A DNA stretch of 64,000 nt from the sequence record OP870147.1, one strand, 5' to 3'. A program made the position numbers and the translations under genes. The notes beneath the pieces are model-generated. The model saw only the letters and a list, made by a program, of their open reading frames with translations. It was not told the origin of the DNA and searched no databases. This document shows, one piece after another, positions 1 through 64,000 of the stretch. Source of the stretch: Escherichia phage vB_Eco_F31. Numbering within the stretch: the first letter of the stretch is position 1; the number at the start of each line of letters is the position of its first letter.

Positions 1-992
1 ACACGATACACGTCGATAATGTTATAAGAAATATATCGTTGGTGATTGCTTTCACGAAGCTTAGAAATAGGGCCGTCATATTTCAGTTTACCAACGTTCA
101 ATTCAAATTCTGAAATGTAATCCAGAGAATACGACGGTTGATTGGTAAAAGAGAATTTTTTGTAAAGGTCAATGTAATCAAGAACAGAGATACCGAACAA
201 TGTAATGATTTCACGAGAACCATACATGTTTTCGATAACTTTAACACGAGTTTTACGATGTGGTGATAAACGTTTCGCAGTAGATTCGCCAAAAATATTC
301 TTGATTCGGTTATACACATACGGAATATCAAATGACTCAACGTTCCATCCAGTCAAAATGACAGGAGTTTTCTGTTGCCAGAAGTTGAGATATTCCATCA
401 ATAATTCTTTTTCATTATCAAACGGCATATAAACGATTTTGTCGATAATTTCGGATGGAACTTCATCACCACCTTGTTCTTGAAGCTTAGCAGCGATTTC
501 AATAGACCATTCTTCCACATTACCATATGGAGAATTCAATAGATCAAATACGTAGAACCTGTCGTCAATTGAGTCATAATGGGTGATAGCATCAATCGGA
601 TGTTTTGCTTGTGACGGCTCAGGGAACCCGTCCGGAGATGTTACTTCGATGTCGAAGTTAGCCACACGAATTTTTGTATGGTCGTATTTGATTTCATAGT
701 TATAAGTGTCAGACAAATACGCCAATTTGAAATCGTCCATGCCAAGTGCTTCAAGCCCGATATCTTCCATGCGTTTAATCCATTGGGAGGCATCACGCAT
801 ATTAGCGAACAACTTACGAGTACACGGTTTACCGTAGATATCGAAATATTTCGTAGCCTGACTTTCTGGACAATGAGCAAACAGTGATGGTTTATATTCT
901 ACTTCACGAGTACGTTCACGGCCATTAGAATCGATGTAACGTTCAAAAATTGAATCACCAATCTGTTCAACCGTTAAGTAAAATTCTTTCAT
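1..992 (-). CDS. 43: DNA polymerase gp43, N-terminal ~330 codons (gene runs off the window start)
   Basis: Open minus frame from ATG 992..990 to window edge; translation MKEFYLTVEQIGDSIFERYIDSNGRERTREVEY matches T4-family (RB69-type) polymerase N-terminus from memory; SD AAGGAAA upstream. Confidence 0.93.
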   Translation of the reverse strand, partial: MKEFYLTVEQIGDSIFERYIDSNGRERTREVEYKPSLFAHCPESQATKYFDIYGKPCTRKLFANMRDASQWIKRMEDIGLEALGMDDFKLAYLSDTYNYEIKYDHTKIRVANFDIEVTSPDGFPEPSQAKHPIDAITHYDSIDDRFYVFDLLNSPYGNVEEWSIEIAAKLQEQGGDEVPSEIIDKIVYMPFDNEKELLMEYLNFWQQKTPVILTGWNVESFDIPYVYNRIKNIFGESTAKRLSPHRKTRVKVIENMYGSREIITLFGISVLDYIDLYKKFSFTNQPSYSLDYISEFELNVGKLKYDGPISKLRESNHQRYISYNIIDVYR

Positions 993-1051
993 TTAATTTC
1001 CTTTAGACGAGTTATTGTCTTTTGTTTGTTGATGAACTTATTATACTCCAA

Positions 1052-1069
1052 ATGGGACCGAAGTCCCAT
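1052..1069 (-). promoter_or_regulatory. C(UUCG)G hairpin in the regA-43 intercistronic region
   Basis: ATGGGAC-TTCG-GTCCCAT on minus strand, followed by TATAAT (1045..1040) and SD of gene 43. Confidence 0.5.
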
Positions 1070-1073
1070 TGCT

Positions 1074-1442
1074 TTAATTACCAATTGTATATTTTGCTTT
1101 CAAAGTCCAGTCATCTTTCTGTTTAAAAGAGATAACACGGAAGTTATTAGTCAGGCCAAACAGATCTTCACGAGCAGAGTCTTCAATAACAATCAATCCC
1201 CAGTCTTCAAGCAACTGAGCAATCGAATCACGTCGTTGATAGTCTTCACCATCAATATCAACTTGACGCCCGTCCATACGCAACATTTCTTTAAAGTGGA
1301 CGATGTAATATTTACCTTGCTTTTGGAGGATATGACAGGACTGATAAAGAACTTTATCCTTGTTATTAGCGATGCCCATACGGGTCAGAGTCTCTTTGAC
1401 TTTAAGAAAATCTTCAGGGTTCTTCAATTTAATTTCGATCAT
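1074..1442 (-). CDS. regA: translational repressor RegA
   Basis: 122 aa from ATG 1442 (MIEIKLKNPEDFLKVKETLTRMGIANNKDKVLYQSCHIL...), T4 RegA-like; position between 62 and 43. Confidence 0.9.
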   Translation of the reverse strand: MIEIKLKNPEDFLKVKETLTRMGIANNKDKVLYQSCHILQKQGKYYIVHFKEMLRMDGRQVDIDGEDYQRRDSIAQLLEDWGLIVIEDSAREDLFGLTNNFRVISFKQKDDWTLKAKYTIGN

Positions 1443-1444
1443 TT

Positions 1445-2008
1445 TTACCATTCCAATGCTAATTTTTTAAATTGTTTTTGTTCTTTCACATTTTTTGTAA
1501 CTTCTTTGAGAAACTCATCAGTGACCATGGCCTTCAGTTCTTTAAGGACTATTGGCAGCTTGTTATTTTTTTCAAGGAGCCGCTTATACTCGGTAGCATC
1601 ATTCATGTTGATTGTGTAATGTTTCATCAACAATTTGATAACTAGTAACTCTGAAGTGTCTTCAACCAGTTTAGCCCATTTAGAGAATCGTCGGCCACGC
1701 GGAATGGCGGCCATCATGTAGTTGAAGTGTGCTTCATCACTTAATTCAGAACCGACTAAGTTCATCATGTAAACAGCTGGCATACATTCCGGGAACTGTG
1801 ATAATGAGTTCTCAACCATAAATTTTGAGTAGTCAACCTGAGCAATTGACATAGATTTCTTTTCATTAATAGCATTAATGATTTTAAAGAATTCATTCTC
1901 AGGTTTTTCTTTAAACATGTCAGCACATTTTTGAATCGCATCAGCGTCGTTAGACTTCCATGCAATTTGGTGCTCGTTAAGTTGGACGTCATCATCAAAT
2001 AAGTTCAT
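1445..2008 (-). CDS. 62: clamp loader small subunit gp62
   Basis: 187 aa, T4 gp62 size and sequence pattern; directly downstream of gene 44. Confidence 0.9.
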
Positions 2009-2009
2009 A

Positions 2010-2972
2010 TTATTTCCAAGTCAGTTCGCAGGTCAGTTGAAGAAGCATATACATAACATGTAATTCAATATTACTTGCTAATCCATGAAACTTATTATTT
2101 TCGCCTGCAATTTCATAAAGCGAAATAATACTTTTACCAGGTGCAACTTGGTCATAACATTCTGAAACTAATTTATCGATGAACCATGAATAATCTGCGG
2201 CATATTTTGGAGCTAATGCACGAAGCTGTTTGATATCTTTGTTCTTCATTGCTTCGATAACATCAGAGACTGTGCCACGGTCATTAGTTACGATAGACAG
2301 AATACCTGCATCAAGAACACCTTTAGACGAGTACTGGTCTAATTGGCCAATTGTACGACGAAAGTCCGGGAAGTTCTTTTTAACCAGAGCTGCAACAACT
2401 TTCATATCAGCGATTTCGATATTTTCATTCTTACAGATTTCAACCATACGATGAATCATTTTCTTCATCATCGAGATTTTATCTTCTTCGGTTGGACGTC
2501 CGAATTCGATAACTCGACAACGACTACGTAACGGTTCGATAATTCCATCGATGTTGTTAGCAGTAATAACAATAGAGCAGTTACTAGAGAATTCTTCCAT
2601 AAACGTACGAAGGTGACGTTGTGATTCGGCGAGGCCACTACGGTCAAATTCATCAATAACAATAACTTTCGGCTTGCCTTCCATTGAGACTGAACGAGCA
2701 AATGCAGTTAACGGACCGCGTACAAAATCAATTTTACAATCAGAACCGTTGACGAACATCATTTCGGCGTTGATATCGTTACATAATGCTTTTGCCACGG
2801 TTGTTTTACCGGTGCCAGGAGAAGGAGAGTGCAAAATAATATGAGGAAGTTTTCCTTTAGATACTAAAGACTTGAATGTTTCATGGTCATACGCAGGCAG
2901 AATACATTCGTCAATGGAAGAAGGACGATATTTCTGTTCTAGAATGTGTTCTTTGGAATTGATAGTAATCAT
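2010..2972 (-). CDS. 44: clamp loader ATPase gp44
   Basis: 320 aa, Walker [11 protein letters not shown], Walker B VIVIDEFD; [17 protein letters not shown]... as T4 gp44. Confidence 0.95.
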
Positions 2973-2997
2973 GTAATTTTCCTCATTATCATTAAAC

Positions 2998-3015
2998 TGG
3001 AGGATTTCTCCTCCA
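2998..3015 (-). promoter_or_regulatory. intercistronic hairpin between genes 45 and 44
   Basis: TGGAGGA-GAAA-TCCTCCA, GNRA loop. Confidence 0.45.
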
Positions 3016-3047
3016 TAATCGTACTACATTAAACGTAAAGCTTTGAC

Positions 3048-3734
3048 TTAGAAGTCGTGAGTAGAATCGGCTTCCATCGCAATAACATAACTTACTTGAG
3101 AGCTTTCAAACTTAGCTGCAACTTTATCACCAGCTCCCCACAACATTACTTTATAGTTACCTGGCTGAATTTTCATATTAGCCATATTGATTACGAAGTT
3201 AAAGTTGTTAGAACCATCATAATCGGTAAGAGTCAAAGAATACTTAGGACGAGTCAAGCCAGAATCTTCAACTTTATTGTAACCGTTGATAACAATTTTA
3301 CCATCTTTATTTGTAATAGCAATTGTATCAATCTGAAGACCACGTGAAACTCGAAGCAATTGTTGAAGGTCTTCAGCTTTAATTTCAGTAATCACAGAAG
3401 CCACTGGGAATTGAATTGGCTTATTAGGAAAAACAATGGTGCTCTTGTCAGCGGCAGGCCAATAAACTGTGGAACGTGTATCTGCAATTTTAATGTTGCC
3501 ATCAGTGTGCATTGAAATTTCAGCATCATCAGACACTAGACTCAAAATGCTTAAGAAGCTATTCAAATCATAAAGTGCTACGTCAAAATCAATTTCATCA
3601 GAGATATTTGCTTCCGCATAAGTGGTGCCATTAACTGCACGAGTCATAATAAATTTACCTTGACTCAGCAGAATGCCGGAGTTAATAGAGGCAAAGTTTT
3701 TCAGAATAGCGATAGTATCTTTAGACAGTTTCAT
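3048..3734 (-). CDS. 45: sliding clamp gp45
   Basis: 228 aa from ATG 3734 (MKLSKDTIAILKNFASINSG...), T4 gp45-like; track start is TTG 5 codons upstream. Confidence 0.93.
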   Translation of the reverse strand: MKLSKDTIAILKNFASINSGILLSQGKFIMTRAVNGTTYAEANISDEIDFDVALYDLNSFLSILSLVSDDAEISMHTDGNIKIADTRSTVYWPAADKSTIVFPNKPIQFPVASVITEIKAEDLQQLLRVSRGLQIDTIAITNKDGKIVINGYNKVEDSGLTRPKYSLTLTDYDGSNNFNFVINMANMKIQPGNYKVMLWGAGDKVAAKFESSQVSYVIAMEADSTHDF

Positions 3735-3776
3735 TTTATTTCCTTTCAAGACAATTCAAAGTTTATAACAAATTTA

Positions 3777-4193
3777 TTATGCAGCAACCATCTGCTTTTT
3801 AATAGCTTCAGGCAGTGATTCAATATATTCTGGAATTTTAGAAGCAACAATTTCACCAGCTGCAATTAGTTGTTCGTCGGCATCAACACAGTAGAAATCT
3901 TCCAGACGCTCAGAACCGTCTTTATCAAGAACGATTTTTCCGCCAGCTTCAATAGAATCTTTATAGTGCTTACGCATCAGATGAATCCACATATCAGATA
4001 CATCGTTATCAATAAAACCATAAATCATAAAACGAGTTTCTTGTGGAAGAGATTGAAGCTTTTTAGCACTTGCGTCATCACAATGCAGGACCCATGCTTT
4101 ACGAACACGATTATGGTTATGTGGGTTAGCGTCAGTACGGATAGAAGTAACTTTCAGATCAGCAGCAGTGAAACCTTTAGCAGTAGTAAACAT
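3777..4193 (-). CDS. rpbA: RNA polymerase binding protein RpbA (by synteny)
   Basis: 138-aa ORF between 45 and 46 as in T4; sequence not independently recognised. Confidence 0.5.
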   Translation of the reverse strand: MFTTAKGFTAADLKVTSIRTDANPHNHNRVRKAWVLHCDDASAKKLQSLPQETRFMIYGFIDNDVSDMWIHLMRKHYKDSIEAGGKIVLDKDGSERLEDFYCVDADEQLIAAGEIVASKIPEYIESLPEAIKKQMVAA

Positions 4194-4205
4194 ATTATTT
4201 CTCTC

Positions 4206-4406
4206 TTATTCGTAGAAGTCGGTAACTGTCCATGCGGAATTGCGATTAGACATTATTTTATTATACTCATCTTTAAAAGCAGATTTGAGCATTTGTTCAG
4301 TAACAATATGTTCTTCACCTGAAAACGTATTGGTCAAAACATATTTTTTAATTTCAGGGACAACGAGAAGATGTTGACCAGTTGAATACTCCATGTTGTT
4401 CTCCAT
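4206..4406 (-). CDS. hypothetical protein
   Basis: 66-aa ORF, ATG 4406, in operon between 46 and rpbA. Confidence 0.5.
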   Translation of the reverse strand: MENNMEYSTGQHLLVVPEIKKYVLTNTFSGEEHIVTEQMLKSAFKDEYNKIMSNRNSAWTVTDFYE

Positions 4407-4422
4407 TTAATTTGATGTGGTC

Positions 4423-4447
4423 ATTATAACCACATCGTGTTAAAGCG
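4423..4447 (-). promoter_or_regulatory. candidate MotA-dependent middle promoter
   Basis: Minus strand CGCTTTA (MotA-box variant) + 12 nt + TATAAT; -10 sits in loop of 8-bp hairpin 4414..4436. Confidence 0.4.
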
Positions 4448-4448
4448 T

Positions 4449-6137
4449 TTATGAAACAGTCATTACCGTAAATCGTCCAACTTTGCTCATCTGAAGATGT
4501 TGTCCATAACGTTGAGGGTCATGGTCTCGATGAGAGATAATGAACACATTAGTATTTTGTAAACTTCCAAGAATGGTATCTATAGCCTTAACAGCTTCAG
4601 AATCTACAGCGCCGTCAAAAACCTCATCAAGAATCAGAGTGTTGATTTTAACACCAGAGACCTTTTCAGCAATATCTCGCCATGTAAACAACAATGCGAT
4701 ATCGATACGTGCCTTTTCACCTTGACTAAATGAAGCATAACTAAAATCTTCACGACCACGTGATTTTATAGATTCATTGAATTCTTCATCAATAGAAAAC
4801 ACGTAATCAGCTTCCATGATTTTAAGATAATGGTTAATCTGCTTATTGAACAAAGGCACGTATTTTTTAATGATAGCACCTTTAATACCAGAATCTTTTA
4901 ACATATCTGTGATAATACCACGATGGTATTTTTCAAGAACGATATCCGATTTTGTTTTAATGATTTTATCAAGTTCTTTTTGAAGCAAAGCTATCTCATC
5001 GGCATGGTCGATAAATTCCGCCGAGGCTTGTTCTATTGCAGCTTTAACTTTCTTAGCTTTATCAATAGTGGCAATCATTGCTTGTTTCTTGGTACGAATA
5101 TCAGATGCAAGGTCCTGTTTAGTCTTAACATTAGCTCTATATTCGTCCACTAGGACACTCAGATTATCTCTGTGACAGGTAAGTTGCTCGAATGAGTGAT
5201 TACATTCATGAAGCTTATCGGTAATCTTAGAGACAATAGGATCACCCTGGTGCAACTGTGATGCACAAGTAGGACATGTACCACCATCATGATACATCTT
5301 AATAACTTTGTTATATGAGTCGATTTTAGATTTAATCAAGAATGCTTCTTGTCCGATCTTGTTGAATGCCTCAGTAGGGTCTTCATCAAGAACGATATTA
5401 AGTAGTCGCTCATTAGCTTCTTCGATTTCTGCTTTTAATGAACGAGCTTCTTTGGCTAGGTCGTCATACATATTCTGTAGACGCGCTACATTATCACCAG
5501 ATAATTTCTTTTGACGTTCGATATTCTCGTTATAAATCTTAATTTGTTGGATAACACCATCTTTCTTGGCATCGAGAACTTGTCCCTGGGAATTAAGTTC
5601 TCGAACTTGAGACTTATTGATTTTATCCATTTCGGCGAGTGTGCCGACTTCTAAAAGGTCTTCGACAAGTTTTCTACGAGCAGGGGTGCTAAGAGCCATG
5701 AAAGGGGTATACCCTGCCGTCCCAAGCACAACGATTTGTTTAAAAGACGCGTATGACATTCCGATGCTACGTTCAAATTCTTCTTGGAAGTCACGACTGC
5801 TGGCAGATTCATCGAGACGAACACCGTCAACGGAGATTTCGAAAATATTGGGCTTTTGGCCGCGTCTAATGAAGTATTTTTTATCATCGAATTCCATCCA
5901 AAGCTCAACTAAGAGCTCTTTCTTGTTCGTGCTATTAATGATTTGTCCTTTCTTAACATCACGAAATGGTTTACCGAAAAGTCCGAAAGTAATGGCTTCT
6001 AACATCGTAGATTTACCACCACCATTTTTACCAGTGATTAATGTCTTTTGGACTTTATCTAATTGGATATCAATAGGATTCCCACCTACCGACATGATGT
6101 TTTGATAACGAACACGATTTAATTTAAATGATTTCAT
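4449..6137 (-). CDS. 46: recombination endonuclease subunit gp46 (SbcC/Rad50-like)
   Basis: 562 aa, Walker A GKNGGGKST near N-terminus, long coiled-coil, C-terminal LILDEVFDG signature. Confidence 0.93.
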   Translation of the reverse strand: MKSFKLNRVRYQNIMSVGGNPIDIQLDKVQKTLITGKNGGGKSTMLEAITFGLFGKPFRDVKKGQIINSTNKKELLVELWMEFDDKKYFIRRGQKPNIFEISVDGVRLDESASSRDFQEEFERSIGMSYASFKQIVVLGTAGYTPFMALSTPARRKLVEDLLEVGTLAEMDKINKSQVRELNSQGQVLDAKKDGVIQQIKIYNENIERQKKLSGDNVARLQNMYDDLAKEARSLKAEIEEANERLLNIVLDEDPTEAFNKIGQEAFLIKSKIDSYNKVIKMYHDGGTCPTCASQLHQGDPIVSKITDKLHECNHSFEQLTCHRDNLSVLVDEYRANVKTKQDLASDIRTKKQAMIATIDKAKKVKAAIEQASAEFIDHADEIALLQKELDKIIKTKSDIVLEKYHRGIITDMLKDSGIKGAIIKKYVPLFNKQINHYLKIMEADYVFSIDEEFNESIKSRGREDFSYASFSQGEKARIDIALLFTWRDIAEKVSGVKINTLILDEVFDGAVDSEAVKAIDTILGSLQNTNVFIISHRDHDPQRYGQHLQMSKVGRFTVMTVS

Positions 6138-6382
6138 ATGTATTCTCTTCGAATGAAGTCCTCTACATATTTTAACATGTCATCCCTATCAGCAAAATAT
6201 TCATCTAGTTCTGCATACATAACAACACCTGGCGCGTACTCACAGGTAACATACATTGTTCCAAAGAAACGAGGAGTTGATTCCTCGTAATTCTCAGTCC
6301 ATTCAACGATACCAATATAACCGTCACCAATACTAAATTCATGACGATGGATTTCATAATCAGTCTTCGTCATTATACGCAT
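6134..6382 (-). CDS. hypothetical protein
   Basis: 82-aa ORF; stop overlaps gene 46 ATG (ATGA). Confidence 0.5.
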   Translation of the reverse strand: MRIMTKTDYEIHRHEFSIGDGYIGIVEWTENYEESTPRFFGTMYVTCEYAPGVVMYAELDEYFADRDDMLKYVEDFIRREYI

Positions 6383-6617
6383 CCTTGATACATGCTTCAG
6401 CCATTTTAAGAATAGAACCAGGAGTATCGTTGTCCATTATATTAAAGCTAAATTCAATAGCCCAGTCAGTGCAGACATGAACTGCTTTAACTTCATTGCC
6501 TTCAACGCGTAATGGCTCAATCCAATACTTGATAGTGTTCTCGAATCCATCGTCATCTTTAACGTCCATTTCAACTTCAAGCCTGAGACCAGCATTGTTA
6601 AATTCATCTAAAGTCAT
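6360..6617 (-). CDS. hypothetical protein
   Basis: 85-aa ORF between 47 and 46. Confidence 0.5.
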   Translation of the reverse strand: MTLDEFNNAGLRLEVEMDVKDDDGFENTIKYWIEPLRVEGNEVKAVHVCTDWAIEFSFNIMDNDTPGSILKMAEACIKDAYNDED

Positions 6618-7633
6618 TGTGTTGCCTCAATATAAAGTTCGTTGGAATATTTGACCAGCGCTTCTCTGTCTTCGTCTGAGATATCTGGAATAGCGTCAAT
6701 ATATTCTTTAATGATATCTTGAAGTGATTTAATCTCGATTTCCTGGTCGTCATCAGATTCAACACTGTTATCAACTTTAGAAACCATACGAAGAGAGTGA
6801 ACTACTTTTTCAAGTTCAGATTCAAACTTAGTCAACTCAGAATCGATTTCTGATACTATAACACGTACGGCTAGATTAGTATAATCAGAATAATTGATTT
6901 TGCCTTTAAACGGATAAGTGATTCGTCGATGCCATGTTGTTTCATTAGGAATAAATTCCATACGTTCAACATCAGTGTCAAATACCCAGAATCCTCGAGG
7001 GTCGTTCTCATCGCCTGCAGTAAGGGTCCATGGTGTCCCAATATATTTGACGTTAGCAGCTTCAGAGATTGTGTGGAAGTGGCCGGACCAGACTTGTTTA
7101 TAAGTCTTTAAGAAATCAGGTTCAAGCCCATGAGACTTCATTCCTTTATAGAAATAAAAGCCGTTCAGTTCCCAGTGCCCAACACAATACGCTGCAGAAG
7201 AAGTCTTGATGTGCTCTAAGATTTCACCTGTATTTTCTTCACACATCCATGGAACGATATCAATCAGACATCCGTCAAAATCTACAGTAGTCGGATGCTC
7301 GTAAATAGTAAAGTTTTCAAATTGAGTTAACAATTCAGAAACAGTGTTAGGTGTTATTGTATTCTTAAACGCCATGTCATGGTTTCCTATCGTGACATGA
7401 ACGTGAATACCTGCTTTAGAAATCATATCAACGATTTCACGATTGAATTCCATTGTACGATGTGTTATTGCTTTACGAACGTCGAACCAATCACCGTACT
7501 GAATCCAAGTTTTAATCCCGTGTTTCTTAGAGTATTCAATTGCTTGTTGAATACCATCACGTTGAATATCTTGAACCCATGGGTCGTCTTGTTTGACTCC
7601 GATATGGAAGTCGCCTAAGTGCAAAATTTTCAT
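6614..7633 (-). CDS. 47: recombination endonuclease subunit gp47 (Mre11/SbcD-like)
   Basis: 339 aa, metallophosphoesterase motifs LHLGDFH, GNHD, GHWE. Confidence 0.93.
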   Translation of the reverse strand: MKILHLGDFHIGVKQDDPWVQDIQRDGIQQAIEYSKKHGIKTWIQYGDWFDVRKAITHRTMEFNREIVDMISKAGIHVHVTIGNHDMAFKNTITPNTVSELLTQFENFTIYEHPTTVDFDGCLIDIVPWMCEENTGEILEHIKTSSAAYCVGHWELNGFYFYKGMKSHGLEPDFLKTYKQVWSGHFHTISEAANVKYIGTPWTLTAGDENDPRGFWVFDTDVERMEFIPNETTWHRRITYPFKGKINYSDYTNLAVRVIVSEIDSELTKFESELEKVVHSLRMVSKVDNSVESDDDQEIEIKSLQDIIKEYIDAIPDISDEDREALVKYSNELYIEATQ

Positions 7634-7656
7634 ATTATTTCCTCATTAGTTAATTC

Positions 7657-7682
7657 ATTCTATCATCCGTTTATAAAGCAAA
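7657..7682 (-). promoter_or_regulatory. MotA-dependent middle promoter for genes 47-46
   Basis: Perfect MotA box TTTGCTTTA + 11 nt + TAGAAT; SD GAGGAAA and ATG 7633 downstream. Confidence 0.55.
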
Positions 7683-7704
7683 AAAGGAACTCCGAAGAGT
7701 TCCT
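7680..7704 (-). terminator. rho-independent terminator
   Basis: 8-bp stem AGGAACTC/GAGTTCCT with UUCG loop followed by T5 on minus strand. Confidence 0.75.
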
Positions 7705-7876
7705 ATCCACATAGTACACCGTACAGAGGCTCATTTGAACTTTTAAATCGAATGGGCTTGTACGTAATAGTTCCTTCGGCTTTAGCTTTATCATAAGACT
7801 CTTTAAAACGTCTCATTCTTTCTGCTTTGCCTTTACGGATTTTATCGAAATTTTCAGAAGTCGGGATGTTCGTCAT
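7703..7876 (-). CDS. hypothetical small basic protein (57 aa)
   Basis: ATG 7876, SD GAGGTG; below track length cutoff; stop lies in terminator stem. Confidence 0.3.
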   Translation of the reverse strand: MTNIPTSENFDKIRKGKAERMRRFKESYDKAKAEGTITYKPIRFKSSNEPLYGVLCG

Positions 7877-7915
7877 GCATAAGCACCTCTCAGAAAATAC
7901 CTAAATCGATTTCTC

Positions 7916-8137
7916 TCATCGTTTCCACCATTTCTTAACTTGAAATGAATCGACCCACACGAGTTGTTTTGGGTCTGCCTTTACAATAGGCGGACAAATT
8001 TCTGTAATAGAACCGTCGTGATATTCCTTTTCAGAAATTTTAACACAAAGAGGACCTCCCAATTTAAGGGTGAACCCTGCGTTCAGCTTCAGACGTTTAA
8101 ACTTTGTTTGAACTAGCGCCATTAATGATGTCCTCAA
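7916..8137 (-). CDS. hypothetical protein
   Basis: 73-aa ORF; start uncertain. Confidence 0.4.
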   Translation of the reverse strand: MRTSLMALVQTKFKRLKLNAGFTLKLGGPLCVKISEKEYHDGSITEICPPIVKADPKQLVWVDSFQVKKWWKR

Positions 8138-8420
8138 TAGCCTGACGAGTAGTAACCCACTGGATTTTAATTAACTTGTCATTGTATGGTTGTCGTAGAA
8201 TATCCCGAGATTTCTTAATAGCATATTCGTAAGCTTCGAAGTTGTTTTGAATTGCTGCTTCTTGAGCATGAGCATAAAGACGGTTTAGTTCAAAACGATT
8301 CTTTTTAAGAATCTTTTCGGATTTTTTACGTGCTTCAGCTTCATTTTTCTTTTGGATTTCTTGTAGCATTTTAGCTACTGCATCTTCTGCTTCTTTATTT
8401 TCAATAATCTCGGTAGTCAT
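8097..8420 (-). CDS. hypothetical protein
   Basis: 107-aa ORF. Confidence 0.5.
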   Translation of the reverse strand: MTTEIIENKEAEDAVAKMLQEIQKKNEAEARKKSEKILKKNRFELNRLYAHAQEAAIQNNFEAYEYAIKKSRDILRQPYNDKLIKIQWVTTRQAIEDIINGASSNKV

Positions 8421-8421
8421 A

Positions 8422-8637
8422 TTATCTCATTAAATTAAAATAAAAACGTCCATCCTCTTCAATACAGAACTCATATTCAACTGGAGTCCCGTTTATCGAA
8501 AATGACACGTCATGTGGGTTCAAAGGGTCGATGTCAAAATTAATTTTAAATTCACGACCCAACAGTTTTACCAAATAAGGGATTGCTTCGTCAAAAGGTT
8601 CTTCTAAGTAGTTAGAGATGTCAATTGTCATCCTCAT
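8422..8637 (-). CDS. hypothetical protein
   Basis: Track ORF 8422..8715 overlaps gp55 3' end; likely internal ATG start. Confidence 0.45.
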
Positions 8638-9178
8638 ATAAAAAATCCAAACTAGGCGAATCGCTAACAACTTCCTTCTTTTCAGCCCCAGGAGCTTTAT
8701 AAGCGGATTCTTCATAATGCGTCATTTTATCGTAGATGTCTTGAATAAACGTTTCATCTACCAACGCTACCATATCATCGTCATGACTGTCGTAGACATT
8801 ATGAACGAAGTAACTATATTTCTTTGCAACTTCCTTACGTTCTTTTTTGATACGTTGGACAAAAGCATTAAAACAAGCTCGAGTTATGTATGCATGTGGG
8901 TTATTGTACTTAGTTTCGTCGAAATTATGAAGTCCCTTAATAGAGGCTTCAATCCCATCTGCAATCATCTCCTGCTTCCAAGACTGGGTATATCCTGAAA
9001 AGTTGAAACGTTTGGACAGGCCTTCGGCGATAAGCATAATTGCTAAACCGATGGTATCATTCTGACGAATAATTTTGTTTGGGTCTTTATTATTTAAGAG
9101 CTCCTTTTTCCACTCGATTATAGCAGCGAGAAGCTCTTTGTTATTCACATAGTTATTTTTAGGTTTTTGTTCAGTCAT
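8621..9178 (-). CDS. 55: late-transcription sigma factor gp55
   Basis: 185 aa from ATG 9178 ([28 protein letters not shown]...), close to T4 gp55 from memory; SD AAGAGG. Confidence 0.93.
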
Positions 9179-9199
9179 AAGTACCTCTTGGCTCAATTC

Positions 9200-9243
9200 A
9201 TAGGTCTATTATATCATAATATTTAGAGACCTATCTTAAAGCA
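9200..9243 (-). promoter_or_regulatory. promoter/stem-loop cassette upstream of gene 55
   Basis: 8-bp inverted repeat ATAGGTCT/AGACCTAT encloses TATAAT; MotA-like TGCTTTA at 9237..9243. Confidence 0.4.
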
Positions 9244-9250
9244 CGAGATA

Positions 9251-9520
9251 CTATCGGAGCAAACAATAAGCCTGAAACACTTTTTCCATTAAACGTTTGA
9301 ACTCATGGATATCGATATAAAGCTCAGTAAGACCGGCATTATAAAGAAAATCTAAAAAGTTCTCATGTGTTTCGTTATAGTCGCCTTCGTTTAATTGAGA
9401 TACATGAGTTTCCCAAAAACCAACACCTTTAACGAATGGAAAATACGTGACTTTCATGTATTCGTCAACATAAAATTCGCCCAGCTTTTCTTCAGTTATA
9501 CTGATTCGAGTTAATTTCAT
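9251..9520 (-). CDS. hypothetical protein
   Basis: 89-aa ORF. Confidence 0.5.
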   Translation of the reverse strand: MKLTRISITEEKLGEFYVDEYMKVTYFPFVKGVGFWETHVSQLNEGDYNETHENFLDFLYNAGLTELYIDIHEFKRLMEKVFQAYCLLR

Positions 9521-9744
9521 TCTAGTTCCTTTGCTGCTTCAAGAGCAGCATCCAACGAATCAAATTGGTCAACGAAATCAATATTCAACGCATCGTCAAC
9601 CGTAGCATATAACCACCATTGTTTGAATTCGTATTCTAGGATAAATCCAGGCCCTTCAATCTGAGGAAGACCTAGACTATTTGTACCAACTTCGTAACCA
9701 GCTAGACGCAGGTCATTAATCAAAGTTTCTGTTAATACGCTCAT
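9517..9744 (-). CDS. hypothetical protein
   Basis: 75-aa acidic ORF. Confidence 0.5.
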   Translation of the reverse strand: MSVLTETLINDLRLAGYEVGTNSLGLPQIEGPGFILEYEFKQWWLYATVDDALNIDFVDQFDSLDAALEAAKELE

Positions 9745-10073
9745 TTTACCGCCTTAACAATTTTAAGGTCAACGAATTTTTTCTTACGTTGATTTTTCAT
9801 ACGACGGATAGTCTTTTCAGAGATTTCATGTTTCTGATAAGCTTTAGATTCAACACCAAATGCAGCAACGTCAAATTCAGAAAGAATATATTGTACTAGA
9901 ATTTCACGAATAGAATTACGTCCAATTTTCTGGTCGTGTTTTTGCATGATTTCATAAAGACGGAATTCCCACGCATCAAGAACTTGAGGAGTAACAATAT
10001 TGCCAGATTCCAGAAGAGCAACAACTTTATCGAAAGCGAAAGAATTAACTACGTTTTTGATTTTAGTAGACAT
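9741..10073 (-). CDS. hypothetical protein
   Basis: Start moved to ATG 10073 (MSTKIKNVV..., SD GAGGAA); track start lies inside the promoter cassette. Confidence 0.5.
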   Translation of the reverse strand: MSTKIKNVVNSFAFDKVVALLESGNIVTPQVLDAWEFRLYEIMQKHDQKIGRNSIREILVQYILSEFDVAAFGVESKAYQKHEISEKTIRRMKNQRKKKFVDLKIVKAVK

Positions 10074-10110
10074 ATTATTTTCCTCGGTTATTTTATTATC
10101 CAACGAGAGA

Positions 10111-10139
10111 ATTATACTCATCTCTCAAGAGTTTGTATA
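10111..10139 (-). promoter_or_regulatory. early promoter / stem-loop cassette
   Basis: TATACA-N17-TATAAT; inverted repeat GAGAGA/TCTCTC brackets the -10; near-copy at 40648. Confidence 0.6.
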
Positions 10140-10379
10140 CTATTTTTTAAGCATGAAAAGTAAGTAATTTGTATCACGTGGAGTAATATCAACACCCATA
10201 TCAAAGATGCCTTTATAGATTGGGTATTTGTTTTCGGTTGTATCGAAGCTGAAACTATTTCCATCACAACTAACAGTAATAGCATCTGTTAAAATGTCAT
10301 ACTCAATCCTAACAATTGAATCCCCAATTTTAACGTCGAGGTGTTTTTTGAATTTGATAAAATCTAATTCTTGGGCCAT
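10140..10379 (-). CDS. hypothetical protein
   Basis: 79-aa ORF downstream of promoter cassette. Confidence 0.5.
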   Translation of the reverse strand: MAQELDFIKFKKHLDVKIGDSIVRIEYDILTDAITVSCDGNSFSFDTTENKYPIYKGIFDMGVDITPRDTNYLLFMLKK

Positions 10380-10410
10380 GATATTTTCCTCATTTTAAGA
10401 CGATAGGAAG

Positions 10411-10439
10411 ATAATAACATGTCTTCCTATCGTTGTACA
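10411..10439 (-). promoter_or_regulatory. early promoter / stem-loop cassette
   Basis: TGTACA-N17-TATTAT; perfect 9-bp repeat GATAGGAAG/CTTCCTATC brackets the -10. Confidence 0.6.
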
Positions 10440-10442
10440 TTA

Positions 10443-10655
10443 TTAACCGAACTTTTTAGCGCCTTTCCAGCCTTCGTACATAACTGCACAAGTCAGTAGT
10501 ACAGCGTGCTGGCATTCTTTGTATTTGTAAATCCAGAACCAGCGTAAAAAGTCTTCATCCTCGACACCATTGAGTTTCATGTTGGCAAAGAATTCGGCCC
10601 GTTCTTCACGAAGCTTTTGCGATAACATAGATTCAGGATTCATTTTATATTCCAT
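10443..10655 (-). CDS. hypothetical protein
   Basis: 70-aa ORF. Confidence 0.5.
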   Translation of the reverse strand: MEYKMNPESMLSQKLREERAEFFANMKLNGVEDEDFLRWFWIYKYKECQHAVLLTCAVMYEGWKGAKKFG

Positions 10656-10867
10656 GCCCCATTTTCATCGATGAACTTAATCCAGTCATTTACAGACCAT
10701 TTAGTTGTATCACCCTTTGGATTAACATTTAAAGTATATAATCCCTGCTTAAAAAGCATTCGTTTGATATTCATAATTTCCTCAACTGTAACGATAACAT
10801 TCGTTAGCTTTACGTTTGGCTTCAGTATGAGAAGTATTATAATCATACTCTTCTTTACTGTAAACAT
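10640..10867 (-). CDS. hypothetical protein
   Basis: 75-aa ORF. Confidence 0.45.
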   Translation of the reverse strand: MFTVKKSMIIILLILKPNVKLTNVIVTVEEIMNIKRMLFKQGLYTLNVNPKGDTTKWSVNDWIKFIDENGAWNIK

Positions 10868-11075
10868 CTTTTTTCAACTTACGAACTTCTTTGCGGAGTT
10901 GTCGATTCATTTCGTTCTTGACTTCAGAATCAACGCCTTTCATACGTTTCCATTTATCTGAGCGGAAGATGTTTTCAACCATGTCTTTGTGGCTAACACC
11001 GTCAGGAGCTTTACGCTTACCAAAATAGTCGTAATCGCGAACTTTCAAATCTTTACGACGATATGTTTTACCCAT
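10782..11075 (-). CDS. hypothetical basic protein
   Basis: Lys/Arg-rich; start placed at internal ATG (MGKTYRRKDLK). Confidence 0.45.
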   Translation of the reverse strand: MGKTYRRKDLKVRDYDYFGKRKAPDGVSHKDMVENIFRSDKWKRMKGVDSEVKNEMNRQLRKEVRKLKKDVYSKEEYDYNTSHTEAKRKANECYRYS

Positions 11076-11082
11076 AAGTACC

Positions 11083-11331
11083 TCAGAGGTTGATTGATAC
11101 AACGCGTTTGATAAAATTCACTTCACTTACTGAAAGGTCTTTAAGACCGATTGATTCTAAACGCTGATTAAGCGTCAACATCGGGATATAATCCCAATGA
11201 GTTTTATTTGCTTGATAAGTACGAACGCCATTAGCAATTTCAACATGCAAATCGGAAATGGTAACGAATACCGGTCGCTCGTCATTAACTTTAAGGGTTA
11301 GAACAACTTTCTTTGAATCTAAACTAATCAT
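11083..11331 (-). CDS. hypothetical protein
   Basis: 82-aa ORF. Confidence 0.5.
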   Translation of the reverse strand: MISLDSKKVVLTLKVNDERPVFVTISDLHVEIANGVRTYQANKTHWDYIPMLTLNQRLESIGLKDLSVSEVNFIKRVVSINL

Positions 11332-11510
11332 GGCTTAATTTCCTTCGCAATTGAACAGAAGATACTACGGTCACAAAGCATTTCACCAATTTCTGGATAT
11401 TTGATTGAACGGTACCAAACATCCAGGCTTGAAACTCTGGTTATCTGTACGGCATTACCATTGACAGAATAGTACTGGTCAACCTTAATTTCTTTATCTT
11501 CAATTGTCAT
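11328..11510 (-). CDS. hypothetical protein
   Basis: Start placed at ATG 11510 (MTIEDKEIKV...), SD GAGGAAAA, promoter upstream. Confidence 0.45.
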   Translation of the reverse strand: MTIEDKEIKVDQYYSVNGNAVQITRVSSLDVWYRSIKYPEIGEMLCDRSIFCSIAKEIKP

Positions 11511-11538
11511 TTTGTTTTCCTCTATAGCAGATGGTTTA

Positions 11539-11566
11539 ATCTTAACATATCTATCGAGGATGTAAA
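11539..11566 (-). promoter_or_regulatory. early promoter
   Basis: TTTACA-N16-TAAGAT upstream of SD and ATG 11510. Confidence 0.45.
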
Positions 11567-11660
11567 CTGTTTTATGAAAAATATTTTTGATTTGAGAGGG
11601 GCACAAGGAGATAGTGAAGTGAAGATTCCAATGGATTATATTAGAAATGAGATAAAGAAG

Positions 11661-11677
11661 ACCAGGCGGCACCTGGT
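11661..11677 (-). promoter_or_regulatory. GC-rich hairpin at nrdH stop
   Basis: ACCAGG-CGGCA-CCTGGT followed by T-rich tract on minus strand. Confidence 0.4.
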
Positions 11678-12000
11678 CAATCTTCTATGATATCAGAGTC
11701 ATATCCTAATGAAATCAAGGACTTTTTAAACTCTGCAATATTCTTTTGTTTCTTATCATTTAAAAATATGACAGGATAACGAATATTAAGTGAAGTGAAT
11801 CCTGCACGTTTAGCAAGAGATACGATTAAAGGACGGTCATATTCAATCTTACCATTATTAGTGAGGACTTTATAAAATGTATAAGGAGCATTGAGCTCCT
11901 TTAAAAGTTTTGTAACAGCATAACATCCTGGACAACGTCCTACTTCTTCAGGGATGCCATAGATTTCAATCTTGTTCTTTAAGTTCGAGTTTTGTTCCAC
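11677..12000 (-). CDS. nrdH: glutaredoxin-like NrdH
   Basis: CPGCYAV redox motif after KIEIYG; probable GTG start 12000 with SD AAGGAA; upstream part of track ORF is out-of-frame overlap. Confidence 0.7.
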   Translation of the reverse strand: MEQNSNLKNKIEIYGIPEEVGRCPGCYAVTKLLKELNAPYTFYKVLTNNGKIEYDRPLIVSLAKRAGFTSLNIRYPVIFLNDKKQKNIAEFKKSLISLGYDSDIIED

Positions 12001-12283
12001 GAGAAATAATTCCTTGGTAAGCCCAATAAGGAGGATTAACAGAATCCTCACCAGAGTTTTCTTCAGGAAAATAAACCTGGATAACAAATCCAGACTCATC
12101 AAAGGTAAAATAAACCGTAGGCAGTTCACCTAACAAATCGGCACGAGCGTTGATTTCTTCGAGGTCTTGTTCACGTCCAGCCCAAAAACTAGGATTTAGA
12201 TTACATTCGTAAAAATAATAGTCATTACCGAACATATCAAACCCCTTCCAACTCTCTACCACATACCGCTCAAAACTAATCAT
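11966..12283 (-). CDS. hypothetical protein
   Basis: 105-aa acidic ORF ending where the glutaredoxin domain begins. Confidence 0.5.
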   Translation of the reverse strand: MISFERYVVESWKGFDMFGNDYYFYECNLNPSFWAGREQDLEEINARADLLGELPTVYFTFDESGFVIQVYFPEENSGEDSVNPPYWAYQGIISRGTKLELKEQD

Positions 12284-12285
12284 AA

Positions 12286-12501
12286 TTAAGCCTTTTTATC
12301 AAGAACAGAATTCAGTTTATTAGTAATTTTGTCCAAACGTTCATTGAATTCGCTGGAGGATAAACCCTTTTCTGGAGAAATTAAACTAATCACGAAAAAT
12401 ACACCAGTAAAAGGAATAAGAAAAATAGCTCCAACTGCCATAAACAAAAAGAACGTTACAGTTGTAAGAAAATCAGCTAAACCTTTACGAAATTTGTACA
12501 T
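12286..12501 (-). CDS. hypothetical membrane protein
   Basis: 71 aa, one hydrophobic helix. Confidence 0.5.
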   Translation of the reverse strand: MYKFRKGLADFLTTVTFFLFMAVGAIFLIPFTGVFFVISLISPEKGLSSSEFNERLDKITNKLNSVLDKKA

Positions 12502-12611
12502 ATTTACCCTTAATTAACTAAGCATTGATAATCATTAAACTATATTGCGAATAAAATTCTGGACCAAAACGAAAAATCATATCATTTATAGTATCCATAA
12601 TGTAATTCAAT

Positions 12612-13082
12612 TTAATCATGTTTCCACACCCCATCGGTATTTGACCAAAGTCGCTGATTATCTGATCCTCGCCACAGCTTTTTAGTCGGAAGATTTTTCT
12701 CATACTTCCCATCAATAATAACATCAACATATTTAAGCATTTCTAGTTGTTTAATATCTTCAAACTTATATCCTGTCCACAACCAAATGCTTTTATTGGG
12801 ATAAAGATTTTTTACTGTTTGAGCAATGCAATGAATAACATCTCGGTTATCAGGATAGAGAGGGTCACCTCCGGTTATAGTTAATCCTTCTATATAATCA
12901 TTATTCAAACATTCAATTAATTGTTCTAGTGTTTCACCAGTGAATGGAACACCATTTCTAGCATTCCATGTTGATTTATTATAACACCCTTCGCATTTAT
13001 GCAAACAACCCGTAACGAAAAGAACGACCCTGCATCCGGGGCCGTTCACAAAATCGCAAGGATAAAATCTATCATAATTCAT
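12612..13082 (-). CDS. nrdG: anaerobic ribonucleotide reductase activating protein NrdG
   Basis: Radical-SAM CLHKCEGC motif; directly downstream of nrdD. Confidence 0.9.
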   Translation of the reverse strand: MNYDRFYPCDFVNGPGCRVVLFVTGCLHKCEGCYNKSTWNARNGVPFTGETLEQLIECLNNDYIEGLTITGGDPLYPDNRDVIHCIAQTVKNLYPNKSIWLWTGYKFEDIKQLEMLKYVDVIIDGKYEKNLPTKKLWRGSDNQRLWSNTDGVWKHD

Positions 13083-14896
13083 TGGTGTTTAACCCTATGC
13101 ATGATTTCTTTATTTTTACCGAGATTAAATCCGCGTTCGTTCGGATTTCCCAAATAACCGCATGTTCTTCTTATGGTGTTCATCTTTTTAGGATCAGTTT
13201 CTCCGCAAACTGAACAAACAAATCCGTTTTCAGTAGGAGTCATTTCATGGGTACTTCCACATGTAAAACATTTATCTACTGGCATATTAACACCAAAATA
13301 ATCTAAATGTTGTGCAGCATAATCCCAGACGGCCTCAAGTCCCTTTAAATTGTTTTTCATATCTGGAAGTTCAACATAAGAAATGTGACCACCTGTCGCA
13401 ATGAAATGATATGGCGCTTCACGAGAAATCTTTTCAAACGGAGTAATATTTTCTTCTACTGAAACGTGGAAACTGTTAGTGTACCAGCCTTTATCGGTAA
13501 CATCCTTTACACTTCCATATTTTTCTGTATCGAGTTTACAGAAGCGATAACAAAGGTTTTCAGCAGGAGTCGAATATAAACTAAAAGCAAATCCAGTTCT
13601 TTCAGACCACTGTTTAAGATGAGCATTCATTTTAGTTAAAATTTCTTGCCCAATATCACGACCAACAAGAATATTCAATTCGTGAATACCAATGTATCCT
13701 AAAGACACTGAACTTCTACCGTTTTTAAATAACTCAATTATGTCGTCATCAGGTTTAAGACGAACCCCGAATGCACCTTCTTGGTAAAGAATAGGAGCAA
13801 CAGTCGCTTTAACTCCTTTTAAGGAACTAATTCTACACATCAAAGCTTCAAAACACAGGTCCATTCGTTCGTTAAATAGCTCAACAAATTTCTGTTCATT
13901 GAACTGTGTTCCAATATAAGAATCTAACGCAATACGAGGAAGATTCAGTGTTACAACACCAAGATTATTACGTCCATCAAGAATTTCATTACCAGTCGAA
14001 TCTTTCCATACGCTCAAGAAACTACGGCAACCCATTGGAGAAACTGGAACTGAAGAACCGGTAATAGCTTTATTATTCTTAACCGAAATAATGTCAGGAT
14101 ACATTCTTTTGCTTGCACATTCTAACGCAAGTTGTTTAATATCATAGTTTGGATCATCTTTATAAAGATTAACACCTTCTTCAACAAACATAACAAGTTT
14201 AGGAAAAATAGGAGTTATTCCATCACGACCAAGACCTTTAATGCGGTTTTTAAGAATTGCCTTCTGAATCATTCGTTCAGTCCAGTCAGTTCCCGTACCA
14301 AATGTAATTGTTACAAAAGGCGTTTGTCCGTTTGAACTAAAGAGAGTATTTACTTCGTATTCATAAGCTTGGAATGCGTCATAGACATCTTTTTCTGTTT
14401 TAGATTGAGCATAATTCAACGCATCAGCGATTTGCCATTTTTCTGCATCTTCAACATGTTTAGCGTATGTGCGTTTAACATAAGGAGAAAGAACTTTATC
14501 TACATTCGCAAATGTAGTTCCGCCATACTGGTGTGAAGCAACTTGTGCGGTAATTTGTGCCATAATTGCAGTAGCAACACCAATAGATTTAGGCGTTTCA
14601 ATTTGAGCATTGCCTAATTTAAATCCATTCTCAAGCATCCCCTTTAAATCGACTAAACAGCAATTGGTAAACGGAAGAGCAGGAGAATAATCAATATCAT
14701 GCATGTGAATGATTCCGCTTTCATGCGCATTCATAATAAAAGACGGGACCATATTTTTGGCAATGTGCTTAGACACAATACCAGCCATAAGGTCCCGTTG
14801 AGTTGGAAAAACACGAGAATCTTTATTAGCATTCTCGTTCAAAAGATCTTTATTAGTTTTATAAATTAATCCTTCAATTTCTTTTTCAATTTTCAT
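13079..14896 (-). CDS. nrdD: anaerobic ribonucleoside-triphosphate reductase NrdD
   Basis: 605 aa, C-terminal glycyl-radical motif RRTCGYLG and Cys-rich zinc site; uninterrupted (no intron). Confidence 0.95.
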   Translation of the reverse strand: MKIEKEIEGLIYKTNKDLLNENANKDSRVFPTQRDLMAGIVSKHIAKNMVPSFIMNAHESGIIHMHDIDYSPALPFTNCCLVDLKGMLENGFKLGNAQIETPKSIGVATAIMAQITAQVASHQYGGTTFANVDKVLSPYVKRTYAKHVEDAEKWQIADALNYAQSKTEKDVYDAFQAYEYEVNTLFSSNGQTPFVTITFGTGTDWTERMIQKAILKNRIKGLGRDGITPIFPKLVMFVEEGVNLYKDDPNYDIKQLALECASKRMYPDIISVKNNKAITGSSVPVSPMGCRSFLSVWKDSTGNEILDGRNNLGVVTLNLPRIALDSYIGTQFNEQKFVELFNERMDLCFEALMCRISSLKGVKATVAPILYQEGAFGVRLKPDDDIIELFKNGRSSVSLGYIGIHELNILVGRDIGQEILTKMNAHLKQWSERTGFAFSLYSTPAENLCYRFCKLDTEKYGSVKDVTDKGWYTNSFHVSVEENITPFEKISREAPYHFIATGGHISYVELPDMKNNLKGLEAVWDYAAQHLDYFGVNMPVDKCFTCGSTHEMTPTENGFVCSVCGETDPKKMNTIRRTCGYLGNPNERGFNLGKNKEIMHRVKHQ

Positions 14897-15366
14897 TTTA
14901 AACTCTTTCTAAGCTGCTTTTTGAATGAAGCTATTAATTGTGTTTTAGTATCAGATTCATTATATTCAAATCCTCTTTGAAGCATCTCGGACATCATTTC
15001 CTCTTTACCTAGTCTTGAGAACTCTTTAGTTTTGTCTGGAACAAAATTAGGATGGATATTATTATCAGAATAATCTTGTTTCAAATAAGCAAGAAGAGAT
15101 TCAAGCCATTCGAGGTAATCAACGTTTTGACCTTTAAGACCAGAACGGTTGAACTTATGCTTCATTTGGCCTTCTGCTGCGTTGCACAGATTACAGAGTA
15201 ACCCACGAACTTTACCGGCTTTTGGCCCGCTTAATTCGTGGTCGTGGTCAAGATGGTTACCTTGAACATCAGGGTCTAATTCACGGTGGCAAATTGGACA
15301 CTTACCATTCTGTGCATCATAAAATTTTTGTTTTTCTTCTTTATATTTTGCGCCTGATAATAACAT
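14893..15366 (-). CDS. 49: recombination endonuclease VII gp49
   Basis: 157 aa; MLLSGAKYKEEKQKFYDAQNGKCPICHREL...HLDHDHELSG close to T4 endo VII from memory. Confidence 0.93.
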   Translation of the reverse strand: MLLSGAKYKEEKQKFYDAQNGKCPICHRELDPDVQGNHLDHDHELSGPKAGKVRGLLCNLCNAAEGQMKHKFNRSGLKGQNVDYLEWLESLLAYLKQDYSDNNIHPNFVPDKTKEFSRLGKEEMMSEMLQRGFEYNESDTKTQLIASFKKQLRKSLK

Positions 15367-15371
15367 GATAA

Positions 15372-15396
15372 ACCCTTACCTTAAATAGATAAGGGT
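15372..15396 (-). promoter_or_regulatory. hairpin sequestering gene 49 SD
   Basis: 7-bp repeat ACCCTTA/TAAGGGT; downstream arm is the SD for ATG 15366; AATAAATA late-promoter-like element just upstream. Confidence 0.5.
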
Positions 15397-15401
15397 ATTT
15401 A

Positions 15402-15827
15402 TTAACTTAAACGTCTTTCTAAATATTCAATGTATTCTGCGGCTGCTTGCATCAGGTTACCTTCATAGCCGTCGTTATTTTCTTGTCCGGCTAATTTAGC
15501 TAATGCATAAGAAATTCGTTCACCTTCGAATTCACCAAGTTTACTACCTAGCACATCTGCAATATCAGCCGAATCAATTTCTTCGAGTTCATCTATTGAA
15601 TGTGATTCCCAGAAGCACCAAAGAGAAGTATCACGGTCATAGATGCAAAGTTTCTCACCAGTGTTCAACATCACTTCAATAATGCCATGGTCGCCATAAC
15701 CATCTTCGGTCGTAGTACCAATTACCTTGATGATTGTATCTTTCTTTAATTCAGGAAACTTAACTTGCAGTTCTTCGTCGTCTTTAACAATCTTGAACCA
15801 CTTACCACGTGTGTCGGAAATATTCAT
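15402..15827 (-). CDS. hypothetical protein (at the T4 pin position)
   Basis: Start placed at internal ATG (MNISDTRGKW...); not recognised by sequence. Confidence 0.45.
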   Translation of the reverse strand: MNISDTRGKWFKIVKDDEELQVKFPELKKDTIIKVIGTTTEDGYGDHGIIEVMLNTGEKLCIYDRDTSLWCFWESHSIDELEEIDSADIADVLGSKLGEFEGERISYALAKLAGQENNDGYEGNLMQAAAEYIEYLERRLS

Positions 15828-15828
15828 A

Positions 15829-15999
15829 TCAATATTCTCTATAAAAGTTACGATGAGAACGTTTAGCTTTGCGAAGCTGACGTTTAGTAGGACGAACTGT
15901 AAATGGTTGTCCAGAGAAAAAAATCGGATCGGTTTTAATAAGCAAATACCAATCATGCTTGCCATTTTTTAATAAACGGTACAATAATTTAACTTGCAT
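15829..15999 (-). CDS. hypothetical small basic protein
   Basis: ATG 15999 with SD GGAAGAG; promoter upstream. Confidence 0.4.
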   Translation of the reverse strand: MQVKLLYRLLKNGKHDWYLLIKTDPIFFSGQPFTVRPTKRQLRKAKRSHRNFYREY

Positions 16000-16048
16000 A
16001 ATAATCTCTTCCCATCTCCATATCAATTAATTCATTTATTGAAGGTTC

Positions 16049-16077
16049 ATCATAACACGTTTCTTCGTCGTTGTAAA
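16049..16077 (-). promoter_or_regulatory. early promoter
   Basis: TTTACA-N17-TATGAT. Confidence 0.5.
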
Positions 16078-16127
16078 CTGTTTCGACGTCTGGCTCGACT
16101 GTCTCCCATCGAGCCGAATACCATGGC

Positions 16128-16484
16128 TTAACCCCGGAGTTTATTGAGCTCTTCATAATCAATCCAGGATTCTAGCCCTGACGGCAGGTCACATTCAATG
16201 TTCCACAGAAGCTCTTCAATGGCTTGCAGGCGATTATATTCTTCAACGGTAATGGTAACCATTGGTGCAACCGGTTCTGCCTTTTTAACCATCATGTCGT
16301 TCATCAGGACGTAAAGGTCATCACGAACGACAGTGTCGTTCCATCCCCATGATTTGGCTTCGTAAGCTAATGATGAAGGGAGCACATTTAAAACTTCAAT
16401 AATAGTTGGAGCATCAGGACCAAGTTCATTGGCACAAACTTCGTATACATCTTGGAAATCTTTAAGATTTAATGAATATGTCAT
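16128..16484 (-). CDS. hypothetical protein
   Basis: 118-aa ORF. Confidence 0.5.
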   Translation of the reverse strand: MTYSLNLKDFQDVYEVCANELGPDAPTIIEVLNVLPSSLAYEAKSWGWNDTVVRDDLYVLMNDMMVKKAEPVAPMVTITVEEYNRLQAIEELLWNIECDLPSGLESWIDYEELNKLRG

Positions 16485-16502
16485 TTAAAATTTTCTCGCA
16501 GG

Positions 16503-16799
16503 TTATTGTTCTACCCATGAACAAGAGACTTCAAAATCAGGACCACCGTATTCCCAGTGATATTCACCAACAGGAATCCAGTCACCGTGCTCGTTTTCTT
16601 CATAGTCCTCAGGCTCAAGGCCAACGAATCGCCATTGGACACCGATGATTCGATTACCCATCATTACTCGAAATTCGCCCCATGGATTATCGATAGCATA
16701 CTGAATATCGTTCTTGGCACGAGAGCACATTTCTTGATATAATAAAGCTTCTAATTCACCCTGGTCATAAGGGCCAGGGAAAGTTAAATCAATACTCAT
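16503..16799 (-). CDS. hypothetical protein
   Basis: 98-aa acidic ORF. Confidence 0.5.
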   Translation of the reverse strand: MSIDLTFPGPYDQGELEALLYQEMCSRAKNDIQYAIDNPWGEFRVMMGNRIIGVQWRFVGLEPEDYEENEHGDWIPVGEYHWEYGGPDFEVSCSWVEQ

Positions 16800-17059
16800 T
16801 TAAAATATTCTCGTAGTTGGTCAAATCCACCAATGTGACTTCCGTCAGGAGCAAACACCTGAGGCATAGTCAATCCAACTTGTGATTCACGTCCAAGCTT
16901 AACCAGAAGCTCAGCAATTTTCTCATCATCAAAAACACCTTTTTCTGGCATAACGTTAATGAATTCGAATGGTTGTTTCTTAACAGTCAGCAATCGTTTC
17001 GCATTATCACAATAAATGCATTTATGAATAGTAGAGTCATACCCGTACACTTTAAACAT
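16796..17059 (-). CDS. nrdC: thioredoxin/glutaredoxin NrdC
   Basis: MFKVYGYDSTIHKCIYCDNAKRLL..., CxxC motif, near-identical to T4 NrdC from memory. Confidence 0.9.
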   Translation of the reverse strand: MFKVYGYDSTIHKCIYCDNAKRLLTVKKQPFEFINVMPEKGVFDDEKIAELLVKLGRESQVGLTMPQVFAPDGSHIGGFDQLREYFK

Positions 17060-17465
17060 TATTTTTCCTTTCATCGATTAAATATGCAATGCCAAATACA
17101 ATACATGTAATAAAACCTGTGATACAGATAGAAACCAACAATACTGTACCAAAGAACCAAATCAAGTTATCTTTGGTAGTTTGTTTGATATCCATCTCAC
17201 GAATTTCTATAGCTATCGTATCACCTTTATTCAGAAGCGTATAAAACGATGGCGATACACGCCTGTCAAAAACTCGTCCTTGCTCATCTTTATAGACTGC
17301 AATAAATTCTAATTTAGAATATTTTCCTGTAGATTGGCCTGAGATTAATTCCACTACCTCCACAGGAATTACTTTAGTTTCCATGTAAGTATTCTGGCTG
17401 TTCCAAATGAATGGAATAATAGCAAAAACTAAAGCTGTGATAAAACAACGAAGGCTATATCTCAT
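17052..17465 (-). CDS. hypothetical membrane protein
   Basis: 137 aa, N- and C-terminal hydrophobic helices. Confidence 0.55.
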   Translation of the reverse strand: MRYSLRCFITALVFAIIPFIWNSQNTYMETKVIPVEVVELISGQSTGKYSKLEFIAVYKDEQGRVFDRRVSPSFYTLLNKGDTIAIEIREMDIKQTTKDNLIWFFGTVLLVSICITGFITCIVFGIAYLIDERKNNV

Positions 17466-17770
17466 TATAATGTTCTCTCAAATTTGTGGAAGCATTTACG
17501 GCATTTCAATTTCAAGTTATCAGTTGTCCAGTTAACCAGTTGGACTTGGATAGTTCCACATTCCGGGCATGGATGTTTTGCTGCCGATTTGGCAGCATTT
17601 TCACGTCGTTCAACCATTTTCATTATTTCGTTCCATGCCGGAGGAACAAACTCTTCTTCACCGTGGATTTTATCTCGCTGAACAAATTCAATCTTTGAAC
17701 TATCGTCAATAAACTTAACCAAGCCATGATTAGTGCTCATATCAATATCCTCTAAAAGACGTAGTTTCAT
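17465..17770 (-). CDS. hypothetical zinc-ribbon protein
   Basis: CPECG...CRKC pair of CxxC motifs. Confidence 0.5.
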   Translation of the reverse strand: MKLRLLEDIDMSTNHGLVKFIDDSSKIEFVQRDKIHGEEEFVPPAWNEIMKMVERRENAAKSAAKHPCPECGTIQVQLVNWTTDNLKLKCRKCFHKFERTL

Positions 17771-18720
17771 TATAACACCTCAATGGCATTTCGTAAACCA
17801 TCCGCTTTCGCATTCAGAGCTTTTAACGATTTAGTTTGTTCTGCAATCTGGGCTTCGACTTCTTTCAGACGAGATTTGAGATATTCGCGTTCTTCTCTTA
17901 AGTTATCAACCTTTTCTGCTTTAGGCTCTTTAATAGGCTTAGGCTTATACTCGTTAGGGTTCTTCAACTTAATTTGAATGCGAGAACTGTATAACATTGA
18001 ACCATTATCTTCGGTTTCATCATACATTTCTACCACGTCCATGATTCTTAACATCATGCGAAGTTTATAAGACAGCGAACGAATGGTTTTATTGTGCTTC
18101 TTAATTTCTTCAGCTTTCATGGTGCCGAGATTACGTGAGTAATAATAAGGAACCTGAATATCAATTGATAATGATGCGGTACCATTACCGGTTGGTTTGA
18201 ACACTGCAGTAACCCAATCTTTAGCATGAACTGTATTTGTACGATCATCGCCGCCTGTGAATAATTTACGAGAATGTTTAAAAAGCATATTCACTTGGTT
18301 ATTGAATTCACAAGCAAATTTATCAGCAAATTTAGTTTCAGGAATGGTAGTTAACCAATCAGCCAAATGAGTCTTTTTAACATCATTAACAATAGTGAAT
18401 TCAACCAAATCGGTTTTAGATGTCACAGTTTTAATAAAGCTCGGCTTCATAAAGTTTTTAATGTTATCGCGAGCTACAGTAGAAGATAATAAACGAGAAC
18501 GTTTGAACCATTGAAGCAGTGTCCCTAATGAATGAGAATATGCATTTTGAGTATCTTTACAGATATGATTTTCTTGGCCTATGTATGTACCAAAATCTCG
18601 AAGAATACCACTTACTACATCTCGGTGTGGAACATCAAATCCTAGTGCACCAGAAGCACGTTGGGCATGAACGTTAGCGATAAGACCTGCAAAGTATTCA
18701 ATGTAATGTGAACGTGTCAT
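17770..18720 (-). CDS. hypothetical protein with C-terminal coiled coil
   Basis: 316 aa; heptad-like C-terminus; own promoter cassette upstream. Confidence 0.6.
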   Translation of the reverse strand: MTRSHYIEYFAGLIANVHAQRASGALGFDVPHRDVVSGILRDFGTYIGQENHICKDTQNAYSHSLGTLLQWFKRSRLLSSTVARDNIKNFMKPSFIKTVTSKTDLVEFTIVNDVKKTHLADWLTTIPETKFADKFACEFNNQVNMLFKHSRKLFTGGDDRTNTVHAKDWVTAVFKPTGNGTASLSIDIQVPYYYSRNLGTMKAEEIKKHNKTIRSLSYKLRMMLRIMDVVEMYDETEDNGSMLYSSRIQIKLKNPNEYKPKPIKEPKAEKVDNLREEREYLKSRLKEVEAQIAEQTKSLKALNAKADGLRNAIEVL

Positions 18721-18748
18721 AATATTTTCCTCTCGTTAAGATAAATTC

Positions 18749-18777
18749 ATTATACTCCAACCATCCTTGGTTGTAAA
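18749..18777 (-). promoter_or_regulatory. early promoter / stem-loop cassette
   Basis: TTTACA-N17-TATAAT with hairpin CAACCA-TCCT-TGGTTG in the spacer; 29-nt core identical to 19769 copy. Confidence 0.65.
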
Positions 18778-18782
18778 CTATT

Positions 18783-19742
18783 TTATGATTTTAATGCATT
18801 CATTGCGTTAAAAAGTTTAGAATACTGCAACTGGAGATTCGTTACAACACTTTGAGCATCACGAAGCTTAGCTTGTGCTTTGTCAAGTTCAACAGACAGT
18901 TGGTCCATAGTGGCCTTGATTTGATTGTAATGGTAATCTTCGGCCGGAAGAAGGTCATTAGAAACATTTAGTTTTACTGCAGACAGTTTGCACACATTTG
19001 GCAAACCTTTAAACATTGATTTAGCCGAAGTAGAATAAGCACTTAGGACTTCGGCTTGTTCAATTGGGGTCCCAGTAAGCGATGCTTCAAACAATGCATT
19101 TTCCTTTTTAAGATTTTGATAGTATTCAGAGTCTTTGTGCCACCATGGCGCAGGAACCTTTTTACCAATAGATACACGAGCCTGGATAGCGATATTGCCC
19201 TTATTCTTGATAGGGTCGATAATATTAAGCTCACGAGAATAAATTGCTTTAATCTGGTGAATATTATCACCTAACACTTCCAACGCTTGGTGGAATACAC
19301 GAGCAACGTTATCATTCTTAGGTTTATACGTGAGAGTGAACTCGTTCTCACTGATAACCATGATTTCCAACTTATCGTAAGTATATTTCAAATGTTTCAT
19401 GTTAATTGCTTGAGGACGAATACGAGAAGCAATGGCCATCAGATTGTTAAGGTTATTCCGGAACTGCTTAGCGAAATATTGTCCTTCACCGCCAATACAA
19501 AAATTACGAAGTTTCTGTTTGGCCAATAAACGGCTGAACTCACCATTTTTAATGAACTCTTTAACGGGTGTGTTAGTAACGCATTCAAATTTAGTAAACT
19601 TACGAGAATTAATCCCATAATACGAACAGATTTCCTCAATCTCTTCAGGAGTCTTTACAGGCATACGGATAGGATTAGGTCCTGGAGTATATGCGTTCGA
19701 GGTAAATTCTTTGATAAGTTCTTTACGTGTAATAAAAGCCAT
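18783..19742 (-). CDS. hypothetical protein with C-terminal coiled coil
   Basis: 319 aa; own promoter cassette upstream. Confidence 0.6.
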   Translation of the reverse strand: MAFITRKELIKEFTSNAYTPGPNPIRMPVKTPEEIEEICSYYGINSRKFTKFECVTNTPVKEFIKNGEFSRLLAKQKLRNFCIGGEGQYFAKQFRNNLNNLMAIASRIRPQAINMKHLKYTYDKLEIMVISENEFTLTYKPKNDNVARVFHQALEVLGDNIHQIKAIYSRELNIIDPIKNKGNIAIQARVSIGKKVPAPWWHKDSEYYQNLKKENALFEASLTGTPIEQAEVLSAYSTSAKSMFKGLPNVCKLSAVKLNVSNDLLPAEDYHYNQIKATMDQLSVELDKAQAKLRDAQSVVTNLQLQYSKLFNAMNALKS

Positions 19743-19768
19743 TTTATATTCCTCATGTTGAAAAATTT

Positions 19769-19797
19769 ATTATACTCCAACCATCCTTGGTTGTACA
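19769..19797 (-). promoter_or_regulatory. early promoter / stem-loop cassette
   Basis: TGTACA-N17-TATAAT; same core ttattatactccaaccatccttggttgta. Confidence 0.65.
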
Positions 19798-20793
19798 TCA
19801 TTCCTTAAGAAGTTTTACTACCTGAATAAGATTAGCTCGTTCTGTTTTATTTTTACCGTTTAAGCCTGCTAATCGTGAGATTTCATCGTCAGTCTGTTGA
19901 ATAGTTACATTAAGTTCGTTAATCAAAGCTTCAAAGTATTTGATTTGCTCAGCATGTTTTGATTCAAATTTCTGAACCGGAATAACGTCTTGGTTTAGTT
20001 CATCAATAAGGTCTTTAAGAGCATCTTCTTGGTTGATATCATATTCAACTTCTTTTATTTCTTCAATGAGCTCGTCTTTATATCTAACGTCTTTTAGTCC
20101 TGGTGCTGGTCCTGAAATCTCTTCTTTAAGAGTACAAACATATCCAATACGGTATCCAATGCCGTCTCGCTTGATATCAACTTCGTCGATAAATCCACAA
20201 TGTTTAAGCCCGGAGCCGATTATGTCAAAATATCCTTGACGTCGTCCTTCAAACGTTACACGAACTACTAAGACAGTTTTACCTGCAACCTTTTGAAGCT
20301 CACATTTATAAAAGTCAGTTGAACCTGAATAACGTGGATGAGTTTTAAAGTTCATCTGACGATCTAGGCCCATTTGTAAGCGTGCTGTTACGGCCATAAA
20401 ACGTGTTTGGTTCTCGTTAAGATGAGCAACAATCCATTTCAAAGGCATTTTACACTGTTCACGACCGAACAAATCAGTACGTCCTAGATTACGCAGGATG
20501 TTGTTAGAGTTAATCATCGACAGAACGTTAAGTTTATTCAGCGCGCTGAAGATTCCATCAGCCATTGATTTTCCATAACCTTTACACGCTTTAATAAGTG
20601 CTCGCGGCAGATTAGTATAGATTTCAGACGGCATATGAAAATCAAATTTACTAGTCAGTAATTGATGAACTTGGATAGCAATTTGCTCATAATTAAGTGC
20701 TCTGCGATCGTTATGGTCTTTAAACCACACTTTAATCTGTGAAGCACATAAACCGTTAATTTCATGTTTTACCGCATCAGATGTAATGCTCAT
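19798..20793 (-). CDS. hypothetical protein with C-terminal coiled coil
   Basis: 331 aa. Confidence 0.6.
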   Translation of the reverse strand: MSITSDAVKHEINGLCASQIKVWFKDHNDRRALNYEQIAIQVHQLLTSKFDFHMPSEIYTNLPRALIKACKGYGKSMADGIFSALNKLNVLSMINSNNILRNLGRTDLFGREQCKMPLKWIVAHLNENQTRFMAVTARLQMGLDRQMNFKTHPRYSGSTDFYKCELQKVAGKTVLVVRVTFEGRRQGYFDIIGSGLKHCGFIDEVDIKRDGIGYRIGYVCTLKEEISGPAPGLKDVRYKDELIEEIKEVEYDINQEDALKDLIDELNQDVIPVQKFESKHAEQIKYFEALINELNVTIQQTDDEISRLAGLNGKNKTERANLIQVVKLLKE

Positions 20794-20828
20794 AACTATT
20801 TCCTCAGATTGAATTGGAACTCAAAACC

Positions 20829-20854
20829 ATTATAACCCGTCCTTGGGTAAAGCG
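20829..20854 (-). promoter_or_regulatory. candidate middle promoter
   Basis: CATAAACGCTTTA + 13 nt + TATAAT, same 13-mer as at 4435..4447. Confidence 0.4.
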
Positions 20855-20855
20855 T

Positions 20856-21383
20856 TTATGCGTGAACCGTCTTTAAACGTTCTTCAAATTTCCGAAGAGT
20901 ACTAATACGTTCTGCTTTCTGTTTTGTATAGTTTGCAATACGTTCTGAAGTGAGAGCGTATCGTTCGTTTACTGTTTCTTTCATGAAGTCAGGGATTTCA
21001 CGAGAAGCTTTAATTTCATCAAACTTATCGAGTACTGCCTGGTCTTCAGCAATTAAATTTTCGTACATCTCGATATCTTTCTTGATGAAGTCGATATCTT
21101 CCTGGGTTACTTTGGATAAACGAGATGCTTTATCCTTTTTGTACTGCTCGTTAGTTTCACGAGACCAGAATAATGTACGTTTTTTGTTAGTGTTTTTGTA
21201 GACTTCCACAATTCCAACTGAATCGATGATAACAATCCAATTCCAGCGAGATTTGAAAATCTGACCTCCGTCCACGGTAATCTCGTTACCATAAGCAACG
21301 TCATTAAAGAACTTGCTTTGTGCTTCAGATTTAAATTTACCGTCGTTATAATTTACCAGGTTGAAAATATCTTTAGCGTTCAT
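20856..21383 (-). CDS. hypothetical protein
   Basis: 175-aa ORF. Confidence 0.55.
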   Translation of the reverse strand: MNAKDIFNLVNYNDGKFKSEAQSKFFNDVAYGNEITVDGGQIFKSRWNWIVIIDSVGIVEVYKNTNKKRTLFWSRETNEQYKKDKASRLSKVTQEDIDFIKKDIEMYENLIAEDQAVLDKFDEIKASREIPDFMKETVNERYALTSERIANYTKQKAERISTLRKFEERLKTVHA

Positions 21384-21410
21384 GTTTTACCTCCAGTAGT
21401 TGATAGGTCT

Positions 21411-21438
21411 ATAATAACATAACCATAGACCTTGTAAA
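21411..21438 (-). promoter_or_regulatory. early promoter / stem-loop cassette
   Basis: TTTACA-N16-TATTAT; AGGTCT/AGACCT repeat brackets the -10. Confidence 0.55.
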
Positions 21439-21441
21439 CAA

Positions 21442-21729
21442 CTAAAAGAAACTTTTTTCGGTATTTTTTCCACTGAACCAAACAGACTTCGGGATTTTTT
21501 GTAATTTTTCAGATTTAAGTTTCTCTTCTTGTTCTTTCTTATATACACCCTTGTCGTACTGGAGCATCTCTATGGCATTCTTTTGCAAACGATCTAAGGT
21601 AATTAAGGCTTTAGTTTTTCCTTTCAAGGAAGAGTCCTGGCGAACCTCCTCACTATATTGCATCGTAGAACTAACCATACGATGAGCATACAGTTCGACT
21701 GCGGCTTTAATTTTTTGCATAAAATCCAT
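21442..21729 (-). CDS. hypothetical protein
   Basis: 95-aa ORF. Confidence 0.5.
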   Translation of the reverse strand: MDFMQKIKAAVELYAHRMVSSTMQYSEEVRQDSSLKGKTKALITLDRLQKNAIEMLQYDKGVYKKEQEEKLKSEKLQKIPKSVWFSGKNTEKSFF

Positions 21730-21866
21730 AACATATCCTCTTTGATTTGTACATCATTATTTTAAATATTTCTATGCCCTCAGTAGGTTCCTGGTGTCCT
21801 TCTTTGAGTTAAGCCATATGATTATTCATCTTTATGGCTTTTGTTACCTCAGAACTTCCTATAAGC

Positions 21867-22868
21867 TTATTTCAGTAAAGTTACTTCAGAGATTTCTTCC
21901 CAACCATCTTTATCAGTTGAAATAAAATCTGCTACATAAAGAGCCGTACGTAATGATACATTGCGAAGACGAGATACATTAGCCTTCATCCAGGACAATG
22001 CTTTGTACGTTTCTGCATCCGTCAGGCCACGTTTCTGCATCATGTCAGTAGATAATATTACATCTTCAACTCGAACCATAATCTCTTCATTAGAGTGTAC
22101 TCCAAGGTCGAGATACACTGAACGAGATACTAAAGCTTGAAGGTGTGGAGCAAGTTTCGAACCCCGTTCTAACTCTTTATCGATATCAACGTTTGTAATG
22201 AAAACGATAGTACCTTCAAACTCAAATTCTTTATCAATACCCTTATCCTCGAGATAAGATGACGCAGTGCTCCAACAAACTTTGCGTTTATCGCCGGTAT
22301 CTAATGCTGCTTTAAGAAGGTTCAAGATGTCCATATCTGAGAATACGTCAACGTCGTCGATTAAGAGAACGCTGTCTGCGTCACGGTTGAGCCAAAGTTG
22401 TTCGTAAAGGCCAATACCAGAGATTTTACCATTAATGCTTTTGTATTTGATGAAACCATTATCATTAGCGTTATTAAGTGCTTTATCCAGAGAATACGTC
22501 TTACCAATACCGGCTGCACCTGAAATAATGAGTGAACGAATTTTGCCATCGATAATGCCATTCGTCATCATGTTCATTACTTTAAAGCGTTTGTTGATAC
22601 GAGTTTTCATATTTTCAGTGCTTTCAACAACTGCAACTGGCGATGTCTCAACTCCTTCCATTACGATGTCTGATTTGAAGACCCATACTCCACGTTCAGA
22701 GCCATCAATCATAACGAAAATTTTACCATCACCTAAGTGGGAACATTCAGGATTAAGCTTTGCCGGGAACCAGGTCTTTGTGGCAACATAAGAACCAGAG
22801 ATTTCGTTATTACGATAGATACCTTTTTTGATTTGAACGTTGAACATTTTATTCTCCAATTTACTCAT
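21867..22868 (-). CDS. P-loop NTPase (AAA-like ATPase)
   Basis: Walker A GAAGIGKT, Walker B LLIDDVD, sensor-like FITN. Confidence 0.65.
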   Translation of the reverse strand: MSKLENKMFNVQIKKGIYRNNEISGSYVATKTWFPAKLNPECSHLGDGKIFVMIDGSERGVWVFKSDIVMEGVETSPVAVVESTENMKTRINKRFKVMNMMTNGIIDGKIRSLIISGAAGIGKTYSLDKALNNANDNGFIKYKSINGKISGIGLYEQLWLNRDADSVLLIDDVDVFSDMDILNLLKAALDTGDKRKVCWSTASSYLEDKGIDKEFEFEGTIVFITNVDIDKELERGSKLAPHLQALVSRSVYLDLGVHSNEEIMVRVEDVILSTDMMQKRGLTDAETYKALSWMKANVSRLRNVSLRTALYVADFISTDKDGWEEISEVTLLK

Positions 22869-22885
22869 TTCGTTTCGATAGGTCT

Positions 22886-22913
22886 ATAATAACATATCCT
22901 AAAAGCATGTACA
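22886..22913 (-). promoter_or_regulatory. early promoter
   Basis: TGTACA-N16-TATTAT upstream of ATPase gene. Confidence 0.5.
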
Positions 22914-22939
22914 CTACTTTTTTAAAAATATTTTAACCC

Positions 22940-22961
22940 CCTAAAGGGACCCGAAGGTCCC
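22940..22961 (-). terminator. C(UUCG)G hairpin, terminator-like
   Basis: GGGACC-TTCG-GGTCCC on minus strand immediately after stop at 22967, then TTTAGGGGGTT. Confidence 0.5.
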
Positions 22962-22966
22962 CGCAT

Positions 22967-23233
22967 TTACTTATCGCACTTAGCAACATAATTAGGCATA
23001 TCACAGAATACAGAGCGAGTAACTACTCGTCCCTTTGACCATGCTTCAGTTGCTTGTCCGGCCGTGCTATTAATATAGCTTGATTTGATATTCTCAATAC
23101 CCTGAGAATGCGATGCATTTACCGAACCGTTGGAAGGTGCAGAAGACTGGTTACCACCAGCTCCTGCACCTGTGGTAGCACCAACAGAGAATGCCATCAT
23201 TACTGCGAATAAACCAATTACTAATTTTTTCAT
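22967..23233 (-). CDS. hypothetical secreted protein
   Basis: Signal peptide MKKLVIGLFAVMMAFSVGA then Gly/Ser-rich region. Confidence 0.55.
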   Translation of the reverse strand: MKKLVIGLFAVMMAFSVGATTGAGAGGNQSSAPSNGSVNASHSQGIENIKSSYINSTAGQATEAWSKGRVVTRSVFCDMPNYVAKCDK

Positions 23234-23264
23234 ATTTACCTCAAGTTAAGAGTTATTTATCTAC

Positions 23265-24254
23265 TTATTTATAGTAAGAATTATGATTTTCGAGATAGAC
23301 TTGCTCAAGGAAATCATCCCAGAAACTCATATCTACTTTTTGTTGCATACCGTTCTTAGCGGCTTGTTCTGATGCTTGTTCTACCTGGTCAACAATGTCT
23401 TCCAGGAATTCTTGTACAGTTTTAAACGTATGTTTACCAAGCTTAACATCGAGAATAAATGGAGCATCCTGAAGTGGGTAAACCAGGTCGCCGGTTTTGT
23501 AAATTTCCAATAATTGAAGTCCACCGCGACATGCATGACTCAATGCTTTCCAGTCAATACCTTCGTTAGCTTCTGCCTTACGAGCACGTTCGCCATAGTT
23601 CTCTTCCAGTTTAACCAGGATGGCATTGAACTCTTTATTGGTTAACGTATCTTGGAATTTACGGTCTAACAGATTATAGAATGTTTGCTTACCTGTTTTC
23701 TCGTTTTCGGTTTCAACCCACGAAGCAAATTCACCTACAGGCAGAACATTCTTCATATGTGATAAACGAATTACTGCACCATTATCAAAGTATTGTCCCC
23801 ATTCATTAGAACGTTTAAGGGCTTGACGAAGAACAGCCAGTCGAGAACCCTTGACACCGTATTTAGAAGCTTGCTTACGGACATACCCCAAATAAGATTT
23901 CATGTTAGTGGTATAGAAACGAGACCTGTTATCTTGAATATACTTCCACACGTCAGGCAAATCAGATTTAACCACTAGACTTGGTGGAGTGTGAAGCATA
24001 TCTAATGCGACAGTTTCACCATCCGCAGCTAGTTTAAAGAAATATTTGAGACTGTACAACTCATGATCCACATCGTCTTTTGTGTTCTTAGAAGATGTGT
24101 TATTCGTGTTCTTGCTCATGTGTTCTTTAACGTTACCGGTCAAGATATCACGAGCATGAGGGACATAAATTTCTTTAAAATCGACGTCAGATTCAGGAGT
24201 AGACGTTCCATAAAGGTGGCTACCAAAGTAGCCTTTCATAATTGTTTTCATCAT
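23265..24254 (-). CDS. nucleotidyltransferase-fold protein (Pol-beta/MNT type)
   Basis: GSHLYGTSTPESDVDF fits GSx(n)DxD signature; 329 aa. Confidence 0.55.
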   Translation of the reverse strand: MMKTIMKGYFGSHLYGTSTPESDVDFKEIYVPHARDILTGNVKEHMSKNTNNTSSKNTKDDVDHELYSLKYFFKLAADGETVALDMLHTPPSLVVKSDLPDVWKYIQDNRSRFYTTNMKSYLGYVRKQASKYGVKGSRLAVLRQALKRSNEWGQYFDNGAVIRLSHMKNVLPVGEFASWVETENEKTGKQTFYNLLDRKFQDTLTNKEFNAILVKLEENYGERARKAEANEGIDWKALSHACRGGLQLLEIYKTGDLVYPLQDAPFILDVKLGKHTFKTVQEFLEDIVDQVEQASEQAAKNGMQQKVDMSFWDDFLEQVYLENHNSYYK

Positions 24255-24724
24255 TTAGCCTTATATTCAAGAGTAGGACAGATTTTTTCTTTACGAGCTT
24301 TAAGGTATTCGCCTATTAATGATTTCTTACGTTCAATAGGCTCAAGTCCATTTTTAATTCGTTCTTGGTTTTGCGCAATGAGCTCAATTTCTTTATAATA
24401 TTTTCTGTCGTTATATTTGTCTAACAACCAAGACGGACCAATTACCAACCCGGTAGCAATAAAAGCCATGACTGCTACAATTAAAATGCCTACACCAATT
24501 GAGGCCGGAACTAATGTCCATAGACTGTTAAAAACAAAGAATTTAGTTAAAATTTCCTGGCCAATGATTGTGACTGCTGCTAAAATCGCAAATCCAATAA
24601 TTGAAACAGCCAATACCGGGATTAACGTTTTCCAAAAATAAGCACACAACGTTTTCGGACGATTCCATGTACTATTGAACGCGGCATAAATTTTAAAGTG
24701 CCAAGAGTTTTCATTGATAATCAT
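24251..24724 (-). CDS. hypothetical membrane protein
   Basis: Multiple hydrophobic helices. Confidence 0.55.
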   Translation of the reverse strand: MIINENSWHFKIYAAFNSTWNRPKTLCAYFWKTLIPVLAVSIIGFAILAAVTIIGQEILTKFFVFNSLWTLVPASIGVGILIVAVMAFIATGLVIGPSWLLDKYNDRKYYKEIELIAQNQERIKNGLEPIERKKSLIGEYLKARKEKICPTLEYKAK

Positions 24725-24733
24725 AATAATTCC

Positions 24734-25264
24734 TTATTTCAAAGTTGGGATAATAGAATCGAGATAAGCTTTAAGAGCAACTGTTTCATCTTTGTCTAAT
24801 GTAATGATATGTTGACGAAGGTCATCAATTTGGCGAATAACTACGACATCACCGTCTTCATAAGAAGGATTAACGCCTAGGACTGTTGTATAGTCAGGGC
24901 GGTCCTGATTTGTAATAAAAGCATTACGGCATTTAGCCCATTGAAGTTTGGCCTTTTTGGCAGTTTCAGATTCTATGAATTCTTTCACCTTAGTGACGAA
25001 TGTTTTCCAATTATTGATAGAAAGGCATTCATCTTCTGTTTCGATATTAACCCCACTATAAAGACCGTGATAAAAACGAACTTGAAGGTCTTCATCAATG
25101 TTAATTACAGATGCATGGCCGGGCGGATTGAGTTTCAAAATCTTGTCCAGTTCCATAGGAAGAATAGTAACAGCATCATCTTCTTGTGTCAGAACGTAAG
25201 CATAACCACGTTTTTCGATACATAAATCGCCAAACAACTCGGTTGTTTCAATTACAGTTTTCAT
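24734..25264 (-). CDS. hypothetical protein
   Basis: Start moved to ATG 25264 (MKTVIETTEL...). Confidence 0.55.
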   Translation of the reverse strand: MKTVIETTELFGDLCIEKRGYAYVLTQEDDAVTILPMELDKILKLNPPGHASVINIDEDLQVRFYHGLYSGVNIETEDECLSINNWKTFVTKVKEFIESETAKKAKLQWAKCRNAFITNQDRPDYTTVLGVNPSYEDGDVVVIRQIDDLRQHIITLDKDETVALKAYLDSIIPTLK

Positions 25265-25265
25265 A

Positions 25266-25445
25266 TTATTCACCAATTAAAGTTTCAACAAAATTCACCA
25301 AATCATTCAGACAAGCATCAACCTGATTTTCATAAAAGTCTTCGTTATCATTTACTGCATGATAAGCTACATCATTCAAATCTGAATCGGCTTCACGTAA
25401 GTTACGGATAAGTTCCATCAATTTATTAGCTTGTTCACGGGTCAT
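25266..25445 (-). CDS. hypothetical small acidic protein (59 aa)
   Basis: ATG 25445 overlaps stop of an upstream ~36-aa ORF (ATGA coupling); below track cutoff. Confidence 0.35.
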   Translation of the reverse strand: MTREQANKLMELIRNLREADSDLNDVAYHAVNDNEDFYENQVDACLNDLVNFVETLIGE

Positions 25446-25580
25446 TTTACCATACTCGTTTCAATAAGATTCACTATGCCGTTTACCATGTTATAAGTAA
25501 ACATCGGATAATTGTATTGTACTACAACATAAGCGATAAGCAAAAGTTTCATTTTGTTCTCCGTTTGTTTTGATAGGACT

Positions 25581-25609
25581 ACTATAACATAGTCCTACCA
25601 AGATGTAAA
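25581..25609 (-). promoter_or_regulatory. early promoter / stem-loop cassette
   Basis: TTTACA-N17-TATAGT; TAGGACT/AGTCCTA brackets the -10. Confidence 0.6.
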
Positions 25610-25843
25610 CTACCGATTGTGTTTTAAATGTTGATAAAGTTCTTCAACTTGTTTTGGGTCCAAAACAATTAAGTCATTTTCTTGACGAAGATAAATCCAT
25701 CCCTTATCCCCAGGGCCATTTTTACAAAACATCACCACCGTATCATCATCTTCAGCGCTTTCAGGTAAAAGTTCAAGTACACCGTCTTCAGATTTTCCAG
25801 TATAATCGTAAAGCATAATATCCTCACATAATCTCGTTAACAT
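25610..25843 (-). CDS. hypothetical protein
   Basis: 77-aa acidic ORF. Confidence 0.5.
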   Translation of the reverse strand: MLTRLCEDIMLYDYTGKSEDGVLELLPESAEDDDTVVMFCKNGPGDKGWIYLRQENDLIVLDPKQVEELYQHLKHNR

Positions 25844-26003
25844 ACATTTGCAATTCGGTGTGGGCTTCGGCCATCTTTTTCATAGCTCTGTTAATGTCGA
25901 TGTCTCCATCTTCGCAACCATGAGCATTTTCCCAATCAGATACCGCATTAGCGTACTCTTCAATCAAAAACATTAACTTAGAAATTTTTTCTTTACGTGT
26001 CAT
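25824..26003 (-). CDS. hypothetical protein (rI.-1 position)
   Basis: Start moved to ATG 26003 (MTRKEKISKL...), SD GAGGAG. Confidence 0.5.
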   Translation of the reverse strand: MTRKEKISKLMFLIEEYANAVSDWENAHGCEDGDIDINRAMKKMAEAHTELQMYVNEIM

Positions 26004-26030
26004 AACGTTCTCCTCTAGTAAGTAAGGACT

Positions 26031-26058
26031 ACTATAACACAACCTGAGGAGAAGTAAA
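26031..26058 (-). promoter_or_regulatory. early promoter inside SD-sequestering inverted repeat
   Basis: TTTACT-N16-TATAGT; repeat CTCCTC (26010..26015) / GAGGAG (26046..26051) pairs the SD of ATG 26003. Confidence 0.55.
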
Positions 26059-26070
26059 CTGATAGATGCC

Positions 26071-26099
26071 AAAAAAAGCCCCAACCATAAGGAAGGGGC
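26071..26099 (-). terminator. rho-independent terminator (GCCCC...GGGGC cassette) after rI
   Basis: Minus strand GCCCCTTCC-TTAT-GGTTGGGGC followed by T7; 8 nt after stop at 26107. Confidence 0.7.
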
Positions 26100-26106
26100 T
26101 AGTAAA

Positions 26107-26409
26107 TTAGATAGATGTAGGCTCTAATTTTATTTTCATGAACTCGGCAAATTGTCTGGCAGTTTTTATGCCTTGTTCATGACATTCAAATGCATCATCA
26201 CAGGGGCTATTTTTGTAATGCTTTGCCATATACTTATAGAATTTTTCAGAATTCTCGACATTTTGAATTTCAAACAAAGTATATACATTTTTAATCCCTG
26301 ATTCCATAAAGTTATCAAAATATGGGTCGATATATGCAGTGCCAACAATAGGAGTTGTTACTGCAAAAAACCCCAGCATCACCATGACGGCTATCGCTCT
26401 TAAGGCCAT
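26107..26409 (-). CDS. rI: lysis-inhibition regulator RI (antiholin)
   Basis: 100 aa, N-terminal signal-anchor; MALRAIAVMVMLGF...DPYFDNFMESGI resembles T4 RI from memory; adjacent to tk. Confidence 0.85.
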   Translation of the reverse strand: MALRAIAVMVMLGFFAVTTPIVGTAYIDPYFDNFMESGIKNVYTLFEIQNVENSEKFYKYMAKHYKNSPCDDAFECHEQGIKTARQFAEFMKIKLEPTSI

Positions 26410-26421
26410 ATAGGCCTCCTG

Positions 26422-26634
26422 TTAATTTTGGCCAGTATTTATTTTTCGCCTTTGGACGGCCTTAACATCTGCGAGGTATTTTTCCAGCTTGCGCTTGCGT
26501 GTATAATCAGCTTTAGAACCAGTTTGACGGATATCCTCGTTTAAATGAGAAATAGAATGTCCTAATTCTCTTCGGATTTCATCCAATTGGGTTACAGTAA
26601 GATTACGAAGTTGTCTTTCGTTTAATTGCTGCAT
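26422..26634 (-). CDS. hypothetical protein (rI.1 position)
   Basis: 70-aa basic ORF. Confidence 0.55.
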
Positions 26635-26661
26635 ATATACCTCTTGGTTAGATATTAGTAT

Positions 26662-27243
26662 TTATAACAACCCTGTCAAATCGTTCCAATGCTTCCGGCA
26701 TAATGACACATATCTATCGGTATCACCAATTTCAATTTGACTGCCATCTGTAATTGGAAGTCCGTCTTCCGTGACTCTAGCTACCATTGTGGCCTTTTTA
26801 CCACAATGACAGACACCTTTAAGTTCAACAAGCTTATCGGCAATAGCCATTAATGCTTGAGAACCTTCAAATAGATTACCTTTAAAATCTGTTCGTAGTC
26901 CATATGCCATTACCGGCACATTGTATACGTCAACAATACGACTAAGTTGATACACCTTTTCAGTAGTTAAGAACTGAGCTTCATCAACAAATACACAGTG
27001 AATATCCTTTTGTGCTGCAGCCCATTTATAGAATTCAAAGATATCCATGTCTTTTGTAATTATATTGGCGTCCTGTCGAATACCAATACGAGAGACTATT
27101 TCACCTTTTGAATCGCGAGTATCAATAGCCGGTTTAAGAACTAATACACCCATGCCACGTTCTTTATAGTTATGTGCGGCAGTAAGTAATGAAGCAGACT
27201 TACCAGCGTTCATAGCGGCATAGGTAAAAATTAAACTAGCCAT
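26662..27243 (-). CDS. tk: thymidine kinase
   Basis: Walker A AAMNAGKS; C-terminal zinc site CHCGKK...CRKH. Confidence 0.95.
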   Translation of the reverse strand: MASLIFTYAAMNAGKSASLLTAAHNYKERGMGVLVLKPAIDTRDSKGEIVSRIGIRQDANIITKDMDIFEFYKWAAAQKDIHCVFVDEAQFLTTEKVYQLSRIVDVYNVPVMAYGLRTDFKGNLFEGSQALMAIADKLVELKGVCHCGKKATMVARVTEDGLPITDGSQIEIGDTDRYVSLCRKHWNDLTGLL

Positions 27244-27252
27244 AAGAGTCCC

Positions 27253-27435
27253 TTATAGTGAATTCACGTAGTCAATGAGTTCTTGTTCTTTCCTGTCAAA
27301 TGATTCCAACAATGCTTGATATTCTTCGTCCGTCAAAGGAGCATATTCATCATACGCATTGGTGGCTGCTTGCTCATCCAATAGGTCATGGATAAGTTCA
27401 AACAGTTTAGTTTTCTCTTCTTTAGTCAATTTCAT
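27253..27435 (-). CDS. hypothetical protein
   Basis: 60-aa acidic ORF. Confidence 0.45.
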   Translation of the reverse strand: MKLTKEEKTKLFELIHDLLDEQAATNAYDEYAPLTDEEYQALLESFDRKEQELIDYVNSL

Positions 27436-27659
27436 TTAGGTTCACCTTCTTTAACGAAATCTGGGTAAGGGTAAAATCCTGAGTAAAACCCTTCACCTTT
27501 ATGATTGCTACAACCTTTGTTCGAACAGTAACACCAATAATCAAAATCACAAGCCATTTCGTCATTGCATAAAGCAAAAACTACAGGCCATTCGCATTTT
27601 TCGCATTTAGCACCTGTAAGAATTTTTGTTTGACTCATAGCCATGTCACCTTTAAGCAA
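27432..27659 (-). CDS. hypothetical Cys-rich protein
   Basis: Several Cys pairs (CEKCEW, CSNKGC). Confidence 0.5.
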   Translation of the reverse strand: MLKGDMAMSQTKILTGAKCEKCEWPVVFALCNDEMACDFDYWCYCSNKGCSNHKGEGFYSGFYPYPDFVKEGEPK

Positions 27660-27862
27660 TATTCTTCTACATGTTGTTTACGGCCTTTCTTATCAATAAA
27701 GGTATATTCAACGAATGTTCCGATGTAGTCTTTATCTACATCATGTGGACTATTAATTGGACATTTAGTACGACAAATGCGTTCCCATTGACGAATAATT
27801 ACTGCCTTATTCTTTGGATCGTATGGATGTGGATAATGTGTATTCATAATAACGGTTCCCAA
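27635..27862 (-). CDS. hypothetical protein
   Basis: 75-aa ORF. Confidence 0.5.
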   Translation of the reverse strand: MGTVIMNTHYPHPYDPKNKAVIIRQWERICRTKCPINSPHDVDKDYIGTFVEYTFIDKKGRKQHVEEYCLKVTWL

Positions 27863-28341
27863 TCAACAATCACAATTTCTAGTTTAGTAGAATACGTATC
27901 TAAAATCTCTTCGATGACATCCCAGTTTCCACCACCAATACCTGCACCAATTCTTGGCATATAAATTACAGGCTTTATTATCTTATTCTTTCCGAATTCA
28001 TTTAATTCTATTATACAATTCATTAAAGCAGAGTACTCAAAATTAGGTCCCGGCTCAAACTGTGTATAAAGATTAAAGCAATAAGCTTTATGGGTCTTAA
28101 AATATTTTTCATAAACCGAATAAGTCCCGAGTTTAGACTTGTCTCCGAATTCGGTTTGAAGTTTATCGGCTTCTAAAATTTTTGGATAAGCCTTTGCTAA
28201 TTGGCCTGCTACACCGGCGCCCATTGTATGAAAACAATTACACCCATGAGCAATATTATTACCTTTAGAAAACAGGGCGACAATATCGCCCTTGATATAG
28301 TTTTTAATCACTTGCTGCAAGTCCTCTATTATAAGAGTCAA
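27844..28341 (-). CDS. macro-domain-like protein (possible ADP-ribose binding/hydrolysis)
   Basis: KGDIV...NIAHGCNCFHTMGAGVAGQ and PRIGAGIGGG resemble macro-domain Gly-rich motifs. Confidence 0.55.
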   Translation of the reverse strand: MTLIIEDLQQVIKNYIKGDIVALFSKGNNIAHGCNCFHTMGAGVAGQLAKAYPKILEADKLQTEFGDKSKLGTYSVYEKYFKTHKAYCFNLYTQFEPGPNFEYSALMNCIIELNEFGKNKIIKPVIYMPRIGAGIGGGNWDVIEEILDTYSTKLEIVIVDWEPLL

Positions 28342-28651
28342 CTAGACGGTCTACCATAGAATTGCATGCTGCCTTATCTTTAGGTTCCGCCACCGAGCAT
28401 TCTAATATTTGCCATTTTTTATAGTATCTTTTAATTAAGGTAGACGCCTTGAACCTACTAGACGCCCCATCTTTTTCTCCGTCTTTATACGCATATAACA
28501 ATTTTTGTGAAAAATCTACTTTACACTCTTGACTTTTACCACAGTAATCAGACGCCGTTCTGTTTGTATACTCCGTTACATCAGTATATGTAGTATTAGC
28601 AAGAGCGTTAAATGAAACCAAGCTAACTATTAAAGCCAACATTTTGGTCAT
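28304..28651 (-). CDS. hypothetical secreted protein
   Basis: Signal peptide MTKMLALIVSLVSFNALA; 4 Cys. Confidence 0.55.
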   Translation of the reverse strand: MTKMLALIVSLVSFNALANTTYTDVTEYTNRTASDYCGKSQECKVDFSQKLLYAYKDGEKDGASSRFKASTLIKRYYKKWQILECSVAEPKDKAACNSMVDRLVDSYNRGLAASD

Positions 28652-29190
28652 TCTTTTATTTCCAGTAGTTTATTTGATTTAAGGTAATTAGCCTTTTCTA
28701 GGACTTCAGAAGCATATTTACTTCCAGCACTTGTCTTCCATCCCGCATTATATGAGGATATAGCTTTTCTTATATCCCCGTTATGTATATTTAACCAATA
28801 AGAAAATTCGATATAAGCCCATCTGGCTGAATTAGACCGCTTAGATAGCATTTTCTTAATTTGGGCATCAGTCATATTATAACCAAGCTGGTTAATTCTT
28901 GCCCTCATTGTTGGTAGATAATTTTGGAACATTCCATACGCATGGTGACCTTTCTTATCTTTAAGATTAATACCGGCAGATGATTCCTGCCATAGTATTG
29001 CGGCCATTATGTATCCAAGTCCTTTCTTATGCATATTTTCATGCGTTTTAAATTTTCCGTCCTTAGAAAACTGTTCCCCAAACTGATAAGCATAATTCAA
29101 GTTATCGAGTTGGACATTACTAAAAGTATGCTCGGAGCTATGTGCTGATAACGAAAGAGCAAATAGACCAGCGAGTAGTGCTTTTCTCAT
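28648..29190 (-). CDS. secreted lytic transglycosylase-like protein (SLT domain)
   Basis: Signal peptide; SLT motifs LWQESSAG, YGMFQ, SYNAGW. Confidence 0.6.
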   Translation of the reverse strand: MRKALLAGLFALSLSAHSSEHTFSNVQLDNLNYAYQFGEQFSKDGKFKTHENMHKKGLGYIMAAILWQESSAGINLKDKKGHHAYGMFQNYLPTMRARINQLGYNMTDAQIKKMLSKRSNSARWAYIEFSYWLNIHNGDIRKAISSYNAGWKTSAGSKYASEVLEKANYLKSNKLLEIKE

Positions 29191-29198
29191 GTTTACCT

Positions 29199-29657
29199 CT
29201 AGATTTTAATCACTGCTTTAGAAGCTTTTCCTGGTAGTCGTTTACTGTTAATAATAGCCATTCTACATTGAAGAGTCTTCATTTTGAATGCCGGATTTTC
29301 GCGACAAACTGTAAGTCCTAACCAAAGATTTCCGTCAGTTATTTCTAAACGGCCTGGACGATACTCGACACCTTCGACAAAATCTTCATCAACATCTGGA
29401 CGTGCCGGCATTGATAAAAATTCTGCAACTTCTTTAACGTGATTTTTTACTTTATGAAATAATTCAAAAACGTAATTCTCATCTATTTCTCTCTGGATGG
29501 CACGATCTAAGAGATGTTGAGAATACTTGATATGAAAGCCTGGTAGTCCAAGAGACTTTGCAGCATCTTTTATACCGGCATTTATTTTGCGGAACTCCGT
29601 TTCAAAGATTCGACGGAGTTTATTACGGCGGATAAAAACTTCCGAATTGATAGTCAT
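29199..29657 (-). CDS. regB: endoribonuclease RegB
   Basis: 152 aa; MTINSEVFIRRNKLRR...QHLLDRAIQREIDE...GRLEITDGNLWLG close to T4 RegB from memory. Confidence 0.92.
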   Translation of the reverse strand: MTINSEVFIRRNKLRRIFETEFRKINAGIKDAAKSLGLPGFHIKYSQHLLDRAIQREIDENYVFELFHKVKNHVKEVAEFLSMPARPDVDEDFVEGVEYRPGRLEITDGNLWLGLTVCRENPAFKMKTLQCRMAIINSKRLPGKASKAVIKI

Positions 29658-29685
29658 TTTGATTTCTCCTCTAGTTGACAGGTCT

Positions 29686-29713
29686 ATAGTAACACAACTA
29701 GAGGAGAAGTAAA
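29686..29713 (-). promoter_or_regulatory. early promoter inside 13-bp SD-sequestering hairpin (regB)
   Basis: TTTACT-N16-TACTAT; perfect repeat TCTCCTCTAGTTG (29665..29677) / CAACTAGAGGAGA (29695..29707); one arm contains regB SD. Confidence 0.6.
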
Positions 29714-29718
29714 CTACT

Positions 29719-29934
29719 TTATTGATAAAATGGAGTTAAAGCCCAAGATTCTTTAGATACCATATTGGCGAAATGCCTCATCTCTTCGATTTGGCGACGA
29801 CGCTGGTCAGCATAGTCTTCTTCGCCTTCTTCCTTACAATCTTCAAGGTCTTCTTCAAGATACTTTAAGTATTCACTACAAATTTTGTTGACCTTTTCTT
29901 GAAAGTCCAATAACCCAGTAATAGTAGAAGCCAT
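29719..29934 (-). CDS. hypothetical protein
   Basis: 71-aa acidic ORF. Confidence 0.5.
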   Translation of the reverse strand: MASTITGLLDFQEKVNKICSEYLKYLEEDLEDCKEEGEEDYADQRRRQIEEMRHFANMVSKESWALTPFYQ

Positions 29935-30200
29935 TAGTATTTTTCCTCAGGTCGAAATACTGCACGACATGCCCACATGCTGGCTTCTTTTAGATGTTGC
30001 TTAGCATACTTAAGAGCCTGTACTGCATCCATATCTTCTTTGGTTTGTTGCTCTGTTTCATTTTCTTTCAAGATATATGCTTCTTCAATCAGAGCATCAA
30101 ACAACAATCCAAGACGGACTTCTGCATCTTTAATAGCGTTCACTTTACCGATTTTATCGTCGGTATGTGGCTTGTAGCCTTTGATGTCTTCAATCGACAT
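29934..30200 (-). CDS. hypothetical protein
   Basis: Start placed at ATG 30200 (MSIEDIKGYK...), SD GAGGA. Confidence 0.45.
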   Translation of the reverse strand: MSIEDIKGYKPHTDDKIGKVNAIKDAEVRLGLLFDALIEEAYILKENETEQQTKEDMDAVQALKYAKQHLKEASMWACRAVFRPEEKY

Positions 30201-30414
30201 AAGGAATTTCCTCATCGGTGGCAAGGTCATATTCGACCAATTGGATAGGCTCATTAATACCATATCCACGTACAGTGATATCAGTTGTCGGATAGTTTCC
30301 AGTAATATCACCCATTCTAAATGCTTCAGTGAATGATTGCTCGCCTGAGCAACTAAACCAGGCGGCAAAACATTTTAAAACACCTTCAGACCCTTCTATA
30401 ATCAATTTAGCCAT
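30190..30414 (-). CDS. hypothetical protein
   Basis: 74-aa ORF; ATG overlaps stop of grcA-like gene. Confidence 0.45.
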   Translation of the reverse strand: MAKLIIEGSEGVLKCFAAWFSCSGEQSFTEAFRMGDITGNYPTTDITVRGYGINEPIQLVEYDLATDEEIPYVD

Positions 30415-30777
30415 TATAGACTCTCAGTAAAGGTACGAGCGATAACGTCGCGCTGCTGTTCCGGAGTCAGAGAGTTAAAGCGAACTGCATAACCGGATAC
30501 ACGGATGGTCAACTGCGGATATTTTTCTGGATGCTTAACTGCATCTTCCAGAGTTTCACGACGCAGAACATTAACGTTCAGGTGTTGACCACCTTCAATT
30601 TTAACTTTAGGGTTGATGTTCAATTTCAATTTCACGGGCATTCAAACCGTAGAAAATTTCCGGGTCTACAATAGCGTCTTCTTTAAAAGTCTTAGAGACA
30701 ATAATCCGGGCTTGAGTACCGTCTTCAAAATAAATAGTGCCTTTGTGTGTGCCTTCAAGAATTTGATATGCTTTCAT
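30414..30777 (-). pseudogene. grcA: grcA/yfiD-like glycyl-radical cofactor gene, split by a 1-nt frameshift
   Basis: N-part ATG 30777 to stop 30607 (56 aa); C-part 30641..30414 in the +1 frame ends [33 protein letters not shown]; the two parts align colinearly to GrcA across the shift. Confidence 0.6.
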
Positions 30778-30783
30778 ATAACC

Positions 30784-31092
30784 TCAATTAGAAAATAAAT
30801 TTATCCAAGTTTTTTCTTTAATCAAAAATGGGTCGGAATTAAACGCCATTAAACTTTGAGTGATTAATCCCTTAAATGGCCCATCAATAAATTCCATTTT
30901 GAAATGTGGAATACTAGTCATCAACCGTGCATTAGGAGCAGTACAAAGAACCTGCTGCCCTGCGAACGGACCTTTAGTCAAACGGTATCGTTTAGGTTTA
31001 AAATGGTAAATCTCGTAATTTTCTACAAGGGCCCTTTTATTGCATACTAGGCTGTTATAACAATATTCAAAAACTTCAATATTGGTCATCAT
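30784..31092 (-). CDS. hypothetical protein
   Basis: 102-aa ORF. Confidence 0.5.
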   Translation of the reverse strand: MMTNIEVFEYCYNSLVCNKRALVENYEIYHFKPKRYRLTKGPFAGQQVLCTAPNARLMTSIPHFKMEFIDGPFKGLITQSLMAFNSDPFLIKEKTWINLFSN

Positions 31093-31628
31093 TGCATTCC
31101 AATCACAAAAAATTGAGGACGAGCATTACCGCCAATGCAATATTTGCTTTTGCAACAGTGTTGGACTGTTTTAATATGTACATTGTAAATCTTATCCATA
31201 TCAGGAGCTTTAATAGGCTCGTCAATTATATACAGAATACGAGAAAGCGTTAATCCACGGAATTTAGAACCTTCATTGCCAATAAAACTACGAACAGAAT
31301 CAGTAAATAAACGGAATCGAATATCGTCGCTAGAATAACGAGAAAATTCTTTTTCAATGTTGCCAGCAGAAATTTTAGCATAAGCTGAAGTATTAGAAAG
31401 AACAATAACCGTTCCACCATCATACAGCCAATTAGCAGCAAAGTTAGTCACAGCAATTGATTTACCTGATTGTCGGCCACCGTCTAAACGAAGTGTACAG
31501 TACTGCTTGAGTACGTCTTCAAATGGTGGGACATAACCGTTCTTACAAATTTCTTCTACTCTAGCATCAGAATGGTGTGTAAAAGCATTCATCAGGGATA
31601 GATAAGGTCCAGTTAAAAATGTTCTCAT
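31089..31628 (-). CDS. small P-loop NTPase
   Basis: Walker A DGGRQSGKS, Walker B ILYIIDEP; start placed at ATG 31628. Confidence 0.55.
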   Translation of the reverse strand: MRTFLTGPYLSLMNAFTHHSDARVEEICKNGYVPPFEDVLKQYCTLRLDGGRQSGKSIAVTNFAANWLYDGGTVIVLSNTSAYAKISAGNIEKEFSRYSSDDIRFRLFTDSVRSFIGNEGSKFRGLTLSRILYIIDEPIKAPDMDKIYNVHIKTVQHCCKSKYCIGGNARPQFFVIGMQ

Positions 31629-31664
31629 ATTATTTCTCTTAAGGTTTGGGCCATTCCGTGGCAC

Positions 31665-31693
31665 ATGTTAGGTCCTTCGACTCGCTATGTAAA
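31665..31693 (-). promoter_or_regulatory. early promoter
   Basis: TTTACA-N17-TAACAT in the 173-bp GC-richer non-coding gap 31629..31801. Confidence 0.45.
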
Positions 31694-31801
31694 CCCATTA
31701 CCGCACTTGGGCTCGACCTTATTACAGGTTGGAAAAGGTACATCACTCAGAGGACTCGACGTTCATGAGGAGAGGTTGCGTTTCCCTTTATTAGGCAAGA
31801 A

Positions 31802-32131
31802 TTATACTCTAGGCTTTTGAGCTTGTTTGGTATTGGATTCCCATGCGGCTTTGGTAATTTTGTTAGCGGCATAACCAAAGGCATTAGATAGAACACCTTT
31901 AGAGTTGAATACATCCAATCCAATAAGTACACCGGCTGTGTTAAATTTAGGAGCAAAGTACGCATTAGTTTTAGAAAGAGCTTTTTTCAATTCAGGGTCT
32001 TGAACCAAGCCATCAAAAACGCCTTTACTATTTACTTTGTATGTTACTTTGGGATTTTTACCTTCTTCGATAGCAGCTTTCTGTTCCGCAGATAATGTAA
32101 CTTCAGTGATAAACTCCTGATATGTTTTCAT
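31802..32131 (-). CDS. internal protein (capsid-targeted)
   Basis: N-terminal capsid targeting sequence MKTYQEFITE. Confidence 0.75.
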   Translation of the reverse strand: MKTYQEFITEVTLSAEQKAAIEEGKNPKVTYKVNSKGVFDGLVQDPELKKALSKTNAYFAPKFNTAGVLIGLDVFNSKGVLSNAFGYAANKITKAAWESNTKQAQKPRV

Positions 32132-32156
32132 TTTGTTCCTATTGTTTTAATTTATG

Positions 32157-32471
32157 TTATTCTTTAGGGAAGTTTTTAGAGTATGCATCATAAAGTTTAT
32201 TACCAATACGACGGAAGACTTTAGCTGCAAAACGGTTTTCAGGGTTTTTAATCATGATTTGCATCATGTAAGTTCCTGCATCCGAAAGAGCTTCTTCATA
32301 GTACCCATTAATTTCTTTAAGAGTCCTACGTTTACCACCAGGACCATCAACAGTAATTTTCCATTTACCTGTAGAAGTGCGGCTCGGTGGCTCAACTTGT
32401 TCAATCCAAATATAACCACCTTCAACGCGTTGGTTGGCGGATTCTGCAATAAATTCTTTATACGTTTTCAT
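32157..32471 (-). CDS. internal protein (capsid-targeted)
   Basis: CTS MKTYKEFIAE. Confidence 0.75.
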   Translation of the reverse strand: MKTYKEFIAESANQRVEGGYIWIEQVEPPSRTSTGKWKITVDGPGGKRRTLKEINGYYEEALSDAGTYMMQIMIKNPENRFAAKVFRRIGNKLYDAYSKNFPKE

Positions 32472-32535
32472 TTTTTGTTTCCTTGTTTGTTTTGATAGAG
32501 TAATTATACCATATTAATACTTAAGCGTAAACAAT

Positions 32536-32796
32536 TTAAGCTTTACCGCCAGAAATAATTCCGAAGTTGTTAAAATCGTATCCAATATCGTCAACATCCA
32601 CTTTAGGACTTGCTACAACATAAGCAATTTCACTACGTTTTGCATAGGTGTTGATTTCTTTACCATCGCCACCTAAGAAAGAATACCCATTACGTTTTAA
32701 TGAGCCAAAGTCTTCGGCATCACCAATGAAAGCTTTAACTTTAAATTTAGGACATTTGGCATCTGCTTCAATGATAAATTCTTGATACATTTTCAT
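32536..32796 (-). CDS. internal protein (capsid-targeted)
   Basis: CTS MKMYQEFIIE. Confidence 0.7.
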   Translation of the reverse strand: MKMYQEFIIEADAKCPKFKVKAFIGDAEDFGSLKRNGYSFLGGDGKEINTYAKRSEIAYVVASPKVDVDDIGYDFNNFGIISGGKA

Positions 32797-32802
32797 TTTT
32801 CC

Positions 32803-33216
32803 TTAGTAAATTGATTTACCATAGTATTTGTACCAAGTCGGACGTTGAGCAATTTTTTCATCTAAGCGTGCTTGACTTATCGCAATGGACGCTTCGGACG
32901 GGACATAATTATTACGAAATTCGGCAGGGATGTCGGAAATATCCTGGACAGTCGTGTCCTTGATTTTGAAACCACGTTTCAAACATTCGGCTATTAGCTC
33001 GATTTGACGTAAACGTAAAAATTCGAGTTTGTCGTAAAAGAATGTTACGTGACCTGTGCCTAAGATAAATGTTGGAGAGATTTTAAAATCTTTTACACGT
33101 TTACCATTCTGAACATGTTTACGGACTGCACCAAATACGCGTGGTAATTCACGATACTCAGCCATAAGATGTTGGTCGGACAGTTCAGAAACAAGTGTTA
33201 AATTGATACGAGTCAT
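32803..33216 (-). CDS. denV: endonuclease V (pyrimidine dimer glycosylase) DenV
   Basis: From ATG 33216: [34 protein letters not shown]..., close to T4 DenV from memory. Confidence 0.92.
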
Positions 33217-33243
33217 AATTTCCTCCAAGTAGTTGATAGATGT

Positions 33244-33272
33244 ATAGTATCAAAGTCCTTGGAGGAAGTAAA
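33244..33272 (-). promoter_or_regulatory. early promoter inside SD-sequestering hairpin (denV)
   Basis: TTTACT-N17-TACTAT; 9-bp repeat TCCTCCAAG/CTTGGAGGA; one arm is denV SD. Confidence 0.6.
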
Positions 33273-33274
33273 CA

Positions 33275-33556
33275 CTATTTTTCTGAAGCGCCTGAAATAT
33301 ATTTTTCAAGACGTTGTTTCATTAGCGAGCCGTTCTTAGCGATTTCTTCTGGTTTATCGCACATACGCAACAAGGCTTCAAGCTTAGCGATATCGCTGGT
33401 ACGTTCAAATTTGCGAGTATCTATCTTACTAGCAAGTTCAGAAATACGTGCTAATAGACTTTCGGCTTCAACCAAAGCTGCACCTAGCTTAGTTGCAAAT
33501 GTGTCAGTAGCTTCGTTAAGAATAGATTCTGATAAAAATTCACTATATGTTTTCAT
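33275..33556 (-). CDS. internal protein (capsid-targeted)
   Basis: [13 protein letters not shown] from internal ATG. Confidence 0.7.
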
Positions 33557-34041
33557 ATATACGCTTTCCAAGTTCCTGTTTTAAATGTTGAGATTACGCG
33601 TTTCGCGCGATTAGGTGTCTGACGATACCATTTAGATTGGGCTAGATTTACTGCCGCTTCATCCCAACGTTTCTGTTGAAGCATACGAAGAGAATTAGTA
33701 AAACCGGCGACGCCTGATACACCCATTTGGAAGACCATATTGACCAATGCACACCGACGAACTGCATCTAAAGAATCATATACCGGTTTAAGTTTAGCAT
33801 TACCCAAGATTCCGCGGACGGCTTTATCAACGTCTTCATTAAATAGCTTTTCAGCCTCATCAAGGGTAATTGTACCGTTGCATTTACGTCCGATCATTCT
33901 GTCAAGTTCAGCTTTAGCTACGGCTAAAGACGGATTCTTTGTTACTAAATGGCCAATGCCAATCGTCCAAAAACCTTCAGTGTCTTTGTATAAAGTCAGT
34001 CTAAGACCTTCGTCATTACGAAGCATTTCAAATATATTCAT
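33553..34041 (-). CDS. e: lysozyme (endolysin)
   Basis: From ATG 34041: [32 protein letters not shown]..., T4 lysozyme-like. Confidence 0.95.
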
Positions 34042-34043
34042 AA

Positions 34044-34067
34044 TACCTCCCACGTTTATAGGAGGTA
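34044..34067 (-). promoter_or_regulatory. hairpin sequestering the lysozyme (e) SD
   Basis: 7-bp repeat TACCTCC/GGAGGTA with TATAAACGTG in loop; TATAAGTA and AATAAATA late-promoter-like elements adjacent. Confidence 0.55.
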
Positions 34068-34075
34068 TTTATTAC

Positions 34076-34534
34076 TTATAGGAGTGTAGTGAGCACCTTA
34101 TATAATGATTTGCCCATTACATATTCCCATTGAGAAGGTTTAATTAAAGCGAATGCATCAAATTCAGGAATCTGTCGTCCGTCTGGGAATGTATGATAGG
34201 AATTACAAACACTGTTTCTGAATTGCTCGTGCTCTACAGGGATGGTATATAGGAACAGATGAATATTCTTATTGTCTGAGTAATGATGTTCACCTAGGTC
34301 TTTCAGGAAGGCAGGGTCGTATTGTGTAAACCCAGTTTCTTCTTCGCATTCACGAATAGCGGCTTCAATAGGAGATTCGCCAGGTTCGACACGGCCTTTA
34401 GGAATATCCCACCTATGAGCTAATGCACCTTTAGAACGAGAACCAGTTACACGCCCCATGAATAATTCTTTATCTTCGGTAAGGAAAATAATACCGGCTG
34501 ATAGTTCTTTCACTTTATTTTTCTTACTCATCAT
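34076..34534 (-). CDS. nudE: Nudix hydrolase NudE
   Basis: Nudix box GRVEPGESPIEAAIRECEEETG; downstream of e as in T4. Confidence 0.9.
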   Translation of the reverse strand: MMSKKNKVKELSAGIIFLTEDKELFMGRVTGSRSKGALAHRWDIPKGRVEPGESPIEAAIRECEEETGFTQYDPAFLKDLGEHHYSDNKNIHLFLYTIPVEHEQFRNSVCNSYHTFPDGRQIPEFDAFALIKPSQWEYVMGKSLYKVLTTLL

Positions 34535-34775
34535 CTCGGTCCCATGATTTGGCCATTAATTCGGACATAAATTCTTCAATGCGCGTTTCTTTAGATGGAC
34601 TTTCACTATTAGAGACCGCAAGTTTGTAATCTGCAATAGGACAGAACATATCAAGGTCCATATTAAGGTCGTCTTTGATTTTTTCTTCTGACACATCTTT
34701 ATCGTATGTGTACAGATAACTATCACATGATTCTGATTTAATGTAAATTGCTATACTCATCTCAAATTCCTGCAT
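34524..34775 (-). CDS. hypothetical protein
   Basis: 83-aa acidic ORF; probable start at ATG overlapping upstream stop. Confidence 0.5.
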   Translation of the reverse strand: MQEFEMSIAIYIKSESCDSYLYTYDKDVSEEKIKDDLNMDLDMFCPIADYKLAVSNSESPSKETRIEEFMSELMAKSWDRDDE

Positions 34776-35248
34776 TCGGTAATAAAACGTTCAACTTCAT
34801 TATTCTTGGCCTTTATCTTGTCTTTACGTTCCTGTAAACTACTTTTAACAAGATTAATAATGATGCCTACAGTACCGCCGCCAATGATGCCGCCAACAAC
34901 ACTTATGATAATAGATGCTAATAAGATAGCAATAATATCAACAAAACCGAAAGAACTCACCTTAGTACTAAAAAACCATACCGACGGTACAAATATAATC
35001 CATCCTGTTATCCATTGGCACTTATTGAAAAACTTTTCAAGCTCAGCTTGAGTTGTTCGTATTACTTCATCGATAGGTTGATATCCATTAATGTATCTGT
35101 TCACGATAATACCTGCTGGCTGGTCGATTTTAAATTCTTGGCAAATATGTTTCACTAAGTAGGATGGACATCCTGTCCAATCTACTGAATAGTACGAAAT
35201 ACCTTCATTGCCGTCGTCAATATTAGACCAATATGTTTTGTTAATCAT
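34757..35248 (-). CDS. hypothetical membrane protein, C-terminal ERFITECR module
   Basis: Hydrophobic helices; C-terminus shares xFIxECR motif with four other ORFs. Confidence 0.55.
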   Translation of the reverse strand: MINKTYWSNIDDGNEGISYYSVDWTGCPSYLVKHICQEFKIDQPAGIIVNRYINGYQPIDEVIRTTQAELEKFFNKCQWITGWIIFVPSVWFFSTKVSSFGFVDIIAILLASIIISVVGGIIGGGTVGIIINLVKSSLQERKDKIKAKNNEVERFITECRNLR

Positions 35249-35934
35249 TACCAGCCTTCCATAGGGAATTCCAGATAAACTTGGGCATTGACACGAATTT
35301 CATTGGTAATCTTTTTAACTCGGTCTGTATTACGAGATACACGTCCGAACCAACGCCATCCGTTACTAATTGCACGAGAACCAGTGTGCCATGTTTGCCA
35401 ATCAAACTGAAGAAGAGTACGATCTGGAGCTTCCCATTTCTCTAGTTCACCTTTTTCAATTTTTTCGAGGACTTCTTTGTGCCACTGGCGATAGATAAGT
35501 TCGCCATCAGGAATCTGACTGAACTCTGCAGTTCCTGTTGCAAAATGAGTAGGACACACGTCAGCGTTAACAAGACCAAGAATATGTTCAGAATGGTAAC
35601 GAGGGTTGTCATAGTCAGGTTGTCCTGCAGTAATAAAGTGTTGACCAACTGGAATATCAGGGCGAGGAACATCGTCATGGTGGTATCCAGGAATAGCAGG
35701 ATACCAACCAGGCATCAGCATATGGACTCGTGAATCAAATACAACATGTTGATTAGTCCAATCAATTGGGAGATTGGCAATAAAGCTACGAGTGATTGAG
35801 CCACCATTATCCCAAGCAAAACCCAAATCACAATTAAAGAACATTGGTTCATTTTTGATTCGGTCATTTTGTACGTTATGTGCAAAACTACCAACTGCAC
35901 GAGCTTGACTATTAAAAGTTTTAGAACTATTCAT
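35248..35934 (-). CDS. hypothetical protein (His/Asp-rich, possible metal binding)
   Basis: 228 aa, PGYHHDD and YHSEH clusters; not assigned. Confidence 0.55.
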   Translation of the reverse strand: MNSSKTFNSQARAVGSFAHNVQNDRIKNEPMFFNCDLGFAWDNGGSITRSFIANLPIDWTNQHVVFDSRVHMLMPGWYPAIPGYHHDDVPRPDIPVGQHFITAGQPDYDNPRYHSEHILGLVNADVCPTHFATGTAEFSQIPDGELIYRQWHKEVLEKIEKGELEKWEAPDRTLLQFDWQTWHTGSRAISNGWRWFGRVSRNTDRVKKITNEIRVNAQVYLEFPMEGW

Positions 35935-35935
35935 A

Positions 35936-36241
35936 TTATTTTCCTCGACATTCTTTAATGAAATTTTCTAGATTGGTAGATTCAATAGCTTTTTTACGAG
36001 CTTCTGCATGTTCTTCTTCAGACAATTTACATTTATAATTAACCCAGACATTATGGTCGAAACTAGTCGTGGCATATAATAACAATGCTCCAACGAATAG
36101 CAAAAACGGCGATAAGAATACAAAACCAGGAACACCATCCATATCGTAAGCCTTTTGTAATACTGCAACAGAAAGAGCTGCGTAAAAAGGTGATGCAAAT
36201 ATTGTTAAAAGACCAATTCGGTTGGTTTCGCCTAATTTCAT
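35936..36241 (-). CDS. hypothetical membrane protein, C-terminal ENFIKECR module
   Basis: Two hydrophobic helices; C-terminus LENFIKECRGK. Confidence 0.5.
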   Translation of the reverse strand: MKLGETNRIGLLTIFASPFYAALSVAVLQKAYDMDGVPGFVFLSPFLLFVGALLLYATTSFDHNVWVNYKCKLSEEEHAEARKKAIESTNLENFIKECRGK

Positions 36242-36269
36242 AATATTCTCCTCATGTTTTAATAGGACT

Positions 36270-36298
36270 ACTATAATATAGCCCTATCAGTTTGTACA
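36270..36298 (-). promoter_or_regulatory. early promoter / stem-loop cassette
   Basis: TGTACA-N17-TATAGT; TAGGACT/AGCCCTA brackets the -10. Confidence 0.55.
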
Positions 36299-36299
36299 C

Positions 36300-36500
36300 T
36301 TATTTTGACATTTCTTCGATGTCACGACGATACCCATCACGAACTTCACGAAGAGCTTCAAGGCCACACATAGGCTCGATACCAGTAATGTGAACTTGAT
36401 TAATCTGATACTCTACATCTTCTAACTGAGCGAAAACATAACGACGTTCTGCTGCACAACCAGGTTTAGCTTTACCGAAACGTTTATTCAAAGTAGTCAT
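36300..36500 (-). CDS. hypothetical protein
   Basis: Start placed at ATG 36500 (MTTLNKRF...). Confidence 0.5.
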   Translation of the reverse strand: MTTLNKRFGKAKPGCAAERRYVFAQLEDVEYQINQVHITGIEPMCGLEALREVRDGYRRDIEEMSK

Positions 36501-36538
36501 TTTTATATCTCCATTCACTCATTTGTTTTGATAGGTCT

Positions 36539-36567
36539 ATAGTATCAACAACTACAGACCTTGTAAA
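36539..36567 (-). promoter_or_regulatory. early promoter / stem-loop cassette
   Basis: TTTACA-N17-TACTAT; AGGTCT/AGACCT brackets the -10. Confidence 0.6.
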
Positions 36568-36580
36568 CTGTTTTGTGAAA

Positions 36581-37537
36581 TTATTTGAAAGGTTTTACCA
36601 TATGAAAGTTTTGTTTGAAACGCTTGACGTAATCGTCGTGTCCTAAGCTTTGGTACATACTTACTACTTTGCTATAATTTTCCCAAGCGAACTCACGGAA
36701 CCATCCTGATGTGATTGATGTACAGACCTTTTCAAGGGCCATCATAAAACTATCACGTGGATGGATTTTAAAGTCGTTAGGAATCTGTGAACGTTCAAGA
36801 GCTAATACACAAGCTTCTTCATATACACCGGCTAATTTAACCATTTCTGGTAACGATTCGAACTTCTCGCGTGAGGTCATGACTTCAGAACCGTCTTTCA
36901 TATAAAACTTATAAGCAGGCTGGTCAGTTAGTGCAATGGCTTCATGGATAGTATCATGGTCATACGTATAGATGTCATCTTTAAAGAACGCACTTTTAGA
37001 AGTGTCAAGAACTGGGTGAGCATAATTCAAGGTTTCTTTCTGGCGTTTCAGCATAATTTCAGTAAGTTCATCGTTCAGTGTAACACCTTTACCACGAAGA
37101 TACTGAATATGGTTCATAGTCTTTAAAAAGAATGGATTATTTTTCTTGAAACGATGAGACATCTTAATTGCAAGACATATCTCAGGAGTTGCCCAGTAAA
37201 ACCCGTTCAAACGGTCTTTAGTCAAATTTTTCTTGGAGTATTTTAAAAGGTCATAAGAAGACGTGAAATCTTCAGGAGTGAGTTCACCGACTAGTTCGCG
37301 AACGTTAGTGATAGCCGGAACGATGTATGCTTCAAAATGAGTTTCGCGTCCATTATGGAAGCATTTGAAAACTTGGACATCAGGGTTATCTTGGTGAACA
37401 TATACACCCATCATTTGATTTTTGAATGCATTCCAAGAACCTTGGTCCGCAATAAAGTCCCAGTCACTATTTTTAATAGCGCTAGAATCAATAAGACCGT
37501 GATAGTGAAGTGCACGAGAACCAATAACTAACATCAT
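36581..37537 (-). CDS. hypothetical protein
   Basis: 318-aa ORF, no motif recognised. Confidence 0.6.
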   Translation of the reverse strand: MMLVIGSRALHYHGLIDSSAIKNSDWDFIADQGSWNAFKNQMMGVYVHQDNPDVQVFKCFHNGRETHFEAYIVPAITNVRELVGELTPEDFTSSYDLLKYSKKNLTKDRLNGFYWATPEICLAIKMSHRFKKNNPFFLKTMNHIQYLRGKGVTLNDELTEIMLKRQKETLNYAHPVLDTSKSAFFKDDIYTYDHDTIHEAIALTDQPAYKFYMKDGSEVMTSREKFESLPEMVKLAGVYEEACVLALERSQIPNDFKIHPRDSFMMALEKVCTSITSGWFREFAWENYSKVVSMYQSLGHDDYVKRFKQNFHMVKPFK

Positions 37538-37565
37538 AATATTTTCCTCGGATTAATTCATTAAC

Positions 37566-37817
37566 TTAAATTTCACGACATGCGATATTATATTCATCCC
37601 AGAGGTCATCATGTGAAGCCTCTACCAATGGAACGATTGTACCGTTTATGTCTTCATTATAAGGGCAAATTGTACAGTGCGCATCTTCGAATCGGATGCC
37701 TTTGTGTTCAGATTTTTTATAACGCATATCGAATATCTTTGCAAACTTTTCACGAGTAATGGTTTTACCAACCACTTTGGTTCCGATACTTTCGTAATAA
37801 ATCATTGTGGACTCCAT
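37566..37817 (-). CDS. hypothetical protein
   Basis: 83-aa ORF. Confidence 0.5.
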   Translation of the reverse strand: MESTMIYYESIGTKVVGKTITREKFAKIFDMRYKKSEHKGIRFEDAHCTICPYNEDINGTIVPLVEASHDDLWDEYNIACREI

Positions 37818-37833
37818 TTGTTTTGATAGGACT

Positions 37834-37862
37834 ACTATAACATAGCCCTATCTTGTTGTAAA
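37834..37862 (-). promoter_or_regulatory. early promoter / stem-loop cassette
   Basis: TTTACA-N17-TATAGT; GATAGGACT/AGCCCTATC brackets the -10. Confidence 0.6.
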
Positions 37863-37867
37863 CTGTT

Positions 37868-38065
37868 TTAGCAAGAATAACTAGATGATACCCAGCCTTG
37901 AACAGTGATATTATTGTGGGATAATGAGATCGCGTCCTGGAGATTCAGACCTGCGTTATCTTCAATCCATAATGTAACTTCTTCGCGTTCTTCTGTTGCA
38001 ATTTGGAACAGGTTTTCCAGAGCAGCTACTGCCGTACGTACAGCACAATCTAATTCACGAGACAT
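37868..38065 (-). CDS. hypothetical protein, GWVSSS-C family
   Basis: C-terminus QGWVSSSYSC shared with two upstream paralogs. Confidence 0.55.
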   Translation of the reverse strand: MSRELDCAVRTAVAALENLFQIATEEREEVTLWIEDNAGLNLQDAISLSHNNITVQGWVSSSYSC

Positions 38066-38074
38066 ATTGTTTCC

Positions 38075-38347
38075 TTAGCAAGTGTGAGAAGATGCGACCC
38101 AACCACCGGTTTCGAGGCTCAGGTTGTAGTCGTATTGGTAAACGTCAGCCCATTCAGCATAGCCGTTTTTTGTACAACGTTCAAGATCGGCTTTAAGATG
38201 TCCGGGTGAATGATAGGTTCCACCCATACCATAAGCTGGGTACAAGTTGAATGTTGTGTTTTGTTTATCAGCAATTTCTTTGGCAGCCTCAATAGCTGCA
38301 TAGATTTTTGCTACAGCTTCAGCCAGTTCGGTTTGTTCTTTAGACAT
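38075..38347 (-). CDS. hypothetical protein, GWVSSS-C family
   Basis: C-terminus GGWVASSHTC. Confidence 0.55.
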   Translation of the reverse strand: MSKEQTELAEAVAKIYAAIEAAKEIADKQNTTFNLYPAYGMGGTYHSPGHLKADLERCTKNGYAEWADVYQYDYNLSLETGGWVASSHTC

Positions 38348-38356
38348 AATGATTCC

Positions 38357-38662
38357 TTAGCACAACGCAGAAGACGAAACCCAAGCACCTTCAGTAATAA
38401 CGTATCCATTACCTTCACGCTTAACATCGCCGCCATTATTTTCAATTTCATCTTTCATCCACTGGGATACGATTTCACCCTTAGGATAATAAGTACGACC
38501 GCTACCATAATCACCTACAGAAAATGATACGGCATATTGGTCTGCGATCTTTGTTGCTTCTTCTTCGATACGTTCAGCTTGATTCAGAAGTTTATAAATT
38601 GCATCTGAAGCGGATTTGGCATCATTAAACTCTGGTACTTTAATTTCAATAATCTTACTCAT
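38357..38662 (-). CDS. hypothetical protein, GWVSSS-C family
   Basis: C-terminus GAWVSSSALC. Confidence 0.55.
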   Translation of the reverse strand: MSKIIEIKVPEFNDAKSASDAIYKLLNQAERIEEEATKIADQYAVSFSVGDYGSGRTYYPKGEIVSQWMKDEIENNGGDVKREGNGYVITEGAWVSSSALC

Positions 38663-39018
38663 TTTCTACATTCCTTAATAAAGTTTTCGATTGTTTCATT
38701 TTCACGTTTAGCTAGGAGTTCATTATAACTAATCATTTGAGAAGCGTAAACCTTTTTATTTTTCTTGTTATGGTTTATAAAATCGTAGTAAAAATAGACT
38801 ACAGTACAAAAGGATGCGATAGATGCAAAGGCTTGGGTATACCGTAAGTCCTGCCATTGGTCTGTGAATCCACCAGTGTTACCTATAAATCCTAACACAA
38901 CTCCGTCAATAAGAAATCCAACTAATCCAAAGGCAAATCCCATGCCAATACTCATAATAAAAATTAGAATGTTCTCACCAAGAGAAGGCCATACGGTTAA
39001 GAGTTGAGGCTTTTGCAT
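38659..39018 (-). CDS. hypothetical membrane protein, C-terminal ENFIKECR module
   Basis: Hydrophobic helices; C-terminus IENFIKECRK. Confidence 0.5.
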   Translation of the reverse strand: MQKPQLLTVWPSLGENILIFIMSIGMGFAFGLVGFLIDGVVLGFIGNTGGFTDQWQDLRYTQAFASIASFCTVVYFYYDFINHNKKNKKVYASQMISYNELLAKRENETIENFIKECRK

Positions 39019-39422
39019 CTTATTTCCTTAACGAATTCCATAGCTTCTTCATATTCATACTTTTTAACAGCTTCATCATACTGAGCTTGGGCTTTTGCGC
39101 ACTGAACTTTCCACTCACGAACTCGAGCTCTGTGATGACGGCCTTGGTGCCAATATCCTGCCCAATTAATAGGCATTAATAAAAACGGTACAATAAGTGG
39201 TGCGACGAACATTAATGAAAACGCTGCATCAGACGATATAACTTTATTGGAATCTAAAACAGCTCCTATAATCATAAAGATTAAAAATGCTAAAGCTAAA
39301 ATAGGACCAAATAGTACTTCGTTTGGGATTAATTTACGTTTGTATTCGTATGCCCAGGGCTTAATTGGCATGTACAGGGTTGGCTTTGACATATTCTCTA
39401 CATTCCATAATAAATTGCTCAA
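38997..39422 (-). CDS. hypothetical membrane protein
   Basis: Hydrophobic helices; C-terminus EFVKEIRCK variant; start uncertain. Confidence 0.5.
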   Translation of the reverse strand: MSNLLWNVENMSKPTLYMPIKPWAYEYKRKLIPNEVLFGPILALAFLIFMIIGAVLDSNKVISSDAAFSLMFVAPLIVPFLLMPINWAGYWHQGRHHRARVREWKVQCAKAQAQYDEAVKKYEYEEAMEFVKEIRCKSLNS

Positions 39423-39984
39423 GGATTAAATTGTTAGTGAAATTAGGACTAACAACCATAGTTTCATAAAGCGCATCAATAGCACTTAAAGCATCAACTC
39501 TCTTAAGCAAAGGCTTGCCTTCATACATAGTTTCAGAATCGACGATTAAAGTGAAGTAGTATTTTTTATTATTGACCAGAACTTCTGTATCAATATAAAA
39601 CATGTTAGACCTCAGAAGCTTATCTCTAAAACCATAATAATCTTCAGAGCGTTCGCTGATATATTCCCATTCGGTGTTTAAACAACAAACAGACCACGTA
39701 GGAGCAACGAAATCAGTGAATCTAATATCATGGTCTGCAACTAGTTTAGCAATAGCTCCGATATCATGAATCATAATACCTGGGGCTAATAAAGATTTTC
39801 TGCTATGGCTAGCCGTTTTCTCGGTGGTCTCATAAGAAGACGACCAGTACCATTTACGTCCAGTTGCAACATATCGTAATGAATCAACTAAAGACGTAGG
39901 TGGATTTACCTTATCTCGGAACTCTTCGAACATTGAGTCAATATCATTATTTTGGTTTCGCATGTTAACTCCTTTATTATCCAA
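39361..39984 (-). CDS. hypothetical protein
   Basis: 207 aa; near-C-terminal EQFIMECREY; start uncertain. Confidence 0.5.
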   Translation of the reverse strand: MDNKGVNMRNQNNDIDSMFEEFRDKVNPPTSLVDSLRYVATGRKWYWSSSYETTEKTASHSRKSLLAPGIMIHDIGAIAKLVADHDIRFTDFVAPTWSVCCLNTEWEYISERSEDYYGFRDKLLRSNMFYIDTEVLVNNKKYYFTLIVDSETMYEGKPLLKRVDALSAIDALYETMVVSPNFTNNLILEQFIMECREYVKANPVHAN

Positions 39985-40012
39985 AAGGAGGACCGGAGTC
40001 CTCCGTATTATT

Positions 40013-40606
40013 TTATTTCAAAGAGTTAATATATTCTTGTACATCAGCAGAAGTGGTTTCGACACCAGCTGGAGTGCCATTGAACGTTTCAACACGAGTT
40101 AGAGTGTCTTCGATATCAACCTTAGTCAGTGCAGCGATTTCAATTACATCATCGGCCGTAGAGATACCAAGGGCATTAGCTGCTCGAGTTTCACGAATGT
40201 ATTCGAGTTTGATTGCCAGATTCTGCCGAGCATCATCAAGTTCAACCACCTTACGAGCAATTTCAATTCGCATAGCGGCATACCCGTCAGCTTTTGTATT
40301 AAGTTGTTCGGCAGTTCGACGATACAGAAGACCAAGCTTAGCATGCATAGTAACATCTTGTCCTTCGGCCAGGAGCTTACGAATTTCACGTTCCTTAGAA
40401 GCGGCTTGCTTGTTCTTTTCATTAACAAGTTCGCGAATACGTTTTTCTTCATTAATAGATTTAACAGAAGCCGTTTTTAGTTCTTTGATTTGGGTAATCA
40501 ACTTATCTGCAGCTGCGTTATACTGTTCTTCGACAGTCAGATTTTTAGCCATAGCAGTACCCAGTTTAGTGCGGATGAATTCAACAAGTTTCTTCAGTGT
40601 GTTCAT
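40013..40606 (-). CDS. hypothetical coiled-coil protein
   Basis: Start placed at ATG 40606 ([10 protein letters not shown]...). Confidence 0.55.
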
Positions 40607-40647
40607 ATTATTACCTTTCAATTGGTGGTTTATTATCCAACGAGAGC

Positions 40648-40676
40648 ATTATACTCTGCTCTCAAGAGTTTGTAAA
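40648..40676 (-). promoter_or_regulatory. early promoter / stem-loop cassette
   Basis: TTTACA-N17-TATAAT; repeat GAGAGC/GCTCTC brackets the -10; near-copy of 10111 cassette with compensatory changes. Confidence 0.6.
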
Positions 40677-40904
40677 TTATTTTTTAATCAAATTGACATA
40701 AAACTTGGCGTCTTCAGGGTGCATGCCTTCGCAGTATTCTTCAACCATGAACTTCTTAACAGCTTCATAAGGACCACTCAGATTAAGCTCAGTTGTCCAG
40801 AACTTGGAATCTTGGACTGAATCGATACGAACTTCAGGGTGGCGGTTGCGAATAACTTCTTCGGTGTATTCATAATCAACGACATCAATACTAACTTTAG
40901 CCAT
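40677..40904 (-). CDS. hypothetical protein
   Basis: 75-aa ORF. Confidence 0.5.
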   Translation of the reverse strand: MAKVSIDVVDYEYTEEVIRNRHPEVRIDSVQDSKFWTTELNLSGPYEAVKKFMVEEYCEGMHPEDAKFYVNLIKK

Positions 40905-40931
40905 TTTGTTTTCCTCTTGATTTGATGTGAT

Positions 40932-40960
40932 TACTATAACATAAACTTACTTAGATGTAA
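40932..40960 (-). promoter_or_regulatory. early promoter
   Basis: TTTACA-N17-TATAGT upstream of ATG 40904. Confidence 0.55.
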
Positions 40961-41145
40961 ATTATTTCAACGTCACCTTTAGCTGCTTTATAACCTTCAG
41001 CCCAAGATACAACAGAGTTTTTATCTGAGGATTCAAATTCAGGCATTGGACTTTCACCAATATTCACACAGTATGTTTCTTCATTTTCATCGAACCAAAT
41101 AATTAAAGTAGTCATTTTGTTTACTCCTCTGTTGTTGATAAACCC

Positions 41146-41174
41146 ATAGTATCACCATCCTTGGTGCTTGTACA
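41146..41174 (-). promoter_or_regulatory. early promoter / stem-loop cassette
   Basis: TGTACA-N17-TACTAT with hairpin CACCA-TCCT-TGGTG in spacer (diverged copy of 18749 type). Confidence 0.5.
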
Positions 41175-41183
41175 TCATTATTT

Positions 41184-41489
41184 TTAATTTTTCCAACTTA
41201 ACAACTTGTAGTGTCCTTCATTCATACGTGGTTTATCCCAAGAAATACTAATATATGATTCACCGTCAATAGAAGTCGCCGGGTTTTTCTCTACCGTAAG
41301 ACCTTCACTTTCCAGCCATTCAATAGTATTTGAGCATAAATCAGAAGAACACCTCATCGGGAACCGGCAAGATTTTTCACCTTTAGCCGCAGTGTTATAC
41401 ATCTTTTCTAAAATACGCTTTTGCACGTTTTTAAAAATAGTTTCAGCAGATTCTTCAGATTTTTTATTCAGTTCAGTGTAAAGACTCAT
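41184..41489 (-). CDS. hypothetical protein
   Basis: 101-aa ORF. Confidence 0.5.
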   Translation of the reverse strand: MSLYTELNKKSEESAETIFKNVQKRILEKMYNTAAKGEKSCRFPMRCSSDLCSNTIEWLESEGLTVEKNPATSIDGESYISISWDKPRMNEGHYKLLSWKN

Positions 41490-41517
41490 AATATTCTCCT
41501 CTGTGGTTGATAAGTCT

Positions 41518-41545
41518 ATAGTATCATGTCCTTAGAAGAAGTAAA
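41518..41545 (-). promoter_or_regulatory. early promoter
   Basis: TTTACT-N16-TACTAT upstream of ATG 41489. Confidence 0.5.
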
Positions 41546-41579
41546 CATCTTTATGAAATATTTTTATGCCCTAGATGCC

Positions 41580-41606
41580 AAAAAGCCCCAACCATAAGGA
41601 AGGGGC
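41580..41606 (-). terminator. rho-independent terminator (GCCCC...GGGGC cassette)
   Basis: Same hairpin as 26071 copy followed by T5; 6 nt after stop at 41613. Confidence 0.7.
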
Positions 41607-41612
41607 ATTCTA

Positions 41613-42077
41613 TTATTTAATTTGTTTAGCAGACCAGATACGGTCTTTAATAAGTTTTTGGATATCTTCAACATACTCAAGGCTATGAGCGTGAGGATTA
41701 TCTTTGAAGCTATGTGCTCGTGCCAGTTTCTGTCCTTCTGTTTTGATTACTAAAAGCTCTTTAAGAATTGCTTCATACTTAGAAATAATTCCTTTGGCGA
41801 TATTTTTTTCTTGAGCTGCTTTAGGGTCCGCTTTTGGCGCAGGTGCTTTACCTGTAGCTTTCTGGAACAATTCACCTGATGCAGCTAGGCTTTTAAAAAC
41901 TCGGCTAACAGTATTAGCATTAGTAAAACCTTCGGCTTTAAAATCTCTAATAAAACGGAAACGTTCTTCATCAGAGGCGTCTTTGTAAGAATATTTACCT
42001 GCTTGAATTGCTGCAATCGCAGCGGCTTTTACATCTGAACTAGATTGTTCAGTCAAAAATTCAGCGTATGATTTCAT
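41613..42077 (-). CDS. internal protein (capsid-targeted; ipI-like position)
   Basis: CTS MKSYAEFLTE; terminator downstream. Confidence 0.7.
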   Translation of the reverse strand: MKSYAEFLTEQSSSDVKAAAIAAIQAGKYSYKDASDEERFRFIRDFKAEGFTNANTVSRVFKSLAASGELFQKATGKAPAPKADPKAAQEKNIAKGIISKYEAILKELLVIKTEGQKLARAHSFKDNPHAHSLEYVEDIQKLIKDRIWSAKQIK

Positions 42078-42122
42078 GTTGCTTTTCCTAAATTAATTAA
42101 CTTATCTATTTATTATTATGCC

Positions 42123-42149
42123 AAAAAGCCCCAACCTTTCGGAAGGGGC
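42123..42149 (-). terminator. rho-independent terminator (GCCCC...GGGGC cassette, GAAA loop)
   Basis: Minus strand GCCCCTTCC-GAAA-GGTTGGGGC followed by T5; closes the tRNA/RNA locus. Confidence 0.7.
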
Positions 42150-42201
42150 TATGCCTTGCGGCAACCTTGTCGGGGTTCCACCTGCTAAGGCAAGTGTTTG
42201 T

Positions 42202-42293
42202 ACGAAACGCCGGGATTTGAACCCGGTTATTAAGCAGTTGACGCTACTCAATATTTTTAAAAGGCCATATCTCGACCATATCCGAACGTTCCG
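42202..42293 (-). ncRNA. tRNA-like element (acceptor stem plus canonical T-arm, no canonical D or anticodon arm)
   Basis: Minus strand 5' CGGAACG pairs with CGTTTCG 3'; T-arm CCGGG-TTCAAAT-CCCGG at 42210..42226; no CCA encoded. Confidence 0.3.
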
Positions 42294-42637
42294 TCAAAAA
42301 CGCTACTCGGCTTACGGCAAAGATATTTCCTCGAATCGATAATTCGGTGCGCCGTTTCTGCTGTGATGTAAGGGGATATTAAAAAATCGTAAAGATTTAT
42401 TAAGACCAGTCCTTACTCAGGGAACATCAGTCCGACGACTTACCGGTAGCGACCCGGCTTCTTATTTTGGCATATCATCAATTTGCTCTCGACGCCGACG
42501 CCATAGATTAATAGCTTCATTAACACATTCGGCGTTTGGTATATGACGGCAATAATATAATGATTCGCGTTTCTGGAACCGATGTTGCAACGGGATTTCG
42601 TTTAAAAGGTCTTTACGGTCAAAGTATTCAAAACTAG

Positions 42638-42805
42638 TTAACCCGGAACGGTTTTAAGAAACTTCCAATGTCCGAATTCATTTTTAAAATAAACATAATC
42701 AGCATGTTGATATAATGAATTAATTAACCTATCGGAAATAACTGTTTCACGTTCGTTAAAATAAAACGTTAAATCATGAACTACCAGATACACATTGCCT
42801 TTCAT
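42638..42805 (-). CDS. hypothetical protein
   Basis: Start placed at ATG 42805 (MKGNVYLVVHDL...), SD GAGGAAAA, just downstream of tRNA-Arg. Confidence 0.45.
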   Translation of the reverse strand: MKGNVYLVVHDLTFYFNERETVISDRLINSLYQHADYVYFKNEFGHWKFLKTVPG

Positions 42806-42823
42806 ATTTTCCTCACTTGAAGT

Positions 42824-42900
<77 letters not shown>

Positions 42901-42903
42901 GAT

Positions 42904-42978
42904 TGGTGACCCTGGCTGGTTTCGATCCAGCTACCTATCAGTTATGAGCTGACAGCTCTCCCATTGAGCTACAGGGCC
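42904..42978 (-). tRNA. tRNA with CAU anticodon (Met, or Ile2 if lysidine-modified)
   Basis: 75 nt with CCA; acceptor GGCCCTG/CAGGGTC, anticodon loop CTCATAA, T-arm GCTGG/CCAGC; 3 nt from tRNA-Arg. Confidence 0.85.
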
Positions 42979-43040
42979 TTAATAACTTTCTATTATGAAA
43001 GGCACTTTAGAGCACCTTTGGTAATAGAGGGTATGAATTA

Positions 43041-43067
43041 ATAATAACACATAATTCTTAAAGCAAA
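43041..43067 (-). promoter_or_regulatory. MotA-dependent middle promoter for the tRNA cluster
   Basis: Perfect MotA box TTTGCTTTA + 12 nt + TATTAT, ~63 nt upstream of tRNA 5' end. Confidence 0.55.
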
Positions 43068-43573
43068 TCAATCATTTTAACAGTCGGCAAAACGATTTCT
43101 TCTTCAATATAAGCAAATTCAACACATTCAACTACACGCAAGAAATCATAATCATAATATTCAGAAGCATGGCCAAGAATATCAATGAGACCTTCTGATA
43201 CTAAATATCCATTCTCATGGAACAGGTCAAATATACGTGATTCATCTTCTTCAGATTTATTACCGAGGTCGACTTCAATATCAAAGACCTTTTTAATGAA
43301 TTCTGGATAAAGCTGGTCTGAGAACAGTCCTTCAACCAAGTATTCATAGATTAAAAGCGAGCAATCACTGAATGGTGTATTACCACAGTAACGTTCAGCT
43401 TTAGTGCTAGAATGACGACTCTTAAATTTCTTCAAGAGATATTTAAACTGTTGGAGCTCATGCTCTTCTACACCAAATAATGTTTTGGTTTTATAGTTAT
43501 CGCCGTCATTTTCCCAAGTAGTGACATCAATTACGTAACCTTTAGGAATTGTACTGCCTAAACAAATATTCAT
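43058..43573 (-). CDS. hypothetical protein
   Basis: 171-aa acidic ORF. Confidence 0.55.
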   Translation of the reverse strand: MNICLGSTIPKGYVIDVTTWENDGDNYKTKTLFGVEEHELQQFKYLLKKFKSRHSSTKAERYCGNTPFSDCSLLIYEYLVEGLFSDQLYPEFIKKVFDIEVDLGNKSEEDESRIFDLFHENGYLVSEGLIDILGHASEYYDYDFLRVVECVEFAYIEEEIVLPTVKMIDLL

Positions 43574-43577
43574 TTAC

Positions 43578-43868
43578 TCACCGTACCATATTAATGTAAT
43601 TATATTCAATGCAACGTAATTTCAAAGGATTCTTGAAAATATCATATTCAAGAGGGCCTTTTTCTGTTTCAATAAAGAAATCAAAGTTAACTGTGTTAAA
43701 TTTATCGTCTTCACAGAGTAATTTAACCTGTGAAGACGAACGGTCGATATAAACCTTTTCAACCTCAAAGTTAGTCAGAATACCGTAGTCATCGACTAGT
43801 GCTTTAGCTGCACGTCGGTCGCTTTCATATCCATTCTCAATGGACGATACTTTAGCATAAAGAATCAT
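43578..43868 (-). CDS. hypothetical protein
   Basis: 96-aa ORF. Confidence 0.5.
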   Translation of the reverse strand: MILYAKVSSIENGYESDRRAAKALVDDYGILTNFEVEKVYIDRSSSQVKLLCEDDKFNTVNFDFFIETEKGPLEYDIFKNPLKLRCIEYNYINMVR

Positions 43869-44245
43869 GAATGTTCCACCATTTCAAAGGTATGAGCATC
43901 AACAATATGATACCAGTCAAAATTTTCTTCTGCGTTTTTATAAATTTCGCGAAGAGCTTCAACAGTTTTTCCTGTAGCAACAAGGTCGTCAATACCACCA
44001 AGAGGATAACAGTCATAACCAGCAAACAGAAGAAAATTAATAGTTTCTGTAGGTTCTGGATGCAGAACACCGTTATCGTCTACCACTTCAAAGAAAGTGT
44101 AAGAAGGAGTACAAGTTTTAATCCAAGCCCATGCTTGAGCCGCTGAATCAAATGGTCTGCGTATCAAACGACAATCAGGGTCTTTAGAAGGATTTGCTTC
44201 AAAATCAGCATATACATGATATTTCATTTTACTCACCTTTTGCAA
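43865..44245 (-). CDS. hypothetical protein
   Basis: 126-aa ORF. Confidence 0.5.
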   Translation of the reverse strand: MQKVSKMKYHVYADFEANPSKDPDCRLIRRPFDSAAQAWAWIKTCTPSYTFFEVVDDNGVLHPEPTETINFLLFAGYDCYPLGGIDDLVATGKTVEALREIYKNAEENFDWYHIVDAHTFEMVEHS

Positions 44246-44435
44246 TTTTATCCATAACGATAGCGATTAAGCTGATTAGAAATGCTACTACCAATGAGAT
44301 AGAGTTTTCAGTTGTTGTCAGTAGTCCACAAATGAATCCTACAAACATCGAAAAACTAAAAGCCATTGAAGCAATTACTACAGCAACATTACGAATCAGT
44401 TCAGCGCGTTTCATTTTATTTCTCCATTTACTCAT
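44229..44435 (-). CDS. hypothetical membrane protein
   Basis: 68 aa, two hydrophobic helices. Confidence 0.5.
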   Translation of the reverse strand: MSKWRNKMKRAELIRNVAVVIASMAFSFSMFVGFICGLLTTTENSISLVVAFLISLIAIVMDKIAKGE

Positions 44436-44451
44436 TTGTTTTGATAGGACT

Positions 44452-44480
44452 ACTATAACATAGTCCTATCTGCATGTAAA
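44452..44480 (-). promoter_or_regulatory. early promoter / stem-loop cassette
   Basis: TTTACA-N17-TATAGT; perfect 9-bp repeat GATAGGACT/AGTCCTATC brackets the -10. Confidence 0.65.
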
Positions 44481-44484
44481 CTAC

Positions 44485-44772
44485 TTACAGAAGAGTTTTT
44501 GCAATAATTTTAAGCTGAGCTACAGAAATATGCTTAGCTTTAAACAGTGCAGTCTCTTCAGCCGGAGAGATAACAATAGTAGCGCCATCTTTCTTAGCGG
44601 ACCACCCATCCCCTAAGTAAACAGTACCTTTTACTTCTTCGCCGTCAACCAGACTAATCATTGGTTTACCCTCGCGTCCTTTATTTGCTTTAATAACTTC
44701 GGAAGTAAGGGTTGCTTCGGTCAGAGTAGAAACGTTAGCAAAAGGTGATATAAATTCTTTATAGGATTTCAT
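44485..44772 (-). CDS. internal protein (capsid-targeted)
   Basis: CTS-like MKSYKEFIS...LTE. Confidence 0.65.
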   Translation of the reverse strand: MKSYKEFISPFANVSTLTEATLTSEVIKANKGREGKPMISLVDGEEVKGTVYLGDGWSAKKDGATIVISPAEETALFKAKHISVAQLKIIAKTLL

Positions 44773-44806
44773 TTTATTTCCTTGAGGTTGTTTATTTGAT
44801 AGGACG

Positions 44807-44835
44807 ATAGTATCACACCAACATCCTTATGTAAA
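44807..44835 (-). promoter_or_regulatory. early promoter
   Basis: TTTACA-N17-TACTAT upstream of internal-protein gene. Confidence 0.55.
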
Positions 44836-44849
44836 CTGTTTTGTGAAAA

Positions 44850-45535
<686 letters not shown>

Positions 45536-45539
45536 TTTA

Positions 45540-46274
45540 TTACCTTAAGATTGTTTCAATTTTAGAATAAAGCTCTTCTAAAGAGCCGTCGTTTGTAATA
45601 ACTAAATCGCCTTCTTCAATAGGCAACCCAGCTTCTGTAATATGTTTATCGGTGGATTCCGTACCAGAGCGAACCACATGAATAACTGTAGCACCCATCG
45701 CTCTAGCGGTTTCCATTTCATGGACTTGACGTGTATCGGTTACGACATAGTAATCGAAATCACTTCCAATATAATCCATATAGTTTAATGCAAAAAGCTT
45801 AACCCAATACATACGGTCAAATAAATTAACGACAACATCCGTACCGAGGGCTTGCATAAGACGGCGGATTGACCATGTGTCGTTGATATTATTTATAGCT
45901 TCACGCAGGGCTTCATATGGTTTAATATCTAGATACGAATATCCACCTTCTAACGATGATAATACTTTAACATTATTAATTGGTAAATATTGACTTTGCA
46001 AATAAATTAGCGCTTCTTCCAATAATTCAATAACATCCAACTTATTGAGATTTAATGGTGTTTCACGGTCATATCCAATGCCTTCAAAGTATTCGTATTT
46101 CAACTCTGTGAATACATCAGGATTTTCAGCACGCCTACGTCCCCAGGCTATTGCTAAAGCGTCTTTAATTGGATACGCTAATTGGTATTTTACGGATTTA
46201 AAGTTTGAATTGATGTAATCAGCAGTAGTGTCTTTACCGCTACGTTTGATGCCACTTAAAAAGATTAGCTCCAT
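45540..46274 (-). CDS. 1: deoxynucleoside monophosphate kinase gp1
   Basis: 244 aa; P-loop SGIKRSGKDT; MELIFLSGIKRSGKDTTADYI... as T4 gp1. Confidence 0.93.
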   Translation of the reverse strand: MELIFLSGIKRSGKDTTADYINSNFKSVKYQLAYPIKDALAIAWGRRRAENPDVFTELKYEYFEGIGYDRETPLNLNKLDVIELLEEALIYLQSQYLPINNVKVLSSLEGGYSYLDIKPYEALREAINNINDTWSIRRLMQALGTDVVVNLFDRMYWVKLFALNYMDYIGSDFDYYVVTDTRQVHEMETARAMGATVIHVVRSGTESTDKHITEAGLPIEEGDLVITNDGSLEELYSKIETILR

Positions 46275-46301
46275 AGGTTTTCCTCATATAATTTATGAGT
46301 G

Positions 46302-46330
46302 ATTATAACATACGGAGCTAGAAGCGATTA
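46302..46330 (-). promoter_or_regulatory. candidate promoter for gene 1 inside start-codon-sequestering repeat
   Basis: TATAAT at 46307..46302 preceded 12 nt upstream by CGCTTC; 7-bp repeat TAGCTCC (46266..46272) / GGAGCTA (46314..46320) pairs the first codons of gene 1. Confidence 0.4.
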
Positions 46331-46912
46331 ACGCAAGGAAGGGTGTCTAGAAATGGATTTAGATTCGGCGGCCTGACGTGGTTGTTGAGATACAATGACT
46401 TCGCCATCTTTTTCTATCGTCATATACGCATAGTGAATAGTTGCTACGCACGTAACGGCAGGGTCAGAGTCTTCAGTGTAACTAAATTCAATTTCACTCA
46501 AATCAGAAATCCATGGTTTATAGAAATTTGCCGTCAAAACTACTTCAGTCTTATTGTTGTTTAAAATGTGCAAAGTAACAAACTCAGGACCATCGGAGTG
46601 GGCCGTATTATGTCCGGTTATATAGTTATTAGTGCTGAGCATCCATTTATACATGTTCATCCAGGACGTCATGTCTTCATCAACTATAAATCGTACAATA
46701 AAAGGGTCATATTCAAATGTGGTGCCTGCACGCATTGCACGCCCTAGCCCCATTGTGCCTGTCACCGTTTCAACAACAGGAATTCTCACACCTGGCAGTG
46801 GAGCCGTTTGGGCGTTGAGCACAAAACCTGAAGTTCGTGTACTATCCGGGATATCCACAACAAAGTTTGTTATATTTGTTTGGTTAAAAATCTGTCTCGT
46901 TGGACGAGTCAT
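46328..46912 (-). CDS. 3: tail completion / sheath stabiliser gp3 (by synteny)
   Basis: Start placed at ATG 46912; position between gene 2 and gene 1. Confidence 0.7.
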   Translation of the reverse strand: MTRPTRQIFNQTNITNFVVDIPDSTRTSGFVLNAQTAPLPGVRIPVVETVTGTMGLGRAMRAGTTFEYDPFIVRFIVDEDMTSWMNMYKWMLSTNNYITGHNTAHSDGPEFVTLHILNNNKTEVVLTANFYKPWISDLSEIEFSYTEDSDPAVTCVATIHYAYMTIEKDGEVIVSQQPRQAAESKSISRHPSLR

Positions 46913-47014
46913 AAGCACCTCAAAAACGCTTTAATAAAAATGCAGTATAATGGTTTTAGGTCTCTTCCATTAATCCGGTTCAACAGAATATCAGAAGAAC
47001 GGAAGAGAATAGAA

Positions 47015-47836
47015 TTAAGATTTCCAAACAGTATTCGCAGAGAAACGTTTTCCTTTTGACATAAACTGCTGAGTAGGTAACATGATTATGTTAGCCCAGT
47101 CTTTAGGAGCTATTTCTGTTATTGTTCCTCTAATGTGGCCTGGCAGGTATGCTTTAATCATTTTGTCAGCACCTTGAAATCCTTTCACCTTGCTCCAGTC
47201 TATCTTCAACTTTGTGTTATTAGTAATAGTAGTTGTGCTAGCATATTGCTTCAGCAATTCTTCAAGAAACTGTTGACGTGCTTTAGGCGGGATATAGTGC
47301 AAGTTTAACCCATACATCAAATTATGTTTACCTAATCCTAAATAAATAATCAAAGGATATCTGTCCCAATACGGCAGAGTATCTTTATGTTTAGCATCAT
47401 ACACGTAAGTATAAATTTTGCCTGGCGTAGGCTTGACTACTTTATGGCCTTTTACACTTTTCTTAATTGTTTCAACAAACCACTTAGATGATTTGTTGTT
47501 TACTGCTGCGCCTTCATTTCTAATCTTTTCTCGTATTGAACTGCGAAACGAGTTTATCATCAGAAGTTGACGTTCTTGCTTATTGAGTTTATTTTTAGGT
47601 TTAGATTCAAGCGTTTCAATTTTCTGTGCAGTCTTAATAGATGATGCATATCTAGACATTGCCGATGTAAACGACGAGTATTTTATTCCTTTTGATTCTG
47701 CAAATGCTTTTGCAGTGATTCCTTTCTCTTTAGCTTTCTTGTATTCTAATCCTATCTCAATCCATTTTCTTTCATTCATAGACTGAGCAATCTTAGGGGC
47801 TTGTACGCCTTCAGATATAATTTGGAATATGCTCAT
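47015..47836 (-). CDS. 2: DNA end protector gp2 (by synteny and size)
   Basis: 273 aa basic protein between 4 and 3. Confidence 0.75.
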
Positions 47837-47838
47837 AA

Positions 47839-48288
47839 TTACCCCTTGTATCCGAGTTTTCTAAGACCATCTTCGGTTAGAACTCGAAATTTTATATTTC
47901 TCTTTTCAGCAACAGCTGAGGCAGCTTTCCATTTGTCACAGTTCACAGACCACGTGTAGATTTCATTCATATAACGTTTCTTAGCCGCAGTTGTAAGATT
48001 CACTGGTTTAATAGGTGGCTGAGTTTCTTTCTTTGGTTTTATTTCTACAAAAAACTCTTGGCCTGATGCATCTTTCATCCATATGTCCATATAGTATCGA
48101 CGTTTCTTACCTTCAGCATTACAAAAATATGGAATTACTGCTGTTTCACTACCCCATGCAATAATTTCTGGATTTTTATCCAACCATTCGAAAAAGAATT
48201 TTTCCCAGTTTGAACGATACGTTATTTTGGTATGGTCTCCACGGTATTTTTTTAAATTTTTTGGGACCCATTTACCAGAGTAGGCCAT
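47839..48288 (-). CDS. 4: head completion protein gp4
   Basis: 149 aa from ATG 48288 ([19 protein letters not shown]...); late promoter and SD AAGGAGGA upstream. Confidence 0.85.
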
Positions 48289-48299
48289 GTTGTCCTCCT

Positions 48300-48307
48300 T
48301 ATAAATA
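48300..48307 (+). promoter_or_regulatory. late promoter for gene 53
   Basis: Exact TATAAATA, 43 nt upstream of gene 53 start. Confidence 0.65.
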
Positions 48308-48314
48308 GTATTAT

Positions 48315-48322
48315 TATTTATA
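48315..48322 (-). promoter_or_regulatory. late promoter for gene 4 (divergent)
   Basis: Exact TATAAATA on minus strand, 27 nt upstream of ATG 48288. Confidence 0.65.
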
Positions 48323-48349
48323 CCAATTTCATATTGGAAGGAGACTATC

Positions 48350-48925
48350 TTGTTATTTACATTCTTCGACCCAATAGGATATAGTGCTAAAACAGTTAAT
48401 AAGAATGCACCTACTATTCCTATGACAGACATATTTCGTAACTATAAAGAGTACTTTAAGCGTGTGGCTGCCAATTATAGATTACGTTCTTATTATATTA
48501 AAGGCTCTCCACGTCCTGAAGAACTAGCTAATATCATTTATGGCAACCCGCAATTATACTGGGTTCTTTTGATGTGCAACGATAACTACGACCCGTATTA
48601 TGGTTGGATTACATCTCAGGAAGCAGCGTATCAAGCTTCTATTCAGAAATATGCTAATGCCGGTGGAGACCAAATTCTTTACCATATTAACGAGAACCGT
48701 GAGAAATTTTACAATTTAGTTTCATATCCAGACGAGCCTTTAGTGTGGTACGATAAAGGTGATGAAGCTCGTAAGTATCCGCAATATAAAGGACCTTTAG
48801 CTGCAGTAGATACTTATGAAGCGGCAGTATTAGATAATGAAAAACTTCGTAAAATAAAAATTGTTGCAAAAGAAGATATAAACTCGTTTATTACTGATTT
48901 GATTCGTGAGATGGAGATTGCATAA
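48350..48925 (+). CDS. 53: baseplate wedge protein gp53
   Basis: 191 aa, TTG start 8 nt after SD GGAAGGAG; late promoter upstream; first plus-strand gene. Confidence 0.8.
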   Translation: MLFTFFDPIGYSAKTVNKNAPTIPMTDIFRNYKEYFKRVAANYRLRSYYIKGSPRPEELANIIYGNPQLYWVLLMCNDNYDPYYGWITSQEAAYQASIQKYANAGGDQILYHINENREKFYNLVSYPDEPLVWYDKGDEARKYPQYKGPLAAVDTYEAAVLDNEKLRKIKIVAKEDINSFITDLIREMEIA

Positions 48926-50658
48926 TGGAAATGATTAGCAGTAGCCTTAATTGGTTCGTGGGTGTTGTCGAGGACAGAATGGACCCATTAAAACAAGGGC
49001 GAGTTCGAGTGCGAGTGGTTGGACTTCATCCCGCACAGAGAGTACAAGGCGATGTGCAGGGTATTCCTACAGAAAAACTTCCATGGATGACTGTTATTCA
49101 ACCTATTACGTCTGCATCAATGTCAGGTATTGGTGGTTCTGTTACAGGTCCTGTTGAAGGAACTCGAGTATATGGTCATTTCTTAGACAAATGGAAAACA
49201 AACGGGATTGTACTTGGTACATATGGTGGAATTGTACGTGAAAAGCCTAATAGACTTGAAGGTTTTTCAGACCCGACAGGTCAGTATCCGCGACGTTTAG
49301 GTAATGATACGAACGTATTAAACCAAGGTGGTGAAGCTGGTTATTATTCAAACTCTAACGTAATTCAAGATAACAACTTGGATTATGGTATAAACCCAGA
49401 CGATACAGATTTAGCAAATATTCCAGAAGATGATGACCCTAATTTTACAATAACAGAAATGTTACGTCGTGACGAAGGTCTTCGTGATAAAGTGTATTGG
49501 GACCATCTCGGATATCCTACCGTAGGTATTGGACACCTTATAGTAATGGAAAAAACCCGAGATATGTCTCGAATTAATAAATTGTTATCCGATCAAGTAG
49601 GGCGTGAAGTAACAGGAAATCCAGGGACTATTACATTAGAAGAAGCAACAGCGTTATTTGAGAAAGACCTTGCTAAGATGCAGAAAGACATTCGTTCTAA
49701 TTCTAAAGTAGGTCCTGTTTATGCTAAAATGAACAGGTCTCGTCAAATGGCATTAGAAAACATGTGCTTCCAAATGGGTGTTGGTGGTGTAGCAAAATTC
49801 AATACTATGCTTAAAGCAATGGCCACAGGTGATTGGAAAACTGCATACAAATCTGGACGCGATTCGTTATGGTTCCAACAGACTAAAGGACGCGCTTCAC
49901 GTGTAACAACAATTATTTTAACTGGTAACATGGAATCATATGGCGTTCCTGTTAAAACACCACCTTCACCAGGAGTTGGTGCCGATTTAGTTACTAGAAA
50001 TACCGATCCAGAAGACCCTGCTGGTCCTCCTGTTCCATTAGATTCACGTATCCTTTTTAAAGAACCGGAATCAAGTTATCGTGGTGAGTATCCATACGTT
50101 CATGCTATGGAAACAGAAAGTGGTCATATCCAAGAATTTGACGATACTCCAGGTAATGAACGTTATCGCTTAGTTCATCCAACAGGGTCATATGAGGAAG
50201 TTTCTCCATCCGGGCGTCGTACTCGTAAAACTGTAGAAGACCTTTTTGACATCACTAATGGTGATGGGAACTTCTTGATTTCTGGCGATAAGCTTGTTAA
50301 CGTTGGTGCTAATGAAATATATTATAACATGGCAGACCGCCTCCATCAAATAGACGGCAATGACACAATCTTTATTCGTGGTAACCAATCTAAAACTGTT
50401 GAAGGCGATGGAACTCTTTACGTTAAGGGTAATATCAAAATAGTTGTTGACGGAAATGCAGATATTCTTGTTAAAGGCGATGCTAAAACTCAGGTCGAAG
50501 GGAATCATGATTACACCGTCAACGGAAACGTTAAATGGACTGTTAATGGTAATGTTGATATGACTGTTGCCGGGGATTGGGCAGAAACAATGTCTACAAT
50601 GAGCTCAGTAGCTTCAGGACAATACACTGTTGACGGATCTCGTATTGATATTGGGTAA
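48925..50658 (+). CDS. 5: baseplate hub and tail lysozyme gp5
   Basis: 577 aa; internal lysozyme domain (DEGLRDKVYWDHLGYPTVGIGHL) and C-terminal VxGxxxxxVxG beta-helix repeats. Confidence 0.93.
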   Translation: MEMISSSLNWFVGVVEDRMDPLKQGRVRVRVVGLHPAQRVQGDVQGIPTEKLPWMTVIQPITSASMSGIGGSVTGPVEGTRVYGHFLDKWKTNGIVLGTYGGIVREKPNRLEGFSDPTGQYPRRLGNDTNVLNQGGEAGYYSNSNVIQDNNLDYGINPDDTDLANIPEDDDPNFTITEMLRRDEGLRDKVYWDHLGYPTVGIGHLIVMEKTRDMSRINKLLSDQVGREVTGNPGTITLEEATALFEKDLAKMQKDIRSNSKVGPVYAKMNRSRQMALENMCFQMGVGGVAKFNTMLKAMATGDWKTAYKSGRDSLWFQQTKGRASRVTTIILTGNMESYGVPVKTPPSPGVGADLVTRNTDPEDPAGPPVPLDSRILFKEPESSYRGEYPYVHAMETESGHIQEFDDTPGNERYRLVHPTGSYEEVSPSGRRTRKTVEDLFDITNGDGNFLISGDKLVNVGANEIYYNMADRLHQIDGNDTIFIRGNQSKTVEGDGTLYVKGNIKIVVDGNADILVKGDAKTQVEGNHDYTVNGNVKWTVNGNVDMTVAGDWAETMSTMSSVASGQYTVDGSRIDIG

Positions 50659-50661
50659 TAT

Positions 50662-51177
50662 ATGGCACAAATACTTCCTTTAAATACCGACTTAGGAGAA
50701 GACATGGAAGGGGCGTCAATAGACGCCCTTTTTACTCCACAGTTAGAAACAACCGAAACTTTAGTGTCAATAAATATAACAGATTATGAACCGACACAAG
50801 GCATTACGGTAGATGGTAATCGTTTATATGGAACATATGAAAGTGTGTTTAGCTTTTCTTCGGACGCATTGAAATACCGATTAAATGATGATTTTGAAAC
50901 CGCATCTTCATGGGATGATTTACCAAAAGATGAGTCTACACAGTTATATTTGTGGAGAGCTCCTCAGAATCTTCGTAAAGTGTTTAGTTATACGGTTGAA
51001 ATGATTTATAACTACCAAGAAGAAAGTTCATCAGGCGGTTCTAGAAGTGACTCTGGTACAGAACCTCCACCGGCTCCAGTACAAAAAACTCTTACTAAGG
51101 TTTATACAAAAACTATAGTAGGAAATTGGAGCAAATGGGCTCATCAATTACGAAACTATGTTTATATGAGGCCGTGA
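50662..51177 (+). CDS. hypothetical protein (5.1 position)
   Basis: 171-aa ORF between 5 and 5.4. Confidence 0.6.
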
Positions 51178-51179
51178 AA

Positions 51180-51473
51180 ATGTCTGGCTTAAGTTACGAC
51201 AAGTGCGTTACAACAGGTCATGAAGCATGGCCTCCTACTGTAATAAATGCTTCCCAATCTAAAGTGTTCACCGGCGGTATTCCTGTTCTTGTGGCAGGAG
51301 ACCAAATAACACCTCATACAGAAATTAAAAAACCATACGAGACTCATGGAGGTGTTACTGAACCTCGTACATCTAAAGTATACGTCACCGGTAAAAAGGC
51401 CGTTCAAATGGCTGACCCAATTTCATGCGGGGATACTGTTTCTCAGGCCTCGTCAAAAGTCTTTATCAAATAG
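51180..51473 (+). CDS. 5.4: PAAR-like baseplate spike tip protein gp5.4
   Basis: 97 aa from ATG 51180; small Gly/Val-rich protein at T4 5.4 position. Confidence 0.7.
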
Positions 51474-51481
51474 GAATTAAA

Positions 51482-53455
51482 ATGGCAAACACTCCTGTAA
51501 ATTATCAGTTAGTCAGAACAGCGAATGCTATTCCCGAGATTTTTATCGGGGGCACATTTGCCGAAATAAAACAAAACATTATCGAATGGCTCAATGGACA
51601 GAATGAATTTCTTGATTATGATTTTGAAGGTTCACGCTTAAACGTATTGTGTGACCTTTTAGCATATAACACTCTTTACATCCAACAGTTCAGTAATAGT
51701 GCAGTGTATGAAAGTTTTATGCGTACTGCAAACTTGCGTAGTTCTGTTGTACAAGCGGCTCAAGATAACGGATATCTGCCTTCATCTAAATCAGCAGCAC
51801 AAACAGAAATTATGCTCACATGTACGGATGCATTAAATAGAAACTATATCACCATTCCACGTGGCACTCGTTTCTTAGCATACGCTAAAGATACTTCTGT
51901 TAACCCGTATAACTTTGTTTCTACTGAAGATGTCATTGTAGTTAAAGACAAAAATAACCAATATTTTCCACGTCTTCGATTAGCTCAAGGACGTATTGTT
52001 CGCACTGAATTAACATTTGATAGATTAAAACCTATCATTATTCGTGATAAGAATATTGACCGTAATTTGGTTAAGTTGTATGTTGACGGAGCAGAATGGA
52101 TTAACTGGACCCGTAAGTCGATGGTTCACGCTGGTTCTACGTCAACAATCTATTATATGCGTGAAACAGTTGATGGGAACACAGAATTTTATTTTGGTGA
52201 AGGCGAAATCTCTATTAACACATCAGAAGGTGCGTTAACATCTAACTATATTGGTGGCCTTAAACCTGTTCAGGGTTCTAAAATCGTAATTGAGTATATT
52301 TCTACTAATGGTGCAGATGCTAACGGTGCTGTAGGATTTTCTTATGCTGATACATTAGCTAATATCACGGTAATCGATATTAATGAGAACCCTAGCAATA
52401 ACCCAGACTTTGTCGGGGCCGATGGTGGCGGTGACCCTGAAGATATTGAACGTATTCGAGAATTAGGCACAATTAAACGCGAAACTCAACAACGTTGTGT
52501 AACCGCTTCCGACTATGACACATTCGTCTCTGAGCGGTTTGGTTCTATTATTCAAGCGGTTCAAACATTCACAGATTCATCTAAACCAGGGTACGCATAT
52601 ATTGCTGCTAAGCCTAAATCTGGATTGTATTTGACTTCTGTTCAACGCGACGACATCAAAAACTATTTAAATGATTATAACTTAGGGACTATTACACCTG
52701 TTGTTATTTCGCCCGACTATTTGTTTATCAAAATGAATATCAAAGTTACATACGCGTTGAATAAACTTCAAGAATCAGAGCAATACCTTGAAGGACAGAT
52801 TATTAATAAGATAGACCGTTATTATATTGAAGATGTAGAAATTTTTAACTCATCGTTTGCAAAATCTAAAATGCTAACTTATGTCGATGATGCAGATATT
52901 TCTATTATTGGTTCTTCAGCTACTATTCAAATGGTTCGCGAAGTACAAAACTTCTATAAAACGCCTGAGGCCGGTATTAAATACAATAATCAGATTAAAG
53001 ATAGATCGATGGAATCTAATATATTCTCGTTTGATTCGCACAGACCTAATCCAGAAAATGCAAACGAAACTATTAAATACGGTGTTCGCATAGTATCTTC
53101 TGACCGTAATGACCGTGGCATAGGTCAAGTTATTATTGGTCCATTTGCAGACGGTGATGTTGTTGAAAACGAAAATATACAACCTTATACAGGTAATGAT
53201 TTTAATAAACTTACTGTTACTGACGGACGAAACAAATACTATTCAATTGGTGAAGTGAATTATCCTGCCGATTCGATTTATTGGAACATTGCTAAAATTG
53301 ACCTCACTTCAGACCGTTTTGAAGTTCAAACAATTGAACTTTATTCCGACCCTGCAGATGATATTATTTTTACAAAGGATGGTTCTTTAATCGTATTCGA
53401 AAATGACTTACGTCCTCAGTACTTAACTATAGATTTGGAGCCTATTTCACAATGA
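51482..53455 (+). CDS. 6: baseplate wedge protein gp6
   Basis: 657 aa from ATG 51482 (MANTPVNYQL...); T4 order and size. Confidence 0.85.
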   Translation: MANTPVNYQLVRTANAIPEIFIGGTFAEIKQNIIEWLNGQNEFLDYDFEGSRLNVLCDLLAYNTLYIQQFSNSAVYESFMRTANLRSSVVQAAQDNGYLPSSKSAAQTEIMLTCTDALNRNYITIPRGTRFLAYAKDTSVNPYNFVSTEDVIVVKDKNNQYFPRLRLAQGRIVRTELTFDRLKPIIIRDKNIDRNLVKLYVDGAEWINWTRKSMVHAGSTSTIYYMRETVDGNTEFYFGEGEISINTSEGALTSNYIGGLKPVQGSKIVIEYISTNGADANGAVGFSYADTLANITVIDINENPSNNPDFVGADGGGDPEDIERIRELGTIKRETQQRCVTASDYDTFVSERFGSIIQAVQTFTDSSKPGYAYIAAKPKSGLYLTSVQRDDIKNYLNDYNLGTITPVVISPDYLFIKMNIKVTYALNKLQESEQYLEGQIINKIDRYYIEDVEIFNSSFAKSKMLTYVDDADISIIGSSATIQMVREVQNFYKTPEAGIKYNNQIKDRSMESNIFSFDSHRPNPENANETIKYGVRIVSSDRNDRGIGQVIIGPFADGDVVENENIQPYTGNDFNKLTVTDGRNKYYSIGEVNYPADSIYWNIAKIDLTSDRFEVQTIELYSDPADDIIFTKDGSLIVFENDLRPQYLTIDLEPISQ

Positions 53456-56400
53456 CAGTAAAAGCGCCAGCAGTCACAAGTCTCAGAATATCCAAGTTGT
53501 CCGCTAACCAAGTTCAAATACGCTGGGATGACGTTGGTGCTAATTTCTACTATTTCGTAGAAATCGCTGAGACTAAAACGGCAGACGGGGAAATTATTCC
53601 CCCTGCCAGCTACAGATGGATAAATTTAGGATATACTCCTAATAGCAACTGGTTCGAAAATAGTTTAGACCCATTAACTTCTTATATTATTCGTGTATCA
53701 ACTGCAGCCGAAGGCTTCGAGAGATCTGATTGGGTATATACCGAAATATTTGAATCATTTCAGACTAACGCGTATACATTTCAACATATGATTGAAATGC
53801 AATTGGCTAACACTTTTATTAGAGAAAAATTTACAAATAACAACATGGCTTATGTTGATTTTAATAACGACACTATAATGGCAGCTCTAATGAATGAATC
53901 GTTCCAATTTAGCCCTGCTTATGCGGATATTTCATCTATTAAAAATTTCATTATTGGCGAAAATGAGTATCATGAAATTCAAGGTTCGATTCAACAGGTG
54001 TGTCATGATATAAACCGTGTTTATTTGATGGAATCCGAAGGAATTCTTTATTTGTTTGAACGGTATCAGCCTGTGGTTAAAGTCTCTAATGATAAGGGAC
54101 AAACCTGGAAATCGGTTAAATTGTTTAATGACCGTGTAGGGTATCCTGTATCAAGAACAGTGTATTACCAGACAGATTACACCACGTATGTTCTTGGGTA
54201 TGATAAATTATTTTACGGCCGTAAATCAACTGACGTTCGTTGGTCTGCTGATGATGTGAGATTTAGTTCTCAAGATATAACATTTGCTAAAATTGGTGAC
54301 CAGTTAAATTTAGGATACGATGTAGAAATATTTGGTAACTACGCATCATTACCTGCTAACGTATCACGTATTGCAGAAGCTATCGTTTGCAATGACGATT
54401 ATGTATACGTTGCTGCTCGAGATAAAGTTCGTTTTATTAAAACTAGTAATGCCCCTATTGATTCAGACCCGTTATCTCCGACATATTCCGAACGTTTGTT
54501 TGAACAAGAAACATTTAACATCACAGGTAACCCTAAGGCAGTTTGCTATAAAATGGATTCTGTCGGTGGTAAAATATTTGCACTGATTATCGGTGAAGTT
54601 GTTAATCTTAATGATGACCCGAGGACCACTCCTATTGTTGATTCTGCTGATAAGGGTGTTTACGTTCTAGACCATGATGCTGGCACATTTAAACGTGTGT
54701 TTGGTAATACTGAAGAAGAACGTCGTCGTATTGAACCTGGGTACACCAGTATGTCTACTGATGGTGTTGAGTTATCTATATCATCTAGTAATTTTAAATT
54801 TTTAGAATCTGATATTGTTGATGACCCAAAAACACAAATCAAGTACGGTTTAATCGGTGCTGTTAAATATGAGTATCCTCGCGAATGGTTGGCTGATAAA
54901 CATTATCATATGATGGCATTTATTTCAACTGAAGACTCTCAATGGGAATCGTTCACTCCCCAACCAATGGAATACTATGCTGAGCCATTCTTTAGTTATT
55001 CTAGAAAGTCTGGTACTCGTTGTTGGATTAATAACTCAGACAAAGCCGTTGTAATTTATTCTGATTTACTTTACACTAAGGTTATTGAGAATCATCCACT
55101 TAGTTCTTCAGACCGTGAAGTTCATGAATATTGGAAGGACGGTGACTGTACAATAGTGATGCCTAACGTAGATTTCACCGGATTTAAAAAATATGCATCC
55201 GGCATGATTTTCTATAAATCATCAGGTGAGATTATTTCTTATTATGATTTTAGTTATCGTGTTAGAGATAATGTTTCTATAATTTGGAAGCCTACTAATA
55301 TATTCTTAACAGCATCGTTACAAAACCAAGAAAAAGATACCACATGGACTCCTGTAGAAGAGAACGGCATTACGGACCCAGATTTACGACCATTGCTCAC
55401 TACAATGATGCCGGAGTCTTATCTTTTAGATAATACAAACTTCGAAGCATTCTGCGAGGCTTATATTCAGTATCTTTCTGACGGTTATGGGACTCATTAT
55501 AACAACCTTTTAAATCTTATTAAAAATCAATATCCGCGCGAAGAACATGCGTGGGAATACTTATGGTCTGAGATTTATAAACGAAACATTTACTTAAACG
55601 CCGAAAAACGCGATTTAGTGTCTCGTTTCTTTGAATCAAGAAGTTATGACTTCTATTCAACTAAAGGAACTGAAGCATCATATAAATTCTTGTTTAAAGT
55701 GCTTTATAACGAAGATGTTGAAATTGAAATTGAATCTAGTTCCGGGACCGAATATGATATCATCATTGAATCTGATTCGTTGACAGAAGATTTGGTCGGA
55801 CAAACCATATACACCGCGACAGGACGTTGTAATGTGACGTATATCGAGAGAAGTTACTCTAAAGGTAAATTACAATGGACTGTAACAATTCACAACCTCT
55901 TAGGACGTTTAATCCAAGGTCAAGAAGTTAAAGCTGAAAGACTCCCGGGTTTTGAAGGTGAAATTGTTCGTGGTATTAAAGGTAAAGAGCTTTCTCAGAA
56001 CAACATCGATTACATAAATCGTGGTAGAGCATACTATGTAATGAAGATTAAATCTAAACTTCCATCATCTCGTTGGAAATCAGACGTATTACGTTTTGTT
56101 CATCCGGTTGGATTTGGATTTATCGCAATTACCCTTCTCACAATGTTTATTAACACCGGATTAACACTTAAACATGTTGAAACCATTATTAATAAATACA
56201 AAAACTATAAGTGGGATTCTGGATTACCGACTAAATATGCAGACCGAGTGGCTAAATTAGACCCACAAGGAAATGTTGAGTTTGACCCTATTACAGGTAA
56301 AGCGATATATGAAATAGGCCCTATGGCTGGTCAAGATTATCCATTGCCTGAAGATTATAACGCTGAAAACAATAACTCCATATTTCAAGGTCAACTTCCA

Positions 56401-56550
56401 TCGGAACGACGTAAACTGATGAGCCCATTATTTGATGCGTCCGGAACAACATTCTCTAGATTTAGAGATTTGGTTGAACAACGGTTAATCGATAATGTAG
56501 GAAATCCAAGAGACCCCGTGAATCCACCGCAGGTTAAATTAGATGAATGA
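53452..56550 (+). CDS. 7: baseplate wedge initiator gp7
   Basis: 1032 aa, same length as T4 gp7. Confidence 0.85.
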   Translation: MTVKAPAVTSLRISKLSANQVQIRWDDVGANFYYFVEIAETKTADGEIIPPASYRWINLGYTPNSNWFENSLDPLTSYIIRVSTAAEGFERSDWVYTEIFESFQTNAYTFQHMIEMQLANTFIREKFTNNNMAYVDFNNDTIMAALMNESFQFSPAYADISSIKNFIIGENEYHEIQGSIQQVCHDINRVYLMESEGILYLFERYQPVVKVSNDKGQTWKSVKLFNDRVGYPVSRTVYYQTDYTTYVLGYDKLFYGRKSTDVRWSADDVRFSSQDITFAKIGDQLNLGYDVEIFGNYASLPANVSRIAEAIVCNDDYVYVAARDKVRFIKTSNAPIDSDPLSPTYSERLFEQETFNITGNPKAVCYKMDSVGGKIFALIIGEVVNLNDDPRTTPIVDSADKGVYVLDHDAGTFKRVFGNTEEERRRIEPGYTSMSTDGVELSISSSNFKFLESDIVDDPKTQIKYGLIGAVKYEYPREWLADKHYHMMAFISTEDSQWESFTPQPMEYYAEPFFSYSRKSGTRCWINNSDKAVVIYSDLLYTKVIENHPLSSSDREVHEYWKDGDCTIVMPNVDFTGFKKYASGMIFYKSSGEIISYYDFSYRVRDNVSIIWKPTNIFLTASLQNQEKDTTWTPVEENGITDPDLRPLLTTMMPESYLLDNTNFEAFCEAYIQYLSDGYGTHYNNLLNLIKNQYPREEHAWEYLWSEIYKRNIYLNAEKRDLVSRFFESRSYDFYSTKGTEASYKFLFKVLYNEDVEIEIESSSGTEYDIIIESDSLTEDLVGQTIYTATGRCNVTYIERSYSKGKLQWTVTIHNLLGRLIQGQEVKAERLPGFEGEIVRGIKGKELSQNNIDYINRGRAYYVMKIKSKLPSSRWKSDVLRFVHPVGFGFIAITLLTMFINTGLTLKHVETIINKYKNYKWDSGLPTKYADRVAKLDPQGNVEFDPITGKAIYEIGPMAGQDYPLPEDYNAENNNSIFQGQLPSERRKLMSPLFDASGTTFSRFRDLVEQRLIDNVGNPRDPVNPPQVKLDE

Positions 56551-57577
56551 TTCAAGTGTTATCTATCGTGCAATAGTTACATCAAAATTTAGAACAGAAA
56601 AAATGCTGAATTTTTATAATTCAGTTGGGGATGGAGATGATAAGAACTCCATTTATATTACGTTCGGACGTTCAGAGCCTTGGGCGTCAAATGAAAATGA
56701 GGTGGGCTTCGCCCCACCTTATCCTACAGATTCTGTTCTTGGTGTTACTGATATGTGGACCCATATGATGGGTACCGTTAAAGTTTTACCTTCAATGTTA
56801 GATTCTGTTATTCCTAGGCGTGATTGGGGAGATGTGCGATATCCGGACCCTTACACGTTTAGAATTAACGATATAGTCGCGTGTAATACTGCTCCGTACA
56901 ACGCGACAGAAGTTGGAGCTGGTTGGTTAATTTACCGTTGTTTAGACGTCCCTGACGTAGGGCTCTGTTCAATAGAATCTTTAGATAATAAAGATGAATG
57001 TCTTAAATTGGGTGGTAAATGGACTCCGTCTGTTCGTTCTATGTCTCCTCCTGAAGGCAGAGGCGATGCTAATGGGGTTATCGAAACCGGTGATGGATAT
57101 ATTTGGGAATATCTTTATGAGATTCCTGCCGATGTGTCAATTAACCGTTGCACTAATGAATACCTTGTAGTTCCATGGCCGGAAGAAATTAAAGAAGACC
57201 CAACCCGTTGGGGATATGAAAATAACTTAACTTGGCAACAAGATGACTATGGCTTGATTTACCGTGTTAAAGCCAATACGATGCGGTTTAAAGCATATTT
57301 TGATTCGGTTTATTTCCCTGAGGCAGCTTTGCCTGGTAACAAGGGTTTTAGACAGATATCAATTATCGCAAACCCGTTAGAAGCTAAGAAAAATCCAAAT
57401 GACCCTAATGTTAAAGCAGAAAAGGATTATTACGACCCTAGAGACTTGCAACGTCATTCTGGTGAAATGATTTATATGGAAAACCGACCACCTGTTATTA
57501 TGGCAATGGACCAAACAGAAGAAATTAACATTTTGTTTATGTTTTCCCAACCCGTTGGGGATATGAAAATAACTTAA
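56543..57577 (+). CDS. 8: baseplate wedge protein gp8 with aberrant 10-residue C-terminal tail
   Basis: 344 aa; frame runs from duplication copy 1 into copy 2 out of frame, adding SQPVGDMKIT after ...INILFMF. Confidence 0.85.
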   Translation: MNDSSVIYRAIVTSKFRTEKMLNFYNSVGDGDDKNSIYITFGRSEPWASNENEVGFAPPYPTDSVLGVTDMWTHMMGTVKVLPSMLDSVIPRRDWGDVRYPDPYTFRINDIVACNTAPYNATEVGAGWLIYRCLDVPDVGLCSIESLDNKDECLKLGGKWTPSVRSMSPPEGRGDANGVIETGDGYIWEYLYEIPADVSINRCTNEYLVVPWPEEIKEDPTRWGYENNLTWQQDDYGLIYRVKANTMRFKAYFDSVYFPEAALPGNKGFRQISIIANPLEAKKNPNDPNVKAEKDYYDPRDLQRHSGEMIYMENRPPVIMAMDQTEEINILFMFSQPVGDMKIT

Positions 57578-57892
57578 CTTGGCAACAAGATGACTATGGC
57601 TTGATTTACCGTGTTAAAGCCAATACGATGCGGTTTAAAGCATATTTTGATTCGGTTTATTTCCCTGAGGCAGCTTTGCCTGGTAACAAGGGTTTTAGAC
57701 AGATATCAATTATCGCAAACCCGTTAGAAGCTAAGAAAAATCCAAATGACCCTAATGTTAAAGCAGAAAAGGATTATTACGACCCTAGAGACTTGCAACG
57801 TCATTCTGGTGAAATGATTTATATGGAAAACCGACCACCTGTTATTATGGCAATGGACCAAACAGAAGAAATTAACATTTTGTTTATGTTTT
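57199..57892 (+). repeat. perfect tandem direct duplication, 2 x 347 bp
   Basis: 57199..57545 and 57546..57892 are identical on inspection; flanking bases differ so boundaries are exact. Confidence 0.9.
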
Positions 57893-57894
57893 AA
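57601..57894 (+). pseudogene. duplicated 3' fragment of gene 8
   Basis: 97-aa TTG-initiated ORF identical to gp8 residues ~238-334, ending at the original stop. Confidence 0.7.
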
Positions 57895-57897
57895 TTA

Positions 57898-57921
57898 GGG
57901 AGCCTTCGGGCTCCCATTTTT
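57898..57921 (+). terminator. rho-independent terminator after gene 8 region
   Basis: GGGAGCC-TTCG-GGCTCCC followed by ATTTTTG. Confidence 0.75.
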
Positions 57922-57926
57922 GTATC

Positions 57927-57934
57927 TATAAATA
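57927..57934 (+). promoter_or_regulatory. late promoter for gene 9
   Basis: Exact TATAAATA 33 nt upstream of ATG 57967. Confidence 0.65.
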
Positions 57935-57966
57935 GAATATAATATCGGACAACAAAAGGCAGAATT

Positions 57967-58839
57967 ATGGCATTTTTTAAGCAAACTCCTAAACAATTAA
58001 TCGATACCGGCGAAATTGGTAATGCCTCAACAGGTGATATCTTATTCGACGGTGGTAATAAAATAAATGACGATATCAACGCTATTTACAATGCATTTGG
58101 CGATCAACGTAAAATGGCCGTAGCAGATGGAACCGGACCTACAGGTCAAACTATTCATGCCACAGGATATTATCAAAAAGGAAAGGCGGTCGATTATCAA
58201 ACTCCTATTAAACCAGGCACCATGCATGATATTGATGCTTCTGATGGCGGTGTGATTGTTATTATTGACCGTCCTGAATTAGGTGACTCTGTAGAATTCA
58301 TAAACTCTAATGGGTCTATTTCTGTTAACAATCCTTTAAGTATCCAAGTAACCGATGGTTCGATTAAAGGTGTTCTTAATAATCTTGTTATTTCCACCCC
58401 TTATACCCATGTTGTTCTTCGTTGTGTTGAACTTAATGGACCAACTTCAGTATGGAATTATTCTACTGATAGCATGTTTGGGCAGAAAGAATCTCCTGTC
58501 GATGGGACTTGGAGTCTTACAGGAAACACAGTTTCTATTCCTCTGTTTTATCGCACGGATTATAACATGGCTAAATTGCTTGTTACATGCCAATCCGCTG
58601 ACGGTAGAAAAATAAAAACATGCGAAATAAATATTCTAATAGATACAATTAACTCAGAAGTTCTTTCTACCGAATTTGCAGTAATGCGAGTTGGTAATGT
58701 AGATGAAACCGACGAGATTGCTAATATTAGCTTTAGTATTATTAACAACTTTGCTACTATGACGATTACATCCGATATTATTGGATTACGTTCAGCAGTT
58801 AAAATTATCTCAACTCAGAAAATTGGGGTCGCTCAATAA
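57967..58839 (+). CDS. 9: baseplate wedge tail-fibre connector gp9
   Basis: 290 aa; late promoter TATAAATA at 57927. Confidence 0.85.
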   Translation: MAFFKQTPKQLIDTGEIGNASTGDILFDGGNKINDDINAIYNAFGDQRKMAVADGTGPTGQTIHATGYYQKGKAVDYQTPIKPGTMHDIDASDGGVIVIIDRPELGDSVEFINSNGSISVNNPLSIQVTDGSIKGVLNNLVISTPYTHVVLRCVELNGPTSVWNYSTDSMFGQKESPVDGTWSLTGNTVSIPLFYRTDYNMAKLLVTCQSADGRKIKTCEINILIDTINSEVLSTEFAVMRVGNVDETDEIANISFSIINNFATMTITSDIIGLRSAVKIISTQKIGVAQ

Positions 58840-60644
58840 TGAAACAAAATATTAAAATTGGTAACGTCGTTGATGACGGACAAGGCGATTACCTTCGTCG
58901 AGGTGGTGAAAAAATAAATGAGAACTTTGACGAAATCTATTATGAATTAGGTGATGGTGAAGTTCCTTACGCCGCTGGTGCGTGGAAGACTTATGATGCG
59001 GCTGATGGTCTTAATCTTAAGGCCGCTTGGGGTAAATCTTATGCAATTAATACTACTTCTGGACGAGTTTCGGTAAATCTTCCTAAAGGGACAATTGCAG
59101 ACTATAATAAAGTTATTCGTGCTCGTGACGTATTTGCAACTTGGAACATTAACCCTGTTACTTTAATTCCGGCAAACGGAGATACGATTAAAGGTTCTTC
59201 ATCTCCGGTAGAAATTAACGTTCAGTTCTCTGATTTAGAATTAGTTTATTGTGCTCCTGGACGTTGGGAATACATCAAGAACAAACAAATTGATAAAATA
59301 GTTAGCTCTGACATTAGTAATGTTGCTCGTAGAGAATATCTGGTTGAAACCCAAGGTCAGACCGATTTCATGGATGTTTTTAACGGGACCTCTTATAATG
59401 TTAACAACATTCGCGTAAAACATCGTGGCAACGAATTGTACTATGGTGATGTATTCAGTGATAATAGTGATTTTGGTTCTCCAGGCGCTAATCCTGGTGA
59501 ACTGGTTGCACTCGATGGATTTAATATTAGATTACGCCAACCGTGTAATGTTGGGGACACTGTACAAATTGAGACATTCCTAGATGGTGTTTCTCAGTGG
59601 CGTAGTTCATATACTCGTCGCCAAGTTCGCATTTTAGATAGTAAATTGACTGCTAAAAAGTCTATTGACGGAAGTATTTACGTCACTGATTTGAGTACGT
59701 TCCGGTCTATTCCATTTACAGCATTTGGTATTAATCCTACGGAACCACCTAACCCGAATTCGTTAGAAGTTCGCTTCAATGGTATTCTCCAAGAATTAGC
59801 TGGTACTGTTGGAACTCCTATTTTCCGTTGTGAAGGTGTGGATGCTGATTCTGAAGAGTCATGCGCTAATCTCGGTGGGACGTGGACTCAATCGTATACA
59901 GATTATGCGATTGAATATACTGATAATATCCCTAGCGCAATTCTGTTTGACCGTCAATTTGAAGACCAAGACATTATTACCATCACATGGTTTAATAACG
60001 ATTTAGGAACTCTTCTTGAAATGGAAGAAATCCTTGATGTCGCTGATGAGAAATATGTTTCTCAAGGGTCTAACATTGAAATTACTGGTGACGTTGCATT
60101 AACCGATTTCGATAAAATTGGATGGCCTAATGTAGAACCTGTTCCTAAGTATGAACGTGAATTCTCGACTATCTCGGCAATATTTGATACAATTTATCCT
60201 GTCGGGACTATTTACGAAAATGCGGTTAACCCTAATAATCCGGCAACTTATTTAGGTTTTGGTTTGTGGAAAATTTGGGGACAAGGCAAAGTATTAGCAG
60301 GTTGGAATGACGACGCGTCGGATCCTAATTTTGCATTAAATAATAATGACCTTGACGTCAATGGTAACCCTACTCATACCGCAGGTGGTACCGTTGGTGT
60401 AACAACCGTCACATTAGAAAATGCTGATTTACCGGCTACACAAACCGATGAAAAGGTTCTTATTTCTGATGATAATGGTACAGTAATTATAGGCGGTTGC
60501 CAATATGACCCGGATGAAGAAGGTCCTATTTACACTAAATATCGTGAAGACCATGCAAAGACTAACGGATCTCATGTTCCAGCGCGTTCTATAACTAATA
60601 TTCAGCCATCTATAACTGTATACCGTTGGGTAAGGATTGCATAA
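58839..60644 (+). CDS. 10: baseplate wedge / tail pin gp10
   Basis: 601 aa, T4 order and size. Confidence 0.85.
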
Positions 60645-61303
60645 TGACTGTACTTAATACAAAGGCGGGAGTTATTTCCCGTCATGCTGATTTTTTGAAT
60701 TACAGAAAAAATCCAGCTCAAATTGATGTTTTAAACAACCAAGCTGTAGGTTCCGTGACTATTTCTCAGTTAGCTCGCGGTTTTTATGATGCTAACGTAG
60801 AATCTGCAATAAATGATGTCCATAATATGGCACGAGCTGATATTGGTACTGTTGTCACAAACACTTCAGGAGTATCGCCTGAAGGTACAGCACAAGTTGA
60901 TTATTGGACTTTTTCTGGTGATGTTCTCGACGATACTTTGGCCCCTGGAACGCCGGTCGTTATTAACGTATTTGGACTTGCTGTTAAAGCAACAATCGGT
61001 ATGACTGATAACGAATTAACGGCACAAGTTCGTATAGCTTTACAAGAAGCCATTGCTAATCAAATCGCTATTTCTTCTTATAAAGACCATCCGTCTGAAG
61101 GTAATAAACTTCAGGTGACATATTTAGATAACCAACGTCATGTGTTGCCAACATATGCTTCGTTTGGTGTAACAATTTCGCAAGAAATTTTGTCTGAAGC
61201 AAAATCCGGATACGGAACATGGAATTTATTGGGTGCCCAAACGGTTACTCTTGATAACCATGATACTCCTACCGTTTTCTACCACTTTGTGAGAGCCTCA
61301 TGA
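60644..61303 (+). CDS. 11: baseplate wedge / tail pin gp11
   Basis: 219 aa from ATG 60644 ([17 protein letters not shown]...), overlapping gene 10 stop. Confidence 0.85.
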
Positions 61304-62883
61304 GTAATAACAATACATACCAACACGTTTCAAATGAATCTATTTACGTTGAATTCGACCCTACGGGGTCGAATTTTCCAGACACAGTCACTAATGTCCA
61401 AGCCGCATTAGCTGCCATTTCTCCTTCAGGTGTTAATGGCGTACCGGAAGCAACAACTACTACACCTGGAATTATTCAAATAGCCACTCCACAAGAAGTT
61501 ATTGATGGATTAGATAATAGTAAAGCTGTTACTCCGGCATCACTGAATGCTCGTCTACAATATCCTAATGCAACCGAAACTCAATATGGTTTAACTCGTT
61601 ATGCTACTGAAGATGAAGCAGTAGCCGGAGTAATTGATGCATCGTCAATTACTCCGCTTAAATTGAATCAAAAAATAGACAATGTATTCCAGACAAAAGT
61701 ATCAACAGAAGCAACAAATGGTGTAATTAAAATTTCAACTTCTGCTGCGGCATTAGCTGGTTCTGACGATACAACGGCAATGACCCCGTTAAAAACACAA
61801 CAATTAGCAATTAAACTTATTTCACAAATTGCTCCAAATAATAGTGACGCCACCGAATCTATTACAGGTGTTGTTCGTTTAGCTACAGTTGCACAAGCAC
61901 AACAAGGCACCCTGCGTGAAGGCTATGCAATTTCACCTTATACCTTTATGAATTCAGTAGCATCAGAAACTAATAAAGGTGTCGTTAAACTAGGGACACA
62001 GACTGAAGTAAATAGTAACAACTCTTCAGTTGTAGTGACCGGCGCAACATTAAACGGGCGTGGGGCTACAACTTCTTTACGTGGAGTTGTTCGTTTAACT
62101 ACACAAGCGGGTAGCCAATCAGGTGGTGATGGTTCTTCTGCCCTTGCTTGGAATGCTGATGTTATCCACCAACGAGGTGGTCAAACTATTAATGGCACTC
62201 TTCGCATTAATAATACGTTGACGGTTGGTTCTGGTGGTGCTAATATAACGGGTAATGTCAATATGACCGGTGGTTATATTCAAGGCAATCGTATTGTGAC
62301 TCAAAATGAATTAGACCGAATTCTTCCAGTTGGCGCTATTACAATGTGGGCTGCAGATAGTTTGCCGAGTTCGGACTGGCGTTTCTGTCACGGTGGGACA
62401 GTTTCTGCTTCAGAATGTCCGGTATATGCTTCCAGAATTGGGACACGATATGGTGGTAGTTCTTCTAACCCAGGCTTGCCCGATATGCGTGGATTATTTG
62501 TTCGCGGCTCAGGTCGTGGTAACCATTTAACTAACCCTAATGTTAATGGTAATGACCAATTCGGTAAGCCTCGTCTGGCGGTAGGTTGTACCGGTGGATA
62601 TGTTGGTGAGGTGCAAAAACAACAGATGTCATATCATAAGCATGCTGGCGGTTTTGGTGAACATGACGATGCAGGAGCATTCGGTAATACTCGTCGTTCA
62701 AACTTTGTTGGTACTCGTAAAGGACTTGACTGGGATAACCGTTCGTATTTTACTAACGATGGATATGAAATTGATCCAGCGTCTCAGCGTAACTCTAAAT
62801 ATACCCTGAATCGTCCAGAATTAATTGGAAATGAAACTCGCCCATGGAATATTTCTTTAAACTATATCATTAAGGTAAAATAA
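61300..62883 (+). CDS. 12: short tail fibre gp12
   Basis: 527 aa, same length as T4 gp12; Gly/Thr/Ser-rich repeats. Confidence 0.88.
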
Positions 62884-64000
62884 TGACTGATATAACTCTG
62901 GTAGATTTACCATATGTTGACGGCCCACCAGACGCGGGTCAGAGTCGTATTGAATGGATTAAAAACGATGAAGAAATAACAGGTGCTGACACAAAATACG
63001 GTTCTGAAGGTGTAATGAACCGTCCTATTGTTGAAGTTCAACGTAACGTAGAAGCGTTAGATGTTAATATTAAAACTATAGCATCTTCTTTGAATACGGC
63101 CAATGAAGATATCAAAGCTATTCAAGGTATTTTAGATGTTTCTGGGGATGTTGATGCTCTTGCACAGATAGGCCAGAACACCCAAGATATCGATGTCATT
63201 AAAGTCACAGTTCAAACCCATGCCAGTGAATTGAATGATTTGAATGAACATATTGATGCGAATACTGACGATATTGGTGTTTATAATCAGGAAACAGATT
63301 CAGTTTATAGAACGGTTCGTAACGACCTGCTTTGGATTAAAAATGAATTAGGACAATATACCGGTCAAGATATTAATGGGGTTCCTACTCCAGGAAATGA
63401 TAGCACTGGTATGAAACGCCGTATTATGACTAATAGCTCCGTAATTGTTGACCACGGTGTTCGATTAACTGATTTGGAAACTAAATTTGCTGATTCTGAC
63501 GTCGGCTCTTTAACTGTTGAAGTTGAACACTTGCGCGAAGAAATGGGGCCTCGCACTTCTTTCACTACTCCAGTGTTTAGTCGTCTTTCCGGTATTGATT
63601 TAACTTTGTCGCGTCAAAATGCTGACTTGGATGGCATTAAACAGTCTATTGGGTATCCTAATACGACTTCTATTATTACTACAACTAATGCGAATAGTTC
63701 AGCAATAAACGACATTAATCTTGAGCTCAATCAATCTGGTGGTATTAAACCTCGTTTGACTACAGTAGAAACTGCCATTGGCGCCGATGATTTGCCTACT
63801 ACAATCCAAGGACGTATTAAACTCAATACTGATGCTATCGGAGCATTGAATACTGTTGTCGGCTCTGATTCTTCGTCAGGATTGCGTTTTAATGTGTCAT
63901 GGTTAAATAACGTAGTTGGTGTTGACGCTTCAGGTGGGAAACCGGAACCAGACGGCTCTTTGCTTTATCGTACTCGAGAGCTTGAAGGAACTATCGGTGG
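62883..64000 (+). CDS. wac: fibritin (whisker) Wac, N-terminal ~372 codons (runs off window end)
   Basis: ATG 62883 overlaps gene 12 stop; [43 protein letters not shown]... as T4 fibritin. Confidence 0.88.
   Translation, partial: MTDITLVDLPYVDGPPDAGQSRIEWIKNDEEITGADTKYGSEGVMNRPIVEVQRNVEALDVNIKTIASSLNTANEDIKAIQGILDVSGDVDALAQIGQNTQDIDVIKVTVQTHASELNDLNEHIDANTDDIGVYNQETDSVYRTVRNDLLWIKNELGQYTGQDINGVPTPGNDSTGMKRRIMTNSSVIVDHGVRLTDLETKFADSDVGSLTVEVEHLREEMGPRTSFTTPVFSRLSGIDLTLSRQNADLDGIKQSIGYPNTTSIITTTNANSSAINDINLELNQSGGIKPRLTTVETAIGADDLPTTIQGRIKLNTDAIGALNTVVGSDSSSGLRFNVSWLNNVVGVDASGGKPEPDGSLLYRTRELEGTIG

Follow-up and report, generated by a model that had tools for sequence, protein, structure and literature searches.

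A repeated promoter cassette of RB69-like coliphages carries a covarying stem around its -10 box

Two copies of a promoter cassette

The DNA analyzed here, henceforth the window, is a stretch of 64,000 nt from Escherichia phage vB_Eco_F31 (OP870147.1), an RB69-like coliphage of the genus Mosigvirus that shows 98-99% identity to Mosigvirus genomes. The early genes of the window are encoded on the - strand, which we refer to as the gene strand. On this strand, a repeat of 62 nt is present in two copies (10092-10153 and 40629-40690) that are 90% identical, with differences at 6 of the 62 positions. The original prediction had placed both copies correctly, quoted their sequences accurately and recognized a genuine repeat, but put its length at only ~50 bp. 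Each copy spans the entire intergenic gap between two co-oriented genes: as judged from tblastn searches with RB69 proteins together with the RB69 annotation, copy 1 lies between the RB69ORF075c homologue and 55.2, and copy 2 between frd.3 and e.6. The parts follow one another in the same order in both: the upstream gene's stop codon, a tract that is A-rich and UP-like, the -35 hexamer, a 17-nt spacer, the -10 hexamer TATAAT, a shared leader, and the Shine-Dalgarno (SD) sequence and ATG of the downstream gene. The AT-rich tracts directly 5' of the -35 boxes, which include the upstream stop codon, are AAAAAATAG in copy 1 and AAAAAATAA in copy 2. The features of the two copies are as follows.

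10092..10153, - strand: copy 1 of the cassette (repeat family D15)
10140..10142, - strand: TAG stop codon of the upstream ORF 10140..10379 (ORF075c homologue), directly 5' of the -35 hexamer
10134..10139, - strand: -35 hexamer TATACA of copy 1 (10/12 promoter match, 17-nt spacer)
10121..10127, - strand: 5' arm TGAGAGA of copy 1, within the promoter spacer (sequence, alignment, folding)
10111..10116, - strand: -10 hexamer TATAAT of copy 1, in the loop (sequence, promoter match)
10104..10110, - strand: 3' arm TCTCTCG of copy 1, ending at the transcription start expected from the usual ~7-nt spacing after the -10 box
10091..10101, - strand: GGATAATAAAA in the shared leader, a perfect match to the RegB/S1 consensus GGA(G/U)RAYARAA (PMC3014915)
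10071..10085, - strand: SD GAGGA (10085-10081) and ATG (10073-10071) of 55.2 (sequence, tblastn)
40629..40690, - strand: copy 2 of the cassette, in the frd.3/e.6 gap (repeat family D15)
40677..40679, - strand: TAA stop codon of frd.3, abutting the -35 hexamer (sequence, tblastn)
40671..40676, - strand: -35 hexamer TTTACA of copy 2 (11/12 promoter match, 17-nt spacer)
40658..40664, - strand: 5' arm TGAGAGC of copy 2 (sequence, alignment, folding)
40648..40653, - strand: -10 hexamer TATAAT of copy 2, in the loop (sequence, promoter match)
40641..40647, - strand: 3' arm GCTCTCG of copy 2 (sequence, alignment)
40628..40638, - strand: GGATAATAAAC, a 10/11 match to the RegB/S1 consensus (sequence comparison)
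40604..40619, - strand: SD GAAAGGT (40619-40613, containing AAGG) and ATG (40606-40604) of e.6 (sequence, tblastn)

That the copies share a promoter and a 5' UTR, as had been proposed, is borne out by their matches to the sigma-70 consensus, which cover 10 of 12 positions in copy 1 and 11 of 12 in copy 2, both with the 17-nt spacer, and are the best in their respective regions. In both copies TATAAT lies inside the loop of a hairpin whose arms occupy the promoter spacer and the discriminator, and the 3' arm is followed by TT and then by GGATAATAAAA (copy 1) or GGATAATAAAC (copy 2). Copy 1 has A-T as the innermost pair of its stem where copy 2 has C-G, and the double change that had drawn attention to the repeat (GAGAGA/TCTCTC vs GAGAGC/GCTCTC) indeed keeps the pairing. 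By a hand estimate, the chance that two of the 6 differences hit one of the 7 pairs and leave it complementary is ~0.02, for a pattern that was noticed post hoc; with two copies only, the double change by itself is weak evidence.

Within the window, no copy beyond these two was detected by a pattern search allowing three mismatches, by blastn-short or by a covariance model run with filters off, and a degenerate 42-nt pattern matches at these two sites only (0.00 matches expected from shuffles). A separate, exact repeat of 300 nt is present at 57199-57498 and 57546-57845, at a distance of 347 nt. It is a second version of the 3' end of the gene 8 homologue (ORF 56543..57577), located before gene 9 (57967..), where the gap in RB69 is only 62 nt, and it reflects either a genuine duplication in tandem or an error of assembly.

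Covariation of the stem in three phage genera

The RB69 genome (AY303349), searched with blastn-short, contains four copies of the cassette, namely the window's two and another two that lie outside the range of the window. The RB69 copy before ndd has the arms TGAGAGC/GCTCTCA, and the copy before RB69ORF231c has CGGGAGC/GCTCCTA, in which a second pair is compensated (A-T to G-C); the copy before 55.2 reads CGAGAGA/TCTCTCG, with the outer T·G replaced by C-G. A first scan of IMG/VR with a pattern that included the 3' leader yielded 3 loci, and a looser one, ACAAACTCT-N8-GAGTATAAT, in which the 5' arm is free and the 3' arm lies wholly outside the pattern, yielded 38. Members of the family come from three genera, Mosigvirus, Dhakavirus (JS98, VR25, IME341 and others) and Gaprivervirus (VR26 and others), and they add new versions of the arms, including TGGGACC/GGTCCCA, TGGGAGC/GCTCCCA and TGGGGTC/GACCCCA, as well as TGGGGCC/GGTCCCA, TGGGATC/GGTCCTG and TGGGAGC/GTTCCCG. 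The inverted repeat is absent from four unrelated chance matches to the same pattern.

We aligned the 17 distinct 38-nt versions obtained from the IMG/VR scan and scored the 7-bp helix. Standard pairs occupy 98.3% of the arm cells, compared with 36-54% in controls with the 3' partner displaced by 1-3 columns, and both sides have changed in 6 of the 7 pairs. The covariation score is 0.575 vs 0.293 in shuffles, none of 500 of which reaches the observed value, and RNAalifold on its own predicts the identical helix. Uncompensated changes in the arms are confined to 2 of 119 cells, both in the outermost pair. Thus, the comparison of related phages that had been suggested as a check turns the suspicion raised by two copies into a strong case for the stem, and bears out the claim that it is functional, as RNA or as DNA. 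Two properties of the sample bear on how these values are to be read: the 5' flank and the loop were prescribed by the search pattern, which makes the conservation of those parts uninformative, and the members are related by descent and gene conversion, so that cell counts overstate the number of independent events. A case of the latter kind is suggested by the sequence of phage HX01, which at its 55.2 locus carries arms of the copy 2 type (GAGAGC/GCTCTCA) in place of the GAGAGA/TCTCTCG found at 10104-10127 of the window, probably through gene conversion between paralogous cassettes. Separately, a 51.8-kb IMG/VR contig (2706796100) has a promoter-like site (L084, positions 59-83) with the arms GGGGTA...TACCCC around TATAGT in the register of the Mosigvirus hairpins.

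Strand and folding of the hairpin

The mismatches in the alignment are unevenly distributed between the strands. Read on the gene strand, 15 cells have G·U (G·T), equivalent to A·C mismatches on the opposite strand, vs only 2 with C·A, both in the outermost pair; within the six inner pairs, G·T is thus the sole departure from Watson-Crick pairing in this reading. This asymmetry points to a structure of the sense strand and not to a symmetrical cruciform. It favors read-through RNA and, with lower likelihood, the non-template DNA strand as the form that pairs, two alternatives that it cannot separate. When all promoter-embedded hairpins of RB69 are pooled, G·T again exceeds A·C (8 vs 3), in the same direction but not significant alone. 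We conclude that the stem is under selection for pairing and that its mismatch pattern indicates the gene strand, and hence probably RNA.

The helix has 7-8 bp with the -10 box in the loop, and its predicted energy ranges from -8.5 kcal/mol in copy 1 through -12.6 in copy 2 to -18.3 in a Gaprivervirus version; the hairpin of copy 1 is weak (z = -1.3 against shuffles). Folding predicts a possible lower stem of 3-4 bp, in which an invariant CUCU pairs with the conserved GGA(U/G). The hairpin is no intrinsic terminator: a U tract is absent, GUUGGAUAAUAAA follows the 3' arm, and a terminator scan of the gene strand found no site at either copy. Likewise, sequestration of the SD was rejected for both copies, given that the SD lies 20-30 nt past the hairpin and is left unpaired by it in the predicted folds. 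Among the curated covariance models of Rfam, none matches the cassette, and in the window only two tRNAs reach the gathering score. The tRNA genes at 42827-42900 and 42907-42978 (- strand) correspond to tRNA-Arg and tRNA-Met in the RB69 annotation.

Which RNA could form the hairpin follows from the position of the arms. The 3' arm ends ~7 nt after TATAAT, where transcription is expected to start, so that the RNA made from the cassette's own promoter should lack the hairpin. The upstream genes have early promoters of their own, with -35 boxes at 10439 and 40961, and no intrinsic terminator was found on the gene strand between those promoters and the cassettes; hence, read-through into the cassettes is expected. 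A literature search for maps of T4 5' and 3' ends returned nothing on these phages.

Relationship to known elements

The cassette closely resembles the promoter-early stem-loops (PeSLs) that Arbiol et al. defined in RB49 and phi1 (Arbiol et al., 2010, PMC2839356), repeated intergenic elements composed of an upstream stop codon, an AT-rich tract, a sigma-70-like promoter, a stem-loop, and a downstream SD and ATG. Stem-loops that overlap the -10 box are listed there as a common subclass, with G-T pairs marked in the figure; reporters showed terminator-like as well as promoter activity for RB49 and phi1 examples, and PeSLs were tied to gene shuffling and mini-circles. The class was subsequently extended to T4/PST and KVP40/nt-1 (Comeau et al., 2014, PMC4122927). 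The element described here is likewise a multi-copy intergenic motif of ~50-60 bp in a T4-type phage (2 copies in the window, 4 in RB69), with a sigma-70-like promoter by sequence match, a ~17-nt spacer, an AT-rich tract with the upstream stop codon, a stem-loop of 7-8 bp that overlaps the -10 box and includes G-T pairs, the SD and ATG of the downstream gene at its 3' end, and insertion or replacement of genes at the cassette between close relatives. Given that all sequence-level features of PeSLs are present, we regard the cassette, with a high degree of confidence, as a PeSL-type promoter cassette with a selected hairpin.

Several differences accompany this assignment. The PeSLs described earlier come from RB49/phi1, T4/PST and KVP40/nt-1 and not from the RB69, JS98 or VR7 groups; the arms are of the GAGAGC or GGGRNC type here and of the G4...C4 type in RB49; the stem-loops of T4/PST are drawn just upstream of the promoter; and the cassette lacks a U tract. 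Furthermore, the PeSL papers (PMC2839356, PMC4122927) contain no covariation test, the word 'compensatory' being absent from that of 2010, and do not describe a conserved RegB-like motif.

The promoter part of the cassette also resembles the early 'uber' promoters of T4 (UP/-35 GTTTAC/TGn/-10; Hinton, 2010, PMC2988021; Nolan et al., 2006, PMC1524935) in its (G)TTTACA-type -35 box, 17-nt spacer and TATAAT, as well as in its A-rich upstream tract and its position before early genes and ORFans, and the preference of RB69 for C at -3 to -1 (Nolan et al., 2006, PMC1524935) corresponds to the C-rich 3' arm. These accounts (PMC2988021, PMC1524935) give a linear consensus with additional conserved positions, however, and mention no inverted repeat enclosing the -10 box. 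In the promoter-coupled terminators of bacteria (Fletcher et al., 2026, bioRxiv 10.64898/2026.08.19.745784), the stem-loop and the promoter of tandem transcription units similarly occupy one and the same stretch of a few dozen bp, but there the stem-loop supplies the -35 box, the T tract serves as the spacer and the -10 box comes after it, whereas the hairpin of the cassette encloses the -10 box and the T tract is absent.

Another familiar arrangement places a promoter inside a hairpin that only read-through RNA can fold, a likeness that extends to the cassette. In the T4 genes e, soc, 49 and I-TevI, the hairpin hides the ribosome-binding site in the read-through RNA, and the inner promoter gives a translatable RNA. 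The hairpin of the cassette differs from these in leaving the SD unpaired, 20-30 nt beyond it. The T4 design itself was found at the window promoters with -35 boxes at 29713 (regB) and 26058.

A RegB-like site in the leader

In every member of the family, GGA(U/G) followed by an A-rich run starts 8-9 nt after the -10 box, that is, 1-2 nt after the hairpin and near +3 of the promoter's transcript, apart from the real SD (loci L005-L046). The motif matches the consensus of strong RegB/S1 sites, GG*AGRAYARAA (PMC3014915), at 8-11 of 11 positions, a single version falling below 9; copy 1 matches at 11 of 11 and copy 2 at 10 of 11 positions. Strong sites are, in addition, unpaired and located between early genes of a phage that encodes RegB; in read-through RNA of the cassette, the GGA may be paired by the putative lower stem. 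In the window, GGAKRAYARAA occurs 5 times vs 0.93 expected, with the perfect match of copy 1 at 10091-10101 among these, and regB itself is encoded at 29202-29657. It is possible that RegB cuts the read-through RNA just 3' of the hairpin, such that the upstream message would keep a protective 3' stem-loop. A second possibility is that the lower stem hides the RegB-like site in read-through RNA, whereas RNA from the cassette's own promoter would carry the site accessibly at its 5' end. That the hairpin and the adjacent RegB-consensus site together constitute a processing module, which would cut read-through RNA into hairpin-capped single-gene messages, is an idea that we offer tentatively and consider rather doubtful.

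Other promoters of the window

Hairpins around the -10 box are not limited to the cassette. Among the 30 early-promoter-like sites on the - strand of the window, 9 have a helix of at least 8 bp that encloses the -10 box (4.8% in shuffles), and 5 of these 9 helices reach 11-13 bp, a length that no shuffle attains. Early promoters with such enclosing helices are located as follows.

-35 boxes at 44480, 37862, 36298, 25609, 36567, 21438, 10439 and 29713, - strand: early promoters with a helix of 8-13 bp enclosing the -10 box

The arms of these promoters are mutually unrelated, as in GATAGGACTAT/GTAGTCCTATC, AGGTCTAT/ATAGACCT and ACGATAGGAAGA/TCTTCCTATCGT, the last of which is found at the promoter that transcribes into copy 1. 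With the cassette family as its basis, a covariance model recovers the two copies at 64 and 58 bits and a member of the GATAGGGCTA promoter family at 21 bits, with the helix of this match in the same columns as that of the cassette. For the GATAGGACTA promoter family, an IMG/VR scan returned mostly chance or coding matches with almost no variation in the arms, and covariation in this family is uninformative. Together, these observations suggest that, in these phages, RNA structures between cistrons are a second role of many early promoters.

A different layout is seen in promoters of the TTTACTTCTCCTC type, where the -35 box is immediately followed by an anti-SD sequence, CTCCTC, that is complementary to the downstream gene's SD, GAGGAG, and pairs with it. 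The clearest example is 29657-29713 (- strand), comprising the regB promoter and leader, and others have their -35 boxes at 26058 and 41545. To judge by the pairing, the SD would be hidden in read-through RNA and exposed in the promoter's own RNA. The - strand of the window also contains three near-identical strong intrinsic terminators, GCCCCTTCC..GGTTGGGGCTTTTT (26068-26099, 41575-41606 and 42118-42149), and at least two of them have an early promoter directly after them (-35 boxes at 26058 and 41545), without a hairpin that encloses the -10 box. A rule that promoters just behind terminators lack the hairpin was considered and dropped, with these two cases (26058, 41545) as the only instances in the window. 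What had been taken for a terminator upstream of the Dhakavirus copies proved to be where a coding sequence ends.

The cassette as a border of gene exchange

In several pairs of phages, the cassette marks the exact border between conserved and unrelated flanks. When the window is compared with phage RPN187 (L045) and with an IMG/VR contig (L004), the upstream flanks are unrelated, and the cassette and downstream sequence are ~100% identical. The reverse is observed in Dhakavirus, where L012 shares its upstream flank with L014 and L037 and the downstream gene is replaced; the pair L031 and L009 again has an unrelated upstream flank. Crossovers within or next to the stem-loop were previously mapped by Arbiol et al. 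(2010, PMC2839356), who speculated on the involvement of a DNA-binding recombination protein.

What the hairpin might do

The explanation that we favor, with reasonable though far from complete confidence, is that the PeSL-type cassette works at the level of RNA, its hairpin acting on sense-strand read-through transcripts, where both the read-through and the hairpin in vivo are deduced from sequence. Under this scheme, the hairpin would form in transcripts that enter the cassette from the upstream one-gene unit, and the promoter's own transcript, which would start at the end of the 3' arm, would be free of it. In the read-through RNA, the hairpin could serve as an intercistronic attenuator, or as a 3'-end stabilizer and insulator for the upstream cistron, and its action may be combined with cutting by RegB at the GGA next to it. 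At the level of DNA, the ~60-bp repeat would in addition offer sufficient homology to T4 recombination for module-wise shuffling of genes.

The location of the cassette at recombination junctions, along with the reported crossovers in and around stem-loops (PMC2839356), lends itself to a different interpretation, in which the inverted repeat acts as DNA and is extruded, in phage DNA that is supercoiled or single-stranded, to give a hairpin or a cruciform. The extruded form might tune promoter opening, with the -10 box single-stranded in the loop, or it might be a recombination target or hotspot for PeSL-flanked genes, through mini-circle formation or cleavage of the endonuclease VII type. The arms indeed lie in the spacer and the discriminator, parts of a promoter in which the structure of the DNA could be of consequence, and a hairpin of the non-template strand is compatible with the mismatch counts, G·T being the least destabilizing mismatch in a single-stranded DNA hairpin. 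A cruciform, however, needs both strands to be paired, and with the 15 G·T cells read as A·C, pairing drops from 98% to ~87%. Moreover, stems of 7 bp with loops of 8-10 nt extrude poorly, and homologous recombination needs only the repeat and not complementary arms. We therefore consider a role of the extruded DNA unlikely, but still worth keeping in mind. A palindrome centered on the -10 box has the classic geometry of a repressor site, and the shut-off of early promoters in T4 has been described as incompletely understood (PMC2988021, PMC3014915), so that the arms could be imagined as an operator to which a dimeric phage or host protein binds and turns the early promoters off. Yet the arms differ even within RB69 (GAGAGA, GAGAGC, GGGAGC), and other promoter families have unrelated arms in the same register (GATAGGACTA, AGGTCTAT, ACGATAGGAAGA). 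Paired changes that keep complementarity are expected of base pairing and not of protein half-sites, and G·T 'pairs' are meaningless to a protein that reads half-sites in a duplex, all of which makes an operator improbable.

A further view would deny the stem any function and see in it a historical accident copied with a mobile promoter cassette, the compensation being due to chance and gene conversion. The double change in the window is, on its own, only marginally unlikely (~0.02, post hoc), gene conversion does occur, as in HX01, and the hairpin of copy 1 is weak. Against this stand the 6 of 7 pairs with double changes and the 98.3% pairing over 17 versions, with the shuffled and slid controls far below, as well as the independent promoter families that have unrelated arms and the same design far above shuffles; a stem without function is accordingly very improbable. 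Finally, hairpins that present the -10 hexamer (UAUAAU/TATAAT) in the loop could conceivably be decoys or feedback elements for region 2 of sigma-70, much as 6S RNA mimics the open promoter. This is a long shot, but if it were true, dozens of such hairpins, in read-through early RNA or in the displaced non-template strand, would contribute to the abrupt shut-off of early promoters.

Implications

Elements of the PeSL kind, including those with stem-loops over the -10 box, were already known. The present analysis extends the class to the coliphage groups of RB69, JS98 and VR7, and adds to the PeSL papers a test of covariation, the strand asymmetry of the mismatches and the RegB-like site. The original prediction included neither the PeSL assignment nor the many other early promoters with hairpins around the -10 box nor the location of the cassette at recombination borders. 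The practical value is modest, consisting in improved annotation of T4-type genomes, with respect to promoters and recombination hotspots, and in a compact natural part that combines a promoter with an insulator; phages of these groups are widely used in therapy and as models. With respect to the biology of these phages, the RegB-consensus motif provides a concrete link from the promoter cassettes to the processing of early mRNA, and the analysis turns what had been a descriptive motif into a testable regulatory element.

Follow-up and report, generated by a model that had tools for sequence, protein, structure and literature searches.

The window, meaning the whole 64,000-nucleotide stretch of DNA analysed here, is by its sequence an RB69-like (Mosigvirus) T4-type coliphage. 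It shares 96-98% identity with APCEc01 and RB69, and it follows the RB69 gene order (43/regA, 55, nrdD, tk, regB, denV, e, tRNAs, ipI to 57). A sequence-only reading had pointed to TTTACA-type -35/-10 motifs repeated between minus-strand genes. These motifs are real: they are T4-type early promoters, most of them with a built-in hairpin, that is, cassettes of the promoter-early stem-loop (PeSL) type (Table 1). All 27 cores lie within 10111-44835, exactly the range first proposed and a hyperplastic early region, with 24 at gene junctions (24 of the 104 junctions) and three inside ORFs. The 27 promoters are predicted to be active, and +1 is tentatively placed, on the basis of their homology to T4 promoters and of sigma-70 geometry.

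Table 1. Early-promoter cassettes and associated features on the minus strand; cassettes are named by the higher coordinate of the core, and motifs are given as -35 box, spacer length and -10 box.
Feature	Extent	Core	Motif	Hairpin or helix	kcal/mol	Context
44835	44807..44835	44807..44835	TTTACA-17-TACTAT	class I, 44801-44827	-10.7	upstream of internal-protein-like gene, ATG 44772
44480	44443..44480	44452-44480	TTTACA-17-TATAGT	class I, GATAGGACTAU/GUAGUCCUAUC, 44443-44470	-16.6 (z -6.5)	downstream ATG 44414 (trna.4 homologue)
Canonical terminator copy	42118-42149
Canonical terminator copy	41575-41606					directly upstream of 41545
41545	41497..41545	41518-41545	TTTACT-16-TACTAT	class II, 41497-41539, extends to SD GAGGAG	-8.9
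41174	41146..41174	41146..41174	TGTACA-17-TACTAT	class III, spacer only, CACCA-AGGA-TGGTG, 41153-41166
40961	40933..40961	40933..40961	TTTACA-17-TATAGT	none significant
40676	40642..40676	40648-40676	TTTACA-17-TATAAT	class I, GAGAGC/GCTCTC	-14	upstream of e.6; paralogue of 10139 (family D16)
38750	38722..38750	38722..38750	TTTACG-17-TATAAT	none strong		intra-ORF
37862	37825..37862	37834-37862		class I, GATAGGGCTAT/GTAGTCCTATC, 37825-37852, one G.U pair	-16.1
36567	36533..36567	36539-36567	TTTACA-17-TACTAT	class I, AGGTCTGTAG/CTATAGACCT	-15.2	upstream flank of indel gene 36300-36518
36298	36260..36298	36270-36298	TGTACA-17-TATAGT	class I, 36260-36289	-16.8	downstream flank of indel gene 36300-36518
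34747	34719..34747	34719..34747	TTTACA-17-GATAGT (weaker -10)			start of ORF 34524-34775; breakpoint 34757
33272	33221..33272	33244-33272	TTTACT-17-TACTAT	class II, TCCTCCAAG/CTTGGAGGA, SD predicted hidden	-18.1	upstream of denV
32531	32503..32531	32503..32531	TTTACG-17-TATAAT	none strong		upstream of internal-protein gene
Degenerate cassette	31798..31834		-35 decayed to CAAACA, TATAAT retained			family D14
29713	29665..29713	29686-29713	TTTACT-16-TACTAT	class II, TCTCCTCTAGTTG/CAACTAGAGGAGA	-21.6 (z -4.7)	upstream of regB
Canonical intrinsic terminator	26066..26102			GCCCCUUCC-UUAU-GGUUGGGGC then U7	-15.8	family D17
26058	26031..26058	26031..26058	TTTACT-16-TATAGT	class II, TCTCCTC/GAGGAGA	-12.4	terminator 26066-26102 directly upstream
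25609	25570..25609	25581-25609		class I, 25570-25601	-18.0
22913	22886..22913	22886..22913	TGTACA-16-TATTAT	weak only		left breakpoint (22907) of gene replacement vs RB69
21753	21725..21753	21725..21753	TGTACA-17-TATGGA (poor -10)			within 169-bp segment differing from RB69
21438	21405..21438	21411-21438	TTTACA-16-TATTAT	class I, AGGTCTATGG/TTATAGACCT	-13.3	upstream of nrdC.8
19797	19769..19797	19769..19797	TGTACA-17-TATAAT	class III, spacer, AACCA-AGGA-TGGTT
18777	18749..18777	18749..18777	TTTACA-17-TATAAT	class III, spacer		paralogue of 19797 (family D10)
17797	17769..17797	17769..17797	TTTACG-17-TATAAT	none strong		overlaps gene end
16077	16049..16077	16049..16077	TTTACA-17-TATGAT			intragenic; conserved in T4 (segment position 16452); Nolan's Pe:48639
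11566	11518..11566	11539-11566	TTTACA-16-TAAGAT	class II, TCCTCGATAG/CTATAGAGGA	-8.5	upstream of gp55.6 homologue
10864	10825..10864	10836-10864	TTTACA-17-TATAAT	class I, weak		intragenic; conserved in T4 (segment position 10261)
10439	10400..10439	10411-10439	TGTACA-17-TATTAT	class I, ACGATAGGAAGA/TCTTCCTATCGT	about -16 to -18
10139	10105..10139	10111-10139	TATACA-17-TATAAT	class I, GAGAGA/TCTCTC	-8.9	paralogue of 40676, 90% identical (family D16)

Sites were scored with a two-block position matrix (A-rich plus GTTTACA, and tgtTATAGT; spacer 16-18; cut-off at least 14 bits). The matrix found 27 sites on the minus strand of the window and none on the plus strand, whereas forty dinucleotide shuffles averaged 0.45 sites, with no more than 4 in any one; the test is partly circular, as 21 of the 27 sites served for training, while the other six were found de novo. 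A simple expression, T[TG]TAC-N16/17-TANNNT, matched 34 times on the minus and 12 times on the plus strand, and an unbiased repeat finder returned the cassettes as families D2-D6, D8-D10 and D12-D16. A generic sigma-70 scan showed no enrichment (75 found, 69.6 expected); the T4-specific consensus alone stands out. With the same matrix, the homologous T4 segment gave 21 sites, all on the gene strand. Applied to RB69, it recovered 25 of the 26 that Nolan et al. (2006) had predicted as early promoters in this region. Both results bear out the proposed match to T4 early promoters.

A stable inverted repeat is present in approximately 17 of the 27 cassettes, and its arms co-vary within each cassette. 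The early estimate of about 20 cassettes was thus slightly low for promoters and slightly high for strong hairpins, while the four hairpins first placed at 10402-10431, 25574-25597, 37825-37852 and 44443-44470 coincide with those now found at 10400-10433, 25570-25601, 37825-37852 and 44443-44470. Three geometries are distinguished. Class I hairpins enclose the -10 and end near +1 to +5; in class II the 5' arm sits next to the -35, and its pairing partner is the Shine-Dalgarno sequence (SD) of the next gene; class III is a small hairpin confined to the spacer. From the spacer to +32, the mean minimum free energy is -10.3 kcal/mol, compared with -5.7 in shuffles (sd of the set mean 0.46) and -7.1 in chimeras joining the spacer of one cassette to the -10 and downstream part of another, where the native value was reached in 0 of 5000 permutations. 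Values of -12 kcal/mol or lower occur in 41% of cassettes and 9% of random genome windows.

Pairing is also retained while sequence turns over. Among 127 unique cassettes from eight loci, 104 have a helix of at least 5 bp that starts in the spacer and extends at least as far as position -9; the set holds 74 different 5' arms and four to six pair types at positions -6 to -4. The paralogous cassettes 10139 and 40676 differ by a compensatory pair, and compensatory changes likewise retain the hairpin at the orthologous promoters of regB, nrdC.8, e.6 and denV. The regB anti-SD helix persists in nine of ten lineages (RegB identity 56-98%) in at least four different sequences (z -3.2 to -6.7). The e.6 promoters use four unrelated class I arm pairs, and those of nrdC.8 switch class without losing the hairpin, the T4 site having a class II helix and the window a class I hairpin. 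Folding is better on the sense than on the antisense strand (-11.1 versus -9.6 kcal/mol, Wilcoxon 5e-7; genome background -7.2 versus -6.6), and the sense strand has more G.U pairs (185 versus 118); these asymmetries come from many sequences that are related to one another, and they are partly compositional.

All sequence-level features by which PeSLs were defined (Arbiol, 2010; Comeau, 2014) occur in the window cassettes: an AT-rich upstream part that includes the preceding gene's stop codon, the two promoter boxes (-35 and -10), a stem-loop over the -10 or between these boxes, a 3' end with SD and ATG, clustering in a hyperplastic region and association with indels. These features support assigning the cassettes to the PeSL type. 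The resemblance had been drawn to RB49-type phages; it stands, but it is not specific to RB49, as the likeness to the T4/PST type is equally strong. The T4/PST consensus (TTTACW-N17-TAYWAT, stem AGNA...TCNT; Comeau, 2014) fits the window cassettes, whose stem is AGGA...TCCT, and T4 itself has the same promoter/hairpin architecture.

The proposed role in gene shuffling is supported by a comparison with six close relatives, in which breakpoints are concentrated at cassettes. Cassette zones hold 14 of 39 breakpoints (6.5% expected, p = 7e-8), eight of the 39 are no more than 10 nt away from the -35 edge (p = 1.6e-8), and a breakpoint occurs at 11 of 24 cassette junctions but only 12 of 80 others (p = 0.003). 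The two cassettes flanking the indel gene 36300-36518 are replaced by a single chimeric cassette in RB69, EP02SG and LNA2. JK45 lacks a 728-bp segment whose right end is at the 32503..32531 core and whose left end falls within the -10 of the degenerate cassette; here promoter fragments were joined by microhomology, not cassette homology. Several breakpoints are away from any cassette (14356, 15402, 16501-16784, 27443-27854). Recombination is the probable origin of the breakpoints. However, the stop codons of upstream genes are found 0-15 nt from the -35, so selection to keep genes intact, and not crossovers within cassettes, could explain the breakpoints at the -35 edge.

Overall, the best explanation, and one we consider probable, is that these are 27 early-promoter PeSL cassettes that form hairpins in read-through RNA and serve as homology patches for gene exchange. 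The cassette is a 60-90 nt unit around a predicted sigma-70/UP-element 'early' promoter. An A-rich stretch in which the preceding gene has its stop codon is followed by GTTTACA, a 16-17 nt spacer and (TGT)TATAGT; the conserved start region CCTATCAA, a leader rich in A, GGAG and ATG complete the unit. Some two thirds of the cassettes have the 5' arm of a hairpin in the spacer, upstream of the cassette's own predicted start site, and the hairpin would therefore form only in read-through RNA and not in the cassette's own transcript. The class II arm would act as an anti-SD sequence, hiding the gene that follows (regB, denV and the gp55.6 homologue are among the examples) from ribosomes, and probably also from RegB, on read-through RNA; the gene would be exposed only on RNA begun at its own promoter. 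In predicted folds, the unpaired probability of the SD on read-through RNA and on the promoter's own transcript is 0.00 and 0.38 for denV, 0.00 and 0.61 for regB, 0.01 and 0.67 for the gp55.6 homologue, and 0.01 and 0.65 for cassette 19797. Over all cassettes it is 0.31 and 0.57; a gain of at least 0.4 is seen in 6 of 22 cassettes and 7 of 82 control junctions, and the SD is hidden in five to six cassettes only. The class I hairpin would end at about +3, marginally clear of the ribosome footprint; its most likely role, which is a guess, is that of an intercistronic RNA element, acting either as an attenuator or as a 3'-end or processing barrier. In the DNA, the common cassette sequence would provide homology patches at gene boundaries, via which single genes may be inserted, deleted or replaced between related phages.

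The original PeSL reading takes the stem-loops as terminators or attenuators for polymerase arriving from upstream, which makes each cassette an insulating terminator-promoter unit. The hairpins do sit between genes, canonical terminators directly precede cassettes 26058 and 41545, and one RB49 stem-loop cut lacZ expression as much as rrnB T1 (Arbiol, 2010), although termination in that reporter assay is not separable from effects on translation or RNA stability. The embedded hairpins are followed by A-rich sequence (AAAACAAAT, ATCAAAACA, GTTGGATAA) without a U-tract, whereas real terminators of the same genome have a G+C-rich stem and then U7; class II helices have internal loops of 20-30 nt and end in the SD. 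Two scans for terminator-like sites (10000-49000) reported no embedded hairpin. As a full explanation, termination is unlikely; because U-tracts are missing, the label 'terminator' is doubtful for these stem-loops, and action in read-through RNA is more likely.

It is rather improbable that the repeats act in DNA, by forming cruciforms or single-strand hairpins for recombination proteins (e.g. endonuclease VII) to cut or bind, or by modulating promoter opening, with cassettes as recombination hot spots. This would suit the concentration of breakpoints and a -10 that is always surrounded by the repeat, also at two middle-type promoters; yet the resolvable crossover is at the -35, outside the hairpin, the long loops of class II repeats are unfavourable for cruciform extrusion, and G.U pairs with better sense-strand folding are not expected if both DNA strands form structure. 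Operators for a dimeric DNA-binding regulator shutting off early promoters are an extremely remote prospect. T4 early-promoter shut-off is 'not completely understood', a repressor would be expected at the -10, with which the repeat overlaps, and AGGA...TCCT recurs in many cassettes, but the recurrent TCCT belongs to CCTATCAA and is present even without a partner arm. Such operators also fit poorly with the diversity of arms and their compensatory changes, with arm spacings from 6 to about 30 nt, and with complete changes of arm sequence between orthologous promoters. That the hairpins are functionless, as relics of cassette copying or by-products of a partly palindromic -10 (CTATAG), is very improbable. 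Several cassettes are recent paralogues with 25-60 nt in common and about a third of promoters have no hairpin, but the chimera result and the retention of pairing between lineages whose proteins are only 56-70% identical speak against it.

Cassettes of this kind were already known: predictions of RB69 early promoters date from 2006, and descriptions of PeSLs from 2010 and 2014. PeSLs are a known kind of cassette that marks places of gene gain, loss or swap among related phages.

By megablast, the window groups with RB69 among the T4-type coliphages (Mosigvirus), with identities of 97–98% to APCEc01, AlbertHofmann and JK45 and 96.7% to RB69. Following the RB69 annotation, the minus strand between 1 and 48 kb carries 43, regA, 62, 44, 45, 46, 47, 55, nrdG/D, 49, nrdC, tk, vs, regB, denV, e, two tRNAs, ipI, 57, 1, 3 and 2 in this order, and baseplate genes start on the plus strand at about 48.3 kb. 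The cassettes (minus-strand T4-type early promoters with or without a hairpin, named by their upper core coordinate) occupy 10.1–44.8 kb, the hyperplastic early region from gene 55 to ipI. An Rfam search of the window gave no matches beyond the two tRNAs. Directly upstream of the tRNA-Met and tRNA-Arg genes (42824–42978) lies an ORF-free gap of 560 nt (42078–42637, minus strand), at the position that stable RNAs rnaC and rnaD occupy in T4; no Rfam family reached the gathering score in this gap. Further, a perfect 347-bp tandem duplication was noted where the gene 8 homologue ends and meets baseplate gene 9 (57199–57845, plus strand; copies 57199–57498 and 57546–57845, 300 nt each, 100% identical). 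Because the 1301-nt stretch containing it aligns to only 954 nt in the closest relatives, the duplication is either private to the OP870147.1 sequence or an assembly artefact.

The repeated TTTACA/TATAAT-type motifs that the sequence-only reading had described on the minus strand, and likened to T4 early promoters, are real. A loose regular expression matched 34 minus-strand and 12 plus-strand sites, and about 25 of the minus-strand matches share a longer consensus, aaa.a-GTTTACA-N16/17-(tgt)TATAGT/TACTAT-ag.CCTATCAAaacaaa..GGAG..ATG, with TATAGT, TACTAT or TATAAT as the -10. With a cut-off of 14 bits, a two-block matrix found 27 sites on the minus strand and none on the plus strand, whereas dinucleotide shuffles averaged 0.45 (maximum 4); six of the 27 were outside the training set. 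All 27 cores fall within the proposed range of 10111–44835, between gene 55 and ipI/57B; the matrix scan left the replication block (1–9 kb) and the late block (>45 kb) of the window empty. The same matrix coincides with 25 of the 26 early promoters predicted for RB69 in this region by Nolan et al. (2006; PMC1524935), and in the homologous 49 kb of T4 the 21 sites that it finds are all on the gene strand. The cassettes were also recovered by a prior-free repeat finder (plus-strand run). Promoter-like sites were not enriched in two generic sigma-70 scans (75 vs 69.6; 74 vs 62.2), so that the T4-specific consensus alone is informative. Promoter features are absent from the annotation of T4 records NC_000866 and AF158101, and a literature search for T4 5'- and 3'-end maps found nothing usable.

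The placement of these promoters is that of promoter-early stem-loop (PeSL) cassettes. The boxes are of sigma-70 type with spacers of 16 or 17 nt and are oriented with the downstream gene; they recur in a cluster among small genes of unknown function, and 24 of the 27 lie at gene junctions (24/104 junctions). The 5' part is AT-rich (consensus aaa.a before GTTTACA), and in most cassettes the stop codon of the upstream gene is 0–15 nt from the -35. In 22/27, an annotated start preceded by a GGAG/GAGGA-type Shine-Dalgarno (SD) sequence follows 35–130 nt downstream; the other five promoters are inside ORFs or overlap them.

Stem-loops accompany most of these promoters. About 17 of the 27 fold at or below -8 kcal/mol, and the hairpin-free promoters amount to between about seven and about a third of the set; the sequence-only count of about 20 cassettes is thus a little below the 27 promoters and a little above the number of strong hairpins. 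The set mean of -10.3 kcal/mol compares with -5.7 for shuffles that preserve the -10 and with -7.1 for chimeras joining the spacer of one cassette to the -10 and downstream part of another, a test in which the native value was reached in 0/5000 permutations. Likewise, 41% of cassettes but 9% of random genome windows fold at or below -12 kcal/mol. These tests together indicate that the two arms co-vary within each cassette.

The four hairpins cited earlier were found in place. The hairpins show three geometries. In class I (10–11 cassettes), the spacer supplies the 5' arm and the -10 forms the loop, while the 3' arm extends from the final -10 base to a point between -1 and +5; arm pairs differ among members (GATAGGACT/AGTCCTATC, AGGTCT/AGACCT, ACGATAGGAAGA/TCTTCCTATCGT, GAGAGC/GCTCTC). 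In class II, the 5' arm begins immediately past the -35, and the SD of the next gene supplies the 3' arm. Class III stems have 5 bp and an AGGA loop and lie entirely within the spacer. Hairpins around the -10 also occur at two intergenic regions of middle-promoter type, which are counterparts of the 'PmSL' elements in phage nt-1, and no hairpin was found at a third such region (20795–20857).

Cassettes and related features of the window
Feature	Position	Strand	Details
Cassette	10139	-	class I
Cassette	10439	-	class I
Cassette	21438	-	class I
Cassette	25609	-	class I
Cassette	36298	-	class I
Cassette	36567	-	class I
Cassette	37862	-	class I
Cassette	40676	-	class I
Cassette	44480	-	class I; event end or start
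Cassette	11566	-	class II
Cassette	26058	-	class II
Cassette	29713	-	class II; regB; event end or start
Cassette	33272	-	class II; denV
Cassette	41545	-	class II; event end or start
Cassette	18777	-	class III
Cassette	19797	-	class III
Cassette	41174	-	class III
Cassette	22913	-	event end or start
Cassette	32531	-	event end or start
Cassette	44835	-	event end or start
Gene start below cassette	22847	-	
Gene start below cassette	37805	-	
Gene start below cassette	44414	-	
Middle-promoter-type region	9185-9245	-	MotA-box-like GCTTTA + TATAAT; hairpin around -10, ATAGGTCT/AGACCTAT, z -2.6
Middle-promoter-type region	4405-4450	-	MotA-box-like GCTTTA + TATAAT; hairpin around -10, GATGTGGT/ACCACATC, z -4.9
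Canonical terminator copy	26066-26102	-	GCCCCTTCC-TTAT-GGTTGGGGC + T-run, -15.8 kcal/mol; just upstream of cassette 26058
Canonical terminator copy	41575-41606	-	same sequence and energy
Canonical terminator copy	42118-42149	-	same sequence and energy

Could these hairpins be terminators, protein operators or chance palindromes? Intrinsic terminators need a G+C-rich hairpin with a directly adjoining U run, and the true terminators of this phage, such as 26066–26102, have a G+C-rich stem followed by U7; two of three copies of one such terminator stand directly upstream of early-promoter cassettes. The hairpins embedded in the promoters are followed by AAAACAAAT, ATCAAAACA, GTTGGATAA and AATCAAAAT, with no U-tract, and are missing among the terminator-like sites of two scans spanning 10000–49000. 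The missing U-tract speaks against canonical terminators, and a terminator reading of the cassette stem-loops suits these sequences poorly. Chance palindromes are ruled out by the chimera test, and a sequence-specific protein operator by the variability of the arms.

The hairpins of T4 cassettes have the same statistics as those of the window (mean -10.4 kcal/mol, 38% at or below -12), and T4 has class I as well as class II forms. Orthologous promoters were collected by gene-anchored searches. As MAFFT alignment misplaced the SD in the regB leaders, these were compared by per-sequence folds and arm strings; of 10 distinct lineages (RegB identity 56–98%), 9 have the anti-SD helix (z -3.2 to -6.7), with cores that include CTAGTTG/CAACTAG, CTTGACTG/CAGTTAAG, CTTTATG/CATAAAG and TGTAAG/CTTACA. 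Similarly, the denV helix is TCCTCCAAG/CTTGGAGGA in the window and TCTCCTGTAG/CTACAGGAGA in T4, e.6 has class I arm pairs of four unrelated sequences, and a compensatory pair separates the paralogues 10139 and 40676 (90% identical over 62 nt). The class itself can differ, as at nrdC.8, which is class I in RB69-like phages and class II, with other arms, in T4-like phages and a third lineage. Among 127 unique cassettes from eight loci, a spanning helix occurs in 104, and the set has 74 distinct 5' arms and 4–6 pair types at positions -6 to -4. An IMG/VR scan for the GATAGGACT-type arm returned five loci only, too few for covariation. Pairing has been kept while sequence turned over, which argues for selection on pairing and not on arm sequence and excludes both the operator and chance.

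Sense strands fold better than antisense (-11.1 vs -9.6 kcal/mol; strong hairpins -14.9 vs -12.5; Wilcoxon about 1e-7) and contain more G.U pairs (185 vs 118), and the compositional background is smaller (-7.2 vs -6.6 kcal/mol; G.U pairs 1112 vs 931). This asymmetry favours a role of the coding-strand RNA but, with many of the sequences related, is only suggestive. By sigma-70 geometry, +1 should be the A of CCTATCAA; the 5' arm would then lie outside the cassette's own transcript, so that the hairpin could form only in RNA read through from an upstream promoter. The start region itself (-3 to +5, CCTATCAA(A/C)) is conserved across RB69-like and T4 early promoters, also where a complementary arm is lacking, and may itself serve as an element of the promoter or of the initial transcript.

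In folds of the five class II cassettes and 19797, the SD is unpaired with probability 0.00–0.07 in read-through RNA and 0.29–0.67 in the own transcript, and a gain in SD accessibility of at least 0.4 was obtained for 6/22 cassettes against 7/82 control junctions. Only in class II and 19797 is the SD paired to a segment 5' of the proximal start and free in the proximal transcript. Class II cassettes would thus hide the SD on read-through RNA and expose it on their own transcript. The class I hairpin ends just beyond the expected 30S footprint, and as a guess it may act as a 3'-end or processing barrier or an attenuator. We tentatively propose, at rather less than even confidence, that promoter-embedded hairpins of T-even-type phages, those of T4 included, are not terminators and act as a 'transcript-origin filter' in the promoter spacer, the class II arm being an anti-Shine-Dalgarno that silences the cistron. 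For regB, denV, the gp55.6 homologue and, in T4, nrdC.8, class II pairing would silence the cistron and shield its GGAG from RegB except on the transcript from the gene's own early promoter.

This logic has a precedent in T4 e, soc, 49 and I-TevI, in which mRNA structures that sequester the ribosome-binding site have a late promoter inside, so that long transcripts are closed and promoter-proximal ones open (Uzan and Miller, 2010; PMC3014915). Those genes use a late promoter for early/late control, whereas class II promoters are of the early sigma-70 type, not late (gp55) internal promoters, and their own spacer is the predicted anti-SD. The class II helix is not mentioned in Durand (2006).

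Cassettes also coincide with seams of gene content, as the shuffling proposal of the sequence-only reading anticipated. Alignment of the window with RB69, APCEc01, JK45, EP02SG, LNA2 and JS09 gave 39 distinct breakpoints, shared among genomes and hence not independent. Cassette zones contain 14 of them (expected share 6.5%; p = 7e-8), and 8 are no more than 10 nt away from the 5' boundary of a -35 (expected share 1.2%; p = 1.6e-8). Breakpoints occur at 11/24 cassette junctions and 12/80 others (p = 0.003), or 12/58 others within the hyperplastic region (p = 0.02). The need to keep genes intact would by itself favour breakpoints there, as the stop codons of upstream genes adjoin the -35. As in PeSLs, indels and replacements separate close relatives at cassettes, most clearly at gene 36300–36518, which has cassettes 36567 and 36298 on either side. 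RB69, EP02SG and LNA2 lack this gene and carry a single chimeric cassette in place, which matches 36567 in its UP/-35 part and 36298 in its spacer, -10, hairpin and leader.

Other routes operate as well. One JK45 deletion joined promoter fragments through microhomology, and several events lie away from any cassette, including a homing-endonuclease intron in JK45 nrdD. This 1049-bp insertion (window 14356–14361 vs JK45 14386–15156) has an annotated I-TevII-type homing endonuclease; nrdD of the window (13079–14896) is uninterrupted. A 282-bp segment (16501–16784; gene 16503–16799) is missing in RB69, EP02SG and JS09; at the junction the two flanks share a 34-nt overlap, and since no promoter cassette is involved, this indel arose by another route. 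In addition, six dispersed small minus-strand genes (starts 32131, 32471, 32796, 33556, 42077 and 44775) share a beginning of about 30 nt, ATGAAAACATATCAGGAGTTTATC... (MKTYQEFI...), which we take to resemble the capsid-targeting leader of internal head proteins. The RB69 annotation lists several genes in this region as internal head proteins, and these starts form a second type of short homology, adjoining several breakpoints.

The definition of PeSLs comes from RB49/phi1 (Arbiol et al., 2010; PMC2839356). Comeau et al. (2014; PMC4122927) added those of T4/PST and KVP40/nt-1, with TTTACW-N17-TAYWAT as the promoter consensus and AGNA...TCNT as the stem type; they expected PeSLs in every T4-like phage, and their analysis left out RB69-type phages. 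The promoter consensus of T4/PST is identical to that of the window, and its stem appears here as AGGA...TCCT. Both sets start AT-rich and end in an SD and ATG, lie in hyperplastic regions beside indels, and include degraded 'half' copies (here 31798–31834) and promoter-middle variants. The PST legend places stems 'just upstream' of the promoter, whereas in the window and in our scan of T4 they are mostly inside it, with the 5' arm in the spacer and the 3' arm past the -10 or in the SD. The RB49/phi1 cassettes have the same composite layout as those of the window, the same commonest stem positions ('between -35 and -10 or overlapping the -10'), G-T pairs in the stems and, at ORF192, two flanking cassettes reduced to one chimeric cassette in a sister phage (Arbiol et al., 2010). 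RB49 differs in its TTGACA-type -35 and polyG/polyC stems, against TTTACA and stems of mixed composition at -9 to -21 kcal/mol in the window; experiments on the RB49/phi1 cassettes demonstrated that they terminate, act as promoters and form mini-circles. T4 and RB69 early promoters share with the window the GTTTAC -35, A-rich UP region and C-rich -3 to -1, and a text search of Nolan et al. (2006) for stem-loops or inverted repeats gave no hits. At the sequence level, the cassettes show every feature of a PeSL, and the promoters as well as the cassette concept have been published before. What may be new, at rather less than even probability, is the hairpin classes, their compensatory conservation across T-even phages including T4, and the class II spacer as anti-Shine-Dalgarno; the absence of terminator tails is a further point perhaps beyond the literature.

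The RB69-like Mosigviruses are a fourth lineage with promoter/stem-loop cassettes at seams of gene gain, loss and replacement, and they add one clean case of cassette-gene-cassette versus chimeric cassette. With the 27 sites, early transcription units can be readily mapped in this phage and in its many therapeutic relatives, and the cassette seams look like natural, self-expressing insertion points for phage engineering. If the proposed filter is true, synthesis would be tied to the 2–3 min life of the gene's own early promoter, and a classic model phage would possess an undescribed layer of control over early genes, one supported by covariation.

Follow-up and report, generated by a model that had tools for sequence, protein, structure and literature searches.

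A tandem array of strongly diverged NrdC-type genes encoding C-terminal coiled coils, probably paralogs, in the T4-like phage vB_Eco_F31

The window analysed here, a 64,000-nucleotide stretch of sequence record OP870147.1 from Escherichia phage vB_Eco_F31, comes from a T4-like Mosigvirus, and its nrdC region is syntenic with that of T4. Three adjoining open reading frames that an earlier note on this DNA had singled out, here termed A, B and C, are real, and all three carry CDS annotations in phage genomes nearly identical to this one:

17770..18720, minus strand: gene A, 316 aa, the T4 nrdC.3 orthologue; body ~1-252, linker 253-266, tail 267-316
18783..19742, minus strand: gene B, 319 aa, NrdC.5 family; body ~1-215, hypervariable linker 216-266, tail 267-319
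19798..20793, minus strand: gene C, 331 aa, NrdC.6 family; body ~1-225, acidic variable linker 226-275, coiled coil 281-311

Gene A is 56% identical to T4 NrdC.3 over its full length, matches the NrdC.3 family phrog_1435 from end to end (E 1e-105 over 1-316), carries the precomputed Pfam assignment PF26897, and adjoins an nrdC.2-like gene, which is the orthologous position of NrdC.3; A and T4 NrdC.4 are paralogs (hhalign 93.5%, E 2e-7). PADLOC returned nothing meaningful, apart from one weak tail-only match of A (DpdH, E 0.008). Gene B covers positions 1-307 of 307 in the Pfam profile DUF7235 (PF23882) with 408.8 bits at a cutoff of 30 (E 2e-122), and the same profile gives 420.6 bits for T4 NrdC.5 (E 5e-126) and 402 bits for the Dhakavirus NrdC.5 homologue. 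Identity between B and T4 NrdC.5 is about 25-27% in the body and 44% in the tail, and tblastn with B as query did not reach T4. Gene C matches phrog_2257, the NrdC.6 family, over its full length (E 2e-127), has the precomputed Pfam assignment PF26899, and aligns by tblastn to T4T/T2 nrdC.6 at 32-33% over 92%; it sits downstream of an nrdC.8-like gene, the orthologous position of NrdC.6. The acidic linker is longer in C than in the NrdC.6 proteins of Tequatrovirus and Dhakavirus.

The gene order NrdC.6, NrdC.5, NrdC.4/3 is common to Tequatrovirus, Mosigvirus and Dhakavirus, and synteny comparison revealed that nrdC.4 and nrdC.7 are absent from the nrdC locus of F31. Gene content at the locus varies further, with an nrdC.6 remnant in phage Pinarejo and an nrdC.5::nrdC.3 hybrid. 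While the flanking NrdC.8 and NrdC.10 are 83% and 77.5% identical to their T4 counterparts, overall identity is 25% for B and NrdC.5 and 29% for C and NrdC.6; A, B and C are diverging much faster than the flanking genes. NrdC.10 is kept throughout the T4-like phages and is also found in jumbo phages.

The promoter cassette described in the earlier note as identical in two of the genes proved to be a real 26-nt block upstream of A and B, and a degenerate version precedes C:

18749..18777, minus strand: cassette upstream of A, TTTACA-N17-TATAAT, with the palindrome AACCA-AGGA-TGGTT within the spacer
19769..19797, minus strand: cassette upstream of B, TGTACA-N17-TATAAT, its 26-nt core identical to the A cassette
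20829..20851, minus strand: degenerate, shortened cassette upstream of C, TTTACCCAAGGACGGGTTATAAT

The block, ACAACCAAGGATGGTTGGAGTATAAT, has exactly two occurrences in the window (18749-18774 and 19769-19794, both on the minus strand), against a chance expectation of 0. Predicted by consensus, the promoters of A and B agree with it at 11/12 and 10/12 positions, respectively, whereas in the C cassette TTTACC and TATAAT stand too close together to form a canonical -35/-10 pair. The palindrome would form a stem of 5-6 bp at -6 to -8 kcal/mol (-6.9) with z -0.8 to -1.6, not better than shuffles, and no U-tract or terminator-like site was found in the intergenic regions of the cassettes. The same cassette design was seen again in T4 and Dhakavirus. 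The sole gene-loss/gain junction that was mapped lies within coding sequence, outside any cassette.

Relatives of A, B and C occur beyond these genera as a single protein of ~325-350 aa adjoining nrdC in Jiaodavirus, Karamvirus, Moonvirus, Gelderlandvirus and Acinetobacter T4-like phages, here called family X. All follow a common plan, namely an alpha/beta body of ~220-250 residues, a short, highly variable linker, and a C-terminal coiled coil of ~30-50 residues that ends in the superfamily pattern L-x-x-A-hydrophobic-x-x-L. In the T4-like phages of Aeromonas, Cronobacter and Vibrio, no member could be recognised adjoining nrdC.10, and tblastn with a Moonvirus family X member retrieved Moonviruses only. 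The family is narrow, as an exhaustive search with the A alignment as query yielded 7 representatives in 1.84 billion.

Each of the three F31 proteins indeed carries a coiled-coil-like C-terminus, that of C being shorter and weaker:

17773..17922, minus strand: encodes aa 267-316, the coiled-coil tail of A, from COILS-type scoring, AlphaFold2 and a heptad test
18786..18944, minus strand: encodes aa 267-319, the coiled-coil tail of B, from COILS-type scoring, AlphaFold2 and a heptad test
19861..19953, minus strand: encodes aa 281-311, the coiled-coil segment of C, from COILS-type scoring and a heptad test

COILS-type scoring, calibrated on 84 non-overlapping window ORFs of at least 80 aa, gave P~1 for A 267-316 and B 267-319, and for the ~4.5 heptads of C 281-311 a P of 0.98 weighted and 0.69 unweighted. 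At least 21 residues at P>=0.9 were present in 6/84 of these ORFs, three of the six being A, B and C. A heptad test that uses no matrix agreed, with 20,000 shuffles as background (p=5e-5 for A, 1e-4 for B and 0.0026 for C), and all three segments combine heptad periodicity with a proline-free helix of at least four heptads. In C the coiled coil gives way to a G-x-N-G break, after which comes a short terminal helix. A coiled coil was found in all 25 A34, B5 and X2 members tested, and the terminal motif L-x-x-[AV]-[ILMV]-x-x-[LIV] is nearly exclusive to the superfamily. Orthologues resemble each other more in the tail than in the body (67 versus 55%, 44 versus 27% and 58 versus 29%) and least in the linkers, and within orthologous groups the conservation of the tail extends well past the hydrophobic core positions. 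As read from the sequences, the shared tail could serve oligomerisation or docking, and the higher conservation of tail over body suits a hetero-oligomer or a conserved partner no less than simple self-association.

Long coiled coils are typical of scaffold-like or fibre-like phage proteins, and structural or assembly roles for A, B and C were weighed. Weak, below-threshold Pfam matches of the tails to a phage scaffolding protein and to other coiled-coil families point that way, but these matches reflect composition, involve the tail alone and stay under the gathering scores. Moreover, the coiled coil spans just 30-50 residues, and the genes lie in an early region behind sigma-70-type early promoters and have counterparts that T4 can spare, as nrdC.1-6 were lost from a viable genome-reduced T4 and are thus dispensable (PMC9825161). 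We regard a structural role as extremely improbable.

How the three proteins relate to each other was less evident. The earlier note had proposed unrelated N-terminal regions joined to a similar tail, and in fact neither pairwise BLAST nor hhalign with shallow profiles detected similarity among A, B and C, which PHROGs and Pfam also hold as three separate families. The relationship emerged once members from other genera joined the profiles. Comparison by hhalign then connected A34 with X2 (P=1.5e-11, 231 columns), B5 with X (P=3.4e-8, 212 columns) and A34 with B5 (P=1e-5, 160 columns), while C6 aligned to the merged A34+B5+X2 profile (P=1.3e-9, 222 colinear columns, 96% probability), colinear from residue ~52 up to the last residue; reversed controls gave P>=0.2 and unrelated proteins of similar size P>=0.05. 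Bodies compared on their own via family X gave P values of 4.9e-7 to 4.2e-4 against P>=0.31 for 12 reversed controls, whereas direct body-only comparisons of A34 with C6 and B5 with C6 were marginal (0.03). In a HMMER leave-one-family-out analysis, the left-out families were recovered at E 7e-11 to 8e-3, with the first decoy at E 0.09; F31 C was not matched directly by its leave-one-out profile, and its link to the superfamily runs solely through the orthologues in Dhakavirus and T4 and through the merged hhalign profile. The N-terminal regions are thus not unrelated, as the bodies are homologous and colinear when diverse profiles are used. On the strength of these profiles, we regard DUF7235, PF26897/phrog_1435, PF26899/phrog_2257, T4 NrdC.4 and family X as one superfamily.

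The tails gave a divided result: those of A, B and family X are mutually similar beyond reversed-sequence controls (hhalign), whereas the C tail alone has no significant similarity to the other tails in hhalign and aligns just within the full-length comparison to the merged profile. The likeness of the A, B and X tails, together with the missing pairwise body similarity and the separate family entries, would suit domain shuffling, by which unrelated bodies each gained the same coiled-coil module. This is, however, very improbable, given that the body-only profiles are colinear at P values far below the reversed controls, that C6 is colinear with the merged profile, and that leave-one-out searching recovers the families. 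No case of the tail on an unrelated body was found. A tail-only match to C in phage Pinarejo, considered as a mobile tail module, was rejected because it is what is left, at the 3' end, of an nrdC.6 gene lost by deletion, and the natural NrdC.5::NrdC.3 hybrid P0033 joins two members of the family. Since the whole proteins are colinear, diverged paralogs, the tail was inherited by gene duplication rather than by shuffling, and with bodies and tails both colinear, the locus is a tandem array of fast-diverging paralogs. Of the modular array imagined in the earlier note, the plan of a body plus a common tail stands and the unrelated bodies do not.

Two apparent links from the exhaustive search with the A alignment were discarded. 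One between NrdC.3 and NrdC.5 (E 6e-9) was gone once P0033 was removed, and P0062, an 800-aa repetitive protein with high bias, was spurious as a relative. Searches for domains and folds added little. Pfam held no informative domain, and among members from other genera only DUF7235 on the Dhakavirus NrdC.5 was found; the NrdC family profiles matched PDB sequences with coiled-coil noise alone (E >= 0.16), and no relative with a solved structure emerged. Structure prediction gave poor models of A and B. AlphaFold2 models had a mean pLDDT of 52 for A (own family alignment) and 43 for B (combined A+B+C alignment), with one long helix spanning A 275-315 at pLDDT 77-89 and another spanning B 266-318 at pLDDT about 50-64. 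The order of secondary-structure elements runs parallel in the two models, both of low confidence. A Foldseek search of the low-confidence A model against BFVD returned the NrdC.3 orthologue found by sequence (TM 0.29), along with a weak match to a 329-aa Gelderlandvirus protein (E 1e-3, TM 0.2), probably a family X member; we take this search as uninformative. As the models are usable in their terminal helices only, no function was assigned from the fold.

The superfamily is present in one copy in the distant genera, in three copies in Dhakavirus and F31, and in four in T4 (NrdC.3, NrdC.4, NrdC.5 and NrdC.6). T4 nrdC.5 is the sole member with a known role: its early product overcomes the sirtuin defence Dsr1, a SIR2-domain protein, of E. 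coli ECOR17, and nrdC.5 supplied in trans restores infection of dsr1-carrying E. coli by a deletion mutant (Srikant, Guegler & Laub 2022, PMC9391042). For nrdC.3, nrdC.4 and nrdC.6 the literature yielded no function.

We consider it reasonably probable that A, B and C are tandem, very diverged paralogs that act as early oligomeric or docking proteins with host-target bodies. Expression would start early from the sigma-70-type promoters, and the tail would either oligomerise the proteins or dock them to a conserved partner, while the fast-evolving bodies would bind targets in the host, immune proteins being the most plausible. By duplicating and diverging, the genes could in this way supply the phage with several specificities, B being the candidate anti-Dsr1-type member, and the repeated cassettes might provide both separate early expression of each copy and short homologies for copy gain and loss.

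A rather unlikely alternative makes A, B and C the chains of a single hetero-oligomeric complex, zipped together by their tails and doing a single early-infection job in host take-over or in nucleotide or DNA metabolism, perhaps with two conserved neighbours, the NrdC.10 AAA+ ATPase and the NrdC.11 nucleotidyltransferase. The genes are adjoining, apparently co-expressed and of an order kept across three genera; the tails differ among paralogs, as expected of distinct heteromer chains, and their conservation past the hydrophobic core within groups suggests a specific interface; and the NrdC.10 neighbour is conserved in T4-like and jumbo phages. Nevertheless, a copy number varying from one to four across genera, with no nrdC.4 in F31, is unusual for an obligate complex, and the bodies diverge far faster than the flanking genes. 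Furthermore, T4 nrdC.5 alone rescues in trans a phage with a large deletion (PMC9391042; the removed paralogs are not named there), and the dispensability of nrdC.1-6 argues in the same direction.

Returning to A, B and C as diverged paralogs with host targets, we also entertain a bolder and distinctly unlikely extension, in which the tails bring all copies to one hub, either through mixed coiled coils among the copies or through one conserved host or phage partner, and the bodies each neutralise a different host immune sensor, Dsr1-type NADases among them. If so, NrdC.3, NrdC.4 and NrdC.6 would be undiscovered counter-defence proteins, with single-copy family X as the ancestral form.

Independently of that extension, uniting these families in one superfamily makes three or four ORFs per phage whose function is not known into concrete host-range or counter-defence candidates, which is relevant for selecting and engineering therapeutic T4-like phages, and the boundaries of body, linker and tail offer a defined construct plan. 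The result refines knowledge of T4 accessory genes and does not describe a new kind of system.

Among known counterparts, B resembles T4 NrdC.5 in its full-length DUF7235, genomic position, length class and coiled-coil tail, which in both proteins ends in K-L-x-N-A-[LM]-N-A-L, whereas the specificity of B may differ because the identity of the bodies is so low. Genes A and C correspond in order and strand to T4 NrdC.3 and NrdC.6, which, like NrdC.4, are early ORFs that lie between nrdC and mobD and are uncharacterised. The cassettes recall the promoter-early stem-loops (PeSL) of T4-type phages (Arbiol et al. 2010, PMC2839356; Comeau et al. 2014, PMC4122927), in that both are repeated intergenic early-promoter cassettes of the TTTACW-N17-TAYWAT type that hold a small palindrome and occur next to variable genes that are not essential, in a hyperplastic region. 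They differ in that the F31 palindrome (stem-AGGA-stem) lies inside the -35/-10 spacer, while the PeSL stem-loop lies upstream as a terminator; the F31 cassettes have no such stable upstream terminator or attenuator stem-loop. DSAD1, a phage inhibitor of DSR2 from the Bacillus SPbeta-like phage group (PMC10973363, PMC10981675, PMC11087589), offers a functional analogy only, in that a defence-associated sirtuin NADase is neutralised by a protein of phage origin; it belongs to a different phage group and targets DSR2 rather than DSR1. A, B and C are best read as oligomeric accessory or counter-defence proteins, and probably are dispensable host-range or counter-defence factors of a kind already represented by T4 nrdC.5.

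The locus is about 99% identical to the corresponding part of the Mosigvirus genomes of Shigella phage JK45, vB_Eco_mar005P1 and vB_EcoM_NBG1, and every gene of the region considered here lies on the minus strand. Three consecutive ORFs, exactly as an earlier note had described them, occupy an early region flanked by endonuclease VII/nrdC on one side and nrdC.10/nrdC.11 on the other, a place that corresponds to nrdC.1 to nrdC.11 in the T4 record U76612.

Genes A to C and their predicted coiled coils (COILS-type scoring)
17770-18720, minus strand: gene A, ORF of 316 aa; coiled coil at aa 267-316 (P~1)
18783-19742, minus strand: gene B, ORF of 319 aa; coiled coil at aa 267-319 (P~1)
19798-20793, minus strand: gene C, ORF of 331 aa; coiled coil at aa 281-311 (P 0.98 weighted, 0.69 unweighted)

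The T4 orthologue of A is NrdC.3 (56% identity, phrog_1435), and C groups with NrdC.6 of T4/T2 (29-33% identity, phrog_2257). B matches Pfam DUF7235 over its full length, as T4 NrdC.5 does, although the two proteins are only 25% identical. The values for B and C lie far below those of the flanking NrdC.8 (83%) and NrdC.10 (77.5%) in the same comparison with T4. Word-indexed searches returned T4-like phage proteins only, and an exhaustive profile search with the A alignment retrieved 7 representatives out of 1.84 billion. A, B and C are diverged members of narrow, known, mostly uncharacterised T4 gene families.

The NrdC.10 homologue (21867-22868, minus strand) is P-loop/AAA-like, with weak matches to the AAA_22 and STAND NTPase families, and is conserved, with 1311 phage records that range from T4-like phages infecting many different hosts to jumbo phages like RaK2, often under the name 'thioredoxin' or 'clamp loader'. 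Annotation pipelines have named homologues of nrdC.3 to nrdC.11 'thioredoxin' in many phage records, and these labels evidently derive from the gene names. To our knowledge, the one thioredoxin or glutaredoxin of the series is NrdC.

The N-terminal regions of the three proteins had been described as unrelated. BLAST and shallow profiles detected no similarity between A, B and C, the only shallow-profile link being that of A to T4 NrdC.4 (hhalign 93.5%, E 2e-7). The neighbourhood was then taken from other T4-like genera, with the conserved NrdC.10 as anchor. Dhakavirus encodes NrdC.6, NrdC.5 and NrdC.4 once each at the nrdC locus, while Jiaodavirus, Karamvirus, Moonvirus, Gelderlandvirus and Acinetobacter T4-like phages encode a single protein of ~325-350 aa (family X), which also ends in a coiled-coil tail. 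With these diverse profiles, hhalign aligned A/NrdC.4 with X (P 1.5e-11, 231 columns), NrdC.5 with X (P 3.4e-8, 212 columns) and A/NrdC.4 with NrdC.5 (P 1e-5, 160 columns), and NrdC.6 with the merged profile of the other families (P 1.3e-9, 222 columns, colinear through the last residue). The bodies remained colinear after removal of the tails (P 4.9e-7 to 4.2e-4; 12 reversed sequences, P at least 0.31; unrelated neighbours, P at least 0.05), the direct body comparisons of A/NrdC.3/NrdC.4 and of NrdC.5 with NrdC.6 being marginal (P ~0.03). In a HMMER leave-one-family-out test with reversed decoys, every left-out family was retrieved before the first decoy; C itself was not recovered directly and is linked solely via its clear orthologues. 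Three motifs recur in order, namely S-[RK]-x-L-S...L-R-N-F, F-x-x-F-N-x-x-x-N-x-L...R-L-x-x-G-D-D-R and L-x-x-L-x-x-M-D-V-V, and low-confidence AF2 models of A and B agree in element order (helical N-part, long helix, three-stranded beta-meander, helix, beta-hairpin, linker, terminal helix). The bodies are thus colinear beyond reversed controls, and the reading of the locus as an array of modular proteins stands for the shared tail but not for unrelated bodies. The original observation is real and non-random, and its interpretation half right. Since PHROGs and Pfam hold the families separate, their union in a single superfamily, built as body, linker and tail, adds a modest new point.

The coiled coil claimed for the end of each protein was borne out. 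The COILS-type matrix was calibrated on 84 non-overlapping window ORFs; 6 have a strong segment, and A, B and C, in each of which it is C-terminal, make up half of these. A matrix-free test, in which the hydrophobic content of a/d positions was compared with that of the other positions against 20,000 shuffles, gave p=5e-5 for A, p=1e-4 for B and p=0.0026 for C. AlphaFold2 places one long helix at A 275-315 (pLDDT 77-89) and, in a low-confidence model, at B 266-318. In C, the sequence after the coiled coil breaks at G-x-N-G and closes with a short helix. Compared alone, the tails of A, B and X are alike beyond reversed controls (NrdC.5 with X, 1.5e-6; A/NrdC.3/NrdC.4 with X, 1.7e-4), whereas the C tail resembles none of them above these controls. 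The terminal motif L-x-x-[AV]-[ILMV]-x-x-[LIV] is nearly restricted to the superfamily.

In every orthologue comparison, conservation is highest in the tail, lower in the body and lowest in the linker: tail and body identities are 67% and 55% for A with T4 NrdC.3, 44% and 27% for B with T4 NrdC.5, and 58% and 29% for C with Dhakavirus NrdC.6, while C and the database protein P0056 share 95% of the tail, 70% of the body and 37% of the linker. As this exceeds the need of a generic hydrophobic core, the tail probably carries a specific interface, which may join it to copies of itself, to the other paralogs or to a shared partner. Among Mosigvirus B proteins, 86-94% identical overall, the pre-tail linker is swapped for quite different sequences with indels, a local hypervariable patch at B residues ~216-262 (window ~18957-19097, alignment columns ~340-400). 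The RB69 'NrdC.5' database protein P0051 is 95% identical to B and has an unrelated C-terminal end without a coiled coil, which looks like a frameshift, real or due to sequencing error.

T4 nrdC.5 supplied in trans lets a T4 deletion mutant plate again on E. coli with dsr1, a SIR2-domain defence gene from ECOR17 (PMC9391042), and viable genome-reduced T4 has lost the nrdC.1-6 block along with other large fragments (PMC9825161); a literature search for functions of nrdC.3, nrdC.4 and nrdC.6 found nothing. A, B and C fit best as candidate accessory host-range or counter-defence genes, because of their early promoters, dispensability, narrow distribution and fast divergence, and because superfamily copy number varies from 1 to 4, with gene decay or fusion in relatives. 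In such proteins the tail would oligomerise or dock and the variable body would bind a host target. The main rival, in which the paralogs build one heteromeric complex, would place the tail interface between them.

The database protein P0033, found on 3 contigs (longest 167 kb), is a natural NrdC.5::NrdC.3 hybrid. Its residues 1-129 correspond to T4-type NrdC.5 146-274 with 95% identity, and the remainder comes from NrdC.3, with 78% identity to A 141-316. The two parts meet at a short common patch, F-N-x-x-V-N-x-L, which implies that the 3' end of nrdC.5, the whole of nrdC.4 and the 5' end of nrdC.3 were deleted. An A-to-NrdC.5 link at E 6e-9 in the exhaustive profile search was an artefact of this hybrid and disappeared once it was removed. 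In phage Pinarejo (PP925831, locus L003), the 214 nt that separate nrdC.7 from nrdC.5 carry no annotation; all that they contain, at 5001-5135, is the final ~45 codons of nrdC.6 (60% identity to C 286-330), the remnant of a deleted gene. In U76612 (L001), the annotated nrdC.6-nrdC.5 intergenic stretch at 3467-3536 translates to ...SKAKSEREKLIKIVDLLKS*, matching the C tail, so the 275-aa nrdC.6 of this record appears cut short by a frame error; in tblastn with C against other T4-type genomes, the alignment continues through residue 330. Directly upstream of the single-copy family X gene, a well-conserved protein of ~260 aa is always encoded (family Y; relatives' loci L006 13295-14083, L007 13702-14469, L010 7789-8571, L011 7578-8366); it lacks a coiled coil, is unrelated to the superfamily (P at least 0.05) and matches no Pfam domain.

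The identical promoter cassette noted for two of the genes proved to be a 26-nt string with exactly 2 copies in 64 kb (0 expected by chance), one upstream of A and one upstream of B, each inside a consensus-matching promoter (TTTACA/TGTACA-N17-TATAAT). Upstream of C lies a related but shortened cassette, with a TTTACC-TATAAT distance too short for a -35 role. Within the promoter spacer, directly before the -10 box, the core holds a small palindrome whose loop is always AGGA.

Stem-AGGA-stem palindromes in the window
18761-18770, minus strand
19781-19790, minus strand
20837-20846, minus strand
41155-41164, minus strand

The fourth (~41166) precedes a 54-aa ORF at 40951-41115. Stems vary among copies with pairing preserved, being AACCA/TGGTT in the window and CCACA/TGTGG, AGCCA/TGGCT and TACCA/TGGTA in T4 and Dhakavirus, where the palindrome lies upstream of T4 nrdC.3, nrdC.4 and nrdC.7 and of Dhakavirus nrdC.6 (locus L004, ~11945). 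Hairpin predictions give low stability (-6 to -8 kcal/mol, no better than shuffles), and the palindrome may act as a DNA structure in the promoter or as an RNA hairpin in read-through transcripts. A further promoter-like TTTACG-N17-TATAAT (17769-17797, minus strand) lies within the final codons of A, its -10 box overlapping the A stop codon as well as the first codon of the adjacent nrdC.2-like gene (17465-17770). PeSL cassettes are documented in T4-type phages (PMC2839356, PMC4122927); although the window cassettes fall short of their stem-loop/terminator definition, they resemble them as repeated early-promoter units within a variable region.
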